Origin: an uncultured Gemmatimonadaceae bacterium
GTDB taxonomy: Bacteria > Gemmatimonadota > Gemmatimonadetes > Gemmatimonadales > Gemmatimonadaceae
Direction of reading: 5' to 3'
Length of the DNA: 64,000 bases
Assembly: GCA_963829055.1 (NCBI GenBank)
Contig: CAWHHI010000012.1
Coordinates: 480,001-544,000 of the forward strand
In this document: one piece after another, positions 1 to 64,000 of the stretch
Layout of the letters: each line of letters begins with the position of its first letter
Position numbering within the stretch: position 1 is the stretch's first letter
Translations under genes and position numbers: made by a program
Notes under the pieces: model-generated
What the model saw: only the letters and a program-made list of their open reading frames with translations
Databases searched by the model: none
Told to the model about the DNA's origin: nothing

Positions 1-283
1 TCGCCTGCTCGACGTCGGACGTCTGAGCGTCGCGCACCGCCTCCCAGGAGTCGAAGCGCGCACGGAGCGTCTTGAAGGCGCGCCCGGAATCAGCGTTGCG
101 CGTCCGGTGGGACAGGAGCGACGAGACCAGCTCGCTGACTGGGTCCATGTCGTGGAAGTACCGGATCGGGCAGCGATACTCCTCGCAGAGCATCTGGTGC
201 ACCATCCACGCCTTCACGCGAAGCGCGTTGTCCGACATTTCGAGCTGCGCCGCTGACGCGGTCCGCCGAGCCTTTCCAGCCAC
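1..283 (-). CDS. HhH-GPD / endonuclease III-family DNA glycosylase, N-terminal part (runs off the window edge)
   Basis: Not in the ORF track. Manual translation gives (GTG)AGKARR...MSDNALRVKAW...DPVSELVSSLLSHRTRNADSGRAFKTLRARFDSWEAVRDA, matching the Nth-like N-terminal pattern. Start is GTG 283 or ATG 238. Confidence 0.75.
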   Translation of the reverse strand, partial: MAGKARRTASAAQLEMSDNALRVKAWMVHQMLCEEYRCPIRYFHDMDPVSELVSSLLSHRTRNADSGRAFKTLRARFDSWEAVRDAQTSDVEQA

Positions 284-344
284 GGTCCACTCCCGACTGA
301 GCGGATCCGATCATTTCACATTGGGTGCCAGGCCCTGTTCCCGC

Positions 345-2042
345 CTAACGCAGCCCACGCCTCGCCACGGCGAGCGCGGCCGCCAGCTCGCTGCGCCGCG
401 CGGCGGACATCGTCGTGAAACACTCGAATAGCGGCGGCGCCCAGAGGCCGACGTCGCTCGCCGCCTGATCTCGCATGCACTTGCGCTCGCGCATCGCGAT
501 CCAGTTGCGCTGAGCGATCCGCATTTGACTCACTTCGTGCGGATCCGGATCGCCGGGCGCGACGCCCGCCGTTCGTCGCATCTCCGCGATCAGCGAGTTA
601 TAGACGCGCTGGAGCGGGGCGTCCGCGAGTGCCAGTTGCGCGCGCAGGCAGGCGCGCTGGTCCTGCATCGTCGCGATACCACATCGTGGGCTCGGCATGT
701 CGCTGGCCACGGAGTCGGGTCGGACGACAGGTGGCGTGACACGCGTGCCGGCTGTCGTCGCAGTCGAGTCATTCGCGTCACTCGAGCGATTCGTATCGAG
801 TGCGACGGTTCCGGCACTGGATGTCACCGGCTTACCCGGCGCACCGAGACCCGGCGCATCGACGGTGGCGGACGGGGCGCCGGAGCGGCCGCCGAACCAC
901 AGGTACCACGAGACTCCGGCGATCGCGAGCGGTACCAGGAGCGCAAGGCTCCGTGTGACCCGCCGCCGCGCGACGCCATCGCGCACGGGATACGCTGGCG
1001 TCGGCACGCTCGACGATTCCCGGAGTCGTCGGATCCACCCGTCCGGGTCGGGATCGGCAAAGTCCACATCATCAGGTCGCGGAATGTCGGCACTCATCGG
1101 CGTGGCCGACGGCGGCGTCGCTATTCGGCGGAATTTGACCGTCGGCGCATCCGCCGGCGCCGGCTCGCCCTCCCGCCGACTCCGCGCCAGCACCGGCGGC
1201 GGATTGTACGTGAGGTGCTCGAGGAACTGGTCGATGTCCTGCCAGCGCCCTTCCCTGTTCTTCACCAGCGCACCCTCGATGGCGAAGAGCAGATTCGCGG
1301 GCACGCGCGGCCTGAGCGACGTGATGCGCGGGAGGTCCTCGTGCTTCTGCCTGTAAATGACGCCGTACAGGCTCTCGCCCGCCCACGGCCGCTCGCCCGT
1401 CAGCAGTTCCCACCCGAGCACGCCAAGGCTGTAGATGTCGCTGCGGCCATCGACGCTCGCGCCGTCGATCTGCTCCGGCGACATGTACTGTGGCGTGCCC
1501 AGCGATGCGCCGAGCATGGTGATCTGCTCGTCACCCTCGATGCGCCGAGCAATCCCGAAGTCCGCGAGCAGTGCTCGGCCGGTTCGTTTGTCGAGGAACA
1601 CGTTCTCGGGCTTGACGTCGCGATGCACGATCCCGCGGCGGTGCGCGTAGCCTAACGCGTTCGCGACGTCCCGCAGCACGCTCTCGGCGTCCTCGGCGCT
1701 GAAGGCGCCATACTCGCGAAGGCGGTCGCGAGCCGTTCCGCCCTCCAGGTATTCCATGATGATCGCGACCGCGCGGTCGCCGATCTCTTCGATGGCCTCG
1801 GTGCGGACAATGTTGGGATGGTCGAGGCCGGCGACGGTGCGAGCCTCGCGCGCAAACCGGTGCAACGCGTCCGGGTCATCGAGATACCGTGCGCGGATCG
1901 CCTTGATCGCGACGAGGGTTCCGGTGACGCGACGCCGCGCGAGGTAGACGGCGGCCATGCCGCCTTGCCCGAGCTCGCGGATGAGCTCGTAGTCGTCTTC
2001 GAGTGCGCGGAGGTCGGTGGGGAAGTCAGTCTCGGGCTGCAT
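345..2042 (-). CDS. Membrane Ser/Thr protein kinase with C-terminal extracytoplasmic LprI/DUF1311-like domain
   Basis: Hanks motifs LGQGGMAAVY, VAIK, HRDVKPEN, DFG, GTPQYMSPEQ. One TM (LALLVPLAIAGVSWYLWF). C-terminal C..QRACL..AD..L...Y..AQRNW...R..C..C pattern. Confidence 0.9.
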   Translation of the reverse strand: MQPETDFPTDLRALEDDYELIRELGQGGMAAVYLARRRVTGTLVAIKAIRARYLDDPDALHRFAREARTVAGLDHPNIVRTEAIEEIGDRAVAIIMEYLEGGTARDRLREYGAFSAEDAESVLRDVANALGYAHRRGIVHRDVKPENVFLDKRTGRALLADFGIARRIEGDEQITMLGASLGTPQYMSPEQIDGASVDGRSDIYSLGVLGWELLTGERPWAGESLYGVIYRQKHEDLPRITSLRPRVPANLLFAIEGALVKNREGRWQDIDQFLEHLTYNPPPVLARSRREGEPAPADAPTVKFRRIATPPSATPMSADIPRPDDVDFADPDPDGWIRRLRESSSVPTPAYPVRDGVARRRVTRSLALLVPLAIAGVSWYLWFGGRSGAPSATVDAPGLGAPGKPVTSSAGTVALDTNRSSDANDSTATTAGTRVTPPVVRPDSVASDMPSPRCGIATMQDQRACLRAQLALADAPLQRVYNSLIAEMRRTAGVAPGDPDPHEVSQMRIAQRNWIAMRERKCMRDQAASDVGLWAPPLFECFTTMSAARRSELAAALAVARRGLR

Positions 2043-2114
2043 CGGCTCGTTTGAGGGCTAACGAGAGGAACGCCGGATGCGTGCCGAAGCGACCGAGCAC
2101 CGAGCCCGTCAATT

Positions 2115-2250
2115 CGGGAATCGGGAATGGGAATCGGGAATCGACCAGCCCGGAGGCTCGAGTGAGCGTCTCTGGGTTGTTGCTTGTCGACCAGCGACCA
2201 GCACGAGCGACAGCTACAAGCTTGCCGTTGATTCCCGATTCCCGATTCCG
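2115..2250. repeat. Inverted pair of (GGGAATC)n / (GATTCCC)n heptamer arrays
   Basis: cgggaatcgggaatgggaatcgggaatcg at 2115-2143 and gattcccgattcccgattccg at 2230-2250. Confidence 0.85.
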
Positions 2251-2436
2251 TCTCACAGTCGTTACGCGCGCTCCATGCTGGACGCAGTGCGTGACGCCGG
2301 ACGCCGCAGCGCGCCATGCCATACCGTCGACGCTGAATCCCGGATCGCCGCCTCGACAATGCGCCTTTCTGGTCATTGTCTCGCGTGCGGCGCGCGAGCA
2401 CCCTGTCGAGGGTCCTTCCGAACACAGGAGGATCGG

Positions 2437-3093
2437 ATGCTTACTCGTTCTCGTCGTCATCGTGTGTCCCTGGTGTGCGGTGTGACAGCCATCGCCTGCG
2501 CCGCCTCCGCGCTGCTCTCGCAGCCGGGAAGAGCGCAGGACACGCCGCAGGACAAGCTGGTGTTCGCACCCGTTCGCGCGAGCGACGTCATGTCGGCCGC
2601 CGACCGACAACGCACCGGCGTGGAGCGCCTAACGCCGGAACAGCGGTTCGCGCTCGATGCATGGCTCACGCGGTACTCGGCGGAGATCCGCGGCAGTGCG
2701 CCGCCGCAACCGCAGCAGGCGACCGGCCGTACGGTCTTCGCCTCGTCGGCTGACGACGCGTCAGCGACTGAACCCGACGACGAAGCCATCCAGCAGCGCG
2801 GCCGCCGCTACCGCGACCAGATCTGGACGCCGCTGATCACGGTCCCACCAGCCGCCCGGCTCGTCTCCACGCCGGACGACGGAAGTTTCGTTCGTCTCGC
2901 GGACGGAACGCTCTGGGAGGTGTATCTGCCGGATCGAACGTCGACCGATGAGTGGCACGCGGGCGACTACATCACGGTGTCGCTGGCATCCACCGCAGTC
3001 GGCGACTTCGACCACGTGCTCGTCGACACGAACGCCAATACGCGTGCACATGCCCGCTTCGTCGACCTCGTAGGAGGATCACGCCGCCGCTGA
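2437..3093 (+). CDS. Secreted hypothetical protein
   Basis: AGGAG RBS then ATG 2437. Signal peptide ending ...GRA|QD. Motifs MSAADRQRTGVERLTPEQRFALDAWL and VRLADGTLWEV. Confidence 0.7.
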   Translation: MLTRSRRHRVSLVCGVTAIACAASALLSQPGRAQDTPQDKLVFAPVRASDVMSAADRQRTGVERLTPEQRFALDAWLTRYSAEIRGSAPPQPQQATGRTVFASSADDASATEPDDEAIQQRGRRYRDQIWTPLITVPPAARLVSTPDDGSFVRLADGTLWEVYLPDRTSTDEWHAGDYITVSLASTAVGDFDHVLVDTNANTRAHARFVDLVGGSRRR

Positions 3094-3445
3094 CCGCGGC
3101 AGCACCGACCGCTGCATGGTTTCGAATGGTAGGTATGGGAAACGAACAAGCGCGGGCGAGTGAGATTCCTCGCCCGCGTTTTCGCGCGTCATCTCGCTTT
3201 GTGTTCGCGGACGGCCTCGGTTCTCCCATCGAGTCGTAGGCGTGCAGCAACCACATCGATCGTGGACGCCGGGTCTATCGAGGACAAGAGTTGTGCCTAA
3301 CGCGGCCTCACAGCCGTATTGGTGCAACATCGTTCGGCACGAATGGTGACGCACGCTCCAACAGCCGGCCGCGGTTGGTTGACAGCCATTCTCGGCCGCG
3401 GTAGCGTCTCGCCGAGCAGTTGGGCTCGCCGACACCAGGTACTCA

Positions 3446-4102
3446 ATGGGGATAGCGCCTCCCGAGCCGCTCCAACGCCTCCTCTCCGCATGCGATCCAG
3501 GCGAGCGAGACCGCTGCTGGGCCTCATTCCTGGCCCAGTTCAGCGCGCTGATCCTGCACACCGCAAGGAGCCTCGGGGGCGAGCGCGACGCAGTCATGGA
3601 CCGCTATACGTTCGTGCTCGACGCGCTCCGCGCCGACGACTGTCGCCGGCTGCGCCAGTTCACGACCGACGGCAGGGGGAAGTTCACAACCTGGCTCGTC
3701 GCGGTCGCACGTCGATTGTGTGTCGACGAACATCGGCACCGCTACGGCCGACCCCAAGGCCCGCCGCCAACCGACAATCGGTGGCGCGAGCGCCGTCATC
3801 TCGTCGACCTCATCGCAGCGGAGGTGGAGGTCAGTGAGATCTCTGCGGGAGATGACGGTGCTCCCGACGAGGCGATCAGGCGGGCCGAGTTGTCCGGCGT
3901 GTTGCAGGCGGCGCTTCAACGGCTCGAGACCTCGGACCGCTTGCTCCTGCGGCTGCGCTTCGAGGACGGCCGCTCCGCGCCGGAAATCGCGCGTCTGGTC
4001 AATGTCCCCTCGCCGTTTCACGTGTATCGCAGAATCGACCGACTCCTCGAGATGCTCAGGGCCGAGCTGACGGCAGCCGGAATCGAGAGCTCGCGACCGT
4101 GA
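3446..4102 (+). CDS. ECF-type sigma-70 factor
   Basis: Region 2 KFTTWLVAVARRLCVDEHR. Region 4 LETSDRLLLRLRFEDGRSAPEIARL. Confidence 0.85.
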   Translation: MGIAPPEPLQRLLSACDPGERDRCWASFLAQFSALILHTARSLGGERDAVMDRYTFVLDALRADDCRRLRQFTTDGRGKFTTWLVAVARRLCVDEHRHRYGRPQGPPPTDNRWRERRHLVDLIAAEVEVSEISAGDDGAPDEAIRRAELSGVLQAALQRLETSDRLLLRLRFEDGRSAPEIARLVNVPSPFHVYRRIDRLLEMLRAELTAAGIESSRP

Positions 4103-4106
4103 GTTC

Positions 4107-4856
4107 ATGCGCGATGGCGCAAGTCGGTTGCCCGTATCCGTGACATCTCCCATGAACGCCGCCACCGGGAGATCGTCGTGCGCCACTCTGCCCTTCTCTC
4201 TTCGAAGCGAGCCGTGGACAAAGGGCATTCTGACCGCGAGCGAGTTGGCTGGTTACGTCGATCATGCGCTGGACGCCGACGCGCGTCGAGCGGCCGAGGA
4301 GCATCTCGAACAATGCGCGGAGTGCCGCCACGAGGCGACGGCGATCATCAACGTAGCCGACTCGTACGAAGCCGACGCGCCCGTGGTCGAGGTGCGTGCG
4401 CACTCCGCCGCCACGGCTTCCGCGCGATCGCGTGCTGGTTGGCGCCGAGTGGCTGTGGCAATCGGTTCAGGCGTCCTCGCGGCGGGACTCGTCCTCAGCG
4501 TCGTCGCGCGACAACCTGACAGTCGTGATGAGCGGATCGCCGCTGTTCGCGCTCCGCACACCTCAGCGCGAGCAGGTGAAACCGTGGTGGCGGCGGCCGC
4601 GCCAGCGGATGGGGCCACGATCCCCGCTCGGGGCGCTGTGTTCAGCTGGTACCGCGCGACAACTGACACGTACCGGTTCACGCTGGCCACGCAGAGTGGC
4701 GAGCCGGTGTGGTCACGAGAGACCTCCGATACGAGCGTTGCCCTCCCTGCGGCAGTCTCGCTCGAGCCGGGTCGCACGTACTTCTGGCACGTCGACGCAA
4801 TCGCTGACGGCATCGTGGCCGCGTCAGCCGCGCGGCAGTTCATGGTCGCGCCGTGA
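4107..4856 (+). CDS. zf-HC2 (ZAS) anti-sigma factor with TM and extracytoplasmic beta-sandwich domain
   Basis: HLEQCAEC (HxxxCxxC), TM VAVAIGSGVLAAGLVLSVV, C-terminal FSW...LEPGRTYFWHVDA. Directly follows the sigma gene. Start uncertain. Confidence 0.8.
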   Translation: MRDGASRLPVSVTSPMNAATGRSSCATLPFSLRSEPWTKGILTASELAGYVDHALDADARRAAEEHLEQCAECRHEATAIINVADSYEADAPVVEVRAHSAATASARSRAGWRRVAVAIGSGVLAAGLVLSVVARQPDSRDERIAAVRAPHTSARAGETVVAAAAPADGATIPARGAVFSWYRATTDTYRFTLATQSGEPVWSRETSDTSVALPAAVSLEPGRTYFWHVDAIADGIVAASAARQFMVAP

Positions 4857-7790
4857 CACTGTCGCGCGGGCACGTGCTCGCGCTCCTGCTTGCGGTGACT
4901 GTCGAAGGGTGCGGCCGTGGCGAGCGCCTCACGTCGCGCACGGCCGCCGACTCTGTCTGGTCTGCGGGTAAGGCACATTATGACGCGGGAGCGTACGACA
5001 GCGCGGCAGGACTCTGGACCGTCGGGCTGCGCCTAACGCGTCAAGCCGCCGACTCGGCCGGCCAGGCGCGAACGCTGACCTGGCTCGGCCTCGCGCTCTG
5101 GCACCTCGGGAACCTCGACAGCGCGCGCGCGCTCGAGGACCAGGCGCTGTCGCTCGAGCTACGCCCACAGGATGCTCGCTTGCGATGGCGCACGCTCAAC
5201 GCGCTTGGGTTGATCGAGCGGGATCAGAACCGCTACGAGGAGGCAGCCACCCGTTTCACCGAGGCACTCGCGAGCGCCCGCGCCGCCAACGACGCCGAGG
5301 GCATGGCCAAGGTCGCGGGCAACATTGCTCTCACGGCGGGAGATCTCGGCGATCTGCGCGGCGCTCGCGTCGGCCACCGCGCCTTGCGCGCGGCGGGTCG
5401 CCAGCTGGGCGACGCCGCGACGGAGGCGAACGGTCTTGCCAACGAGGCGATGATCGACGTCTGGGAGGGCAACCCGCGACCGGCGATCGCCAAACTCGAT
5501 ACCGCGTACAAGCTCTACGCCCGAACGGGGTTCGCGGCCGGCGAGCGTAACGTGTGGCGCCAGCTCGCGACCGCGTTCGAGCTCACTGGCGAGTACGATC
5601 GCGCTTTCGCCGCGCTCGACTCGGCGCTCGCGCTCGACCGGCGTGATCACGCGCGGGCGGAGGAGAGCGAGTCGCTTCGCTTGCTCGCCGACCTGCACGC
5701 CGACCTCGGCGACCAGCGTCGGGCGGCGCGCTTCTTCCGGCAGGCAGAGATCATCACCCGCGCGACCGGGGCCGCGTCGAACCTCGCGAGCATCTTGCGC
5801 GGCACGGCTGCGACCGAGCTCGCACTCGGCAACTCCGGCCACGCGCGTGCCGCAGCCACTGAGGCGCTCCGACTGCATCGCGCGTCCGGAGAGCCGCTCG
5901 ATGAGGTGGACGATCTCGTACTGCTCGCCGAAGTGGAAGCGCATGCGGGCAACCGCGACGCCGTCGTTGCGAGGCTCGGTGAGGCCCGCGAGATGGCTGC
6001 GAGGAGTGACGTGCGCGGCGCGCGCGCGACGGTAGCGCTCGCGGCCGCGCGCTTCGCCGACGCGTTAGGCGATGCGCCTGGCACCCTCGGCGCGCTGCGA
6101 GACATCGACTCGACAAGCCTCGCGCTCGACGCCGGCATCGGGCAGCATGCGAGCGCGCTGGCCGCACGCGCGTGGGCGCGACTCGGCCAGCTCGACTCTG
6201 CTGCGGCATCTGGTCGGCGGGCGTGGCGGCGCTCGAAGCGACGCGCGGCAGCCTGCCGTCGGACATGCTGCGCTCGGCGTTCGTCGCCGATCGCGCGGAC
6301 GTGTACGCGGACCTCGCGCTGGTGCTCTTACGGTTGCGGCGCACGGACGAAGCCTTCGTCGTCGCGGACGCCGCGCGAGGACGGGAGCTGCTGACGCATC
6401 TTGGCGCCTTGCGCGATGACGCTGCTGCGTCATCAGCGATTGCGCCGTCACTCCAACAACGCGCCGAGCTGCTGCGGCGCATCGACGCGCTCGTAGAGCG
6501 CGTTCGACGAGGCGGCTCCTCCAGTCGGCCGGAGCGCGGACCCGCCGCGAGGACAACGGACCGGGCCAGTGCCGACGTGGTCACGCAGCTCGCTGCGGCA
6601 CGTGACGAGTACGAGGCACTCATGAGCCGCGCTGCGGAGCGCGCACCTCGCCCCGTCGCGGTGCTCGGCGCGACCTCGCTCTCGGTCGCGCGCGTGCGTG
6701 AGGCGCTAGCGCCCGGCGAGCTTCTCGTCGAGTACCTGCTCACGCGCCAGGGTTTGCTCATCTTCGCCGTCGACCGAGCCGGCGTGCGGGTTGAGCACGT
6801 CGAGGGCTTGCGGGCCAGCGGAGCCGCACTCGTCGAACGGGTGCGTCTCCTTCGTGATCTCTGGGGAACACCACGTCCGGACTGGAGTTCTGGCCTCGCG
6901 GCGTCGTGGGCTCTGGACAGCGCACTCGTCGCGCCACTTCGCGCACGCGGGCTGCTGCGCGGCGTGTCGCGCCTGATCGTGGTGCCGCACGGAGTCCTCG
7001 GACAGGTCCCATTTGCCGCGCTTCAGGACGCCGCGTCGCGCCGGTTCCTGATCGAAGATGTCGCGCTCACACTCCTCCCGTCCGCCGCCGCGCTCCCAGC
7101 GCTCCGGGAGCGTGGCGCACACCTCAGCGGAGTCGAGGGCGCCGATGGCTTCGCGCCGTTCGACCGGCAACTCCCGGCGAGCGCCCGCGAGATCGCCACG
7201 CTTCGGAACGCTGCGAACCACCCACGACTCTGGATCGGGCCGCGAGGCCAACGAGACAGCACTCCGGTCCGCACTCGCCAGCGGCCAGCATCGTGCACGT
7301 GGCGACGCATGGTGTGCTCGACAGTCGAAATCCGATGTTCTCCCACATCGAGCTCGCGATCTCGCCGGCCGGCACCGCGAACGATGACGGTCGCCTCGAA
7401 GCGCACGAGCTGCTTTCCCTCACCGTCCGCAGTCCGCTGGTGTTCGTGTCGGGGTGCGAAACGGGGATCGACTGGAAGTGGAGCCTTGATCCCGTGCGCG
7501 GGAGCGGTGAGCCGACACTGGCTCAGGCCTTCCTGGCCGCGGGCGCGTCATACGTGATCGCGACGCTCTGGCGCATCGATGACGTGGGCGCGTCGATGCT
7601 GGCCGAGCGCTTCTACGCGCGCCTCTCGCGCGTGTCGGTCGCGGAGGCGCTCGCGGCGGCCCAACGCGATCTCCTGCACGACCCACGGTACGCGAGCCCC
7701 TACTACTGGGCCGGCTTCACGCTGAGTGGAGGCGGCGGCTTCGGAGCAGATTCGCAATTCGTCCGGTCGGCATCCGTGTCACCGAACTAG
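4853..7790 (+). CDS. TPR-repeat CHAT-domain (caspase-like) protease with signal/lipoprotein-like N-terminus; apparent frameshifts near 6220, 7245 and 7285
   Basis: Joins ORFs 4853-6394, 6172-7557 and 6906-7790. TPR helices, LIVVPHGVLGQVPFAAL, HVATHG (His), VSGCETG (Cys), ATLWRIDD, PYYWAGF. Confidence 0.85.
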
Positions 7791-7831
7791 CAGATCCTAA
7801 GAGACGCCTAACGCTGCCAAGGAGCCGACCC

Positions 7832-9242
7832 GTGCGACCCTCATCCCGCCATTTTCTCGCCCGCACTGCGATGATCGCGTCGCTCGTGCTCGGTGCCCTG
7901 GGCACGACGAGCTGCACCGATCCCGCCGTCACCTCACCCGGCAGGGTGCCCGCGGCCATGACGCAGCGCGCCGCGGGGGTCAGCGTAAGCGCGACCAACC
8001 CGTCGTACGGCCACCAGGGCCAGACCGGCGAGCAGGTCACGATCACCGGGAGCGGGTTCGCCACGGGCGCCACGATCGAGTGGCAGCGCAACGGCGTCGC
8101 TGACCCTCACGTCGTCGTCCGGAATGCGACGGTCGTGAGCGCGACGCAGATCGACGCCACGATCGACATCGCGTCGGACGCGCAGCTCGCGGAGTATGAC
8201 GTCGCAGTGACGAACGCCGACCGCACCAAGGGGATCGGCAGCGAGCTGTTCGAGATCACCACGGCGACGAGCATCGGAACACTCGGCGGGACCACGCAGG
8301 CCTTCGCGGCGAACGACGTAGCGAGCGGCGCACGCGTGGCAGGCATCAGCTACGTCGGGCAGTCGCGGCACGGCTTCGTGTGGATCGCGCCTAACGGGCC
8401 CATGCGAGATTTGGGTCCTGCCTACGTGAACGCGATCGACATGGCCGGCACGACTGTCGCGGGCGAGACGCAGGGCACAGGGGCATTCCCGGCGCTGTGG
8501 ACACTCGGTGCGGACGGCATCACCTGGTCCGCGCCTGTCCGGCTGCCTCTCGCGCCGACCGCGACCGGCGGCACGGCGCAGGCCATCGGCTCCGACCCTC
8601 TGACCGGCAGCGCGATCATCGTCAGCGGCTCGCAGACGACTCCAGCGGCGAGGAACAAGGTCCTCGATCAGCCGGTGCTCTGGCGCTGGAACGGCAGCGC
8701 GTGGAGTCCAGACCGTCTTACAGCTCCCCGCCGCGTACCAGGGCGTCTCGTTTCAGGCCTACGGAGTGAACGCGCGAGGTCAGGCAGTAGGCGCGGGGGG
8801 TGCGGCGATCTTCTGGGACTCGTTAGGCACGCCCACCGTGCTGCCTGGTTCCCCGGCGGGCACGCGGGAGATCAACGCTGACGGGACCATCGTCGCGGGC
8901 CAGCACAACGGCGTTGCCGCCTACTGGACGGCGACGGTCGACGCTGGCACAGGACACCGAACGTGGAGTGGTCCGTTCGACCTGCCGGGCGGCTGCGACC
9001 AGGTGAGGGGCATCGACAAGCTAGGGAACATGGTCGGCCATGCGTGTCCAGGCTCCCGGTCCGGCGCTGTCGTGTGGCGGCCGCCGTACACGAGCTACAC
9101 GCTGCTTGGGGGGCTCGGTAACTCCAGCGACGCGGGTGCGGCGTACGACATTTCGCCGAATGGTTTCATCGTCGGCTCTGCCCCGACGGGCGTCCCGAAC
9201 AGCGTCACGGTCGGCGCGTACTGGACAATCCTCTCGCCGTAG
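7832..9242 (+). CDS. Secreted lipoprotein-like protein with IPT/TIG-like domain and HAF-like repeats; frameshift near 8730-8760
   Basis: Signal ...LGTTSC, VTITGSGFATGA..YDVAVTN. Repeats IGTLGGTTQAFAAND, AYGVNARGQAVG, GGLGNSSDAGAAYDISPNGFIVG. Confidence 0.7.
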
Positions 9243-9298
9243 CACGGCACGTCGACCGACGTCTGTTCGGTCCGGCGCGCTACTACGGCAAGAATGGG

Positions 9299-9336
9299 CG
9301 AACGGGGCCCAGCGGGATTCCGCTGGGCCCCGTTCG
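9299..9336. terminator. Hairpin between convergent genes, probable terminator
   Basis: cgaacggggcccagcgg-gatt-ccgctgggccccgttcg, a perfect 17-bp stem. Confidence 0.6.
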
Positions 9337-9407
9337 TCATTTGCCCACCGTCTGAGATGGTAGGGCGTTAGGCGCAACCGTGAAACCTGCCGATTCAGCG
9401 CCGTCGC

Positions 9408-10609
9408 TTACTGCACGGCGTTGATCATGTCGAAGATCGGCAGGTACATGGCGACGACCATGCCGCCGACCACCACGCCGAGGAACACGATCATGATCGG
9501 CTCGAGGAGGCGAGAGGAGGCCGCTCACGGCCGCGTCGACTTCCTCGTCGTAGAAGTCCGCGATCTTCGAGAGCATCTCGTCCAGACCACCCGTCTGCTC
9601 GCCGACCGCGATCATCGAGATGACCATCGGCGGGAACACCGCCGACTTCTGCAGCGGCGCGGCGATCGTGTCACCGCCGGCGATCGACGCGCGCGACTGC
9701 CATGATCGCGTCCTGAATGACGCGGTTGCCGGCCGTCTTCGCCGTGATCTCGAGGCCGTCGAGGATGCTGACGCCGGACGAGATCAGCGTGCCTAACGTG
9801 CGCGTGAAGCGCGACACCGCCGACTTGCGGAGCACGTCGCCCAGCACCGGCACCTTCAGCAGCAGCCTTGTCGATCGTGCAGCTTGCCCGTTCGGCGTCG
9901 CGTAGTACCGCTTGAGCAGGAAGAACGCGCCGGCGATCGCCGCCGCCGATCAGCGTACCAGTAGCCCTTGAGGAAGCGCGAGAGCCCGATCACGATGCGC
10001 GTCGGCAGCGGCAGCGCGAGGCCGACCGAGCCGAACATGGTCTCGAACACCGGAATGACGAAGATGAGCAGCACGCAGATCGCGATCACCGCGACGCTCA
10101 TGATGACGCCCGGGTAGATCATCGCGCCCTTCACCTTTCGGACGAGCGCGTCGTTCTTTTCCATGAACGTCGCGAGGCGCATGAGAATCGTGTCGAGAAT
10201 ACCACCCGCCTCACCGGCCGCGACCATGTTCACGTACAGGTCGCTGAACGCGTTCGGATGCTTGGCGAGCGCGTCGGCGACCGTGTGGCCGGACTCGACG
10301 TCGAACACGACCGCGCGCGTCACCTCCGACAGCACCTTGTTCTCGGTCTGCTTCGCCAGAATGTCGAGCGCCTGCACGAGCGGCAGACCGGCGTTGATCA
10401 TGGTCGAGAACTGACGCGTGAAGATGACGATGTCCCGCATCTTGATGGAGCCGCGGCGTCTTCGCCTTCTTCGCCTCCTCGTCGACCTTGACGACGCTCA
10501 TGCGCTGGCGCCTGAGCTGCGCGACGACCTCTTCGCGCGACGGCGCGTCGATCGTCGCGGTCTTGAGCTCGCCGTTTACCGCCCGCGCGGTGTACGTGTA
10601 TGTAGGCAT
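9408..10609 (-). CDS. pilC: Type IV pilus platform protein (GspF family), several apparent frameshifts
   Basis: MPTYTYTAR..., [58 protein letters not shown], and the end [13 protein letters not shown]. Confidence 0.9.
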
Positions 10610-10638
10610 CGTCTGTTCTCCGTTAGGGATCTTGTTTT

Positions 10639-10717
10639 CGGGAATCGGGAATCGGGAATCGGGAATCGAGGCCGCGAACGCCGTTCCGAGTCCCGATTCC
10701 CCATTCCCGATTCCCGA
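10639..10717. repeat. Inverted pair of (GGGAATC)n / (GATTCCC)n heptamer arrays between pilT and pilC
   Basis: (cgggaat)x4 ... tcccgattccccattcccgattcccga. Confidence 0.85.
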
Positions 10718-10722
10718 TGTCC

Positions 10723-11903
10723 CTACTTCCGTCCTGCTCCCGCCTTCTCCTTGTTCAACCCGCCCGTCAACGGCTGCTCGCCGTTGCCGTTGCTGCTACT
10801 GCCATCGTCGAGCGGCATGCGGCCGATCATGCGCAGGAACTCGTTCGGGTCGCCCGACACGCGAAGACACTCCTCGTCCGTCACCTCCCGGCTCATGTAG
10901 AGCTGGTAGAGCGCGTCGTTCAGCGTCTGCATGCCGTACTTCTTGCCCGACTGCATGAGCGAGTAGATCTGGTGGATCTTGTCGTCGCGAATGAGCGCGC
11001 GAATCGCCGGCGTCACGACGAGGATCTCCGCCGCCATCGCGCGGCCGCGACCCTTCGCCTTCGGCAGCAGCGTCTGCGTGATGATCCCCTCGAGCACGAA
11101 CGCGAGCTGCGCGCGCACCTGCGACTGCTGGTGGCTCGGGAAGACGTCGATGATGCGGTTGATCGCCTCCGCCGCCGAGTTCGTGTGCAGCGTCGCGAAC
11201 GCGAGGTGACCGGTTTCGGCGATCGTCAGCGCGGCCTGGATCGTTTCCAGGTCGCGCATTTCACCGATCAGGATCGTGTCGGGGTCTTCACGCAGCGCGT
11301 ACTTGAGCGCGTTGGCGAACGACTTCGTGTCCGTGCCGACCTCGCGCTGGTTGACGATGCAGCCCTGATGCCGGTGAATGAACTCGATCGGATCTTCGAC
11401 CGTGATGATGTGGCCTTTGCGCTCGCGGTTGATCTTGTCGATCATCGCCGCGAGCGTCGTCGACTTGCCGGAGCCCGTGGGCCCCGTGACCAGCACGAGA
11501 CCGCGCGGCTTCTCCGCCATCTTCGCGATCACGGCCGGAAGTCCGAGATCGGTGAACGAGCGGATGTTGAACGGGATCTGTCGAATGACCATCGACACGC
11601 AGCCGCGCTGCTTGAAGCAGTTGCCGCGGAAGCGCGCGAGGTTCTGGATGCCGAACGAGAAGTCGAGCTCGTCCTCCATCTCGAACCGCTTCTTCTGATT
11701 CTCGGTGAGCACCGAGTACGCGAGCTGCAGCGTGTCCTTCGGCGTGAGCACGTACTCGAGCTCGGCGTTCGTGATGTCGCCGTCGACGCGGAGCTTCGCG
11801 CGCTCGCCGGCGGTGATGTGCAGGTCGGACGCGTCGCGCTCGATCATCTCCTCGAGCAGCGCGCGAAGGTTGACGCTGGTCGGCGGTTGCTGGGAGCGGT
11901 CAT
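10723..11903 (-). CDS. pilT: Type IV pilus retraction ATPase
   Basis: ASDLH, GPTGSGKST, TVEDPIE, ALREDPD, GEMRD, AIRALIRDDKIHQI, GMQT. ATG 11903 is likely out of frame by an indel. Confidence 0.93.
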
Positions 11904-12105
11904 GGAACCGGTGCGATGTGGCGTGTGCAGGTGTGAGGACCGACGTGTGAGCCGAACGACTCACCGAATCCGCTTCCTCTGCGCGATTGCGACCCACGAC
12001 GCGCTGCCTATAGAGGCGGCACTCAGCTACCAACGAGACGGACCGAGGCGCGCCGTCGCGTAACGTGCAGCGAATCCGGTGTGCGTTAGGTCACGCGGCG
12101 CTGCA

Positions 12106-12196
12106 GCCGTCAGTCGTCAGTCGCAGCCGTCAGCTACTGCGGCAGCTCACGGCTGACAGCTCGCGACGTTCGAGCTGATGGCTGACGACCGATGAC
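12106..12196. repeat. Degenerate inverted heptamer arrays (GTCAGTC/GCTGACG-like) between pilB and pilT
   Basis: gccgtcagtcgtcagtcgcagccgtcagc ... gctgacagc ... gctgatggctgacgaccgatgac. Confidence 0.55.
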
Positions 12197-12203
12197 TTAG
12201 CTG

Positions 12204-14039
12204 CTACTGCGCTCCGGTCTCGCGAATCACCTGCTCGAGTGTCGTGATGCCCTTCAGCACCTTGAGCCAGCCGTCCATGCGCAGCGTCAGCATGCCTTCC
12301 TCGATGGCGCCGTCGCGGATCTCCGCGGCGCCGACGTTCTGCAGGATCAGGCGCCGCAGCTTCGGCGTCATGATCATGACTTCGTACAGACCCTGACGGC
12401 CCTTGAGCCCCGTGCCGCCGCACGCGTCGCAGCCCTTTCCCTTGAAGTACGGCAGCTGGCCGATCGTCGTCTCGAGCGACAGCCCTTCGAGGTGCGGCGC
12501 TGCGTCGGGCGTTGCCCGCGACGCGCGCATTGTCCAGCGCTTCCTGCGTGAACCGGAGATCGCCGAGCGTCGTGTCGCGCGTCACCTTCGCGCCCGACGA
12601 GCTCGCTGTCGTCCGGCGTGTACTTCACCCGGCACTGCGAGCAGATGCGCCTAACGAGTCGCTGCGCGAGCACCAGGTTGAGCGCCGACGCCACGTTGAA
12701 CGGCTCGAGACCCATGTCGAGCAGACGCGTCACCGTCTCCGGCGCCGAGTTCGTGTGCAGCGTCGAGAGCACGAGGTGACCCGTGAGCGCGGCCTTGATC
12801 GCGATGCCGCCCGTCTCCAGGTCTCGAATCTCACCGACCATGATGATGTTCGGGTCCTGACGCAGGAACGCCTTCAGCGCCGCCGCGAACGTCATCCCGA
12901 TGTCGGTGCGCACCTGCACCTGGTTGATCCCGAAGAGGTTGTACTCGACGGGATCTTCGGCCGTCATGATGTTGACGTCGATGTTGTTGATCTTCGACAG
13001 CGCCGAATACAGCGTCGTCGTCTTTCCGGAACCCGTCGGGCCGGTGACGAGCACCATGCCGTACGGATTCTGCACCGCCTCCATCAGCTCGCGCTCGGCG
13101 CGCGGCTCGATGCCGAACTTCTCGAGGTCGAGCGTCAGGTTGCCCTTGTCGAGAATTCGGAGCACGACCTTTTCGCCGAACAGCGTCGGCAGCGTCGAGA
13201 CGCGGTAGTCGATGACCTTGTTGCCGTACTTCAGCTTGATGCGCCCGTCCTGCGGCACGCGACGCTCGGCGATGTTGAGCGACGCCATGATCTTGAAGCG
13301 CGAGATGAGCGCCGCCTTGAGCTTGATCGGGCGGCTTCATGACTTCGCTGAGCGCGCCGTCGATGCGGTAGCGAACGCGCAGCTCGTGCTCGAAGCACTC
13401 GAAGTGGATGTCCGACGCGCCGCGCTTCACGGCGTCGGTCATGATCGCGTTGATCAGCTTGACGACCGGCGCGTCATCGACCGCGGCCGCCATCGCCGCC
13501 GCCGAGACGTCGTCGTCCGCGTCCTCGAGCACCTCAATGTCGCCGAGCGCATCGGCGGCAATGTCCTCGAGCAGCGCGGCCATCTGGACGTCCGACCCTT
13601 CGTAGTGCTTCTCGACGAAGTTGCGGAGCGTGAACTCCCCGGCGAGCACCGGGAAGATGTCGTAGCGCGTGATGAACTTCAGGTCATCGATGACCGCGAT
13701 GTTGCTCGGATCGGCCATCGCGACGGTGAGCGTGCGACCGTCGCGCTTGAGCGGCAGGATCAGGTGCTTCGTCGCGAGGTCGTTCGGGATCGAGCTTGAT
13801 GATCCGCGGATCGACCTCGAACCGCGTGAGGTCGACCGCCGGCATGCGGTGCTGCCGCGCGATGAGCTTCGTGAGCTCGTTCTCGTCGATGAAGCCGAGC
13901 TTCACGAGGCAGTAGCCGAGCCGCATGCCGCTCTGCGTCTGCTCCTGGAGGGCGCGCGAGAGCTGCTCCTTGCGAGATGAGCCCTTCGCGGACGAGCACT
14001 TCGCCGATTCGATCCTGGAGTCGCTACCGGAGCTGCCAC
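12204..14039 (-). CDS. pilB: Type IV pilus assembly ATPase, several apparent frameshifts
   Basis: [67 protein letters not shown] and CDAC Zn pairs, [10 protein letters not shown]. Confidence 0.92.
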
Positions 14040-14788
14040 GTTAGGCGGTTCGCGAAGATGAGTGAGCGTGGTGACGCGGTAGTGTTCAGTGTCGGCATGC
14101 ACCCGCGTGTCCGCATGCGCGCGTTGCGCGATGCGCATGCTACGGCGTGCGCTCGCGACGGCACGACTTCGACGGCGGTGAACAGGCTCCTAAGTCGCGG
14201 ATCGACAACCGCATTGCTAGGACGCGCCGTGCCCGAAAACGTCACCCGCCCGCGAAGCAGCGCGACGAGCGCATGGACCGACGCCGCGAACGCGCTCGAA
14301 TCCCGTCGAGCGAACCGAACGGCCCGTTGGCGGATCGGTCTTCGACAATGCGACGCGCGAGCACGGCGCCGATCCGTGGGAGCGATTCGATCTCGCTCTC
14401 GGTCGCGACGTCGAGATCCACGAGCGCACGGCTGCGCCGATGTGTCTCGCCACGGCATTCGACTCGAAGACAGCGCGAATCGAGCGGCTACGACGTGCCG
14501 TCCGCGAGATCCGATTCGGTGGAGTCGACCGCGCTGACGGAGTCCGCACGGGTCGCGGATGGCCACGCGGCCGACGAACGCTCCTGGTTCGATCGCGCCG
14601 CCCTTCTGACGTCGCGTCTTTGTCCGCGCGCCGAATCGACCGCGGCGAGCTGTCGCGCGAGCGCCTGGCGAGTTGCTGGCGTCCGACGATCCATCGTCGC
14701 GCGCGGCACGCACGACACGCACGCTCGCGCCGAGGACAATGACGCCGGCGAGGAACAGCAGCGCTTTGCGTTCGGCGGGAGTTGGCAT
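14024..14788 (-). CDS. comEA: ComEA-like helix-hairpin-helix DNA-binding protein, frameshifted; 3' end uncertain
   Basis: N-terminal TM MPTPAERKALLFLAGVIVLGASVR. Alternate frames give VDLDVATESEIESLPRIGAVLARRIVEDRSANGPFGSL and FERVRGVGP. Confidence 0.72.
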   Translation of the reverse strand: MPTPAERKALLFLAGVIVLGASVRVVRAARDDGSSDASNSPGARATARRGRFGARTKTRRQKGGAIEPGAFVGRVAIRDPCGLRQRGRLHRIGSRGRHVVAARFALSSSRMPWRDTSAQPCARGSRRRDRERDRIAPTDRRRARASHCRRPIRQRAVRFARRDSSAFAASVHALVALLRGRVTFSGTARPSNAVVDPRLRSLFTAVEVVPSRAHAVACASRNARMRTRGCMPTLNTTASPRSLIFANRLTWQLR

Positions 14789-15051
14789 GGCGCCAAGATG
14801 TCGCGGCGTCGACCTCCGGACTGCATCGAAATCGTGCGCGCCGTTCCCTTTTCCCGCATGAACCCATTAAGTTCCTGCGGCGCTCGCGACAGTTGTGAGC
14901 GCTTCCTGATCGCATTACCCACCGCGCCCCCGGGTGCGGGAGAGGCTTCGCTGGCCAGGCGGCCGTGAAGCGGTCGTTCGGCCTCGGGCCACACGCCAGA
15001 CGGCCTGAGGACATGGCCGCGACCTCCCGAGCACAGCGCCATGAAGGTCAT

Positions 15052-17907
15052 ATGACCGCACAATTCCGTCCGCGACGGGGTGCGTACGCTCGCCCTCGCC
15101 GCGGCGTATGCCGTTACCGCCGCCGTCGGCTCTGGCTCGGCGCGACGTTGCACGACACGCCGCCACTATGGCCCGCGGCTGGCCTCGCCATCGCCGCGTT
15201 ATGCATCGGTGGCGTGCGCCTCTGGCCGGGCGATCACGCTCGGGACGCTGATCGTGTTCGGCACCCCGCGGCAACGGCGCGTTGCTCACGGCGGCGATCG
15301 TCGCATCGACGACGCTGGAAGCCGGTGATCGGCGGCACTGGTGCTCAGCGGCGTCGCGTCGCTTCCGCCCAGACCTTCGCCGCACGCGTGATGCCTGTCG
15401 CGCTCGTCGTGACCGGCGGCGTCATCGCGCCAGCGATCGGCGCGCTCGTCGGCGCCGGGGCGTTCGCGCCTACGGCTCGCGCGATCGCCCTGGATCGTTC
15501 GGCGCCGAGTGGCTCGAATGGTTCCTCGGCGACGCGATCGGCGCGATCGTGTTCGCGCCGGCGGTCCTCGTGTGGATGCCGCAGGCGCGTCCGCGCACGC
15601 GCGGCCGGCGCCCGCGGGAAACGATGGCGTTCGTCTTCGGGCTCGCGGTGTCATCGTTCGTCGCCCTCGGCGGTGTGCCGTTGATCGGTGGTGAAGACAG
15701 GCCGCTCATCTTCATCAGCTTTCCGTTCATCGTCTGGGGCGCGTTGAGGCTCGGTCTCAGAACGACGATGACCGCGGTCGCGTCCGTCTCTGTGGCGGCG
15801 AGCGTCGCCGCGGCGATGCACATCGGGTCATTCGACGCATCCCGACACCGACGTCGGCACGCTGCTGCAGGCCTATCTGGCCGACCGCTGCGACGACGGC
15901 GCTGCATCGTGGCGGCGTCCGCCGCTGAGCGCCGTGACGCGACTCGATCGGCTGACCGAGAGCGAGCGTCAGCTTTCGCTCGTCTTCGACAGCAACTCGG
16001 ATACGCTGCTGCTGTTCGCGCGTCGACGGCCCGGACCAGTACCGACTGATCACGGCGAACGGGCGTTGCACGCGATGTTGCGTCGCCACCGGCCCGAAAT
16101 GGCCGATCGTCCGCTCGCGGCATCGCCGATGGAGGAGTTCATCACCGACGTGCTCGAGCTTCCCGCCGACCGCATACGCGAGGAACATCGAGTTCTTCCG
16201 CCGCGTCATCGATGACGAAGGCGCCGCTCTCGTACGAGAACATCGACTGGGGTCGGGCCGATCAGGTCTCGGAAGTCACGGTCATCCCGGTCTTCGATCG
16301 CGCCGGCCGGTGCACGCACGTCCTTCGATCATCGCGCGACATCTCGGCCCGCAAGCAGGCGGAGGCACTCGCTCCGGCTGCACGACTTCGTGATGACGAA
16401 CGCGCCGTTAGGTGTGCTGATGCTGAACGCCGTCACAGTCAGATCGTCTTCGCGAACGAGACGGCGTGCAGCCTCCTCGCTCGGCCGCACGCAACGAGTT
16501 GCTCGGGCGCCGGCTCGATGACCTGGACGCGCCGGGACTGGCGGACGCACTGGGCAGTCGCTGCTGGAGATCGGACGGCGCTGGGACGGCCACGAGCGTC
16601 GAGTTCGATCGCGTTGACGCGATGACGGCAGCCGACATCCACTCGAGCTGTCGATCGCGTATCCTCGCGTACGCGGGCAGCGACGTGTCGTGCGTGTTCG
16701 TCCGCGACATGTCGGAGCGTCGGCGCGCCGAGACGACGCGGCGCAACGCTCGAGGCGGAGCTGTTCCACGCGCAGAAAATGGATGCCATGGGCACACTCG
16801 CTGGCGGCATCGCGCACGACTTCAACAACATTCTGACCGCCATCGTCGGCAACGCCGAGATGGCGCAGATCGAGCTTCCGCCGAACCATACCGGCCGCCA
16901 GGACATCGCCGAGGTGCAACGCGCGACGCGTCGCGCGCGCGATCTCGTGCCGCAGATCCTCACGTTCAGTCGCAAGCAGCAGCCCGAGCGGCGGCCGGTG
17001 CGCGTCGCAGACGTCATCGATGACGTCGTGCGGCTGCTCCGCGCGACGATCCCTGTCGACGATCGACCTACGCTCGCGAAGCCGATTCACGAACGCGCAG
17101 ATCTTCGGCGAGCCGACGCAGTTGCATCAGGTGCTGACGAACCTGGGGACGAATGCCGCGCACGCCATCGGGCGAGCAGCACGGGGTGATCGCGCTCTCG
17201 CAGACGCTGGTCGACGTCGACGGGGAATCCATGCGCGGAGATCTGCTGCCGGGGCGGTACGTCTGCATCACGGTGACGGACACCGGACACGGCATGGATC
17301 GGCCGACGCTCGAACGCGCGTTCGAGCCGTTCTTCACGACGAAGGACCCGGGCGTCGGCACGGGACTCGGCCTCGCGGTGGTGCACGGCATCGTGAAGAA
17401 TCATGATGGCGTGGTGCTCGTGGAGAGCACGCCGGGCGAGGGTACGACGTTCCGCTGTACTTCCCTCTGCTCGCGGGCGACGCCGGCGAGCGACGCCCGG
17501 CGGAGGCGACGTGAGATCCCGCGCGGCGCCGGGCGAGCGAGTGCTGTTCGTGGACGACGAGCCCTCGCTCTCCGACGTGACTCGCCGGATGCTCGAACGC
17601 CTCGGCTACCAGGTCGTGGCGCTCCGCTCGGCGACGGACGCGCTGGCGGTGTTTCGCGCCGAACCCGACGGCGTTCGATCTCGTGATCAGCGACCTGACG
17701 ATGCCGGGCCTAACGGGCGCGCAGCTCGCGGTGGAGATGCGTCGCGTGCGGGCGAACGTGCCGGTGATCCTGTCGACGGGGTATCTCGACCGCCTCGACG
17801 GCGCGACGGCGGAGTCGTTGCGCGTGCATGAGCTGCTGATCAAGCCGTACACGACGGAGGCGCTCGCGACGGCGGTCCAGCGCGCGCTGAGCGCGGCAGC
17901 CGCCTAA
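15052..17907 (+). CDS. Hybrid sensor histidine kinase (MASE1-PAS-PAS-HisKA-HATPase-REC), heavily frameshifted
   Basis: PLWPAAGLA and WFLGDAIG (MASE1), [11 protein letters not shown] (PAS), [43 protein letters not shown]. Confidence 0.85.
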
Positions 17908-17917
17908 CGCCTCCCAT

Positions 17918-18012
17918 GTCATCCCGAGCGTCAGCGAGGGATCTTGTGATGTCATCGTAGCCGGACTGGCCACGAGTACTTCACGAAGGTCCCTCGCTGC
18001 GCTCGGGATGAC
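17918..18012. repeat. REP/MITE-like inverted-repeat element between convergent genes
   Basis: gtcatcccgagcgtcagcgagggatc ... ggtccctcgctgcgctcgggatgac, followed by (ccgccgt)x3. Confidence 0.7.
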
Positions 18013-18062
18013 GACGTTTTCTCCCGCCGTCCGCCGTCCGCCGTCCTCCTTCCGCGGCCTAA

Positions 18063-19003
18063 CTAGTCTTGCGCGCCTGTGATGAGCGCGACCGCCACAT
18101 CACCGACGATCTTCAACGACTGCGCCGACACCTTGTCGAGCGTGTCATCAGGCGTGTGGTGGTAGTTCGGCTTTCCCGAGCCCGGCGGGCCCAGGTAGTC
18201 GAGGTCGATGACGTCGATCACGCGCAGCCCCTTGTCGAGCAGCGGAATGTGATCGTCCGTCACCGCGTAGCCGGTACGCGGCGGGAAGTATTTCTGGTAG
18301 CCGAGCTTCGCCGCCGTGTCCCAGACGCGCGACACGACTTCCGGCGCCCGGTCCACGGAGTTCGACTCCTGCGGAATCAGCAGGTCCGCGTCACCGATCA
18401 TGTCGAACAACACGCCGAACAATCGGCTGATAGCCCGCGGGCAGATTGCGCCGCGAAATACGTCGAGCCGATCAGCACGTCGACGTCCGGCGGGCCGAAC
18501 GTGCCGTAGTCTTCGCCGTCGACGAACAGCAGGTCCACGCCAACCGTCGGCGGCGTTTTCTTCAGCACGTCGCCGAGCGCGATGAACAACGCCACGCCGG
18601 ACGCGCCGTCGTTCGCGCCGGGCACGGGCAACGATCGCTTCGCCGGGTCTTCCGCCTGATCCGAAACCGGACGCGAATCCCAGTGCGTGACGTAGAGAAT
18701 GCGCGTCGTCGCCTGCGGGCGAAACCGCGCGAAGATGTTCCGGAGCGGCAGCGTGTCGCCCTTGGCCGTCACGTGATTCCACTTCTGCTCGATGACGGTG
18801 TCCGCGCGCTCGCGCATCTGCGCGACGATCCAGTCGCCGGCCTTGCGCGCGGCCTCGGTGCCGGGGACGCGCGCGCCGAAGTCGAGCTGCGTTTTCACGT
18901 ACCCGCGCGCGACCTCGCCGTCGAACGGCGTGCCTTCGGTGGACGTGGTGCGGTCGCAGGCGCCTAACAACAGCAGCGCACAGGCGAGGAAGAACATTCT
19001 CAC
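18063..19003 (-). CDS. M28-family lipoprotein, glutaminyl-cyclase-like; frameshift near 18430-18450
   Basis: Lipobox LLGAC, FGARVPGT, THWDSRP, GANDGASG, DGED, DMIGD, DDHIP, YHHTPDD. Confidence 0.85.
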
Positions 19004-22000
19004 CTCAGGTCTCCGGCGAAGAACTGCATCTGGACGACGGCCGTGATCACGGTCTGTATGAGTCGTCGGTTCAAGTTACGATCGAAGTTCACGATGCGAG
19101 AGCCCTGGATGCTGAACGTCGCGTTCTCGGCGACGTCGGTGTCGGCGTTCAGCGTGAAGGCCTGACGGCCGTTGTCGGTGAGTCGACTGCGCTGCGATGC
19201 GGCGAACAGATTCTGAACGTAGCTCTTGGTGCGGGCCTGCTGGAAGCCGAGCCTCGCGCGCAACCCGCTCTTGAGCCCCCAATCCGACCGGCAGCGCGAA
19301 CGTGCGGCCGATCTCCGCGCTCGTCTCCTTCGAGTTGCCGTTCGTCACGCTCCCCGGCAGTGAATCCACCTGCGTGCGGTACGAGTAGCCCGCCGTGGTC
19401 GTCAGCTCGCCCGGTGCCCAGGTCATCGATCCATTGATCGGGTACGTCTGCACGCGCGTGGCACGCTCCTCGGCGTTCGGCGCCGGTAATCACCGCGGGC
19501 ACCACCAGCGACTGGCGCGTACGCAGCAGACGGCCATTGATCCCGGCCGCCTTCACCAGGCCGCCGAAGCAACGGACCGCGCGGACTCCAGCGCACGTTC
19601 AGGTCGGGGAACACGATCTGGTCACCGTCGATGTTGGTCTGCTCCGCCTCGAGCCGTCGCGCCCAGTTGCGCGTCGTCGTCCGCTGCGTGCGATTCGTGA
19701 TCGCGAGGTCGAGCGGCAGGTTGAGCCCACTCGAGAGCGACAGCTGCGCGCTGGCCCCGGCACTGTTCGCGACGTCGCCGCTGAGCGCGCGGAATCCGGT
19801 GATCGAACCGATGCCGAGTTGATACCCGATACCGGGCGCGTCGGACGCGGCGTCGTAGGAGCTCAGGATCCCCTGCGTCGATGGACACGTCGATCGGTTG
19901 GAGGTATTGCGCGATGCGCCCGGCCAGCGATGCCGGTCCGGCGTACTTGGTCCCGGCTTTCGCGACATCGATCCCCGCGCCGACGGTGATGGTTCGTGTG
20001 TTTCCGAGCCGCACGGCGAGACGCGGCGGTTCGGCGGAACGCAGGCGTCGATGGCAGCGAATCACGCGAACAGCAGCGGAGCATTCGGATCGCGCAGCAA
20101 CGAGAAGCTCGACGCGAGGTCCACGCGAGGACGCAGCCAGCCCGGCGATCTCGGGCGCATACGTGACTGAGCTCGCAGAGCTGCCGCTCGCGCTCGATGC
20201 CGGCGTCCATCCCGAGGAACGACTCCGCGGTCGGTCGGCCGCGGCAGCCCCGTTAGGCGTCATCGGGTCGTAGTCGCGGAGGTCGCGGAGGATGACGACG
20301 TCCGCGCGCGCTGTGAGGTGCGGCAGCGGCTGTAGCTCCAGCGACCGATGCGTTCCGCCACAGATCGCTCTCCCCCGTCGCCACCCGGCCCGGTATCGTC
20401 CACGGCGTCCGCGGGCTTGAGGAACGACTCGCGCCGCTCGGAGTCGCGCGCCAGGCCGCTCGTGAGGCGGAACGACGTGGGTCGCAGGTTGAACGCGCCC
20501 GGTGCCTGACCGCCGGTGGACAGCCACGGCGGCATGAGTGCGCGAAGACCACGCGCGCCACCGTCGCCGCCACCCGGGCCCGAGCCCACGACCGGCAGCG
20601 TCACGAAGTAGTCGCCGGAAAGCGTGAACCGGTGTCGTGAGCCCGTCCTGGAACTCGGACCGGTTGCCTAACGCGTAGATAGGTGCCGGTGACGCCGAGG
20701 TGGTTGACGATCGGCGCGTACCAGGCGCCGGCGAGCGGCTGTACCCGTCTGACGGACAGCGCGTAGCTCGTGGACGATGTCCGCGGCGATCGAAGCCCCT
20801 CGATCTCGTCGCCGGCCACGTCCGACTGCGCGAGGAACGTCGGGTCGACAGCGGCGTTCGCGTAGGAGATCGTGAGTGGGAGCGCCAGACCCGAGACGTG
20901 GCGGCAGGAACTGGTCGAGCCGGACGGTCGTGGCGAGCTCCAGGTCGTTGTTCGTCTGGAACGACGGTGCCTCGCCCGAGCTGACGGAAGTACGGGTCCC
21001 GGCGCGTCGTCGCGATCCGGACCGTCGCGAGGTCGCCTAACGCCATCGACAGGCCGATCTGCCCGGCGAACCCACTCGTGTTCACGACGTCCGTCGAGCC
21101 GGATGTCATCGACCCACACCTCCATCGTGTCGCTCGGCGTGAGCGGCGTGGGCCCGGTCGCGGAGTCGACGCGCACGATGCCGACCGCGAGCTCCTGCAC
21201 GCTGCCGAGGTTCGGCGGCGCGACGGCTGGATCCGTCGTGTACACCATGTAGCCGCCGTCACACGCGGCGAACCGGTTCACGGCCGAACCGACCGGCAGC
21301 CCCGATCGCACGATGAGCGCGGAGTCGGCGCCCGAGCACGAGAGTGAATCGGCGCGAGCCGTTCAGGTACGCGCCTTCGAGCTTCGCGCGCAACGCGAAG
21401 AACTTCTCGAAGCGCACGCGGACCTCCGGCTCCCACGCCGCGCGTGTCGCGCCCGCGCTGGCGGGCGTGCGGTAGAGGTAGAAGTTGTTCGGGTCGCGAC
21501 CGATCTTGATGAAGAACTGCAGCTCGCCGTTCTGACCCCAGCCGTTGCCGCGGCCGCGCGCCCACACGCGAAGCTCCTTGTAGCGACATGAAGCTCTTCT
21601 GTCCTTCGGGAAACCTGAAGAACGCTTCGGCGCGGTCGTACTTCGCGAGACCGCCAGCCTGGAGGCGCAGCGAGCGCTCGTTGATCTGCACGCGCGCGGA
21701 GTCGAACTGCGTCTGAAGATTGTCCGGCTCGTCGACCACGCCGGGCGGCGGCTCGTAGACCAGGCCGCGCGTCGAGTCCTGACTCTCCGTGCCGATCACG
21801 CCCGCCACTGACGTAGCCCGGCGGGCTCTGTTCGCGCTCCCCGGCGATTCCGGCGAGCGGCCGGCTGCTGCGCTTGAGCCACGGCGCGCCGACGAAGCGA
21901 AGCCGCGCGATCGCGGTCGTGATGAACGCGTCATCGCTGCGCCGAATTCGACGAGATGGTCGTGATGCGCAGCGCCTGGACCCGGCGCACAAGCGGGCCA

Positions 22001-25000
22001 CCGTTGATGGAATCGCCCGCGGCGGCGAACGGCAGGCGCACGTGGACCCAGCACAGCGGGGTCGTGAGCGGCCGCGCGCCGTTCGGATCGTCCGACCCGC
22101 GCGCCGCACTCGCCCACGCGGTCGTAGCTGGTCGAGTCCGTGAGATCGACGATGTACCGAAGGAGTCGCTCGTCGGTGCGCATCGAGTTGTCGGCGTCGA
22201 GATCCTCCTCGTCGAGGCGGCTGTTGGCAACGGTACAGTTCACGCGGGCATCGCCTAACGCTCGAACGCGGATGTCGCCGCGGGTGCAGATGCGCACGCC
22301 CGTGTCCGCACGCGGCGACGCCACTGCTCGACGACGACGAGCGTGTCGACCACGTCGCCCGGGAGGCCGGTGTCGTTGACGTCGACGTTGAAGGCGCGCG
22401 AGAACGGGTCGCGCTCGGAATCGAGCCGGTTGTAGCTTTGCAGCTTTTTTCCCGTGTACGTGCTGTCGACCGTTCCTCCCTGCCCTGTTCCCGACGGTAA
22501 GACGTCTCGGGTGCGAATGCCACCGAATTCTCCGACACGTCACCCAGGTCCAACACCAGAATGGGGTTCGATGACCGCCGTACCGCGTTCGTATCCACCA
22601 GCGCCCAGAACTCGATCGTCTCTACGCCAGTGAGATCCGCGCCCGACGGGCCTAACGAGGTGCGGATCGATCGCCACCGCGGGCCCGGCAACGTGTTCGA
22701 CGACCTTCCAGCGATAGGTGTTCGTGGTCGGATCGCGCTGTCCGCCAATCGCCAGCGGGTAGAGCGTGAGCCACAACAGTGTTTCCGGCGCCGAGACCCC
22801 GGCGCCCACGATGTTCGTCTGCGGGTCGATCTGCTCGATCGTGAACCGCACGTCGTTGCCGCTGCGATCGGTGCCGTTCGTCTGCCACGCCAGCGTCGTC
22901 GCCCGCGCGAGATCGAGCGCGCGTGCGCCGACGCGCCCCGGCAAGCGCGCGCCTAACGTCGGCTGACTGCTGTAGTACCACGCGTTGTCAGCCAGCGACA
23001 CCGTGAGCCCCCCTTCTCCCTCGAACGACTCGATGTACGCCTGCCCCTTCGAGTTCGGCCGCGGCCGGCTCACCGCGAACTCGCCCTGCAGCTCGATCTG
23101 TCGACGGGCCGACGAGGCTGTCGCGGAAGGGCATCGACCGGCCGATGAAACGCCCGAGCGGCGTCGGCATCGAACAGGAACGCGCCGTTGACTCCGGCGA
23201 CGAATGACGACGCCGGCTCGTAGCCGAGCGGCGGCCGATGTGAACGTCGTTCGCTGCGACTGCGAGATTGCCGTGAAGTTGAGCGCTCCGTGTTCGCCAG
23301 CGAACTGCGTCGTGATGCCGAAGATCGACGTCGGAGTCGTCGTGAACAGCGGATTCTCCTCGTAGCTGCACGCGCACGCGCCGCGCGAACGGAAACAGCG
23401 TGTCGGGACGCGCGAACGTCACGCGACCCAGCTCGTAGTCGATCTGGTAGTCCACGCCGCGCACGAGCTGGCGGCCGTCGATCAGGATACGCTCGGATCC
23501 CTGACGCAGCTGCACCGCGTTCAGCGCCAGCGTTCCGACCTCGTCGCCGACCTGTGACTCGTAGCGTCACGCGCAGCCGGTAGAACGACTGCGGGTGCCG
23601 CGTGGAGTAGAGGTATTCATCCGGCGTCCGGTAGATCGTGTCGTTCGCCGGATTCTCCAGCGGACCGGCGAGTCCCGCGCGCGCGAATGGCTGCAGCGAC
23701 GGGAAGACAAGGAAGAAGTCGCGGATGACGTCCTCGACGCCACCTCCCTGCGCCACGATCCGGTTCGGATCGTTAGGTCTCGGCCACAGTCGGTTGTCCG
23801 CATCGAAGCGTGCGTTGTTCGTCGCCTCCGCGATGCGGAACTGCTGGATGTACGTGTCCGCGCCACCGGCAGCCGGCTTCTCCTGTTCGGCGCTCCCGCC
23901 GGTGAGGATGCGAAGCTGAACGGTCTCGCGCCGCACGTCGCGTACCGCCGATGCGATAGACGGAGCGGATCTCTCGGCGGAAGGCAGGATCGTCCGGCGT
24001 GACCTTCGGATCCCACAGCAGGTTCGCGAACTGATCTCGCCCCGACACGAACTCGAGGTCGGGCGTCCCGCCCGTGCTCACGATCGTCGTGTCGCTGCCC
24101 ATTGATGCGCACGTTGTAGGCGACCACGAGCCGCTCGCTGTTCTGACTCAGCGGCGTGACGAGCGCGAACCACAGGAGCGACGGATCGATGTAATAGTCG
24201 ACGCGCTCCCGGAGCAGCTCGTACACCTGGCCACGCTGCGATGTCGGGTCGCCAATGATCCGGAACTGCGGGCCGTTCGGATTGCGCGGCTGTCCGCCAA
24301 GCAGCAGGCGGTACACGAACACCTTCGACGGCCGCACGGAATCGGGCAGGGCCGCCGGCGAGCGCGGAGAGCTGGCGACGGTTGAGGATGTCGACGTTGG
24401 GGTACGCCGCCCCGAACAGCAGCGGGTCGACGGTGAAGAAGAACCGCCTCGGCTCGATCTGATAGTCCTCGATGTCTCGCGTCCGTTGCTGGACCGTCCG
24501 GTCGCCGACGATGAAAATCGACGTCCTGCACGACGTTGCCCTTCTGCTGCGCGGCGATGGCCGAGAACGTCATCGGGCCAATGCGGCCGGCGGCCTGGAC
24601 GCCGTAGTTGCCGCTCGGAATGCCGGACGTGAGGAAGCGCGAGGTCGGCGGCGCGAACGAGACGTTCCCGACCTCGAGGCGCTGAAGGAACTCGTTGCCC
24701 TTCCCCTCGTAGCGGATGGAGATGTTGTTCGAGGCGTCGAACTCGCGCTGGGTGTCGTAGTCGACGTCCACGTGGACACGGTCGGCGACCGTACCCCGCG
24801 TGAGCAGGTTGAACTGAAAGTCGAACGTCGGTTGGAAGCTGCCCTGGCAGCTGAACGCGGTCGCGAACAGTTGCGTGGAGCCACACCGGTCGTTCTTGAC
24901 CTGCTCGCCCTTGACCTCGAGCCGGGAGTTCAGCCGCAGGTCCAGCTTCTCGAAGCCTGGCGGCAGCGACCCGGCCAGGTTTCCAGCGCTGTCAGTCTTG

Positions 25001-25212
25001 GCGCGCGCTGTGTCCCGGGTCGCGCGGCCGGCGGATCGTGTCGCCGGGCTGGCGGATCGTGTCCCGCGGAGCGCTCCGTCCAGTGGTGTCTCGACGGACC
25101 GTGTCCTGGACCGCGCTGACACCATCGGCGCGTCTCCGTCCCCACTCGCCCACGCGACCGACGGCAGGCACGCGAGGACGGCGACCAGACCAACCGAGAG
25201 GACGCGCACCAA
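19000..25212 (-). CDS. sprA: SprA-like giant outer-membrane beta-barrel protein (about 2000 aa), many apparent frameshifts
   Basis: SprA-like motifs in the expected order across frames: DYDTQREFDASNNISIRYEG..LEVGNVS, LVRGVDYQIDYELGRVTF, LDEEDLD, INERSLRL, FIKIGRDPNNFYLY, PNLGSVQELAVGI, EVWVDDIRL. C-terminus QMQFFAGDLR. Confidence 0.78.
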
Positions 25213-25429
25213 ATGACGAGAGGAGGGTAGCAGCTAAGGCGTGCGAGATTGGAGGGAGGTCGGGACGCGGCACACGAAGCCTCACGCGGACCTTGAATTC
25301 ACCCTCTGGGCGGGTGGAATATTCTGGCTGCCCTACGCCCTTCTACGACAGGGGCTGAGCCAGGTTCCCGTGAGTGTCCGACGTAACCTTCGCCAGCTAC
25401 CCTGACGGCCCGAGCGAGCTGATCGTCGC

Positions 25430-27285
25430 GTGAAGATAATCAACAAGTATGTGCTGCAAGAGCACGTCGGGCCGCTCGTGTTCGCCCTGACGGCGCTCAC
25501 GTCGCTGCTGCTGCTCAACTACATCGCCAAGCGATTCGGTGACCTCGTGGGCAAGGGCCTCGGCTGGTGCGTCATCGGCGAGTTCTTCCTGCTCTCGGTC
25601 CCGTTCACCGTCGCCATGACGCTGCCGATGGCGGTGCTCGTGTCGACGCTGTACGCGTTCAGCCGCCTGGCGGCCGAGAACGAGATCACGGCGCTCAAGG
25701 CGAGCGGCGTCGGCATGACGCGCGTGCTCGTGCCCGGTGCTCGTTGCGGCGCCACGGTCATGGCCGTGTTCATGCTCTTCTTCAACGATCAGGTGCTGCC
25801 GCGCGCGAACCATCGGCTCAGCACGCTCCAGCAGGACATTGCCCGCAAGAAGCCGACGTTCGCGCTCAAGTCGCAGGTGCTCAACGAGGTGTCGCCGGGC
25901 AAGCTGTTCGCTCAAGGCCGACTACATCGATCAGTCCACGAGCTGGCTCCAGGTCGTCACGATCTACGACTTCTCCGACCCGTCCGGCGCCGGACGATCT
26001 ATGCGGACAGCGGCAAGATGGAGCTGGTCGGCGACGATCTCCTGCTGACGCTGCTACAGCGGCAACATGCAGGAAGTGCCGAAGAACGATCCGACGCAGC
26101 TGCAGCGCCTGTTCTACGACATCGACCGCGTTCGCGTCGCGGAACGTCGTGAACTCGCTGACGCGCTCGGACAGCGACGAACACGTACAAGGGCGACCGC
26201 GAGATGTCCGTCTGCGAGATGCAGAAGGAGTTCGCGTCGCACGAGCTGGACTTCGCAGGTGGCGCAGCTACTCGCTGGAGCACGCGCTGGTGTCTGCCGT
26301 ACGCGAGCTGACGACGGGCACGCCCGCCGTTGCGCTCGAGCCGACGTCGTCGATGCCGCCGTCCGCCGGCATCGAGACGAGGCGAGCTCGCAGGCCGGGC
26401 ACACGCTCGCTCCCGCGCGGCTTCAAGCCGCAGCTGTCACGCACGCATTGGCGGCGCGTACTGCAGCCTCATGCGCGAAGTTCGAGAAGGCGAAGCTGCC
26501 GCCGCTCGTGAAGTCGGCGAGTGCGGCCGAGCCTCCGCGCACAACAGCCAGCGCAGGATACGGCGCAAGCAGCACGACTCGGCGCCACAGCGCGCATACT
26601 CATGGGCGGGGCCAGCACCGGAGCCGTCACCGACGCGCGCCCGTTCGAAGTCCGCCACGTGGGCGCGCCTAACGGTGCCAGCCGCCGGGGTCGCGGTCGT
26701 ACCGGGCGCCGCCGATCGCGCCAGCCGCGCGCCGGTGCCCGCGCGACTGCCGGTTCCACCGCGCTGTCGTGCCAGGCGTTCATCCCTGTCGTACCGCGGG
26801 AGCCGACGTCAGCCGCCGCCGTGCTCGACGTCGACTGCGGCGATCGAGACGGCTCGCGGCCGCATGCTCGAGAACCGGACGACGATGAACCGCTACGACG
26901 TCGAGATTCAGAAGAAGTTCGCGCTCTCGGCGGCGTGCATCGTGTTCGTGCTCATCGGCGCGCCGATCGCGCTGCGGTTCCCGCGCGGCGGCGTCGGTCT
27001 CGTGATCGGCGTGAGCCTCGGCGTCTTCGCGATCTACTACGTCGGCCTCATCGCGGGCGAATCGCTCGCGGACCGCGCGTTCCTCACTCCGTTCTGGGCC
27101 ATGTGGGCCGCCAACGTGATTCTCACGATCGTCGGGCTCGTTGCTCCTGGCGCGCATGGGACGCGAGGGCGCGACGTCGCGCGGCGGAGACCTGTCGGAG
27201 CTGATCGACGCGCATACGTGCCAACCTCGCGAAGCTCGGGCGCCGGATTGGCTTCCCCGCCGAACGCCGCCACCGGACTGCCTGA
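25430..27285 (+). CDS. lptF: LptF/LptG-family permease with long low-complexity insertion, frameshifted
   Basis: MKIINKYVLQE, TLPMAVL, ENEITALKASG, YDVEIQKKFALSAACIVFVLIGAPI, WAMWAAN. Confidence 0.8.
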
Positions 27286-28385
27286 TGCGACGACGGACTC
27301 ATTCGACCACTCGACCGATACGTCTTCTCGGAGTTCTGGAAGATCTTCATGATGACGGCGTTGGGATTCCCACTGCTGATCATCATCATCGATCTCACGG
27401 ACAACCTCGACAAGTATCTCAACCGCCAGTTGCCGCGGTCGATCAGATCGCGCTGAGCTACCTGTATTTCATCCCCGATTCGATGTTCCTCGTGATGCCG
27501 GCCGCGGTGCTGTTCGCGACCGTCTTCTCGATCGGCGCCCTAACGCGGCACTCCGAGATCACCGCGGCGAAGGCGTCAGGCATCAGCTTCTACCGCCTGA
27601 CGCTGCCGATCTACCTCGGCGCGATCTTCGCGGCCGGCGCTGGCCCTCGCGCTCGGCGAGCTCGTGCCGATCACGAACTCCAAGCGCGCCGATCTGCTCG
27701 AGGAGAAGAAGTTCCGGCCGGGAAGCGATCGCTACAACTTCGCGTTCGCGGCCGAGCGCGGGCGCGTGTACAAGATCAGCTCCCTGAACGCCGAGAAGGG
27801 CAAGCTCGAGGGGCATCGAGATCGAGCGCAAAGGGCAAGGGGCTCGACTATCCGACGTACGTGCTCACTGCCGATCAGGGCGACTGGAACGCGAAGCGTG
27901 GCTGGGCGCTGACGAAGGGCGCGATCCATGTGATTCCCTCCGATACGCTCGCGGACGTCACGTTCGCGTTCGACTCGCTCCACGATCAGTGCAATGCGTG
28001 AGGCACCGACCGGAGCTGATCGCGACGCCGAAGGCCCCGCAGGAGATGGGGTATCGCGCGCTGAGTCGCTACATTGCGTCGCTCGAGCGGTCGGGGGGCG
28101 ACGCGAACGAGCTGCGCGTGGAGCGCGCGCTCAAGATCGCGATTCCCATCACCTGCATCATCATCGCGCTGTTCGGCGCGCCCCTTGCCACGAGCACGCA
28201 GCGCGGCGGTGCCGCGTACGGCATCGGCATCAGCCTCGCGACGACGGTCATCTTCCTGATGCTGATCCAGCTCACGAAGGCGGTCGGCGGAAAGGGTCTC
28301 ATCCCGCCGGAGGTCGCGGCGTGGATGCCGAACGCGGTGTTCGCGATGATCGGCACTGGTGATGCTGGCGAGGGTGAGAACGTGA
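27285..28385 (+). CDS. lptG: LptF/LptG-family permease, frameshifted
   Basis: RPLDRYVFSEFWKIF, HSEITAAKASGIS, KIAIPITCIIIALFGAPL, AAWMPN. Confidence 0.8.
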
Positions 28386-28389
28386 TCAT

Positions 28390-28507
28390 CGGGAATGGGG
28401 AATCGGGAATCGGGAATCGAAAACCGCACGTGGCTACACGCGCGAGACACCGCGCAGCCGCGCGGTCTGCGCTAGCCGATTCCCGATTCCCCATTCCCGA
28501 TTCCCGA
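28390..28507. repeat. Inverted pair of (GGGAATC)n / (GATTCCC)n heptamer arrays between lptG and mlaE
   Basis: cgggaatggggaatcgggaatcgggaatcg ... cgattcccgattccccattcccgattcccga. Confidence 0.85.
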
Positions 28508-29357
28508 TGACATTCGGCGCGCATTACGAGCACCGCCCAACCGAAGCGTTCCCCGTCATGCAGCGGACGGGGATCAAGTTCTTCCGGAAGGTCACCCAGG
28601 GCGGGGCGCGGCATCTTCGCCGGCATCGGCCAGCGCGGCTACTTCATCCGCGACATCTTCCGCGCGTTCTCCGAGCCCGCCACGTGGGGCCGCGAGACGC
28701 TCGGGCAAATGCGGAACATCGGCGTCGACTCGGTGCCGCTCGTTATGATCGTGGCCGGGTTCCTCGGCGCGGTGACCGCGTTCCAGGCGTTCTATCAACT
28801 CTTCGCGGGTGTCCAGCTTTCCGTGCTCGGTCTCCTCGTGCGCGGCAGCATCGTGCTCGAGCTCGGGCCGCTGCTCACGGCACTCGTGCTCACGGGCCGC
28901 GTCGGCGCGCGCATGACCGCGGAGATCGGCACGATGCGCGTCACCGAGCAGATCGATGCGCTCGAGACGCTCGCCTACGATCCGATCGCGTACCTCGTGG
29001 TGCCGCGCTTGTTGGCGGCGCTGCTCATGCTGCCCGTCCTCACGATCATTGCGAACGCGACGGCGATCGTGCAGCGCGTGGCTGACGCTCATCATCGCCA
29101 CGACCGCGACGACGAACGACTACGTGACCGGCTTGCGTCTCAGCTTCGCGCCGTTCCAGGTCGTCTACAGCGTGATCAAGGCGGTGTGCTTCGGTGGCGC
29201 GATCGCCATCGTCTGCTCGTACGAGGGCTACGTGACGGGTGCGGGCGCCGAGGGTGTGGGGCGGTCGACGGCGAAGGCGGTCGTCATCGCGTCGACGTCG
29301 ATCCTGGTGCTCGACGCGATCGTCGCGGCGGTATTTGCCCAGTTCATCGCCGCCTAA
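28507..29357 (+). CDS. mlaE: MlaE-family ABC permease, frameshifted
   Basis: IGVDSVPLV, ELGPLLTAL..GRVGA..TAEIGTMRVTEQIDAL, GAEGVGRST. Confidence 0.9.
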
Positions 29358-29386
29358 CGAACGTGTCGTTTCGATACGTCGCCAGT

Positions 29387-29537
29387 GTCATTCCGAGCGC
29401 GGTCTTGTCATTCCGAGCACAGCGCTCGCGACATGGGGCGTCGCGCCCGACCCGCTAAAACCGCCCGACACGGTTTCGGCCTGACGATTCCGGAACGACA
29501 CCTGCTAGGATTCGTCAGGCAATGGTCCCGGAATGAC
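29387..29537. repeat. Degenerate GTCATTCCG...CGGAATGAC REP-like element
   Basis: gtcattccgagcgc and gtcattccgagcac ... cccggaatgac. Ends related to the 17918 element. Confidence 0.5.
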
Positions 29538-29557
29538 GTAGTTCCAACCAATCCACT

Positions 29558-30439
29558 ATGAAACGACGAGACGAAGTTCTCGTCGGCATCCTGCTCACGG
29601 TCGGCGTTGTCATCGGCGTGCTCGGCACGATCTGGCTCGTGCGCGGCGGCTTCTCGAGAGGCTACCCACTCTACTCCCGCTTCAAGTGGGGCGCCGGTGT
29701 GAAGCAGGGACAGCCCGTGCGGCTGGCCGGCGTGCAGGTGGGCGTGGTGTCGGACGTCGAGCTCGACCCCAAGGGCACGATTCTCGTCACGATGAGCATC
29801 GAGAAGGTGTACTCGGTGCCGCGGAATTCGGTCGCCGCGGTGGTACCGGTCGGCATCTTCGGCGATCAGGAGATCGCGCTGACGCCGGCGGAGCCGAGCC
29901 CGATCTTCCTTCAACAAGGGTGACAGCGTTCCGCCAGCACTGCCAAAGGCAGGGCTTCCCGAGCTGACGGCGCGCGCCGATACGATATCGCAGCGGCTCG
30001 ATGACGTCGCGAAAGCGGTACAGGTCGAGCTCGTCGCGGGCGGCGGCATCGCGGACCTCCGGAAGACGCTCGCATCGACCAACGACCTCGCGCGCTCCCT
30101 GAGCGTGATCGCCACCGAGCAGTCGCGACAGCTCTCGCTCACGCTGACGCGCTTTCGGAACACCGCGGCCGCGCTCGATTCGACGCAGCTCGATTCGACG
30201 CTGCGCAATCTGCAGCTGACGTCGCACAATCTCGCGGCGTTCACGGACTCGTTGCGCGGTACGGCGCAGCAGCTCAACCGGTGCTCGCGAAGGCGAACAC
30301 GGGTGATGGAACGTTAGGCAAGCTGCTGAACGATCCGGGCCTCTACCACGACCTCCGCCGCCTGACGACTCGCCTCGACTCGCTGACGCTGGACTTCAAG
30401 AAGCACCCGAGGCGGTACATCAATCTCGAGATCTTCTAG
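29558..30439 (+). CDS. mlaD: MCE/MlaD-family protein, frameshifted
   Basis: MKRRDEVLVG+TM, GQPVRLAGVQVGVV, helical tail, GTLGKLLNDPGLY..DFKKHPRRYINLEIF*. Confidence 0.85.
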
Positions 30440-30702
30440 TCGCCAACCGAACGGCTTTCACTGCGGCGGACGTCGACGGACTGGTCGACCGCCGATCGAA
30501 GTCGAACGGCGAACGGATACCTCGGATCGAGCTGATTGATTCCGCAGTGGCGGGACGGATGCTGGCGCAACGGGCTGTTCGGCCATTCGGAGTCAGATCC
30601 GTAGATCCGGCAGATCCGTTCGCCCCCTTCGTCTGAGGGGCCGGCTGAAGTAGTCCTCCGGCGGTGAATTGGCAGTGCGCCGCAGTGGACCATAGCACCG
30701 AG

Positions 30703-30743
30703 ACCCCTCGCGGCGCGCTCGAATCGAGCGCGCCGCGAGGGGT
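30703..30743. terminator. Perfect hairpin downstream of the TonB-dependent receptor gene
   Basis: acccctcgcggcgcgctcga-a-tcgagcgcgccgcgaggggt. Confidence 0.6.
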
Positions 30744-30793
30744 TCCAACATCAGGCGAGTAGCGCCTAACGGTGCCCCACGTCCACCGCTCCG

Positions 30794-33700
30794 TTAGAAG
30801 CTGTACCGCATTGACACCTGCGTGCGCCAGAAGTTGCTGACCGTCGCGCCCGGGGCATACTCACCGCCAGCCGGCGGCGTGAACTGCACCACCGGAATCG
30901 CCGAGTTCGCGTTCACGTTGCCTGTGACCACGCCACCCGTGCCGACGTAGCCGACGTGCGTCACGAGCGGGACGTTGCTGTTCGTCGTCGTCGGGGTGAC
31001 GAATGCGCGACCCCACTGCTTGTTCAGCAGATTGCCGAAGTTGAAGATGTCGAGCTGAATGGAAAGCCGCTGGTCGGCGATCAAGGGCAGATTCTGGCGG
31101 ATTGCCAGGTCGACCTGACTCACGAACGGCTGACGGCAGGAGTTGCGCTGCAGGATCTCGCCGCGGTGATCCTTGAGACACTCGGAGCTGTTGATGAATG
31201 CGTCGAAGAGCGATGCCTGCTGCGCCGCCGAGCTCAGAACCGTCGTCACACCACCCGTCGTGCGCGTGATGTCCCGGAAACGGATCTCGTTCTGATCGCC
31301 GACGTTCCTCGGAATGTAGATCAGATCGTTGCCCTGTACGCCATCACCGTTCAGGTCACCGGCACCACCGCTGCCGCCGTAGATGTAATCGTGCGGCGGG
31401 CCCGACGCGCCCTGGTAGAAGACAGAGAAGTCCGTCGCGAGCTTCTTCAGCCAGTTGAGCGTGTACGTGCCGCTCGCGAGAATCTTGTGCGGCTGATCGA
31501 AGAGACTGATGCCGGTGAACGCATCTGCCTGCGGCCCGGAGAGCGTACGACCGAACTGCCAGTTCGAGATCGCCGTGCTCGACGTGAAGCTCTGGACGTC
31601 GCGAGCGCGTGAGTACGTATACGCCAGCATCCCCTCCCAGTTGTCCGAATACCGCTTCCGCAACTGGGCGGTGAGGTTGTACGCGAAATCCTTGCTCTGA
31701 TTCCGAAGATCGATCGCCGTGGTGAACCGCGCCGTACCACCATTCGCCGCGACAGCCGGCGGGAGGATCAGCGTCCGGTTTCCGTTCGCGGCGGCGACGG
31801 TCGTGATGTAGAGCGTGCGCCCGCCCTGCCCCGTGCCCTGCGGCGCGGTGACGTTCTCGCTCACCGTGAACAGCTGGTTCAGCGTGCGCGAATAGAGGCC
31901 CTCGAGCGTACCCACGAGGTTCCACGGCAGACGGCGGTCGTACGCGAGCGACACGCGCAGCGGCTGCGGGAACTTCAGATCCTTCGCCAGGAAGTTCACG
32001 TCGCCAATGGGCTTCGCGCCCGACCCGTTCCGGCACGTGTTGATGTTGGTCGGATCGACCTGGAACGCCGGTGCTGGCGTCGTCGCCGTGTTGCAGTTGA
32101 GGAACGTGATGATGTTGCCCGAGTTCACGTATGCGTTCTCGAGCCACACGTACGGCGGCGTGCCGACGAAGAGCCCGGCGCCACCGCGGAGCTGATTCGC
32201 CTGATTGCCCGTGATGTCCCAGTTGAAGCCGAGACGCGGGGAGAACTGCAGCGACGTCCCCGGAATGTCATCCGTGCGACGGCCATACGCGGAGTCGATC
32301 GGGGCGTTGTACGCGACGTCCTTGAGGAACGTGCTGAAGTCGAAGCGCATCCCGGCCGTGACGGCGAAGCGCGGCGAGACCTGCCACTGATCCTGCGCGT
32401 ACACCGCGTTCTGCAGCGCCGAGAAGTAGACGTTGCCGTCGTCCGAAAGCACGATCGCCTTGCGGAAGGTATTTGGATTGCCGGCAGCGAGACTGTCGAG
32501 GTTACGGAAGCTCCACACGCCTAACGAGCTCTGCGTGAACAGGTTCCGAAGCCAGACGTACTCGTTGCGCGACCCGACGGTGATCGTGTGGTTGCCCTTC
32601 GGGGCGAACGTGTAGTTCTCCGTCAGCTCCATCGTCTCCGTATCGAGCTGATTGCCCTGCGAGAACTGATCGGCCCCGGAGATGATCGTGGCGTTCCCGT
32701 TAGGCCCGACGACGCCGCCGCTGTTGATCGTGACCTGCGGGAAGGTGCTCTGGGGATCGCGTCGGTTGTACCACTTGTTGTAGCCGAGGAACAATTCGTT
32801 CGACGCGCCATTCTTGAAGTTCGAGAACAGCTGGAGCACCGGCGCGAGCTTCGTGTTCGTGAAGTCGTGGAAGTTGCTCGAGTACACCGCCGTCGTCGGG
32901 CTGCGGTTGTTCTGCTGACGTAGCCGCTCGCCCTTCGCGTAGTTGAAGCGGAACACGAGACGGTTCACGTCGTTTACGCGATAGTCGAGCCGCGCGAACG
33001 CGTTCGACAGCGGGTTGTCGATGTTGGTGTAGCCGGCCGTCCCGAGGCTCGTCGCGCCAAGTCCCGCCATGATCGTCTCGAAGCGCTGGCGATCCGCGTC
33101 GTTGACCGGAAACGCCTGGGGCGATCCGGCAGGCTGACCAGCGTACGGACCTGTGACCGGCGACTGCTCCTTCTGAAATTCCGGCGCGATGAAGAAGTGC
33201 AGCCTGTCCTTGATGATCGGGCCGCCGAGCGAGAACCCATACTGTGTTCGCTCGAACGGCGTCGCACGGAGAATGTTCGTATCGGCGCCGAACTTCTCGT
33301 TGCGATAGAACCAGTAGGCCGAGCCCTGCAGGGTGTTCGTCCCGCTCTTGGTGACGGCGTTGAGCAGCAGACCGCCGAAGTTGCCCTGCCGAACATCGAA
33401 CGGTGCGAGCAGCACCTGAAACTCCTTCACCGCTTCGATCGACACGTTCTTCGCATTCACCTCGGCGCCCGGCGCACCGGTGGAACCGAGACCGAACACG
33501 TCACGCTCGCTCGCGCCATCGATCTGCACGTTGTTCATGCGGTTCGACATGCCACCGCCGGAGTAGCCTGGTCCCGACGCGGACACCTGCGGCGTCAGCC
33601 GGATGAAGTCCGTGAGGTTGCGGGTGAGCGTCGGGAGACGCTGAATGGCCGTGTCCGAGACGATGGCCTTCGTGCCCGTGTTCGTGGGCGAGAAGTCCGC

Positions 33701-34096
33701 CGCCGTCGAGGCGACAACGGTCACGCCGGAGAGTGTGGTCGCGGTCTGTCCGAGTTTGAAGTCGAGGCGCAGGGCCTGACTGAGGGCGATGTACTGGTTG
33801 TCGCGGAGGTCCTGCTGGAAACCAATGCGCCGCGCAACGACCTCGTACGGCCCACCGACCTCGAGACCCTGGATGAAGTAGCGACCGTCCTCGCGACTCA
33901 ACGCGCCCGTCACGAATCCGGTCGCCTTGTTCCGCACTCGGATCTGCACGGCGTCCAGAGGGCGCCCGCCACTGTCGGTGACGAACCCGGTCACGGCTCC
34001 GGTCGTGATTCCCTGCGCACCGGCACGAGACATCAACGCGCCGGCCGGCAGCATCGCAGCTGCGGCGAGCACCGAGATCAAACGATGAATACGCAT
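30794..34096 (-). CDS. TonB-dependent receptor (Oar-like) with N-terminal carboxypeptidase-regulatory-like domain
   Basis: Signal ...AGA|QGITTG, plug NNVQIDG..FDVRQGNF..NAVTKSGTN, barrel, C-terminal MRYSF. Start at ATG 34096. Confidence 0.92.
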   Translation of the reverse strand: MRIHRLISVLAAAAMLPAGALMSRAGAQGITTGAVTGFVTDSGGRPLDAVQIRVRNKATGFVTGALSREDGRYFIQGLEVGGPYEVVARRIGFQQDLRDNQYIALSQALRLDFKLGQTATTLSGVTVVASTAADFSPTNTGTKAIVSDTAIQRLPTLTRNLTDFIRLTPQVSASGPGYSGGGMSNRMNNVQIDGASERDVFGLGSTGAPGAEVNAKNVSIEAVKEFQVLLAPFDVRQGNFGGLLLNAVTKSGTNTLQGSAYWFYRNEKFGADTNILRATPFERTQYGFSLGGPIIKDRLHFFIAPEFQKEQSPVTGPYAGQPAGSPQAFPVNDADRQRFETIMAGLGATSLGTAGYTNIDNPLSNAFARLDYRVNDVNRLVFRFNYAKGERLRQQNNRSPTTAVYSSNFHDFTNTKLAPVLQLFSNFKNGASNELFLGYNKWYNRRDPQSTFPQVTINSGGVVGPNGNATIISGADQFSQGNQLDTETMELTENYTFAPKGNHTITVGSRNEYVWLRNLFTQSSLGVWSFRNLDSLAAGNPNTFRKAIVLSDDGNVYFSALQNAVYAQDQWQVSPRFAVTAGMRFDFSTFLKDVAYNAPIDSAYGRRTDDIPGTSLQFSPRLGFNWDITGNQANQLRGGAGLFVGTPPYVWLENAYVNSGNIITFLNCNTATTPAPAFQVDPTNINTCRNGSGAKPIGDVNFLAKDLKFPQPLRVSLAYDRRLPWNLVGTLEGLYSRTLNQLFTVSENVTAPQGTGQGGRTLYITTVAAANGNRTLILPPAVAANGGTARFTTAIDLRNQSKDFAYNLTAQLRKRYSDNWEGMLAYTYSRARDVQSFTSSTAISNWQFGRTLSGPQADAFTGISLFDQPHKILASGTYTLNWLKKLATDFSVFYQGASGPPHDYIYGGSGGAGDLNGDGVQGNDLIYIPRNVGDQNEIRFRDITRTTGGVTTVLSSAAQQASLFDAFINSSECLKDHRGEILQRNSCRQPFVSQVDLAIRQNLPLIADQRLSIQLDIFNFGNLLNKQWGRAFVTPTTTNSNVPLVTHVGYVGTGGVVTGNVNANSAIPVVQFTPPAGGEYAPGATVSNFWRTQVSMRYSF

Positions 34097-34381
34097 GTGT
34101 GATGGAGAAGAGTTTGATTCCGATCCCGCGGAGCAACCGCCAGTTGCTGACGTCGGGAGATGACGCGTACTGAGGGAGGGCCACGCCTGACCCATCGCTT
34201 CGGGGATAGGCGGATTCGTCTGCGGCGTTTCGGCCTGTAGTAGCGGCGCGGCGGGCCCGTCGTAGGGCACGTCCGCCCTTTGTAACGAACGCGGGCAAGC
34301 TAGGTGTCCACAACCCGCGTGGTCAAGGTAAAAATGTGATCGAGCGCACTCGTGACCGGGCCGAGACGCTGCACGGGATGA

Positions 34382-37300
34382 TCAGAAGCCGTAGCGCACT
34401 CCAAGCTGCATTTGGTACGCCGAGCCGACGTGCCGGCGGTCATACTTCTCCGTCGCCGGATCGAAGGTGAAGATCCCCTGCGATCCGTTCGAGCCGACCA
34501 ACGCGCCGTTCGTCTGACCAACGTGGCTCAACAGCGGAACCGAGCCGCCACCCGCGGGCGGGAGCGGCTGCTGACCCCAGTCCGGATTCAGCAGGTTGAG
34601 GAAGTTGAAGACGTCGAGCTGCACGGCGAACGATTGGCCGAGTATCGCCGGCAACGATTGGCGGAACGACAAATTCACGGTGTTCGTCCACGGCGACCGG
34701 CAGCTGTTTCGTGTCATGATCCGGCCACGCTGCCGCGTGAGGCAATCCGTGCTCGTGATGAACCGCTCGAGCGCCGAGCGCTGCTCGGCAATCCGTTGTT
34801 CCTGCGCTGCCGGGGAGTTGTCCGCGCCCGCAACTGGAGAGACCCCGCTGAACCGGATCTCGGCGTCCCTGGCGACATCGGCCGGGATGTAGATCAGATC
34901 GTTGCCCTGTGCGCCGTCGGCGTTCAGGTCGCCGAGACCGCCGCTGCCGGCGTATACGAAGTCGTAGTTCGACCCCGACCGTCCGAGATAGATCACCGAC
35001 ACGTCGGTGCGCGTGGTGAACGAGAACGTGCCGAACGCCACCACGCGATGCGGCAGCTCGAAGCGCGAGCGATCGAGATTCTGCGAATACTGGTCGCCGG
35101 CGAGCGCGCGACCGAACCGCCAGTTCGACGTCGCGGTGCTCGACGTTAGGCTCTGGATGTCGCGCGCCTGCTCGTACGTGTACGACGCGTGCGCCTCGAA
35201 CCAGTTCGTGAAGCGTCGGTTGAGCGAGGCCGTGACACTGTACGAGTAGTCCTTGCTCGCGTTCTGCACGTCGATGACGTTCCGCCGTTCGGCGACGAGG
35301 ACCGGCTCGGAGACGCCGGTCGTCGCGATCGTGCCGTACACCACGCGCCCGTTCCGGTCGAGGCCCTGCTGCCCCGCCAACGCGAGGTTCGTGTAGAAGA
35401 ACGTCGACATCGAGCGCGTATACATCCCCTCGACCGACGCCACCCACGCGTCGCCGATGCGACGGTCGTAGGCGAGCGACGCACGCGCATACTGAGGAAA
35501 TCGCAGGTCGCTGCTGAGGAGCGCGATGTCTCCGCTCGTGGCCGCCGTCGTGCCGTTCGCGCACGTGGAGGGCGGCGCGGCCGCATTCTCGGTGGTGAAC
35601 CGAGGGACCGAGCCGGCCGAGACACACGTCAGCTGCGCGAGGCCCGTCCCCGCGTTCTGGAACGCGTTGCCTAACCACACGAAGGCGGGCCGTCCAACGA
35701 AGACGCCCACCCCGCCGCGGATCTGCTCGCGACGGTCGCCGAGACGGTCCCAGTTGAAGCCGATGCGCGGCGAGAACTGCAGGTTGCCTGACGGGACCTC
35801 TTCCGTGTTCCGGCCATAATCCGCGAGCACCGACGGATTCGCCGCCGGCTTGTCGAACAGATACGGCACGTCGACGCGGAGGCCCGCTGTGACGACGAAC
35901 CGGTCCGTCGCCTGCCAGCGATCCTGCGCGTACAGTCCGAACTGCGCCGCGTCGAACCGCGCGTCGAGCGGCCCGCCGAGACTGACGCCCGCCTGATAGC
36001 GGCTGGCGTCGCCACGCGCGAGCGAGTCGAGGCTCCCGAACTCCCACACGCCGTACGAGTTCTGCGCGAAGAGATTGCGGATCCGGTAGAACTCGTTCTT
36101 CGTGCCGGCGGTGATGCGGTGCCTGCCTAACGGGAACGTCAGGTTGTCCGTGAGCTCCACGACGTCCTGATCCACTTCCGTTCCCTGCGAGGAATTCTCT
36201 GCGCCGGCGCGTAGCCGCGCAGTCCCGCCCGTCAGGGTGGGCGCATCGACCTGCACCTGCGGCGCGAGCACCGCGGCGTCGCGGCGATCGCGAATGCGAC
36301 TGTAGCCGACGATCAGCTCGTTGCCCGCCCCACCCTCGAAGCTCGTGAAGAGTTGCGCGACGGCGCTCCCCTTGACCGAGTTGAATTCGTGCGCGTTGGA
36401 CGTGAATCGAATGAGCGTCGGATCGCGCGCCAGCACCTCGTCCTCCGCCCGGCCGTAGTTGTAGCGCAGCACGAGCCGGTTGTTCACGCTCGGCGAAATG
36501 TCCACGCGCGCGAAGATGTTCTGCAGCGGATTCGCGTTGCGCACCGGCCCCGCGGAACCGGCATTGATACCATACCCGCTGAGCAGGCTGCTGAAGCGGT
36601 CGATGTCGCTGGTCGTGACCGGAAACGGCTCCCCGGTCTGGCCGAGATACGGGCCGGTCGCGGGCTCATAGCGCTCCTGGAACTCCGGCGCGATGAAGAA
36701 GTGCACGCGGTCGCGAATGATCGGGCCACCGAGCGAGAATCCGAATTGCGACTGCCGGTATTCCTGGTCGCGCACGTAGTCGACGTTTCGCGCGAGCCCT
36801 TCGCTACGCGTCGAGAGGAACGCGGTCCCGTGCAGGTCGTTCGTGCCGCCGCGCGTCACAGCGTTCAGGAGAAGTCCCGCGAAATTCCCCTGCCGTACAT
36901 CGAACGGTGCGAGGAGAACCTGATACTCGCGGACAGCCTCGAGGCCGATCGACTTGCCACGCGCCTGGCCGCCCGGCTGTCCCGTCTCGCCAAGCCCGAA
37001 CAGATCGTTCTCGCTCGCACCGTCGATCTGAATGTTGTTGAGGCGATTGTTGACGCCGGCGCCGGAAATGCCCGGCCCCGCGTCAGACACTTCGGGCGTG
37101 AGGACGGCGAAATCCGTGAACGTCCGGTTGAGTGACGGGAGCCGACGCAGAACCGAGTCGGAAACGATGGTCGCGGCCCCGGTGCGGTCCGACGACATGA
37201 TCGGGTCAGTCTCGGTCGTGACGGTGACCGTGCTGAGGATGAACGTCTGACGCTGGAGGATGAAGTCCAGCGTTAGGTTCTGGCTCAGGGTGAGCATCTG

Positions 37301-37594
37301 GCCGTCGCGCATCTGCGGCGCGAAGCCCGGATGACGCGCCGTCACGGAATACGGACCGCCGACCTCGAGTCCCTGCACGAGGTAGCGTCCATCCCGGGCG
37401 GTGGTCGCGCGCGATGCGGCGCCGGTGGCCGTATTGACGACCGCGATCGACGCTCCCGCGACCGGAGCACCAGCGTCATCGACTACCCGCCCGCTCACCG
37501 CACCCGTTGTCACTCCCTGTGCTCGAGCCGCCATGAGCGGGGTGAGCGCGACGCAGAGCGCGGCAACAGCTACGACGAAGGCACGGGGCTTCAC
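34382..37594 (-). CDS. TonB-dependent receptor (Oar-like), paralog of the neighbouring gene
   Basis: Same architecture. NNIQIDG, FDVRQGNF, GDLNADGAQGNDLIYIP, C-terminal VRYGF. Confidence 0.92.
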   Translation of the reverse strand: MKPRAFVVAVAALCVALTPLMAARAQGVTTGAVSGRVVDDAGAPVAGASIAVVNTATGAASRATTARDGRYLVQGLEVGGPYSVTARHPGFAPQMRDGQMLTLSQNLTLDFILQRQTFILSTVTVTTETDPIMSSDRTGAATIVSDSVLRRLPSLNRTFTDFAVLTPEVSDAGPGISGAGVNNRLNNIQIDGASENDLFGLGETGQPGGQARGKSIGLEAVREYQVLLAPFDVRQGNFAGLLLNAVTRGGTNDLHGTAFLSTRSEGLARNVDYVRDQEYRQSQFGFSLGGPIIRDRVHFFIAPEFQERYEPATGPYLGQTGEPFPVTTSDIDRFSSLLSGYGINAGSAGPVRNANPLQNIFARVDISPSVNNRLVLRYNYGRAEDEVLARDPTLIRFTSNAHEFNSVKGSAVAQLFTSFEGGAGNELIVGYSRIRDRRDAAVLAPQVQVDAPTLTGGTARLRAGAENSSQGTEVDQDVVELTDNLTFPLGRHRITAGTKNEFYRIRNLFAQNSYGVWEFGSLDSLARGDASRYQAGVSLGGPLDARFDAAQFGLYAQDRWQATDRFVVTAGLRVDVPYLFDKPAANPSVLADYGRNTEEVPSGNLQFSPRIGFNWDRLGDRREQIRGGVGVFVGRPAFVWLGNAFQNAGTGLAQLTCVSAGSVPRFTTENAAAPPSTCANGTTAATSGDIALLSSDLRFPQYARASLAYDRRIGDAWVASVEGMYTRSMSTFFYTNLALAGQQGLDRNGRVVYGTIATTGVSEPVLVAERRNVIDVQNASKDYSYSVTASLNRRFTNWFEAHASYTYEQARDIQSLTSSTATSNWRFGRALAGDQYSQNLDRSRFELPHRVVAFGTFSFTTRTDVSVIYLGRSGSNYDFVYAGSGGLGDLNADGAQGNDLIYIPADVARDAEIRFSGVSPVAGADNSPAAQEQRIAEQRSALERFITSTDCLTRQRGRIMTRNSCRSPWTNTVNLSFRQSLPAILGQSFAVQLDVFNFLNLLNPDWGQQPLPPAGGGSVPLLSHVGQTNGALVGSNGSQGIFTFDPATEKYDRRHVGSAYQMQLGVRYGF

Positions 37595-38994
37595 GCCGTT
37601 TCGCCCGCCGCGCTCCGAGAGCCGTCTGGAGGTGCGAGCCTTCTGCCGACGGTCGCGTAATAGACCGGAATGCCCACCGCGATCACGGCGAACACCGCGA
37701 TCGTCGGCCAGCGCGTGCCGGGGTCGATGACCGCGTTCACCAGCAGGTACAGCGTCGCGAGAATGAACAGGATCGGAACCAGTGGATACCCGGGCGTCCG
37801 GAATGCCGGTGAGTATCCCGGGCGTCGGCGGAGCACGAAGATCGCCGCGACGCCTAACACGTAGAACGGCAGGATCGCCGTCACGAACGCGTCGGCGAGG
37901 TCCTCGAACTTTCGCAGCAGCACGAACGTCACGCCGAGCACCGCCGCGAGCGCGATCGCGTTGACCGGCGTCCTGAATCGCGGATGCACCGCCGCCATCG
38001 GCTTGAAGAACAATCCATCCTCGGCCATCGCGAAGAACACGCGCGGGTTCGCCAGCATCGTGGAGTTGAGCGAGCCGAACGTGGAGAGCATCACGGTGAT
38101 CGCGACGAACGCAACGCCGATCGGACCCATCACGCGCTGACCCACATCCGCCGCGACGAGCTTCGACGTCCGGATCTGCTCGATCGGGAGGACCGAGAGA
38201 TACGCGAGATTCGCCAACAGGTAGATGAACAACACCGCCAGCGAGCCGAGAATGATGGCGCGCGGCAGATTGCGCTCACCGTCCTTGACCTCGCCACCGG
38301 CGAACGTGAGATCCGCCCACCCGTCGAATGCCCAGAGCACCGAGACGAGCGCGAGCCCGAATGGCGCAAGCGAGAAGCTTCCCGGAGGGAAGAACGGTGT
38401 GAAGTGGCCGCCCGTCTTCGGCAGCTCGATCGAGAACGCGAGCAGAATCACGAACAGCAGGCCACCGTACTTCGCGAGGGTGGTTGCCGCCGTCACCATC
38501 GCGCTCCAGCGAATCCCCACGATGTTGAATATCGACGTCAGTACGATCGCGGCCGCCGCGGTGTAGCGCGCATACGAGTCGTACGGCGCAACGAGCGGGT
38601 CGTAACCGAGGACTCTGAGGAAATACTCGGCGAACGTGATGGCGATGGCACCAATGGCGGCAGCGCGAATGATCACGAGCTCTGCCCAGCCGAACAGGAA
38701 CGCGGGGAGCCTTCCCCAGCCTTCGCGCAGAAAGACGTAGATGCCGCCGGTTTTCGGCAGGGCGCTCGCGACTTCAGCGAGCGAGAGCGCACCGCACATC
38801 GCGAGCATTCCGCCGACGACCCACACCGCGAGCATGGCACCGGGCCCCGGCAACCTGTTCGCGATGCCTGCCGGTGACCGGAAGATTCCTGAGCCGATGG
38901 TGATACCGACGACGATCGAGACGGCGCTCCACAGTCCGAGCCGTCTCGGCAGTCCGTCGGATGGTCCTTCGCTTGCCGCTGGAGAGGGTGACAT
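37591..38994 (-). CDS. APC-family amino acid permease
   Basis: LPRRLGL, IGSGIF, GGIYVFL, WAFDGW, MAEDGLF. About 12 TMs. Confidence 0.92.
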   Translation of the reverse strand: MSPSPAASEGPSDGLPRRLGLWSAVSIVVGITIGSGIFRSPAGIANRLPGPGAMLAVWVVGGMLAMCGALSLAEVASALPKTGGIYVFLREGWGRLPAFLFGWAELVIIRAAAIGAIAITFAEYFLRVLGYDPLVAPYDSYARYTAAAAIVLTSIFNIVGIRWSAMVTAATTLAKYGGLLFVILLAFSIELPKTGGHFTPFFPPGSFSLAPFGLALVSVLWAFDGWADLTFAGGEVKDGERNLPRAIILGSLAVLFIYLLANLAYLSVLPIEQIRTSKLVAADVGQRVMGPIGVAFVAITVMLSTFGSLNSTMLANPRVFFAMAEDGLFFKPMAAVHPRFRTPVNAIALAAVLGVTFVLLRKFEDLADAFVTAILPFYVLGVAAIFVLRRRPGYSPAFRTPGYPLVPILFILATLYLLVNAVIDPGTRWPTIAVFAVIAVGIPVYYATVGRRLAPPDGSRSAAGETA

Positions 38995-39196
38995 GCGCCT
39001 ATGGTACAGCAGGAAACCTTGCGGCGCGAGCCATGCGCTGCGTTGGTCCAGGCAGCGGCTGTCAGATCGGAGTCAATGTCGCGATACGTTGGTGGAAAGG
39101 TTGAATCGAGCGCCGCCGGCGTACACCTTTCTGCGTGCTACTCACCTCTATCTCACGCGGTCGGATGCTCGGCCAGCGGTGCACCGGTTCGCCTGA

Positions 39197-39478
39197 ATGA
39201 CCATTCGTTCCGCATTGTTCTGGGTTGCCAGCGCGTGCTGCGTTGTCGCCGAGCTCGCCATCCTTCGCTCGTTGTTGTTCGGGCGAGCCCGCGCGGCCGA
39301 GGTCAAAGACACCATGGGCGCGTCGCGAACCGCGCATGCCAGCCGTCCAGCGGACATCGCGTGGGCGATCCTGCCTGCGGTCGGCCTCGCGCTCGTTCTC
39401 TATCTGACCTGGCGCGCAGTCGATGCGCCGGAACCCACCGCCGACGTCAGCCGCAGCGGCGTGACGATCGGAGCCTGA
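39197..39478 (+). CDS. Small two-TM membrane protein resembling the CoxII TM region
   Basis: Two hydrophobic segments, the second DIAWAILPAVGLALVLYLTW. First gene before ctaA/ctaB. Confidence 0.6.
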   Translation: MTIRSALFWVASACCVVAELAILRSLLFGRARAAEVKDTMGASRTAHASRPADIAWAILPAVGLALVLYLTWRAVDAPEPTADVSRSGVTIGA

Positions 39479-39485
39479 TAACATC

Positions 39486-40454
39486 ATGACCGCCTTGCGG
39501 CGTCTTTCGGTTCTTTCGTTGCTCCTCGGCATCGGACAGGTCGTGTTCGGCGCGATCGTGCGCATCACCGGATCCGGCATGGGCTGTGGCGACCACTGGC
39601 CCAAGTGCCAGGGACATTGGTTCCCGCCGCTCGCCCGAACCGATCTCGTCATCGAGGTCACGCATCGCTACATCGCGGCGACGCTCTCGGTCGCGATCAT
39701 CGCCCTGCTCGTCACCGCCTTGCTGCGACGCGCCACGCCCGGGGTGAGTGGCCGAGGTGGCGTGTTGCGAGCCGCGGGGTTGGCGACGTCGCTGGTAGTG
39801 GCGGCGGCGCTGTTCGGCGCCGTGACCGTGAAGCTCGAGCTCGGGAACAAGTTCGTCATCGTCACGCATCTCGCCATCGCGATGACGTTACTCGCCGTGC
39901 TCGTTTCCGCCGTGATGCGCGCCGGCGGGCTCGGCGCGTCCAGCGCGAGCGTGGGCTCCGCATCGCAGAAGACGTGGCGTGGCGCACGAGCGGCGCTCGG
40001 CCTCGCGTTCGCCGTTCTCGTCCTCGGCGCGTTTACCGCGCACGTGCCGGGCGCGAACTCATCGTGCATTGGCTTCCCACTCTGTCGCGGCTCGTTGCTG
40101 CCTGACGGGACCCAGCACATTCAGTTCACGCATCGCATTCTCGCGTTCCTGCTGTTCTTCCACCTGCTCGGCCTCGCGATCGCGGTTCGTCGTCGCGGCG
40201 AAGCACGGTTGATCATTCGCGCCGCTGCGGTCGCGTTCGGTGCCGTGCTCGCGCAACTGATCGTCGCCGCGATGCTCGTGGAAATGCAGTTGCCGCCGCT
40301 ACTCCGCTCGTTGCACCAGGCGGCCGGCACACTCGTGTGGGTTGCCGTCGTGGTGCTCGCGCTGCTGAGCCGTCGCGGCGCACTCGGCGTCGGTGTCCCG
40401 GCTACGAAGACATCGCCGCGACCGACGCTGCGTGCGGCAGAGGTCGCGACGTGA
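39486..40454 (+). CDS. ctaA: Heme A synthase (COX15/CtaA)
   Basis: GAIVRITGSGMGCGDHWPKC, EVTHR, CIGFPLC, THR, LHQ. Confidence 0.9.
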   Translation: MTALRRLSVLSLLLGIGQVVFGAIVRITGSGMGCGDHWPKCQGHWFPPLARTDLVIEVTHRYIAATLSVAIIALLVTALLRRATPGVSGRGGVLRAAGLATSLVVAAALFGAVTVKLELGNKFVIVTHLAIAMTLLAVLVSAVMRAGGLGASSASVGSASQKTWRGARAALGLAFAVLVLGAFTAHVPGANSSCIGFPLCRGSLLPDGTQHIQFTHRILAFLLFFHLLGLAIAVRRRGEARLIIRAAAVAFGAVLAQLIVAAMLVEMQLPPLLRSLHQAAGTLVWVAVVVLALLSRRGALGVGVPATKTSPRPTLRAAEVAT

Positions 40455-41338
40455 CACACACGACGATCGAACGCGCTCGTGAGGCGAGCCTCGTCCGCGA
40501 CCTGATCTCGCTGACCAAGCCGCGCATCATCTCGCTCCTGCTCGTCACGACGATCGCCCCGATGTTCGTCGCGGGCACGCCTTCCATCGGGCTGGTGCTG
40601 CTCGTCGCGATCGGCGGCTACCTCATGGCGGGCGGCGCGAACGCGGTGAACATGTACCTCGACCGCGACATCGACGACCGCATGGCGCGTACACGCCTGC
40701 GTCCCATTCCGAGCGGGCGCATGGCACCGCCCGCCGTGCTCGCGTTCGGCGTCGCGCTCTCGTGCGCGGCGACGTACATGCTCGCGCATTTCGTGAACGT
40801 GCTCACGGCCGCGCTCGCACTCGCCGGCTTCTACTTCTACGTGTTCATCTACACGCGCTGGCTCAAGCGCTCCACGCCGCACAACATCGTGATCGGCGGC
40901 GCAGCCGGCGCATTTCCGCCGCTCGTTGGCTGGGCGGCCATGACGAATCGCGTGGATCTCGCGGCGATCTATCTGTTCCTGATCGTGTTCTACTGGACGC
41001 CGCCACATTTCTGGGCGCTGGCGCTGCTCAAGCAGCGCGACTACGGCAACGCTGGTGTGCCGATGGCGCCACTCGTGTGGGGCGAGCAGGAGACGAAGGA
41101 TCAGATGTTGTGGTACACGCTGATCCTCATTCCGCTCACGCTGCTGCCGGTAGCGTTCGGGGCGTTCGGCTGGTTCTACTTCGCGTCCGCGCTCGCGCTG
41201 GGCGTCACACTGCTCGTCGGCGTCCTCCGCGTTCGCTCGGCGCCGCAGTGGAATAAGATCGCGTGGAAGGTCTACAAGTTCTCGCTGCTGTATCTCGCGC
41301 TGCTGTTCGTTGCGATGGTGATCGACCAGCACGTCTGA
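40451..41338 (+). CDS. ctaB: Protoheme IX farnesyltransferase (heme O synthase)
   Basis: LTKPRI, NMYLDRDIDDRMARTRLRPIPSG, YTRWLKR, WTPPHFWAL. Confidence 0.95.
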   Translation: MTHTTIERAREASLVRDLISLTKPRIISLLLVTTIAPMFVAGTPSIGLVLLVAIGGYLMAGGANAVNMYLDRDIDDRMARTRLRPIPSGRMAPPAVLAFGVALSCAATYMLAHFVNVLTAALALAGFYFYVFIYTRWLKRSTPHNIVIGGAAGAFPPLVGWAAMTNRVDLAAIYLFLIVFYWTPPHFWALALLKQRDYGNAGVPMAPLVWGEQETKDQMLWYTLILIPLTLLPVAFGAFGWFYFASALALGVTLLVGVLRVRSAPQWNKIAWKVYKFSLLYLALLFVAMVIDQHV

Positions 41339-41365
41339 CGCAGTTGTCTTCGCGAGCCCTGCGTA

Positions 41366-42268
41366 CTAGGGCTCCGCGCGTGCGCGCAGGGTGAGCGTGG
41401 CGGCCTTACCCGCCTCGATCGTCAAGCTCTCTTCCATCGCGCCGAGTCGTGGGTGCCACGCATGGACCTTGTAGCGACCGGGTGGCACCGAGTCGATCAC
41501 GAACGAGCCGTCGGTTCCCGTGAGCGCGAAGTACGGATGATCGAACACCGCGATCCACGCGTGCGTCCAGGGATGCGCGGCGCAGGTCAGCTCGAGCACT
41601 CCGGCCTTCGTGAGCACGTGTTCGTTGGGAACCACCTGTCCCTCGTCCGTCTCACGAATGGTCGCCAGCAGCTCGCCGGTCGCACGCCGCGTTATGCGCG
41701 TGCGATGCTCGACGGCATCGAGGTTCTGCACGTTGAGCGTCCCTCCGGCGATCGCGGCCTGCAACTCGGGCGCGATGAGGCAGTGCTCGTTCGCGATCTC
41801 GAACCGACGCTCGAGAGGCAACGGCTTGCCGCTTCGGATGCCGTCGATCCAGACGACCACGCCAACCGCGCGGTTGCCGCGACGTTCGAGACTCCGATGT
41901 GTGATGGACACGCCGCAGACGGCCTGATCAGAGGTCGGCTGTACGACTGAATCGGCGGGCGGCGCGCCTTCGATCTCGACGGTGCCCGTCGCGCGCCCGA
42001 TGGAGTCGAGCGTGCGCGCCGTGTACGGCGCGGACTGACGCGCGAAGCCGGGCGTCGCGGCGAGCGCTTCACTCGTCGCGGCTGTGCCTGCGCGTTGCTT
42101 CTCACCGTTGTCGCGACCGCAACCGGCGAGTGACAGCACCAACACGCCCACCGCGACGATACGCGGCCCTGGAATTCGGATTTCGCGTTGTGGGACTCGC
42201 CGCGCGAGTCGCCGTTCGTTCGCAGCTATCAACGTTCGATTCGAATCATGGAGAAGGAGATCGACCAT
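41366..42268 (-). CDS. Lipoprotein with cupredoxin-like and carboxypeptidase-regulatory-like domains
   Basis: Lipobox LAGC, CAAHPWTHAWIAVFDHPYFA, VPPGRYKVHAWHP. Start uncertain. Confidence 0.7.
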   Translation of the reverse strand: MVDLLLHDSNRTLIAANERRLARRVPQREIRIPGPRIVAVGVLVLSLAGCGRDNGEKQRAGTAATSEALAATPGFARQSAPYTARTLDSIGRATGTVEIEGAPPADSVVQPTSDQAVCGVSITHRSLERRGNRAVGVVVWIDGIRSGKPLPLERRFEIANEHCLIAPELQAAIAGGTLNVQNLDAVEHRTRITRRATGELLATIRETDEGQVVPNEHVLTKAGVLELTCAAHPWTHAWIAVFDHPYFALTGTDGSFVIDSVPPGRYKVHAWHPRLGAMEESLTIEAGKAATLTLRARAEP

Positions 42269-42564
42269 CCCGCGTAGGACGCGAGAACGCCGTGTCACGG
42301 CACACTCGCTGACGTGCCGCTCGGGCAAACGCCACGCCACGCGGGCGGGTTGCTGACTCGCGCGCGGGATCGTCCTGACGTCGAAGGGCGAGCGGATTTT
42401 CGAGGTGCAACCTAACCGCTCGTGGCCCTTTCGACTGTCTTCCACTTCCGCGGTTCTTCGACGTCGCATGCTCGCGCCACTCGCGCTCCTCCTCGCTCTC
42501 GCGTCGCCGCCGCATCGCGCCGTTGCCGAATACGCCTTTGCATTGAGGCATCATCGCGCCGGGC

Positions 42565-42870
42565 CGGTGGGAACTACGATTTCGCGGATGACACGGAAAA
42601 CGGCCGGATAAGGCTTTGCACTTACGCTGGCTCTCGCCGGACTCTTAGCAAATGGGAACGGCCGCTCGGGAGGCTCCTGCGTCCCGAGCGGCCGTTCCCA
42701 AAAATTCACGGCTCGTTGCGAGCGGAGCCGACCCCCACGGCGCGGTATCCGGCTTCTTCCGCGTCATCCGCAAAATCGCAGTTCCCACCGACCGCGGCGC
42801 GATGGAGCGTGGATGCAAAGTCGGAATCCGGCTGTTTTGCAGTTCATCCGCCCAATCGCAGTTCCCACCG
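42565..42870. repeat. Nested inverted-repeat element (about 45-bp arms, inner 19-bp hairpin, third partial arm)
   Basis: 42565-42610 pairs with 42746-42790. Inner perfect stem at 42653-42700. Arm copy at 42826-42870. Confidence 0.8.
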
Positions 42871-42889
42871 AGCCCCGCCGCGAAGAACT

Positions 42890-44260
42890 CTACGCCATGA
42901 TACCGCGAGCCAGCGCGCGACGCTTCGTCCAGTAGTACACCACCACTCCGACGACCAGGATCGCCGTGCCTAACAACGACGTTCGGAGCGATGACACGTA
43001 GGCGCTGACGATCCCGATGATCGCCGCGACCACGAAAAAGCCGGGGACGATCGGGTAGCCCCACGCGCGATACGGACGCGGAGCATCCGGCCTCGATCGC
43101 CGTAACGCGAAAACACTCGCCGCTCCCAACCCGAAGAAGATCCAGTCCGCGAACACCACGCCGCTCAACAACGCGCCGATCTCGCCGCCCGTGATCAGGA
43201 GCAGTGCGATCGCCCACACGCCCATGATGATCACCGAGATGTGCGGCGACCCGAATCGCGGATGCACGCGAGCCGCGGCCTGCAGGAACACGCCATCGCG
43301 CGCCATCGCGAAAAAGATCCGTGGCGTCGCCAGGATCACGACATTCACGAATCCGAGAATCGAGAGCATCGCCGCGACCGTGATGAAGGTCGCCCCGGTC
43401 GGCCCGACGAGCCGCGTCGCCGTGTCCGCTGCGACCGCGCTGCTCGCCGCGAGACCATCCCGACCTAACGCGTGCAGGTACACGGCGTTCGCGCCGAGAT
43501 AACACGCGATCACGATGCCGATCCCGAGCGCCAGCGCGCGCGGGATCGTCCGCGCCGGATCCTTGATCTCGCCCGCCACCATGTTCATCTGCTGCCAGCC
43601 GCCGATCGTGAACAGCACCGCGACGAACGCCGTCGCCAACCCTGACGCGAGCGACGCGCGCGGCGGCGGCGCGTTCGGCACCGGCAGCGGAGCGCCGAGC
43701 TTCGTCCATAACGCGAAGCCGCCCACGATCAGTGCGGCGAGTGCCGCGATCTTCGCCACCGCGAAGACGTTCTGCAGGAAAGCCCCGGGCTTGATGCCGA
43801 AATAGTTCGTCGCCGTGAGAACAGCGATCGTCGCCGCCGCCACGCCGAGGGGCCCGCCAAACGGGGCCAGGTCCATGAACCGCCCGGCGTAGCCCGCGAA
43901 GCCTAACGCGACCGCGGCGAGGGCACCGGTCCCGATGCTCAGCAGCGCCATCCACCCATACAGAAACGCCGGCAGACCGCCGAACCCTTCGCGGATGTAG
44001 ACGTACGCGCCACCGGCGTCAGGCATCATGGCACCGAGCTCCGCGTACGTCAGCGCTCCCGCGAGCGCGACCACGCCGCCCACCGCCCACACCAGGAACA
44101 CGAGCCCCGCACTCGGCAGCGCCCGTGCCGTCTCCGCCGGCGTGAAGAAGATGCCGCTCCCAATGATCCCGCCGACGACGAGCAGCGCCGCGGAAAAGAG
44201 CCCGAGCTCTCGGCGGAGTGACGACTGTGAACTGGGGACCGCTCGCTCGGGGTTTGGCAG
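42890..44260 (-). CDS. APC-family amino acid permease
   Basis: Frame extends upstream of ORF-track start 44101 to LRRELGLFSAALLVVGGIIGSGIFFTP. Also GGAYVY and MARDG. No canonical start before the conserved N-terminus. Confidence 0.88.
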   Translation of the reverse strand: MPNPERAVPSSQSSLRRELGLFSAALLVVGGIIGSGIFFTPAETARALPSAGLVFLVWAVGGVVALAGALTYAELGAMMPDAGGAYVYIREGFGGLPAFLYGWMALLSIGTGALAAVALGFAGYAGRFMDLAPFGGPLGVAAATIAVLTATNYFGIKPGAFLQNVFAVAKIAALAALIVGGFALWTKLGAPLPVPNAPPPRASLASGLATAFVAVLFTIGGWQQMNMVAGEIKDPARTIPRALALGIGIVIACYLGANAVYLHALGRDGLAASSAVAADTATRLVGPTGATFITVAAMLSILGFVNVVILATPRIFFAMARDGVFLQAAARVHPRFGSPHISVIIMGVWAIALLLITGGEIGALLSGVVFADWIFFGLGAASVFALRRSRPDAPRPYRAWGYPIVPGFFVVAAIIGIVSAYVSSLRTSLLGTAILVVGVVVYYWTKRRALARGIMA

Positions 44261-44301
44261 TTAGCAGTTAGCTGATAGCTGTTAGCTGTTAGCTGATAGC
44301 T
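44261..44301. repeat. Heptamer tandem array (AGCTGTT/AGCTGAT)
   Basis: ttagcagttagctgatagctgttagctgttagctgatagc. Confidence 0.7.
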
Positions 44302-44305
44302 GGCG

Positions 44306-45487
44306 TCACACGATCATCATGTCGCGTTGGTACTCGACCGGCGTGACGACCAACTCACCGTCGCCGACGTACGCGTTGACCTCGGAGCGGATCCCGATCT
44401 CGCCCGGAATGTAGACGCCAGGCTCGATCGAGAACGCGACGCCCGGCACGAGCAACCGCTCCTCCCGCGTCTCGAGATTGTCGAGGTGCGGCCCCGACCC
44501 ATGCAGGTCGCGCGAGTCGATCGAGTGCCCCGTGCAATGCACGAAGCGATCGCCAAAGCCCGCGGTCTTGATGACGTTCCGCGCCGCATCGTCTGCTTCA
44601 CCGCCGCGTATCGTCGCGCGACCATTCACGCGCTCACGAAGCAGCGCGATCGCCGCGTCGCGTGCATCGCGCACCGCGGTCCACACCTGCACGGCGCGCG
44701 GTGACGGCTCGCCGATCGACGCCATCCACGTCTGATCCGCCCAGATGCCTCCCGGCTCGTGCGCGAACAGATCCACGAGCAGCAGATCGCCGACGCCGAT
44801 GTTGACCGGCTTGGTCGCGCTCGGCGAGTAGTGCGGATTCGCCGCGTTAGGCCCGATGGCGACGATCGGCGGGTGATCCGTCTCGAGCCCCGCCTTCGTG
44901 AACTCGGATACGATGTGCTGCTGTAGCGAGTACTCGGTCATCGGACGGCCCGCGCGCGCTTCGGCGCCCGCGTGGCGCATCGCCTGCCGCGCGATCTCGG
45001 CGACGCGCTCGGCGGTACGCCGATGCACCACGAGCTCGTCCGCCGTCCACGTCGCGTAGAACGTCGTCACCAGCTCGGCTGACGTCACGACGGTGGCTCC
45101 GGTGGCTCGCACCATCTCGAGCACGCCCGCGGGCACGCGATCGAGATACGGCACCGCGTCGCCCGGCGAGTACTCCATCGCGACGCGCTTGCCGCCCACG
45201 AGTGCCGCGAGTTGCTCCTCGAGCGACCGCCACGAGCTGTAGACCTTCTTGTTCCAGGCCGACGGCCAATGCTCCCACGGCCCCTGCTCTATCGCATGCG
45301 TGATCGCCGTCGGAACGCCGGTCGCGGGAATGAGCGCGAAGATGCGGCGCGTCATGAGCCCACCGGTGAGACCGAGCATTGCCGGCGCGACGGGATTCAG
45401 CCCGTGAAAGTCGTAGATCAGCCAGCCGTCGAGACCAGCGTCGGCCAGGGCGCGTTGAACGCGCGGAAGCATGCGATCGTCGAGCAT
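44306..45487 (-). CDS. M24-family (Xaa-Pro aminopeptidase-like) metallopeptidase
   Basis: ANPHY, LLVD, WADQT, HCTGHSI, FSIEPG, IRSE. Start is ATG 45487 or GTG 45580. Confidence 0.88.
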   Translation of the reverse strand: MLDDRMLPRVQRALADAGLDGWLIYDFHGLNPVAPAMLGLTGGLMTRRIFALIPATGVPTAITHAIEQGPWEHWPSAWNKKVYSSWRSLEEQLAALVGGKRVAMEYSPGDAVPYLDRVPAGVLEMVRATGATVVTSAELVTTFYATWTADELVVHRRTAERVAEIARQAMRHAGAEARAGRPMTEYSLQQHIVSEFTKAGLETDHPPIVAIGPNAANPHYSPSATKPVNIGVGDLLLVDLFAHEPGGIWADQTWMASIGEPSPRAVQVWTAVRDARDAAIALLRERVNGRATIRGGEADDAARNVIKTAGFGDRFVHCTGHSIDSRDLHGSGPHLDNLETREERLLVPGVAFSIEPGVYIPGEIGIRSEVNAYVGDGELVVTPVEYQRDMMIV

Positions 45488-45497
45488 TCGGAGGGGA

Positions 45498-46118
45498 TCA
45501 GGAGAGCGGGCGCCACTCGGCGCGCCAACTACAGGAACCTTCACCGCGCGCGATGCAGCGGACGTGTTCGACGGCGCCACCGCCGTTGATGAGCAATCGC
45601 AGCAGCTCCGCGAGTCCCGCCTCGTAATACGCGCACCCGATGGACTTGGGCGCCGAATCGATCGTGACGGATGCCGGAACGTCGAGTACGACCGACGAGC
45701 CGACGCGCGAGACGCTGCCGTTGAAATAGCGAGTGACGATACGGCTCGCGTGGCGCAGCGCTATGGGCCGTGCGATGAACGACGGCAGCGTGAGTATGAT
45801 GCGCCGAGTCATTGGCGAGATGCTCTGATACGCCTCGTTCGCGAGGTAGCGACCGGCTGCACGAAAGACCGCCTCAGCGTCGGGACGACGCCCGATCAGA
45901 CGAGCCAACGCCACTGCTTCGTCGCGAACGGTCCGCTGACTACGTTTCACCGCGTCGGAATAACGGCGGATCTGCGCGTAGACGGTGTCGCTCAATCCGA
46001 GCCGCTTGTTGCGCAACTCGGCGACGAGTTCAGTGTCGGGGTCGTCGTCAGGCGTGTCGACGTTGCGGACGGCTTCCAGAAAACTGAGCGGGAGAAGCGA
46101 GTCGACCGTCGGTGACAT
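45498..46118 (-). CDS. V4R-domain protein
   Basis: C-terminal CAYYEAGLAELL...EHVRCIARGEGSCSW, the V4R Cys/Glu pattern. Confidence 0.7.
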   Translation of the reverse strand: MSPTVDSLLPLSFLEAVRNVDTPDDDPDTELVAELRNKRLGLSDTVYAQIRRYSDAVKRSQRTVRDEAVALARLIGRRPDAEAVFRAAGRYLANEAYQSISPMTRRIILTLPSFIARPIALRHASRIVTRYFNGSVSRVGSSVVLDVPASVTIDSAPKSIGCAYYEAGLAELLRLLINGGGAVEHVRCIARGEGSCSWRAEWRPLS

Positions 46119-46209
46119 GGATCACTAGAAACGTGGAAGCGAAAGTAACGGCGCGCAGAACGGCGTTCAAGCGGCTTGCGCCGGGCGCGATTCGCACAGG
46201 GCCCAACGA

Positions 46210-46995
46210 ATGATGACCCGCGCGCTCGCTGGATTCATCCTGGCGAGCGCAATCGCCCTTGGCGGACATCGTGCCCGATCGCTCTCGATGGGCGGCGCGA
46301 TCACTGCGGTCGCCGTCGGGACGGCGGCGGCCATCGCTGGCTGGACTTGGGCGGCGGTTCTCATCGTCTTCTTCGTCACGTCGAGCGCCCTCTCCCGATT
46401 CCGCCGAGCTGCGCGCGAGGCGCGCATAGCGGGAATCGTCGAAAAGGGTGACGAGCGGGACACCTGGCAGGTGCTCGCGAACGGAGGCGTGTTCGCCGTC
46501 GCTGCGCTATTCGCGGCAAGCGGGCGCGCACCCGGGTGGGACTGGGCCGTGGTGGCGTTCGGCGCGCTGGCCGCCGCGACGTCTGATACGTGGGCAACAG
46601 AGATCGGCACGCTAGCCGCCCGTCCTCCCCGGTCGATAGTTTCCCTGAAGGTGCTACCGCCGGGAACGTCGGGTGGGATCACCTTTCCCGGGCTCGCGGC
46701 TTCGGTTGTCGGCGCGGGGTTCATTGCACTCGTGAGCTCTTCGCTCGGAGCTATTGGCAATCCAGCGGCTATCGTGGCCGGCGGTGTCGCCGGGTCGCTC
46801 GCCGATTCGATCGTAGGGGCCACGGTGCAGGAGCGACGGTGGTGCGACCGTTGCTCCCAGTCCACCGAACGGCGCGTTCACAGCTGCGGGGAGCAAACCC
46901 GCATCGTCGGTGGAGTGCCGGGAGCTCGGAACGACTTCGTGAACGTGGTATGTACGATGGTGGGCGGGATCGTTGCCGTGCTCGTCGCGCGATAG
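46210..46995 (+). CDS. DUF92/TMEM19-family membrane protein
   Basis: RDTWQVLANGG, SDTWATEIG, PGTSGGIT, DSIVGATVQ, CDRC..HSC, NDFVN. Confidence 0.9.
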   Translation: MMTRALAGFILASAIALGGHRARSLSMGGAITAVAVGTAAAIAGWTWAAVLIVFFVTSSALSRFRRAAREARIAGIVEKGDERDTWQVLANGGVFAVAALFAASGRAPGWDWAVVAFGALAAATSDTWATEIGTLAARPPRSIVSLKVLPPGTSGGITFPGLAASVVGAGFIALVSSSLGAIGNPAAIVAGGVAGSLADSIVGATVQERRWCDRCSQSTERRVHSCGEQTRIVGGVPGARNDFVNVVCTMVGGIVAVLVAR

Positions 46996-47025
46996 GGCGA
47001 CAGCCGCGCGGGAGGTGGTCGGGTG

Positions 47026-47448
47026 ATGCGTCGGTGCTGGACCGTTGTCGTGCTGGTAGCGCTTGCCGCTTGCGATAGCGGGCGATTGGGCGCGCCGCTC
47101 GGGACCATGGGCGGCACCGCGGGCACGGGCGGGACTTCGATTGCGGCCGGCCTCGTAGGCACCTGGCGACGCATTCTCTACTTCCTCGCCGAGGACGGCT
47201 CCGCGAGCTCGAGCGAGACCACGTGGCGCTTCAACGCGAACGGCACCGCCAGCCGGCTCTCGGTCACTCGCAACTACACCGCCGGCCTCGCGGACGCGCA
47301 GACCGTCGACGCGCGATGGGAAGCGCTCACACAGTCGATTCGCATCACCTACCTCCCGCCGAGCTCGGGAACCTTCGAGTTCTCCTATCGCATCAACCAG
47401 GACACGCTGTACTTGGCCTCCCAAGGGTACGTGCGGGTCGCGCCGTGA
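47026..47448 (+). CDS. Lipoprotein, lipocalin-like beta fold possible
   Basis: Lipobox LAAC, LVGTW, WRFNANGT. Confidence 0.65.
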   Translation: MRRCWTVVVLVALAACDSGRLGAPLGTMGGTAGTGGTSIAAGLVGTWRRILYFLAEDGSASSSETTWRFNANGTASRLSVTRNYTAGLADAQTVDARWEALTQSIRITYLPPSSGTFEFSYRINQDTLYLASQGYVRVAP

Positions 47449-48743
47449 GCCCCGTGAGTGCAGTGCGTAGTCGCCGCGCGCAGGTCGTGATCGTCGGCGG
47501 GGGGCCGGCCGGCGCCGCCAGCGCGTATTTTCTGGCGCGCGCCGGCGTCGACGTGATGATCCTGGATCGCGCGCGGTTTCCGCGCGATAAGCCGTGCTCG
47601 GAGTACATGAGCCCGCAGGCATCGCGCATCCTCAACGACATGGGGCTGCTCTCGCGCGTCGAGAGCGCGGGGGCCGCGCATCTCGCGGGCATGCGTGTTC
47701 GCGCTCCCGACGGCACGACCTTCCACGGTCGCTTCGCCGACGTCGACGGCTATCGCGGCTTTCGCGATCGCGGGCTCGCGCTTCGTCGCACGGTTCTCGA
47801 CACCCTTCTCCTCGCACGCGCGCGCGAGGCAGGCGCGCACGTCGTCGAGGGGGCGCGCGTCACTTCCCTCGCGCGCGACCAGAGCGGTCGCGTCATCGGC
47901 GTTGACGTCGTGGACCGCGGTGACTCGCAATCCACCGTGCTGGCCGCGATCGTCATCGGCGCCGACGGACTCCGCTCGATCGTGAGTCGCCGGCTCGGGC
48001 TCGCTGCGACGCGACGCGCGCAGCGCCGCCTCGCGCTCGTCACACACTTCGTAGGCGTCGACGGCATCGGCGATAGCGGTGAGATGCACGTCGAGCATGA
48101 TGGCTACGTCGGGTTGGCTGACGTGGGAGGCGGCGTATCGAACGTTGCCGTCGTTGTCCCGACGTCGCGCGCGCGCCGTGCCGCTGGCGACCCGGCCTCG
48201 TTCATGGACGACTGGATCCGCCGCCGACCGCACATCGCGCCGCGCTTCGCCAGAGCCATGCGTGTCTCGCCCGTGCTCGCGACGGGACCGTTCGCGTCCG
48301 CATCCCGGCGCGCGTGGGCACCGGGCGCGGCACTCGTCGGCGACGCGGCCGATTTCTTCGATCCGTTTACCGGCGAAGGGATCTACGCCGCGCTCCGAGG
48401 CGCCGAGCTCCTCGCGCCGCACGTCGCGCGTGCGCTCTCGGCGACGTCCGCCATCGACGCCGACGCGGCTCTCAAAGCGTACGATCGCGAGCGTGTTCAC
48501 GAGTTCAGCGGGAAGTGGGCGGTGGAGCGCCTCATCGGCGCCGCGGTTAGCTTCCCTCCCCTCATGAACATCGCCGCCCACTCTCTCGCGCTACGCCCGG
48601 CCATGGCCCACACGATGGTCGGCGTCACCGGAGACTTCGTTCCGGCGCGCGAAGTGCTTCGCCCCGGATATCTGTTGCGGCTGGTCGCGCCGTGGCTCCT
48701 GCGCGCGACCACCGCCACGCCAGCTCTCACCAACACCGATTAG
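47445..48743 (+). CDS. NAD(P)/FAD-dependent oxidoreductase (geranylgeranyl reductase-like)
   Basis: GGGPAG, FPRDKPCSE, IGADG, GDAADFFDPFTGEGIY. Confidence 0.88.
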   Translation: MSPVSAVRSRRAQVVIVGGGPAGAASAYFLARAGVDVMILDRARFPRDKPCSEYMSPQASRILNDMGLLSRVESAGAAHLAGMRVRAPDGTTFHGRFADVDGYRGFRDRGLALRRTVLDTLLLARAREAGAHVVEGARVTSLARDQSGRVIGVDVVDRGDSQSTVLAAIVIGADGLRSIVSRRLGLAATRRAQRRLALVTHFVGVDGIGDSGEMHVEHDGYVGLADVGGGVSNVAVVVPTSRARRAAGDPASFMDDWIRRRPHIAPRFARAMRVSPVLATGPFASASRRAWAPGAALVGDAADFFDPFTGEGIYAALRGAELLAPHVARALSATSAIDADAALKAYDRERVHEFSGKWAVERLIGAAVSFPPLMNIAAHSLALRPAMAHTMVGVTGDFVPAREVLRPGYLLRLVAPWLLRATTATPALTNTD

Positions 48744-48745
48744 TC

Positions 48746-49225
48746 GTGGCGATCGATCCTGACACATTCCGCAGCGTGCTCGGTCGGTTCGCGTCAGGCA
48801 TCACCGTCGTCACCACGCGAGATGGCGAAGGCGGACACTGCGGCATGACCGTCAGTGCGTTCTGCTCGGTGAGCCTCGCTCCGCCGCTCGTCCTCGTCTG
48901 CATCGACCTCGCGGCGTCCATGCATAACGCGATACTCGGCGCGTCGCATTTCGCCGTGAACATTCTGTCGGCCGAGCAGGAAGCGATCTCGCGCCGCTTC
49001 TCGAGGCTCGACGAGCACCACCGCTTCGACGGTCTGGGATACGCGCCGGGCGTATCGGGAGCGGCGTTGCTCGACGACGCGCTCGCGCATATCGAGTGTC
49101 GGCGCGTCGCGCAGCATCGCGCTGGCGATCACACCATCGTCATCGGCGAAGTGGAGGCGGCGACCGCTCACGCCGAGCAGCCCCTCCTGTACTATCGCGG
49201 CGGCTACGCTCAGATCGATCGCTGA
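48746..49225 (+). CDS. Flavin reductase family protein
   Basis: FRSVLGRFASGITVVT, GMTVSAFCSVSLAPP, GDHTIVIGEV, PLLYYRG. Confidence 0.92.
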   Translation: MAIDPDTFRSVLGRFASGITVVTTRDGEGGHCGMTVSAFCSVSLAPPLVLVCIDLAASMHNAILGASHFAVNILSAEQEAISRRFSRLDEHHRFDGLGYAPGVSGAALLDDALAHIECRRVAQHRAGDHTIVIGEVEAATAHAEQPLLYYRGGYAQIDR

Positions 49226-49231
49226 ACCAGC

Positions 49232-49942
49232 GTGACCACACTCATCACGCCGCCGCGCCGGCGCAGCTTCGAGTACCTCGACGCACCGAACGTCGATCCC
49301 AAGCTCGTTCGCCGATCGCTGGCGGACGTCGCGCTCGCGAATGCGCTGTTCGGCGGCACGCGCGCCGTGCTCCTCGAAATCGAAGACCTGCTGCCCGAAT
49401 TGAACGGCAGTGCGACGCTGCTCGACGTCGGCAGTGGCGTCGGCGACATCGCGGCTCGCGCCCGCGCGCTCGCGCGTACTCGTGACATCGACCTCTCGCT
49501 CATCACGATCGACATGGCGGAGACGCTCGCCCTCGCCAGTCGCGCGCGCGCCGGCAACGCGGTGCGCGGAGACGCGACCGCGCTTCCGTTCGCCGACAAG
49601 TCCGTGGACATCGTGATGTGCTCGCAGACGCTGCATCACTTCGACGATGCGAGCGCAGCGAGCGTCCTCCGGGAGCTCGACCGCGTTGCGCGCGTGCGTG
49701 TCATCATCGCCGACCTGCGGCGAAGCTGGCTCGCTGCGGCAGGACTCTGGCTCGCGTCCTTCCCGCTCGGCTTTCATCCCGTGAGCCGGCATGACGGCAT
49801 CGTCTCCATCATGCGCGGCTACACGAACGATGAGCTGCGCCGCCTCGTGACGTCGTCCATCGGACGAACGCCGGTCGTTAGGCGCCGCATCGGCTGGCGC
49901 GTGACGGCGACGTGGCGGCCCGGAACGGCCGTCGCAACGTGA
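49232..49942 (+). CDS. Class I SAM-dependent methyltransferase
   Basis: LLDVGSGVGD, GDATALPF, SQTLHHF, DLRR, HDGIVSIMRGY. Confidence 0.88.
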   Translation: MTTLITPPRRRSFEYLDAPNVDPKLVRRSLADVALANALFGGTRAVLLEIEDLLPELNGSATLLDVGSGVGDIAARARALARTRDIDLSLITIDMAETLALASRARAGNAVRGDATALPFADKSVDIVMCSQTLHHFDDASAASVLRELDRVARVRVIIADLRRSWLAAAGLWLASFPLGFHPVSRHDGIVSIMRGYTNDELRRLVTSSIGRTPVVRRRIGWRVTATWRPGTAVAT

Positions 49943-50484
49943 GTCGGCCATCGATGCGGCCACCCTACCAGCTCGGCCCCATGCCGACCGGCCGCCGAAT
50001 GGAAACAATCGACCGGCAGCTCGTACGGGCCGATGTGCGCGCGATGTTCGACGTCGCCCGGCGGGTCGAGGAATGGCCGGCGCACCTGTCGCACTACCGG
50101 TACGTGCGCGTCCGCGAAGCGGCGACCGACGGTGGCGGACTCGTCGAGATGTCGGCCGACCGGCCCTTCGGGCCGCTCGCCTGGCCCACGTGGTGGTTGT
50201 CGGAGATGGAAGTCGATCACGCCACGCCGGCGATCCGATTCCGCCATATCGAGGGTATTACCAGTGGCATGGAAGTCGAATGGAGCTTCACGCCGGCGGA
50301 CGGCGGGACGCTCGTTCGCATCTTGCACGTGTGGGATGGGCCGGCCTGGCCACTGATCGGGAATTTTTCAGCCACGACAGTGATCGGGCCTGTATTCATT
50401 CACGGAATCGCGTCGCGCACGCTCGCCGGCCTGGCTCGCGTTGCGGAGCGTCAGGGTAGTCCCACTCGTCCCCCTCGACGCTGA
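49939..50484 (+). CDS. SRPBCC / polyketide cyclase-dehydrase family protein
   Basis: VEEWPAHLSHYR, WWLSEM, IRFRHIEG..GMEVEWSF, C-terminal helix. Confidence 0.8.
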   Translation: MSRPSMRPPYQLGPMPTGRRMETIDRQLVRADVRAMFDVARRVEEWPAHLSHYRYVRVREAATDGGGLVEMSADRPFGPLAWPTWWLSEMEVDHATPAIRFRHIEGITSGMEVEWSFTPADGGTLVRILHVWDGPAWPLIGNFSATTVIGPVFIHGIASRTLAGLARVAERQGSPTRPPRR

Positions 50485-50511
50485 ACGCCCACTGTTCGGT
50501 CTCTCTCAGCT

Positions 50512-51753
50512 ATGCGTCGTCGTCGAGTCGTCGTCACGGGAATAGGCGCCATCACCCCAATCGGCATCACCGCTCCGACCATGTGGGACGGCGTGCGCGC
50601 CGAGCGCTCGGCGGTGCGATCTCTGACCCGCTTCGATCCGTCGATCTTTCGAAGCCACAACGCCGCCGAAGTCGATGACTTCGTCGCGACGGACCATCTG
50701 GAAGCGAAGCGCGCCAAGCGCCTCGATCGGTTCGGGCAGTTCTCGGTCGTCGCCGCGCGGCAGGCGCTGGAGGACGCGCACCTGGATCTGGCCGTCGAAG
50801 ATCGCGATCGCATCGGCTCGATGATGGGCACGGCGCTCGGTGGCGTGGGCTACGCGGAGGAACAGCTCGCGCTCTTTCTCACGCAGGGACTTCGCGGCGT
50901 AGAGCCGAATCTCGCGCTCACCGTGTTCGGCGGCGCTTCGAGCTGCAACATCGCGATCGAGTTCGGCGTTCGTGGTCCCAACTCGACGAACGCGATGAGC
51001 TGCGCGTCAGGCACCATCGCGATCGGCGAAGGGTTTCGTCAGATCCGCGATGGCTATGCAGACGTGATGATCAGCGGCGGCGCCGAAGCACCGCTCGCGC
51101 CGCTGTGTTTCGGCGCGTTCGCGCTCATCAGAGCAATGTCGACGCGCAACGATGATCCGACGTCCGCGTCGCGGCCGTTCGACCGCGATCGCGATGGGTT
51201 CGTGATGGGCGAAGGGTCAGCCGTGTTGATCCTCGAGGAGCGGACGCGCGCGATCGCGCGCGGCGCACCGATCTACGCCGAGATACTCGGCTATGGCACC
51301 ACGAACGACGCGCATCACATGACGGCCCCGCTCCCCGACGGGTCGCAGGCGGCTCGCTCCATCTCGCTCGCGCTCACCGACGCCGACATTGCGCCCACTG
51401 ACGTTGCCTACGTGAACGCGCACGGCAGCTCGACACCGCTCAACGACGCGACCGAAACCCTCGCCATCAAGCGTGTGTTCGGCGAGCACGCGTATCGGAT
51501 GCCAGTGAGCAGCACGAAGGGCTACTACGGCCACGCGCTCGGCGCGTCGGGCGCGATCGAGGCCGCGATCTGCTCGCTCGCCCTGCGCAACCGCTGGATC
51601 CCGCCCACCGTGAATCTCCAGACGCCGGACGCCGCGTGTGATCTCGACTACGTGCCGGCTACGGGTCGTGCCGCCGACCTGGACGTCATTTTGAGCAACT
51701 CGTTCGGCTTCGGCGGGATCAACGCCGCACTCGTGATGCGCAGCGACAACTAG
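50512..51753 (+). CDS. Beta-ketoacyl-ACP synthase (FabF/KS-alpha-like)
   Basis: RRVVVTGIG, MSCASG (Cys), NAHGSST and GHALGA (His, His), SNSFGFGG. Confidence 0.93.
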   Translation: MRRRRVVVTGIGAITPIGITAPTMWDGVRAERSAVRSLTRFDPSIFRSHNAAEVDDFVATDHLEAKRAKRLDRFGQFSVVAARQALEDAHLDLAVEDRDRIGSMMGTALGGVGYAEEQLALFLTQGLRGVEPNLALTVFGGASSCNIAIEFGVRGPNSTNAMSCASGTIAIGEGFRQIRDGYADVMISGGAEAPLAPLCFGAFALIRAMSTRNDDPTSASRPFDRDRDGFVMGEGSAVLILEERTRAIARGAPIYAEILGYGTTNDAHHMTAPLPDGSQAARSISLALTDADIAPTDVAYVNAHGSSTPLNDATETLAIKRVFGEHAYRMPVSSTKGYYGHALGASGAIEAAICSLALRNRWIPPTVNLQTPDAACDLDYVPATGRAADLDVILSNSFGFGGINAALVMRSDN

Positions 51754-51828
51754 CGCGCTGGAGGGGTGGCGGCGGCCGAGCGGAATACCTAGCTTCGCCG
51801 CGCCAACCAACCGTCCTGGAGCCGTGTC

Positions 51829-52588
51829 ATGAGAGATGCCATTCGGCATTTCACCGCCGAGTTCATCGGGATCTTCGCACTGGTGTTCGTCGGGAGCGGC
51901 GCCATCGATGATGGCGCGCCATACGAACTCCGCGACGCCGCTGATTCTGGCGGCCACCGCGCATGGATTGATTCTGGCCGTGATGGTGACGGCGACGATG
52001 CGGATCTCCGGCCACCTCAACCCGGCCGTCACGATCGGTTTTCTCGTCACTCGCCGCATCGAGCCCATGATGGCGGCGATCTACATCTGTGCCCAGGTGC
52101 TCGGTGCCATCGCCGCCGCGTACGCACTGAAAGCGACCGTTCCCGCCGAGTTGTTCGCGGCGGCGCGCGGCGGCGGCCAATCGATCTCGCTCGATGTCAC
52201 CGCCGCTCAGGGATTTTTCCTCGAGCTCATCGCGACGTTCTTCCTCACGTTCGTCGTCTTCGGCACGGCGGTCGACCCGAGCGCGCCGAAAGTCGGTGGC
52301 TTCGCGATCGGCCTGACGGTGGCGGCCGACATTCTCGCCATCGGGCCGCTCACCGGCGCGTCCATGAATCCTGCCCGCTCGTTAGGACCGGCGGTTGCCA
52401 CCGGCGTGTTCGAGGGACAGGTCGTGTACTGGACTGGCCCGTTCGTCGGCGCGATGCTCGCCGCAGCGATCTACGACGCGCTCTTCCTGCGGCGCTCGCC
52501 CGAGCTGCCGTTGCATGGTGCCGTGCGCCCCGAGGAACCGATAACGGCAACACCGCTGCCGCCGCCGAAGGGACGCAGAAAACATTGA
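51829..52588 (+). CDS. MIP-family channel (aquaporin); one apparent frameshift near 51907
   Basis: AEFIGIFALVFVG in one frame. SGHLNPAVT and GASMNPARS in the next. Confidence 0.88.
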
Positions 52589-52622
52589 GCATCGGACGCA
52601 CAGCGTCCAATGCTCGCCGTGT

Positions 52623-53165
52623 CTACGGACCGACGCGCAGGTACTCGGCGGCGTAGCGCTCCATCAATGTCGAGATGACGCGCATGGCAGAATCGCTCTT
52701 CTCCCAGCCCGCGATCTCCATGCGCTTTCCTTCCAGATCCTTGTAGATCAGGAAGAAGTGCTCGACCTCCTTGAGGTAATGCGAGGGGAGGTCTGCGATG
52801 TCGAAGTACTCGTTATGCTGCGGGTCGTGGCTCGGCACGGCGAGGATCTTGTCGTCCGGCTCTCCGCGATCGAGCATCTTCAGCACGCCGATCGGCCGCA
52901 CGTCAATCAGACATCCGGGGAACGTCGGCTCACCGATGCGCACGAGGATGTCGAGCGGGTCTCCATCCTCGTGCAGCGTGCGCGGGATGAAGCCGTAGTC
53001 GCCCGGGTAGTGCACGGCCGAGTACAGCACTCGATCGAGCTTGAACATCCCGTGTTCTTTATCGAGCTCGTACTTGTTCCGGCTACCACGCGGAATTTCG
53101 ATCACCGCGGTGACTTCTTCAGGCGGGTGTCGACCCGGTGGAAGGTCGCGCCACGGATGAATCAT
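52623..53165 (-). CDS. ppa: Inorganic pyrophosphatase (family I)
   Basis: EIPRGSRNKYE, YPGDYGFIP, DGDPLD, DDKILAV, YKDLE. Confidence 0.96.
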   Translation of the reverse strand: MIHPWRDLPPGRHPPEEVTAVIEIPRGSRNKYELDKEHGMFKLDRVLYSAVHYPGDYGFIPRTLHEDGDPLDILVRIGEPTFPGCLIDVRPIGVLKMLDRGEPDDKILAVPSHDPQHNEYFDIADLPSHYLKEVEHFFLIYKDLEGKRMEIAGWEKSDSAMRVISTLMERYAAEYLRVGP

Positions 53166-53246
53166 GGTCGTCGGTCGGGAGGAGGACGGTAAGGTCTACT
53201 GCGCGGCGATAATTCTACTCGACGCACAACGTCGGCTGCAGCGCAA

Positions 53247-53296
53247 GAATGCGATCGGGCGCGGCGCCAACGTTGGCGCCGCGCCCGATCGCATTC
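53247..53296. repeat. Perfect 50-bp palindrome
   Basis: gaatgcgatcgggcgcggcgccaac|gttggcgccgcgcccgatcgcattc. Confidence 0.85.
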
Positions 53297-53350
53297 ATCC
53301 AGAGGTTTTCGAGCACCGCGTGATCCGCGGTGAAAAGCAACTACCTCCTG

Positions 53351-53527
53351 CTAGACGGCCACGCCGGACAGCGCGAGCTCGCGCCGGTTCAGCCGGCGCT
53401 CGAGCGCCCGGCGTTCCATAACGTGTGGCTGCGTACGCTCGATCTCTGCCTCGATGGCGGCCAACTCCTCCCGGGAGCCAGCACCGTCAATGCGGTCCGT
53501 CAGTCGGAAATAGATGCTTGCGTCCAT
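53351..53527 (-). CDS. Small 58-aa hypothetical helical protein, below the ORF-track cutoff
   Basis: MDASIYFRLTDRIDGAGSREELAAIEAEIERTQPHVMERRALERRLNRRELALSGVAV*. Confidence 0.55.
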   Translation of the reverse strand: MDASIYFRLTDRIDGAGSREELAAIEAEIERTQPHVMERRALERRLNRRELALSGVAV

Positions 53528-53699
53528 GGCGTATTTGGGCTGTCGGCGAACGAAGACGTCAGCGGCGATTGCCGCTCGTGCCTACAATCGAGGCAAAGAT
53601 CGCGCCCAGTCGGGCCCCCTTCAATTGCCTTTACGGCGTATTCGCGCGGTTCACGTGTGGCGACGCCGCCGCACCCTGCAACACAATCTCAGCATAAGA

Positions 53700-53852
53700 T
53701 CACCGCGCAACCCCCGAGTGCCCACCATTTTCACGACGACGCTCGCGGTCGCGCGCACGCCGGGTGCGGATCACGAGCGAGACGATGTAGCCGCCGTAGA
53801 TGACCGCTGCCGCGATGTACGCGGCGTGGTAGTAGACCGCATTGTCGGGCAT
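53700..53852 (-). CDS. ccmD: CcmD-like heme exporter protein (50 aa), below the ORF-track cutoff
   Basis: ATG overlaps the ccmC stop. MPDNAVYYHAAYIAAAVIYGGYIVSLVIRTRRARDRERRR...: one TM with the AY motif, then a charged tail. Confidence 0.7.
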   Translation of the reverse strand: MPDNAVYYHAAYIAAAVIYGGYIVSLVIRTRRARDRERRRENGGHSGVAR

Positions 53853-54586
53853 CAGCGCACCGACTCGGCGCGAAGCGACGCAACCGGAGACTCCGCCATG
53901 TCCTCGTCCTCGAGTGCGTCCAGCGTTTCAGCAAGTCGGTAGCGGGCGCGGACCAGTGCCACGAACAACAGTAACAACGATACCAGCGACATGAGGAACG
54001 TCGTCAGCATGTTCCCCGGCAACGAAGGCGTACCCGGTTTGAGAATGATCGGCATCGGGTGCAGCGTGCGAAACAGATAGACGCTCAGGTGAATGAACGG
54101 CACCAGCAACGCACCGAGAACGCCCAGCACCGCCGAGTAGCGCGCGCGCACCGCCGGATCCTCGATAGCGCCTCGAAGAATGAGATACCCGACGAACACG
54201 AACCAGATGAACAGCGTCAGCGTCAGACGCGCATCCCACGTCCACCATGTTCCCCAGATCGGCTTCCCCCACATCGGGCCGGTGACGAGCACGACGGTCA
54301 TGAACACTACCCCGACTTCAGCGGCCGACGCGGCGATGCGATCGAGGCGTTCGTCGCGAAGCCACAGGTACAGACCTCCCGCGACAGCGACGATGCCGAA
54401 TGCGACGTACAACCCGATGAACGCGGACGGTACGTGTACGTAGAAGATCTTCTGCGCCGCGCCCTGCTTCGCCTCCGGGGGCGTGAAGTAGATCGCACGC
54501 ACGAACGTGGCAATGAGCGCGAGGATGGCGACGGGGAGCAACCAGTCAGAGCCGCGGCGCTCTCTTGCCGGCGGTGATCCAGTCAT
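53852..54586 (-). CDS. ccmC: Heme exporter / cytochrome c biogenesis protein
   Basis: KIFYVHVP, WGKPIWGTWWTWDARLT, RTLHP. Confidence 0.95.
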   Translation of the reverse strand: MTGSPPARERRGSDWLLPVAILALIATFVRAIYFTPPEAKQGAAQKIFYVHVPSAFIGLYVAFGIVAVAGGLYLWLRDERLDRIAASAAEVGVVFMTVVLVTGPMWGKPIWGTWWTWDARLTLTLFIWFVFVGYLILRGAIEDPAVRARYSAVLGVLGALLVPFIHLSVYLFRTLHPMPIILKPGTPSLPGNMLTTFLMSLVSLLLLFVALVRARYRLAETLDALEDEDMAESPVASLRAESVR

Positions 54587-54606
54587 TGGATGGCGGTAGG
54601 CGGGAT

Positions 54607-55302
54607 TCAGTCTTCGAGCGTGAACGGAAACGCGAGCGCGCACGCGACGACGAACACGATGTCGAACGCGATCAGGATTCTCAACCAACTCATCGCTTCC
54701 GACACTGGTCGCCCTGCGAGCAAACGCGCGGTCGATTGCGCGGCGGGGAGAACAACCGGAACGAAGAACGGCAACGCGAGCACGGGCAACAATAGCTCCG
54801 ACAGTCGAGTGTTCGCGGTCATCGCGCTGAACAGCGTCCCTATGCTGACGAGGCCAATGGCCGCGAGCACCGCGATCGCGATGAGCGGTCCGAGGACGCG
54901 CGTCAGCGGAAGGTTGTAGAACAGCGCGACAGCGGGAATCGCCAGCGCCTGTACACCGAGCACGAACACGAGGTTCGCGAACGCCTTGCCGAGGAACACG
55001 GCTTCGCGCTCGATCGGTGATGCGAGAAGCGCGTCGATCGCCCGATCAGCCTCTTCGACACCGAACGATCGGTGTAGACCCAACAGGCCTGAGAACGTGA
55101 AGATGACCCACAGAACACCAGGCGCGAGATCGATCGCGCTCACCGCCGTCGCATCCCACGCGAAATAGAAAATCACGATCGCGAGGAGAGCAAACACGAG
55201 TGCGGCGAGGAACGCGCTACGCGTGCGGAACTCGATCGCGAGATCTTTTCGCGCGATGAGCGCGGCGGCCGCGAACGTGCCCGGGGGAATGCGAGCGCTC
55301 AT
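54607..55302 (-). CDS. ccmB: Heme exporter permease
   Basis: KDLAIEFR, APGVLW, LLPVLALPF. Lies between ccmA and ccmC. Confidence 0.92.
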   Translation of the reverse strand: MSARIPPGTFAAAALIARKDLAIEFRTRSAFLAALVFALLAIVIFYFAWDATAVSAIDLAPGVLWVIFTFSGLLGLHRSFGVEEADRAIDALLASPIEREAVFLGKAFANLVFVLGVQALAIPAVALFYNLPLTRVLGPLIAIAVLAAIGLVSIGTLFSAMTANTRLSELLLPVLALPFFVPVVLPAAQSTARLLAGRPVSEAMSWLRILIAFDIVFVVACALAFPFTLED

Positions 55303-56003
55303 CGCGTCACTGCCTCGCGATATGCCTCGCGATACGTCTCGAGCTCCACATCGCCGCGCGGTTCGTGGGTGAGGAATCGGCCGTCGCGCATGATCGCGGT
55401 GTGAGACGCGAGCGCGAGTCCTTCGCCGAGGTGATGTGTCACCAGCACGAGCGAAGCCCCACTGGCCTTGAGCGATCGAAGCGCGTCGCTCAGTGCCGAC
55501 GCGCCGCCTTCGTCGAGGCCCGTGTACGGCTCATCGAGCAGCACCACCCGAGGATCGTGCACGATGGCTCGCGCGATCGACACTCGTTGCTGCATTCCTC
55601 GGCTGAGCGAGCGGACCGGCGAGTCGGCCCGATCCTGCAGCCGCATGCGCTGGAGCGCACGAAGCGCCGCGTCGCGCGGTGCGAGGACGCCATACATGCG
55701 CGCCGTGAACTCGACGTTCTCGAGCGCGGTGAGCGCCGAGTACAACATGCTCTGATGCGAGATCAACCCCACGACGGATCGCGCGGCGGCGCCCCCGGGT
55801 AACGCGACGCCATCGATGCGTGCGTTTCCGCTCGTGGGACGCAGGAGGCCAGCGAGGACGCGTAGCAGCGTGGTCTTGCCGGCACCGTTAGGCCCGAAGA
55901 GCGCCAGGCATTCGCCTCGATGCACAGCAAACGTCAGCGCTCGCACCGCGACGCGACGTCCGAAGCTTCTGGTGAGCCCGCTGGCCTCGATCGTCGGAGG
56001 CAT
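55299..56003 (-). CDS. ccmA: Heme ABC exporter ATPase
   Basis: GPNGAGKTT, LSRGMQQR, LLDEPYTGLD. Start is ATG 56003 or 56075. Confidence 0.9.
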   Translation of the reverse strand: MPPTIEASGLTRSFGRRVAVRALTFAVHRGECLALFGPNGAGKTTLLRVLAGLLRPTSGNARIDGVALPGGAAARSVVGLISHQSMLYSALTALENVEFTARMYGVLAPRDAALRALQRMRLQDRADSPVRSLSRGMQQRVSIARAIVHDPRVVLLDEPYTGLDEGGASALSDALRSLKASGASLVLVTHHLGEGLALASHTAIMRDGRFLTHEPRGDVELETYREAYREAVTR

Positions 56004-56211
56004 ATTCCCCGACGTACGAGCCTGCGCTAGCGAGGCCGTGTGTGAGGGTTCGGTCGGCGTGGCGGCGTGAGGCACGACCGAACGTTAGCCGCAGGAGGTA
56101 GGCGGTGGGTAGGATACGAAACGGCGACCGCGTTGCCGCGGCCGCCGTACGTGAGGGATCGAGGTGCGTGCACATCGAAGGGGGCCACGACATGCACGCC
56201 TCTCGAACCAC

Positions 56212-56523
56212 TCAGTCGATCAACTCGAAGAGAAAATCGAGCATTGTGAGTTTGAGCAAATTGCGGACCCGCTCGGGTGCACGACGCAAGGAAGTCGACA
56301 ACCCACGCTCCTTCGCGCGTTTCTGGAGCAGTACGAGGATGCCCAGCCCGCTCGCATCGAGCTCCACCGTCTGCCCCATGTCGATGGCGAGTGCCCCGTC
56401 CGCAGGCTGCAGGCGCTCGAGGTGCGCCAATGCTGCCGTGCGAAAATCGGCCCGTGTGGACGCGACGAGCCTTTCAGGGGCGACCAATACGTTCCCCGTT
56501 GTGTTGTCAATTGCGGCGCACAT
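56212..56523 (-). CDS. STAS-domain anti-anti-sigma factor
   Basis: LAIDMGQTVELDASGLGILV, VRNLLKLTMLDFLF. Confidence 0.85.
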   Translation of the reverse strand: MCAAIDNTTGNVLVAPERLVASTRADFRTAALAHLERLQPADGALAIDMGQTVELDASGLGILVLLQKRAKERGLSTSLRRAPERVRNLLKLTMLDFLFELID

Positions 56524-56722
56524 AAACAGAACCCTCCGATCGGCGACGAGCACACACCGCGGACCAGGAGGAGTCAGATGCCGAGCTTCCCGGCGGACAC
56601 CTTCGGCAGCCGGACGATCTCACCACGTTGTGTGGGGCGAGACTCCTGGCTTTGCGGCCCCGCCTCGCGGCGGGTGTGCTCTTGTCGAGTGACGCTTGCC
56701 CTTCGATTTGCCATCGGTCAGA

Positions 56723-56738
56723 AGCGACTACCATGCCA
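56723..56738 (-). promoter_or_regulatory. Candidate sigma-54 (-24/-12) promoter for the STAS gene
   Basis: Minus strand TGGCATGGTAGTCGCT (GG-N10-GC). Upstream imperfect palindrome at 56807-56833. Confidence 0.35.
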
Positions 56739-57003
56739 GCGTGGGCATGAACCGTCACGACGTTGACGTTGAAGCACTTAACATTTTGCGCTCCGACCAA
56801 GCACCCTGTTGCGGCACCGCACTGTGCCGCAGCATCCGAACAACGCGACGGTGTCCGATTCCTCGACGGGCACCTCGACCGAGTGTCCGATCCGGATGTC
56901 TTCTTGCTCGACTACCGGCCGTTAAGCTATCAGCTATCAATTACCAGCGACCAGCGCGAGCAGCCAGCCACCAGCGCATTCCCAAGATCCGTCTCCCAAG
57001 GCC

Positions 57004-59004
57004 ATGTCCGAAGACATTGACGTCCTTCTTCATGAGCATCGCAAGTTCGAGCCGCCCGAAGCGTTCCGGCGCGACGCGCACGTATCGTCAACGGAGCTGT
57101 ATCGCGAGGCTGAGCGTGACCCGGAACGCTTCTGGGCTCACATGGCGGGCGCCCTCGAGTGGTCGCGACCATGGGACACGGTGCTCGAATGGACGCCGCC
57201 TCACGCGAAGTGGTTCGTGGGCGGAAAGCTCAATGCGTCCGTCAACTGTCTCGATCGTCACATTCGGACCGCGCGCCGCAACAAGGCTGCGCTGATCTTC
57301 GAGGGCGAGCCCGGCGATCGGCGCACGCTCACGTACTGGGACCTCTACGTCGAGGTCAACAAGTTCGCGAACGTGCTCAAACGACTTGGCGTTAGGCGCG
57401 GGGATCGCGTCGGCATCTACATGCCGCTCATCCCCGAAGTCGTGATCGCGATGCTCGCCTGTGCGCGCATCGGCGCCATCCACTCCGTGGTGTTCGGCGG
57501 CTTCTCCTCCGAGTCGCTGCGCGACCGCATGAACGACGCGAAGGCGAAGGTCGTCATCACGGCGGACGGCGGCTATCGGCGCGGGCAGATCGTCCCGCTC
57601 AAGCGCAACACCGATAAGGCGCTCGAAGGAGCACCGACCGTGGAGCACGTGATCGTCGTCATGCGCCGCCCGGGCGCGGGAGGCGACGAGGCGTTCGCCC
57701 ACATGCAGGAAGGGCGCGATCACTGGTGGCACCGACTCATGGCCGACGCACCAGCGTTCTGCGAGCCCGAAGCGATGGACGCCGAGGACGTGCTGTACAT
57801 CCTCTACACGTCCGGCACGACGGGCAAGCCGAAGGGCATCGTCCACACCACTGGCGGCTACCTCACCGGCGTCACAGCGACGGCGAAGCTCGTTTTCGAC
57901 CTCCGCGACGACGACGTGTTCTGGTGTACCGCCGACGTAGGCTGGGTGACCGGTCACTCGTATGTCGTGTACGGCCCGCTCGCCAATGGCGCGACGTGCG
58001 TGATGTACGAAGGCGCGCCCGATTGGCCGGACAAGGACCGATTCTGGGAGATCTGCGCGCGCCACGGCGTGACCATCCTGTATACCGCACCGACCGCCAT
58101 TCGCGCATTCATGAAGTGGGGCAACCAGTACCCCGCCCGCCATGATCTCAGCCGGCTGCGCTTGTTAGGCAGCGTCGGGGAGCCGATCAATCCCGAAGCC
58201 TGGATGTGGTATCACGAGCACATAGGCGGACGACGTTGCCCCATCGTGGACACGTGGTGGCAGACGGAGACCGGAGCCATTGCCATCTCCCCGCTTCCGG
58301 GTGTCACCGCCACGAAGCCCGGCAGCGCGACGACCGCGCTGCCCGGATTCTCCGCCGAGCTGCTCGACGCGCAAGCGAATCCGATTCCGGTGGGCGGCGG
58401 ACTGCTCGCCATCACACGGCCGTGGCCGTCGATGCTGCGCACCATCTGGGAAGACGACGCCCGGTATGTGCAGACCTACTTCTCGAAATGGCCCGGGCGC
58501 CCAGACCTCTACTTCCCAGGCGACGGCGCCAAGCGCGACGCGGATGGCTACTTCTGGATCCTCGGCCGCGTGGACGACGTGTTGAACGTCGCCGGGCATC
58601 GCATCGGAACGATGGAGGTGGAGTCGGCGCTGGTCGAGCATCCTGCGGTCGCCGAAGCCGCCGTGGTCGGAAAGACGCACGCGATCAAGGGCCAGGCGAT
58701 CGCCGCGTTCGTCACGTTGCGCGAAGGCCAGAACCCGACGTCCGAGCTGCGTGACGAGCTCCGGCAGTTCGTCGCCGACAAGATCGGCGCGCTCGCGCGG
58801 CCAGATGATATTCTTTTTTCCGCCGATCTGCCGAAGACACGCTCCGGGAAGATCATGCGTCGCCTGCTTCGCGACATTGCGGAAAATCGCATGCTCGGCG
58901 ACACGACCACGCTCGCCGATCCGAATGTCGTCGCAAACCTCGCGGGGGAATGGCAGTCGGGGCAGTCGCCTATCGCGCGCGAGGGGATCGAAGAGGAGGA
59001 ATGA
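57004..59004 (+). CDS. acs: Acetate--CoA ligase
   Basis: [50 protein letters not shown]. Confidence 0.97.
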
Positions 59005-59043
59005 CGCGTGCGAGGCCAACGAAGGGCCTTAGCTCAAATCTGT

Positions 59044-59072
59044 TTGAGATTGAACCGATAGTGGCGTATTGT
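59044..59072 (+). promoter_or_regulatory. Candidate sigma-70 promoter
   Basis: TTGAGA-N17-TATTGT in an AT-rich patch upstream of 59139. Confidence 0.4.
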
Positions 59073-59138
59073 TGAGTGAGGCGTCTACGGGGCGTCACGC
59101 GTGACGCCCGACCGTTTCTCGCCGAGGCTTGAGCCCGT

Positions 59139-59513
59139 ATGCTCGGACGGCTGTTCCCAGAATCGTTGTTTCCGCGCAAGCTCGACCCGACGGCCGAACG
59201 CCGCATTCGGTTGGCACAGGCGCGCGCCGAGGAATCGGTCATCCGCGCGCACGTGGACAACGCGCTGATGTTCGTCGACACGCTCGCCGAAGACCTCGCG
59301 TTCGATCGCGCGATCGACACGTATATCCGCGTGATGGGCATCCCCGAGCCGCTCGCGAGTACGGTTGCGACGCGCACGCTCGTTGTCCTTGGCCAGGACC
59401 TCGTTCCATTTCGCCGACGAGCGCGCGATGGCGATCCGGGTGAAGACGACTCACGCCCGAAGCTCCGCCTGGACGACGCGTCCGACAGCCGCTCGCGAAT
59501 CCGCAGAGCCTAG
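59139..59513 (+). CDS. Hypothetical helical protein
   Basis: Protein-like 124-aa ORF filling the gap after acs. No recognised motif. Confidence 0.7.
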   Translation: MLGRLFPESLFPRKLDPTAERRIRLAQARAEESVIRAHVDNALMFVDTLAEDLAFDRAIDTYIRVMGIPEPLASTVATRTLVVLGQDLVPFRRRARDGDPGEDDSRPKLRLDDASDSRSRIRRA

Positions 59514-59693
59514 CTGACCCTTCGCGATCCGTCCCGCTGCTCGCTGCGCGCAGCGCGTGGTGTGCCGACCACTAATAGCAGCGACGAGCAGGCGCGTGGT
59601 GTACCTGGCGCTAATAGCACCAGCGGGCAGCGTGCGGCCGCAGCATGCAGCCGTCGGCAAGGCAGCGTGCAGCCCAGCGGCTCGGGGCCGGTT

Positions 59694-60932
59694 CTAGGCT
59701 GCCTCGGGTCGAAAATCCCGTAGCTCGGCGATGCTCACAAGAAACATCACGAGAACTATGCAAGCGCTTATCACACACCACATACAGATCGCGTGTATGA
59801 CAAACAACTCGAGGTAGGTGAGCCAGCCCGAGAACAAGGTTCCCCACCCCGTGAGCACCGCGAGCGCGACCGCCATCTTTCGCGAATCTGCGTAGCGCTC
59901 CTGAATGCTCGTGAACGCAAGCGCGAGCGACACCACGTAGAAGCCCAGCCCCCACGCGGCGACCGGCATGCCAAGGAACGTGGCCCATCGGCTCGTGTTG
60001 ACTGTCTCACACGAGCCGACCGCGCACTGCAGCGTTCCGATATAGCCAAGCTTGTACAGCGTGAGATAGGTCGACACGAACACGCCAATGAGCGCGAGCG
60101 TGCCGACGATCATCCGCTTCGTCATCTGACCGCCCGGGCCCTTCGCGGGAACAGAGACCGAGCGCCCGGTGTCGCCACCCGATGCCGGTTTTGTCGAATC
60201 GCTCTTCGCGAGCGCGAGGGCCGAGTCCACCAGCGCCTTGAAGTGGTCGTAGCTGATTGCCCCGCCCACCATCTTGTTTCCGATGACGAACGTGGGCGTC
60301 TGGCTGGCGCCACGTTTGGTCGCCATCTGCTCGTTGGCCTTGATGCGCGGTTCGTACTTCTTCGCGTCGAAGCACGCCTCCCACTTGTTGGCGTCCATTC
60401 CAAGCGCCTTCGCGTACTCCAGGAACTTGGACTTCGGACGGCTCGTCGCCTGGCCGTTCCACTGGTCCTGGGCGTTGAAGAGCTGGTCGTGCATCTCCCA
60501 GAACTTGCCCTGCTCATCGGCGCACGCCGCGGCGTTGGATGCCGCCCACGTGTTCTTGTGCATGGGCAGCGGGTAGTCGTAGAAGCGGTAGCTGATCGTG
60601 CCCGGCTCGATCAAGCGCTTTCTGATATCCGGCTCGGCGAGCGTCGCGAACTGGCCGCACGCGGGACACTCGAAGTCCGCGAACTCGATCACCTGGACCG
60701 GCGCGTCCACCTTGCCGAGCAGGTAACCTTGCGCCTCGCCCGCTGCAATGGCGGGCGCGTCCACGGTCGTCGCGACGTTCTTCGGCCGGCTGGCGACGTA
60801 CGCCAGTGCGCCAATGCCTGCGACGGCGATGACCGCGATTGCTGCGTAGAACGGCGTCTTCGATTTGGCCTTTGATTTCCTCACCACTTCGGCTCGTCGT
60901 CCTCGTCCGGCTTCCAGTCTGTCTTTTGCCAT
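59694..60932 (-). CDS. DsbA-like thioredoxin read in frame into a VKOR domain
   Basis: TM anchor, FADFECPAC and QTPTF. From ATG 60125, MTKRMIVG..CAVGSCETV..GMPVAAWG..ICMWC (VKOR). Confidence 0.88.
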   Translation of the reverse strand: MAKDRLEAGRGRRAEVVRKSKAKSKTPFYAAIAVIAVAGIGALAYVASRPKNVATTVDAPAIAAGEAQGYLLGKVDAPVQVIEFADFECPACGQFATLAEPDIRKRLIEPGTISYRFYDYPLPMHKNTWAASNAAACADEQGKFWEMHDQLFNAQDQWNGQATSRPKSKFLEYAKALGMDANKWEACFDAKKYEPRIKANEQMATKRGASQTPTFVIGNKMVGGAISYDHFKALVDSALALAKSDSTKPASGGDTGRSVSVPAKGPGGQMTKRMIVGTLALIGVFVSTYLTLYKLGYIGTLQCAVGSCETVNTSRWATFLGMPVAAWGLGFYVVSLALAFTSIQERYADSRKMAVALAVLTGWGTLFSGWLTYLELFVIHAICMWCVISACIVLVMFLVSIAELRDFRPEAA

Positions 60933-61180
60933 GTGTTGTCCTGGTTGTCCGCCGCCTCAGCGACGATCCGACGATTCTCCGCGACCTCGGGGGTGTCGTA
61001 AGTCGCACGAACTTCGTAGTGAAATAGCTCGCTTCTCACGTCGCCAATAAGGCGCATGAGCTCCCCGGCCTGCTGCAACAATTCTCCGCGCGCATCCATC
61101 TCGACAATGCGTGCCGCCAGATTGCGAAGCAGCGCCTCGAGCTTTCGCGCCCGCTCCTCGCCGTACGTCTCGTCCGCCAT
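60881..61180 (-). CDS. Hypothetical coiled-coil protein
   Basis: MADETYGEERARKLEALL...RSELFHYEVRATYDTPEVAE, the C-terminal part of ORF 60881..62074. Confidence 0.7.
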   Translation of the reverse strand: MADETYGEERARKLEALLRNLAARIVEMDARGELLQQAGELMRLIGDVRSELFHYEVRATYDTPEVAENRRIVAEAADNQDNTWQKTDWKPDEDDEPKW

Positions 61181-61459
61181 GCTGCCAGATCGCGTGGAGT
61201 GGTGGATCAGTTGGGTTGCGAAAACTAGGGAGCCGCCAGAGGAGCGGCAACGCCGTGCGTCGCGCGCCCGGGTGCTGGAAGTGTCAATCGTCGGCGCTGT
61301 GGCGCGCGGGCTCGCGGAGCGTCGAGGTGCTGGCCCCATCGGCCCCGGTACGACTAGCTTACCCCGCGATTCGGCACGCCGTTTCGCTCGACGACACTCG
61401 ACCCCGGGTTTTCTCCCATCGACGCCGATCTCCTCCGCATTCCCGTCGGACCTGGCGCC

Positions 61460-62356
61460 ATGCACGTCGAGCGCTACGGACACGGCGGAGCGCCGGTGGT
61501 GCTGATTCACGGCTTCGGCACCTGCAGCTTCCTGTGGCGGAACGTGGCGCCCGCGCTCGCCGTCACGCAGCACACGGCCTACGCGGTCGACCTGCTCGGC
61601 TACGGGGAGTCCGACCGTCCCTTCGATGCCGACTTCGGCCTCGCGGCTCAGGCGGACTATCTCGAGCGGGCTCTCACGGCGCTCCGCGTCGCGCGTGCGG
61701 CCGTCGTCGGGGTGGACATCGGTGCTGCCATAGCGCTCCGGCTGGCCGCGCTCAGGCCGGAGAGAGTCGCTCGGCTGGTGCTGATCAATCCGGTCCCCCT
61801 GGAGGATCTCCCGGCGGGCGACGTCCGCGCAATGCAGCGCAACACCGCCCGATTCGCCCTTCGCGTCTCGCGCGGACTGTTCGGCGCATCGCCGCTCCTG
61901 ACGCCGATCCTCACGGAAAGCGTCGCAACGCCTGAGCACATGCCGCCGGCACTGGTTGGCCGGTATCTGGCGCCGTTCATCGGCCAGGAGGGCGTGACGC
62001 ACTTGTTGGCGCTCGCCCGCGCAATCCGTACGGACGACACCGACGACATCGACCTCAGCCAGGTTCGCGCGCACTCGCTCATCGTCCGAGGCGAGAAGGA
62101 CGTATGGGTCGAGCCGACCGTGGCCGAGAAGCTCGCGACCGAGCTCCCCGGGTGTCGTGTCGTGAACTTTCCGGACGCTGCGCGATTAGTCCCGGAGGAA
62201 GCGCCGGACGAACTCGCGGACCTTATTGCGTCGTTCGTATCGCCCCATGTCAGCCGAGGTGGCGACGCCCCGGAATCGCTCGGAGGATCGCTCGCCGAAC
62301 CCTTTGCTGAGCATTCGCCGACGGATAGTGGAACGACTGGGGGTGAAACGGCGTAA
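61460..62356 (+). CDS. Alpha/beta-hydrolase fold protein
   Basis: LIHGFG, DLLGYGES, GVDIG, RGEKD, AARLVPEE. Confidence 0.88.
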   Translation: MHVERYGHGGAPVVLIHGFGTCSFLWRNVAPALAVTQHTAYAVDLLGYGESDRPFDADFGLAAQADYLERALTALRVARAAVVGVDIGAAIALRLAALRPERVARLVLINPVPLEDLPAGDVRAMQRNTARFALRVSRGLFGASPLLTPILTESVATPEHMPPALVGRYLAPFIGQEGVTHLLALARAIRTDDTDDIDLSQVRAHSLIVRGEKDVWVEPTVAEKLATELPGCRVVNFPDAARLVPEEAPDELADLIASFVSPHVSRGGDAPESLGGSLAEPFAEHSPTDSGTTGGETA

Positions 62357-62451
62357 ATGTTGACGTCACGCGAACGTGTGCAGCCAAACAAACGGCTTTC
62401 GATGCGTCGTCGGTTTGCGTTAGATTTGTGTTACCCCTACTCAAGGAATTC

Positions 62452-62730
62452 ATGGCCAAACAGAAGGCACGTCGTCGCAGAGAGGTTGCGGAGCCAACAG
62501 TGTTCGAGCAGGCCCGCGACGAGATGTTCCAGCACGTGATGCGTTGCGGTGTTATCGGCGCTGACCCGGAACACCAGGTCGAGTGGTTCGACGAAACCAT
62601 GCGGTACCTCGGCGAGCGGTACCATGAGCTGTCCGATGGCGAGCTCAAGGATCTCCGCACGCTCGGTGAACGGTTCGCGGCACCTCCAAAAGCGAAGACT
62701 CCGGAAGTCGATGCCGCTTCGGCGGCGTAG
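62452..62730 (+). CDS. Hypothetical protein
   Basis: AAGGA RBS, ATG 62452, protein-like ORF followed by a terminator. Confidence 0.72.
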   Translation: MAKQKARRRREVAEPTVFEQARDEMFQHVMRCGVIGADPEHQVEWFDETMRYLGERYHELSDGELKDLRTLGERFAAPPKAKTPEVDAASAA

Positions 62731-62747
62731 ACCTCAGTTGCGATAGA

Positions 62748-62776
62748 AACGCCCCGCTCTCGGGGCGTTCTTGTTA
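62748..62776 (+). terminator. Rho-independent terminator
   Basis: aacgccccg-ctct-cggggcgtt followed by cttgtt. Confidence 0.65.
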
Positions 62777-62857
62777 TCGCTCGCGGTGGCGCGAGCCGTG
62801 ACCCGTAGTGCCTCGAGGCAGGCGAGGCGAGTCCGGACCTGTGCGCCCTAACGACGC

Positions 62858-63377
62858 TCAGCGGCGACCGGGCATCGCGCGGCGGACGACGACCCCGAAG
62901 CGCGCGCCGCCACCGAACCCTACCTCGAACGCCGGCATCATCCGCCCGACCGCCGGACCCTCGATGCCTAACGCGCCGATCAGCACGCCGCGCCAGTGTT
63001 CGTCGCCGTCGTAGATCGCGCCCAGGCCGCCGCTGCCATATGGTGCCCAGCGGAATTCCCGGAGCGGATCCACCACGAATCGCACGAGTCCGTCGACACG
63101 CCCCGCAGCCATCGCGTTTCCGTTCGACCACGCCTGACCCGCGGCGGCGACGAGTCCCAGCCGCACGTACGTGCTCGCTGGTACGCTGAACCCGACACCG
63201 ACATGCGCGGCGGGCGCGCGCGCGCCCACGAAATCTGCGCGCGCTTCCGGTTGCACTCGCGCACTTCCGGGACCTGCCGTTCCGCTGCGCGTGAACGTCT
63301 CGCGCGGCGCCGGAAATGATGGCGATGGTTGCGATCCGAAGTACCAGCGGCCAGCCCGGAGTGGCGATGCGCCTCAC
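62858..63377 (-). CDS. Probable exported beta-strand protein; signal peptide lies in another frame (possible indel near 63270)
   Basis: ORF 62858-63256 has alternating beta strands (EVGFGGGARFGVVVR). Upstream frame has ..IATIAIISGAARDVHA|Q. Confidence 0.5.
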
Positions 63378-63898
63378 GTCGTGCGCTCGCGCCAGAGCGT
63401 GAGCGTGTAGTCCGCAATCGACGCGGCCGACGCCGCACCGACCACAATGACGAGCATCGGCACCGCGGGGGTCGCGATGAGGACGGCGACGAGCGTGAGC
63501 AATTGGAGCGCCGTCACGAGCTTGCCCAGCCAGCGCGCGCGAAACTCGACCGCGCGCAGCCACGGCACCGATCGCGCGACGAAATAGCCGATCAGCGTCG
63601 CGATGTCGCGTGACAACAGCGTGAAGAACGCCGCGGTGGAGATCGCGCCTTCGACCAGAAACGCGCACATCGCCGTGAACACGAACACGCGATCGGCGAT
63701 CGGGTCGATCAGCGCCCCGGATCGACTCGTCGCATGCTGGCGGCGGGCCAGCCAGCCATCGAGGAAGTCGGTTCCCGACGCGACTGCGACGAGCGTGAAC
63801 CGCGCGATCGGGTCGCGCGCAGCGACGAATACCGCCGCGAGCACGAGGCGCGACATCGATACGGCGTTCGGTAGCGTCACCAGGCGCTCGCGGTTCAT
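63374..63898 (-). CDS. CDP-alcohol phosphatidyltransferase
   Basis: TLPNAVSMSR, TDFLDGWLARR..SRSGALIDPIADR, GKLVTALQ. Confidence 0.92.
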   Translation of the reverse strand: MNRERLVTLPNAVSMSRLVLAAVFVAARDPIARFTLVAVASGTDFLDGWLARRQHATSRSGALIDPIADRVFVFTAMCAFLVEGAISTAAFFTLLSRDIATLIGYFVARSVPWLRAVEFRARWLGKLVTALQLLTLVAVLIATPAVPMLVIVVGAASAASIADYTLTLWRERTT

Positions 63899-64000
63899 GT
63901 CCCCAAAGTAACGGCGCGCGTCGGCGCGCGGCCAGCGTGTGACGCCGTTCCTTGTGTTCGTCTGTGAGCGCGGGTATCCTGACCCGTGCCGCTGCTCGAG

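What the first reader, a model, noticed from the sequence alone, without database searches (positions are those of the whole stretch)
344..62973. Highly iterated non-palindromic heptamer CCTAACG/CGTTAGG written into genes across the whole window
Seen: I count about 44 exact copies by eye. CCTAACG occurs at 344, 1651, 2628, 3296, 5032, 7807, 8390, 9792, 12650, 17709, 17903, 20667, 21036, 22254, 22651, 22952, 26668, 27539, 29353, 30765, 32520, 36126, 43464, 43902, 62847 and 62967. CGTTAGG occurs at 6063, 8821, 9366, 10621, 12084, 14039, 16406, 20251, 23771, 30312, 32698, 35144, 37271, 44845, 49876, 52380, 55886 and 57390. About 7 more sites have CCTAAC plus another base. A base-composition estimate at about 68% GC gives about 7 copies, and fewer given how rare TA is here. 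It sits in several frames, using codons rare in high-GC genes: CTA-ACG (L-T), CCT-AAC (P-N), TTA-GGC (L-G), GTT-AGG (V-R). It also supplies stop codons (345, 17905, 29355). There is no strong strand polarity (26:18). Known: frame-independent, genome-wide motifs of this kind include DNA uptake sequences (Neisseria, Pasteurellaceae) and cyanobacterial HIP1, whereas Chi and KOPS are strand-polarised. Inference: a DNA-level signal, such as an uptake sequence, a modification site or a nucleoid-protein site. I know of no description of it for this lineage.
Basis: partly seen in the sequence, partly recalled or inferred. Interest (0 to 1): 0.82.

Follow-up and report, generated by a model that had tools for sequence, protein, structure and literature searches.

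The report
Hyper-abundant genome word GCCTAACG, Gemmatimonadaceae
This soil bacterium has written one eight-letter DNA word about once per kilobase through genes and spacers, against its own codon habits, much like the DNA-uptake tags of Neisseria and Haemophilus; the word also spells the conserved end of integron gene-cassette sites, and what reads it is unknown.

Summary
All 44 listed heptamers are present (shuffles give 2.8). The true core is the octamer GCCTAACG. The genome (7.78 Mb, Gemmatimonadaceae) has 5004 copies, 162 times a motif-masked Markov expectation and 22 times a codon-aware null.

It is a DNA-level signal:
- It uses all four stop-free frames and also lies in spacers.
- It shows no strand or replication polarity.
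- Copies avoid each other within 200 bp.
- 36 of 55 orthologous sites are kept in congeners, against 23% for any heptamer.
- It is missing from foreign or chimeric blocks of the same assembly.
- Only some one-off variants are enriched.

It is patchy. It is rich in about a dozen genera of one order. One congener of a rich genus has 66 copies against about 3500-4100. No word-rich genome appeared among 401 Acidobacteriota.

The word equals the R' core (C-GTTAGGC) of this order's integron attC sites. Integrase, ComEA, PilT and ComEC do not track richness.

Best reading (0.4): an uptake-sequence-like self tag built by biased uptake and recombination.

This scan has found the same word before in other Gemmatimonadaceae genomes. 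My literature searches found no description.

The parts
344..350 (+). word copy; its CTA gives the TAG stop of the Ser/Thr kinase gene 345-2042(-)
1651..1657 (+). word copy; read GCG-TTA-GGC in the kinase gene (-)
2628..2634 (+). word copy; C-CTA-ACG frame
3296..3302 (+). word copy; outside my gene calls
5032..5038 (+). word copy; CTA-ACG in the TPR gene
6063..6069 (-). word copy; TTA-GGC in the TPR gene
7807..7813 (+). word copy; outside my gene calls
8390..8396 (+). word copy; CCT-AAC frame
8821..8827 (-). word copy; GTT-AGG frame
9366..9372 (-). word copy; outside my gene calls
9792..9798 (+). word copy; TTA-GGC frame
10621..10627 (-). word copy; beside a heptamer-array repeat
12084..12090 (-). 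word copy; between the pilT-family and pilB-like genes
12650..12656 (+). word copy; GTT-AGG in the pilB-like T2SSE gene (-)
14039..14045 (-). word copy; at the 3' side of the ComEA-like region
16406..16412 (-). word copy; GTT-AGG frame
17709..17715 (+). word copy; CTA-ACG frame
17903..17909 (+). word copy; supplies a TAA stop (crude gene call)
20251..20257 (-). word copy; kept in G001, G002, G004
20667..20673 (+). word copy; kept in G001, G002; TCCGAGCG in G004
21036..21042 (+). word copy; kept in G001, G002, G004
22254..22260 (+). word copy; kept in 4 of 4 aligned congeners
22651..22657 (+). word copy; private to this genome (GCCGAGCG, GCCGAACG etc. in 5 congeners)
22952..22958 (+). word copy; kept in 5 of 5 congeners
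23771..23777 (-). word copy; kept in 4 of 5 congeners
26668..26674 (+). word copy; absent in G005 (GACTCGCG)
27539..27545 (+). word copy (CCCTAACG); kept in 3 of 5 congeners
29353..29359 (+). word copy; CTA-ACG frame; kept in 3 congeners
30312..30318 (-). word copy; supplies a TAG stop (crude call); kept in 2 of 5 congeners
30765..30771 (+). word copy; no aligned ortholog
32520..32526 (+). word copy; TTA-GGC in a TonB-dependent receptor gene (-)
32698..32704 (-). word copy; CCT-AAC in the same gene
35144..35150 (-). word copy; CTA-ACG in the second receptor gene; kept in 4 of 4 congeners
36126..36132 (+). word copy; TTA-GGC; private (CCCGAGCG etc. in 4 congeners)
37271..37277 (-). word copy; CTA-ACG; kept in 3 of 4 congeners
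43464..43470 (+). word copy; TTA-GGT frame
43902..43908 (+). word copy; TTA-GGC frame
44845..44851 (-). word copy; CCT-AAC frame
49876..49882 (-). word copy; GTT-AGG frame
52380..52386 (-). word copy; TTA-GGA frame
55886..55892 (-). word copy; CCT-AAC in an ABC ATPase gene (-)
57390..57396 (-). word copy; GTT-AGG in the acetyl-CoA synthetase gene (+)
62847..62853 (+). word copy; outside my gene calls
62967..62973 (+). word copy; TTA-GGC frame
10723..14788 (-). Candidate DNA-uptake machinery in the window, not shown to read the word. It holds a pilT-family ATPase (10840-11868), a PilB/MshE-type ATPase split over two frames (12374-13718) and a ComEA-like HhH region (14302-14424, with no intact ORF around it in this assembly).

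Best explanation
GCCTAACG (loosely Y-[G>A>C]-C-[C>A]-TAAC-[G>A]-M) is a lineage-specific DNA-level 'self word'. A sequence-specific reader recognises it on duplex or incoming DNA whatever the gene, frame or strand. I think it most likely works like the DNA uptake enhancing sequences (USS/DUS) of Pasteurellaceae and Neisseriaceae. Under this reading, competent cells take up fragments carrying the word preferentially. Homologous recombination then fixes word-bearing alleles. Point substitutions that create the word therefore accumulate (molecular drive) wherever proteins tolerate them, up to about one copy per fragment. Shown here: the word's abundance, its frame independence, the lack of polarity, the short-range exclusion, its conservation, its absence from foreign DNA, and the graded tolerance by position. 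The word's identity with the integron attC R' core may mean that the same specificity also favours import of gene cassettes.
For: Abundance: 5004 octamers, or 0.64 per kb (0.82 per kb for the heptamer). This is the top word at k=5-8 under order 1-3 Markov nulls, 162 times a motif-masked order-3 expectation and 22 times a synonymous-codon shuffle. Frames and regions: the word lies in all four stop-free frames (1214 CCT-AAC, 782 CTA-ACG, 1585 TTA-GGC, 555 GTT-AGG) and in spacers. It holds 57% of all TTA codons. No polarity: 3154 on + against 3237 on -; neighbouring copies share orientation in 0.48-0.57 of cases on 12 contigs; correlation with GC skew has no consistent sign. Short-range exclusion: 149 gaps under 100 bp against 509 expected, 259 against 468 at 100-200 bp, and no excess of inverted pairs. 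Conservation by substitution only: 36 of 55 aligned sites are kept in five congeners at 77-80% identity, against 20-25% of all heptamers. Absence from foreign DNA: blocks of 31-50 kb in the same assembly lack the word; four of the eight housekeeping genes tested from them have a second, 46-58% identical copy elsewhere. Density is also lower in low-GC bins. Position tolerance: enrichment of one-off variants is confined to positions 0, 7 and one change at position 2 (GCATAACG, 583 against 55, with the same flank preferences), as expected of a binding-energy landscape. These are the features listed for USS/DUS in PMC1939737 (passages read): non-palindromic, 35-65% inside ORFs, a slight non-coding excess, no orientation bias, even spacing, one site bound per fragment, and mismatched forms over-represented. 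Machinery: uptake genes exist, namely ComEC, a ComEA-like region, a secretin, 7 pilin-like genes and PilT. ComEA-like and PilT genes lie 2-3.5 kb apart in at least 33 of 40 panel genomes.
Against: No uptake, competence or binding has been shown for any Gemmatimonadota; my search for the phylum name together with 'uptake sequence' found 0 papers. The competence genes do not discriminate: HHH_3/ComEA was found in 40 of 40 and PilT in 41 of 41 genomes, word-rich and word-poor alike. No ComP_DUS-type receptor was found (the genome is 86% complete). In this assembly the ComEA-like region and the PilB-like gene are frame-broken, either by assembly error or as real pseudogenes. Unlike DUS, no dialects were seen. 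The same word recurs in separate genera and in all three families sampled in the order. A single-gene tree needs 6 changes of the 'rich' label, at least 3 of them forced. One congener (G294) has 66 copies against 3479-4141 in three others. The exact identity with the attC R' core is not predicted by an uptake model alone.
Confidence: 0.4

Rival explanations
1. HIP1-like word of unknown cellular function. The octamer would be the site of a methyltransferase, a repair or recombination factor, or an abundant chromosome-binding protein. It would be kept by selection or by biased repair inside the cell, with no role in uptake.
For: Abundance, presence inside genes and conservation at orthologous sites are also properties of cyanobacterial HIP1 (recalled, not checked here). 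Short-range exclusion would also suit a protein with a large footprint. Richness varies sharply between close relatives, as an accessory enzyme gene would.
Against: The word is not a palindrome, unlike HIP1 and most methylase/dimer sites. No one-off variant is strongly depleted: the lowest observed/expected ratio is 0.64, so there is no sign of a very-short-patch-type substrate being converted. No candidate enzyme was identified. Modification could not be tested, because only assembled contigs were served, not raw reads.
Confidence: 0.3
2. Integron-linked reading. The word is a solitary R box bound by the integron integrase or a related tyrosine recombinase. The genome-wide copies would be selected, or generated, as recombinase binding or landing sites.
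For: In cassette arrays of word-poor relatives (G027:C95, G027:C80, G025:C3, G025:C26) every attC has R'' = GCCTAAC and most have R' = C-GTTAGGC (a few read GTTAGAC or GTTAGC). The latter is the octamer letter for letter. G027:C80 and G025:C26 end at an integrase gene. This genome has its own integron at C20:198.7-209 kb, whose attC sites begin GCCTAACGC. The literature gives R'' as RYYYAAC, R' as GTTRRRY and GCCTAAC as the aadB attC R'' (PMC12901181, passages read). The same word recurring in separate lineages fits a conserved reader.
Against: Integrase does not track richness. It scores over the cut-off in 24 of 41 relatives, many of them word-poor. It was not found in word-rich G002, G004 and G402, and it is fragmented in the richest genome, G014. 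Genome-wide copies lack an L box or an inverted partner: 49 attC-like pairs genome-wide (among 5630 GCCTAAC copies), at or below my rough estimate of chance (~110), and no excess of close inverted pairs. Flanks carry almost no information. Genomic insertion sites of integrases need only GWT (bioRxiv 10.1101/2022.09.11.507474, passages read). Thousands of perfect landing sites inside genes would be harmful. No known recombinase step converts sites by substitution.
Confidence: 0.15
3. Chi-like or other replication-oriented signal (Chi, KOPS) for a RecBCD/AddAB-type or FtsK-type motor.
For: It is a non-palindromic octamer, over-represented and conserved.
Against: There is no orientation bias at any scale tested. 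The fraction of neighbours sharing orientation is about 0.5. Correlation with GC skew ranges from -0.87 to +0.45 across 12 contigs. The enrichment (162-fold) is far beyond what I recall for known Chi sites.
Confidence: 0.05
4. Artefact, a dispersed mobile element, or a by-product of codon or peptide preference.
For: The assembly is a long-read metagenome bin with frame-broken genes.
Against: The word is present in short-read assemblies of relatives from other studies and in 13 genomes of two genera. Foreign blocks in the same assembly lack it. Flanks are unique sequence. Orthologs differ by substitutions, not insertions. It survives the synonymous-codon shuffle and uses the genome's rarest codons.
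Confidence: 0.02

Closest known systems
DNA uptake enhancing sequences: USS of Pasteurellaceae and DUS of Neisseriaceae
   Same: Both are short non-palindromic words at roughly one per kilobase. Both lie mostly inside genes in several frames with a mild non-coding excess. Both lack orientation bias, are spaced more evenly than chance, are conserved, have some mismatched forms over-represented, and are missing from foreign DNA (USS/DUS properties from PMC1939737).
   Different: The phylum is different, with no known competence. No uptake bias has been shown. No ComP_DUS homolog was found. No dialects were seen between genera. Distribution is patchy even within a genus. No AT-rich flanking segments appear. 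Few copies form inverted pairs. The word coincides with an integron core site.
Integron attC/attI core sites (R' GTTRRRY, R'' RYYYAAC)
   Same: The octamer is letter for letter the R' core plus the preceding C of this order's attC sites, and its first seven letters are the R'' core.
   Different: Genome-wide copies are solitary and sit in both orientations inside ordinary conserved genes. They have no L box, no hairpin partner, no cassette structure and no link to integrase presence.
HIP1 (highly iterated palindrome) of cyanobacteria
   Same: Both are hyper-abundant octamers written into genes, conserved, and of unexplained mechanism (HIP1 properties recalled, not checked here).
   Different: HIP1 is a palindrome; this word is not.
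Chi and KOPS
   Same: Both are over-represented non-palindromic octamers.
   Different: Chi and KOPS are polarised with replication; this word is not.

Membership tests
DNA uptake enhancing sequences (USS/DUS) | Hyper-abundant short non-palindromic word at about one per kb | tested here: met
   5004 octamers and 6391 heptamers in 7.78 Mb; 162 times the masked Markov expectation and 22 times the codon-aware null
DNA uptake enhancing sequences (USS/DUS) | [quoted passage not shown] | tested here: met
   3154 against 3237; neighbour orientation agreement 0.48-0.57; no consistent correlation with GC skew. The genome is in 20 contigs, so origin and terminus were not located.
DNA uptake enhancing sequences (USS/DUS) | Inside and outside genes, in several frames, with copies not clustered | tested here: met
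   Four frames used; 1776 intergenic and 468 edge copies of 6391 by a crude gene caller that covers only 76% of the genome. Gaps under 200 bp: 408 observed against 978 expected.
DNA uptake enhancing sequences (USS/DUS) | Some mismatched forms also over-represented | tested here: met
   ACCTAACG 41x, CCCTAACG 27x, GCCTAACA 33x, GCATAACG 10.5x; most core one-offs lie between 0.6x and 1.6x, four reach 2.2-3.0x
DNA uptake enhancing sequences (USS/DUS) | Competent cells preferentially take up DNA carrying the word | not testable with these tools
   Needs an uptake assay in a word-rich strain
DNA uptake enhancing sequences (USS/DUS) | Host has a working natural-transformation machinery | tested here: inconclusive
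   ComEC, a ComEA-like region, a secretin, pilins and PilT are present. They are equally present in word-poor relatives, and two of them are frame-broken in this assembly.
DNA uptake enhancing sequences (USS/DUS) | Dedicated receptor of the ComP_DUS type (Neisseriaceae) | tested here: not met
   No PF16732 match at E <= 0.1 in this genome, which is 86% complete
DNA uptake enhancing sequences (USS/DUS) | Word varies between related lineages (dialects) | tested here: not met
   The same octamer tops 80-kb samples of G305, G350 and G212 and is enriched in G173. No other word was found in word-poor G096.
Integron attC site | R box matching GTTRRRY / RYYYAAC | tested here: met
   The word is GCCTAAC plus G; the order's attC sites carry R'' GCCTAAC and mostly R' C-GTTAGGC
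Integron attC site | Paired R''/L''...L'/R' imperfect palindrome of about 50-150 nt, in co-oriented arrays beside intI | tested here: not met
   Only 49 attC-like pairs genome-wide; no excess of close inverted pairs; orientation is random. One true array lies at C20:198.7-209 kb.
HIP1-type highly iterated palindromes | Palindromic word | tested here: not met
   The reverse complement of GCCTAACG is CGTTAGGC (sequence itself)
Chi / KOPS | Strand polarity tied to replication direction | tested here: not met

The most novel reading that the evidence does not exclude
The word is an uptake tag whose specificity is anchored on the integron attC R' core. On this reading, some Gemmatimonadales have a DNA-import receptor tuned to the conserved end of gene cassettes. 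Transformation would then preferentially harvest cassettes for the integron, and kin DNA along with them. The cell's own chromosome would become saturated with the tag as a by-product of biased uptake and recombination. This would explain why separate lineages converge on the same eight letters instead of drifting into dialects.
Probability: 0.12. Interest if true: 0.9.

Novelty: new variant of a known kind. Interest (0 to 1): 0.72.

Why it matters
Genome-wide uptake-type words are accepted in only two proteobacterial families. A 2025 preprint on them (abstract seen in the listing) still treats only those two. A third case in a mostly uncultured soil phylum would matter in three ways if uptake bias is shown:
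- It would show that self-biased DNA import evolved independently.
- It would give a sequence handle for genetic work on Gemmatimonadota.
- It would give a test bed for the molecular-drive model, because close relatives differ about 50-fold in copy number.

The letter-for-letter match to the integron core site ties it to a second open question, namely how cassettes travel between cells. Natural transformation has just been shown to feed cassettes to integrons in Vibrio (PMC12614218, abstract read).

There is also a practical use. The word works as a barcode that exposes foreign or chimeric segments in metagenome bins.

Tried and rejected
- **Maximal-order Markov ranking.** It hid the word because its sub-words are enriched too. 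Lower orders and a motif-masked model were used instead.
- **Other words in relatives (dialects).** The candidate words in 22-kb loci (ACGGTAGAC, CAGATGA, ACCAACTC, ACCGTAAA) turned out to be tandem heptamer or octamer arrays in inverted pairs, not dispersed words. The 80-kb samples showed no alternative word.
- **Correlating richness with gene content.** Integrase, HHH_3/ComEA and PilT are present in rich and poor genomes alike. ComP_DUS was not found. Minor pilins were located but not profiled across genomes, because short divergent pilins would give ambiguous absences.
- **An earlier scan note said the word also fills an unrelated group of soil bacteria.** I sampled 401 Acidobacteriota genomes and found no word-rich genome. 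The best balanced count was 299 in 4.9 Mb, level with the control word. Five other genomes were also poor. Other phyla were not sampled.
- **Base modification.** Only assembled contigs were served, not raw reads. Laying contigs of four runs showed related strains covering window 19001-29000 at 90-99% identity. None of the 40 listed differences (of 667) falls in a word copy, but the list is truncated, so this is weak.
- **Small word-free islands (8-16 kb, GC 0.62-0.64).** They hold ordinary metabolic genes and one plasmid-type replication initiator. They are not clearly mobile.
- **attG sites.** The published consensus is only GWT, so it does not explain the octamer.

Full report
**Observation**

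CCTAACG occurs 44 times in the window at exactly the listed coordinates, 26 on the + strand and 18 on the - strand. One hundred dinucleotide-preserving shuffles gave a mean of 2.76 and a maximum of 8. Seven further CCTAAC sites end in another base, and 35 of the 44 are the octamer GCCTAACG. Window GC is 0.64-0.70.

The window is C12:480001-544000 of a 7,784,024-base assembly in 20 contigs, with GC 0.666. Completeness is 86% and contamination 4%. Record titles of the closest acetyl-CoA-synthetase loci place it in the Gemmatimonadaceae.

**The unit and its excess**

- Genome-wide there are 6391 heptamers, 3154 on + and 3237 on -, or 0.82 per kb.
- Position -1 is G in 78% of copies and A in 13%. 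Beyond the octamer the flanks carry at most 0.16 bit per position.
- GCCTAACG has 5004 copies. It is the most over-represented word at k=8, and its sub-words lead at k=5-7, under Markov orders 1 to 3: 131, 102 and 258 expected.
- With all copies masked before training, the order-3 expectation is 30.8, a 162-fold excess.
- A maximal-order Markov ranking misses the word, because its sub-words are enriched too.

**It is a DNA-level signal**

My own crude gene caller found 6734 genes covering 76% of the genome, so intergenic counts are overestimates. With those calls:

- Copies lie in all four frames that avoid a stop: CCT-AAC 1214, C-CTA-ACG 782, xCG-TTA-GGx 1585 and xxC-GTT-AGG 555. The two stop-containing frames hold 8 and 3 copies. 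A further 1776 copies lie outside genes and 468 at gene edges.
- Sense and antisense orientations are about equal, 2004 against 2143.
- Shuffling synonymous codons within each gene (20 replicates) gives 342 heptamers against 4150 observed, and 151 octamers against 3304. This null is conservative, because it keeps the rare codons that the word itself supplies.
- The word holds 1589 of 2772 TTA codons (57%), 784 of 3991 CTA, 1221 of 8882 CCT and 556 of 6437 AGG.
- It also supplies 269 of 817 TAA stops and 231 of 1706 TAG stops.

**Polarity and spacing**

On the 12 contigs over 200 kb, neighbouring copies share orientation in 0.48-0.57 of cases. The net orientation per 50-kb bin correlates with GC skew at r from -0.87 to +0.45, with no consistent sign.

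Gaps between copies average 1201 bp. Short gaps are depleted: 149 against 509 expected under 100 bp, and 259 against 468 at 100-200 bp. Gaps of 300-1500 bp are enriched. All four orientation pairs are equally common, and close inverted pairs are not enriched.

**Conservation**

Five congeners align to window 19001-39000 at 77-80% nucleotide identity. The word is intact at 36 of 55 aligned sites, against 20-25% of all heptamers. The congeners are related, so these sites are not independent observations.

Where the word is missing, the ortholog has ordinary GC-rich spellings such as GCCGAGCG, GCCGAACG or GCCCAGCG. The changes are substitutions, not insertions.

**Foreign DNA lacks the word**

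Three blocks have no copy. All lie at or near contig ends: C6:5440-55038, C11:1-44055 and C6:591808-623330.

They encode housekeeping genes, among them the trp and aro genes, FtsK, FolD and PepA. Several of these are frame-broken. FtsK, chorismate synthase, PepA and FolD each have a second copy elsewhere at only 46-58% identity.

These blocks come from a distant organism, either as assembly chimeras or as very recent transfers. They also serve as an internal control against a sequencing artefact.

Ten-kb bins with GC below 0.63 hold about 3.4 copies, against 8-9 elsewhere. Smaller word-free islands hold ordinary genes and one plasmid-type replication initiator.

Against the masked model, one-off variants are enriched only at:

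- position 0 (A 41-fold, C 27-fold, T 5.6-fold);
- position 7 (A 33-fold, C and T 8-fold);
- one change at position 2, GCATAACG, with 583 copies against 55.

GCATAACG is itself a solitary dispersed word with the same flank preferences: Y before, M then G after. A-to-G changes at positions 4 and 5 are about 3-fold enriched and C-to-T at position 2 is 2.2-fold. All other core changes lie between 0.64 and 1.6.

No variant is strongly depleted, so nothing suggests a very-short-patch-type conversion of one particular substrate.

**Distribution**

- All 7 genomes of the window's genus are rich, with 2501-5112 octamers. G014 of another genus has 6360 in 5.1 Mb. Most other relatives have 6-60, below the reversed control word.
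- In a 401-genome sample of the phylum, rich or moderately rich genomes are confined to one order. They comprise about ten genera of the window's family, one genus of a second family (181-1061 copies) and, two genera of a third family.
- Within one genus, three species have 3479-4141 copies and a fourth (G294) has 66.
- In 80-kb samples the same octamer tops the lists of G305, G350 and G212 and is enriched in G173. Word-poor G096 has no alternative word.
- On a quick maximum-likelihood tree of acetyl-CoA synthetase, the 'rich' label needs 6 changes, at least 3 of them forced by well-supported branches. Shuffled labels need 9.5 on average. The tree used 62 of the 80 loci plus the window. The 18 loci left out were partial or from other phyla: L002, L003, L014, L029, L057, L063-L065, L067, L068, L070-L075, L077, L078. 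This is one gene, and it may itself have been transferred.
- None of 401 Acidobacteriota genomes sampled is rich.
- The tallies include genomes flagged unpublished: G013, G086, G204, G125, G575, G447 and G472. All are word-poor, and no conclusion rests on them.

**The integron coincidence**

In word-poor relatives the few hits cluster on one strand, about 550 bp apart. These clusters are integron cassette arrays.

Each attC reads GCCTAAC-A...GAAGCTG......CAGCTTA...C-GTTAGGC. So R'' is GCCTAAC in every attC and R' plus the preceding C is the octamer in most, with a few GTTAGAC or GTTAGC. G027:C80 and G025:C26 end at integrase genes.

This genome has its own integron. An IntI-like gene lies at C20:208041-208958 (265.7 bits, at the cut-off). 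Beside it is a co-oriented array whose attC sites begin GCCTAACGC.

The literature defines R'' as RYYYAAC and R' as GTTRRRY, and gives GCCTAAC as the aadB attC R'' (PMC12901181, passages read).

The genome-wide copies are nevertheless not attC sites:

- Only 49 attC-like pairs exist genome-wide, and the flanks are unique sequence.
- Integrase scores over the cut-off in 24 of 41 relatives, rich and poor alike.
- Integrase was not found in rich G002, G004 and G402 and is fragmented in G014.
- Published genomic insertion sites of integrases need only GWT (bioRxiv 10.1101/2022.09.11.507474, passages read).

**Uptake machinery**

The genome has the following:

- ComEC.
- A secretin.
- Seven pilin-like genes, four of them in one cluster.
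- PilT-family ATPases.
- In this very window, a pilT-family gene (10840-11868, - strand), a PilB/MshE-type ATPase split over two frames (12374-13718) and a ComEA-like HhH region (14302-14424) with no intact ORF around it.

ComEA-like and PilT genes lie 2-3.5 kb apart in at least 33 of 40 panel genomes (coordinates).

These genes are found in 40 of 40 and 41 of 41 genomes, rich and poor alike. They permit the uptake reading but do not support it specifically. No ComP_DUS-type pilin was found.

**Interpretation**

These are the features listed for USS/DUS in PMC1939737 (passages read). That makes 'works like an uptake sequence, spread by biased uptake plus recombination' the best-supported mechanism, at 0.4.

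Several results count against it:

- No competence is known in the phylum (0 papers; the top 10 listed do not mention the genus).
- The machinery does not discriminate between rich and poor genomes.
- There are no dialects.
- The distribution is patchy.
- The attC identity is unexplained.

The rivals are a HIP1-like intracellular function (0.3), an integrase or tyrosine-recombinase reading (0.15), a Chi-like signal (0.05) and an artefact or element (0.02).

The boldest reading the evidence allows is that the uptake specificity is anchored on the cassette core. That would couple transformation to cassette capture, a link recently shown in Vibrio (PMC12614218, abstract read).

**Novelty**

- No paper in the library holds the word as a term.
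- No paper links Gemmatimonadetes with uptake sequences.
- New here are the position-tolerance map with the second word GCATAACG, the quantified short-range exclusion, the orthologous conservation figures and the use of word-free blocks to expose foreign segments. Also new here are the negative correlation tests for IntI, ComEA and PilT, the conserved comEA-pilT neighbourhood and the negative Acidobacteriota sample.

Noticed in passing
G000 C6:5440-55038, C11:1-44055, C6:591808-623330 (outside the window): Three blocks of 31-50 kb at or near contig ends have no copy of the word. They carry housekeeping genes, and four of the eight tested duplicate a gene elsewhere at 46-58% identity. They are probably chimeric joins or very recent foreign DNA in this metagenome bin.
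   Followed up: yes
window 28388-28508; also 10638-10723 and 2114-2143: Intergenic elements made of 4-5 tandem heptamers (GGGAATC), a spacer of about 55 nt in the best example (28388-28508; about 17 nt at 10638-10723), and the same heptamers inverted. Relatives have the same architecture with other units (ACGGTAG in L056, CAGATGA in L049, an octamer ACCAACTC in L026). Metagenome contig depth over 28353-28686 is 660-1980 against about 10 nearby. Function unknown.
   Followed up: partly
window 10723-14788 (- strand): A cluster of a pilT-family ATPase, a PilB/MshE-type ATPase and a ComEA-like HhH region. The comEA-pilT neighbourhood recurs in at least 33 of 40 related genomes. In this assembly the PilB-like gene is split over two frames and the ComEA-like region has no intact ORF. 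This may be long-read indel error or real decay.
   Followed up: partly
window 56601-56689 (- strand): A c-di-GMP-I-GGC riboswitch aptamer (62.2 bits, gathering score 59) lies upstream of an ABC-transporter ATPase gene (55299-56003, - strand).
   Followed up: partly
G000 C20:198700-208958: This genome's own integron: an IntI-like gene (265.7 bits, right at the family cut-off) beside about ten co-oriented sites that begin GCCTAACGC, of which at least two show an R'-like partner downstream.
   Followed up: partly
genome-wide in G000; 4 copies in the window: A second solitary dispersed word, GCATAACG, with 583 copies against 55 expected. It shares the flank preferences of the main word and is probably a tolerated variant for the same reader.
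   Followed up: partly
Acidobacteriota sample: G595, G812, G489, G709, G734, G459, G780: Strongly one-stranded counts of the octamer (for example 6 against 168, and 100 against 5) in otherwise poor genomes. These probably mark large integron cassette arrays with the same R' core in another phylum. Not inspected.
   Followed up: no
window 44260-44302: Six tandem copies of a GTTAGCT-like heptamer (a 21-nt unit repeated twice).
   Followed up: no
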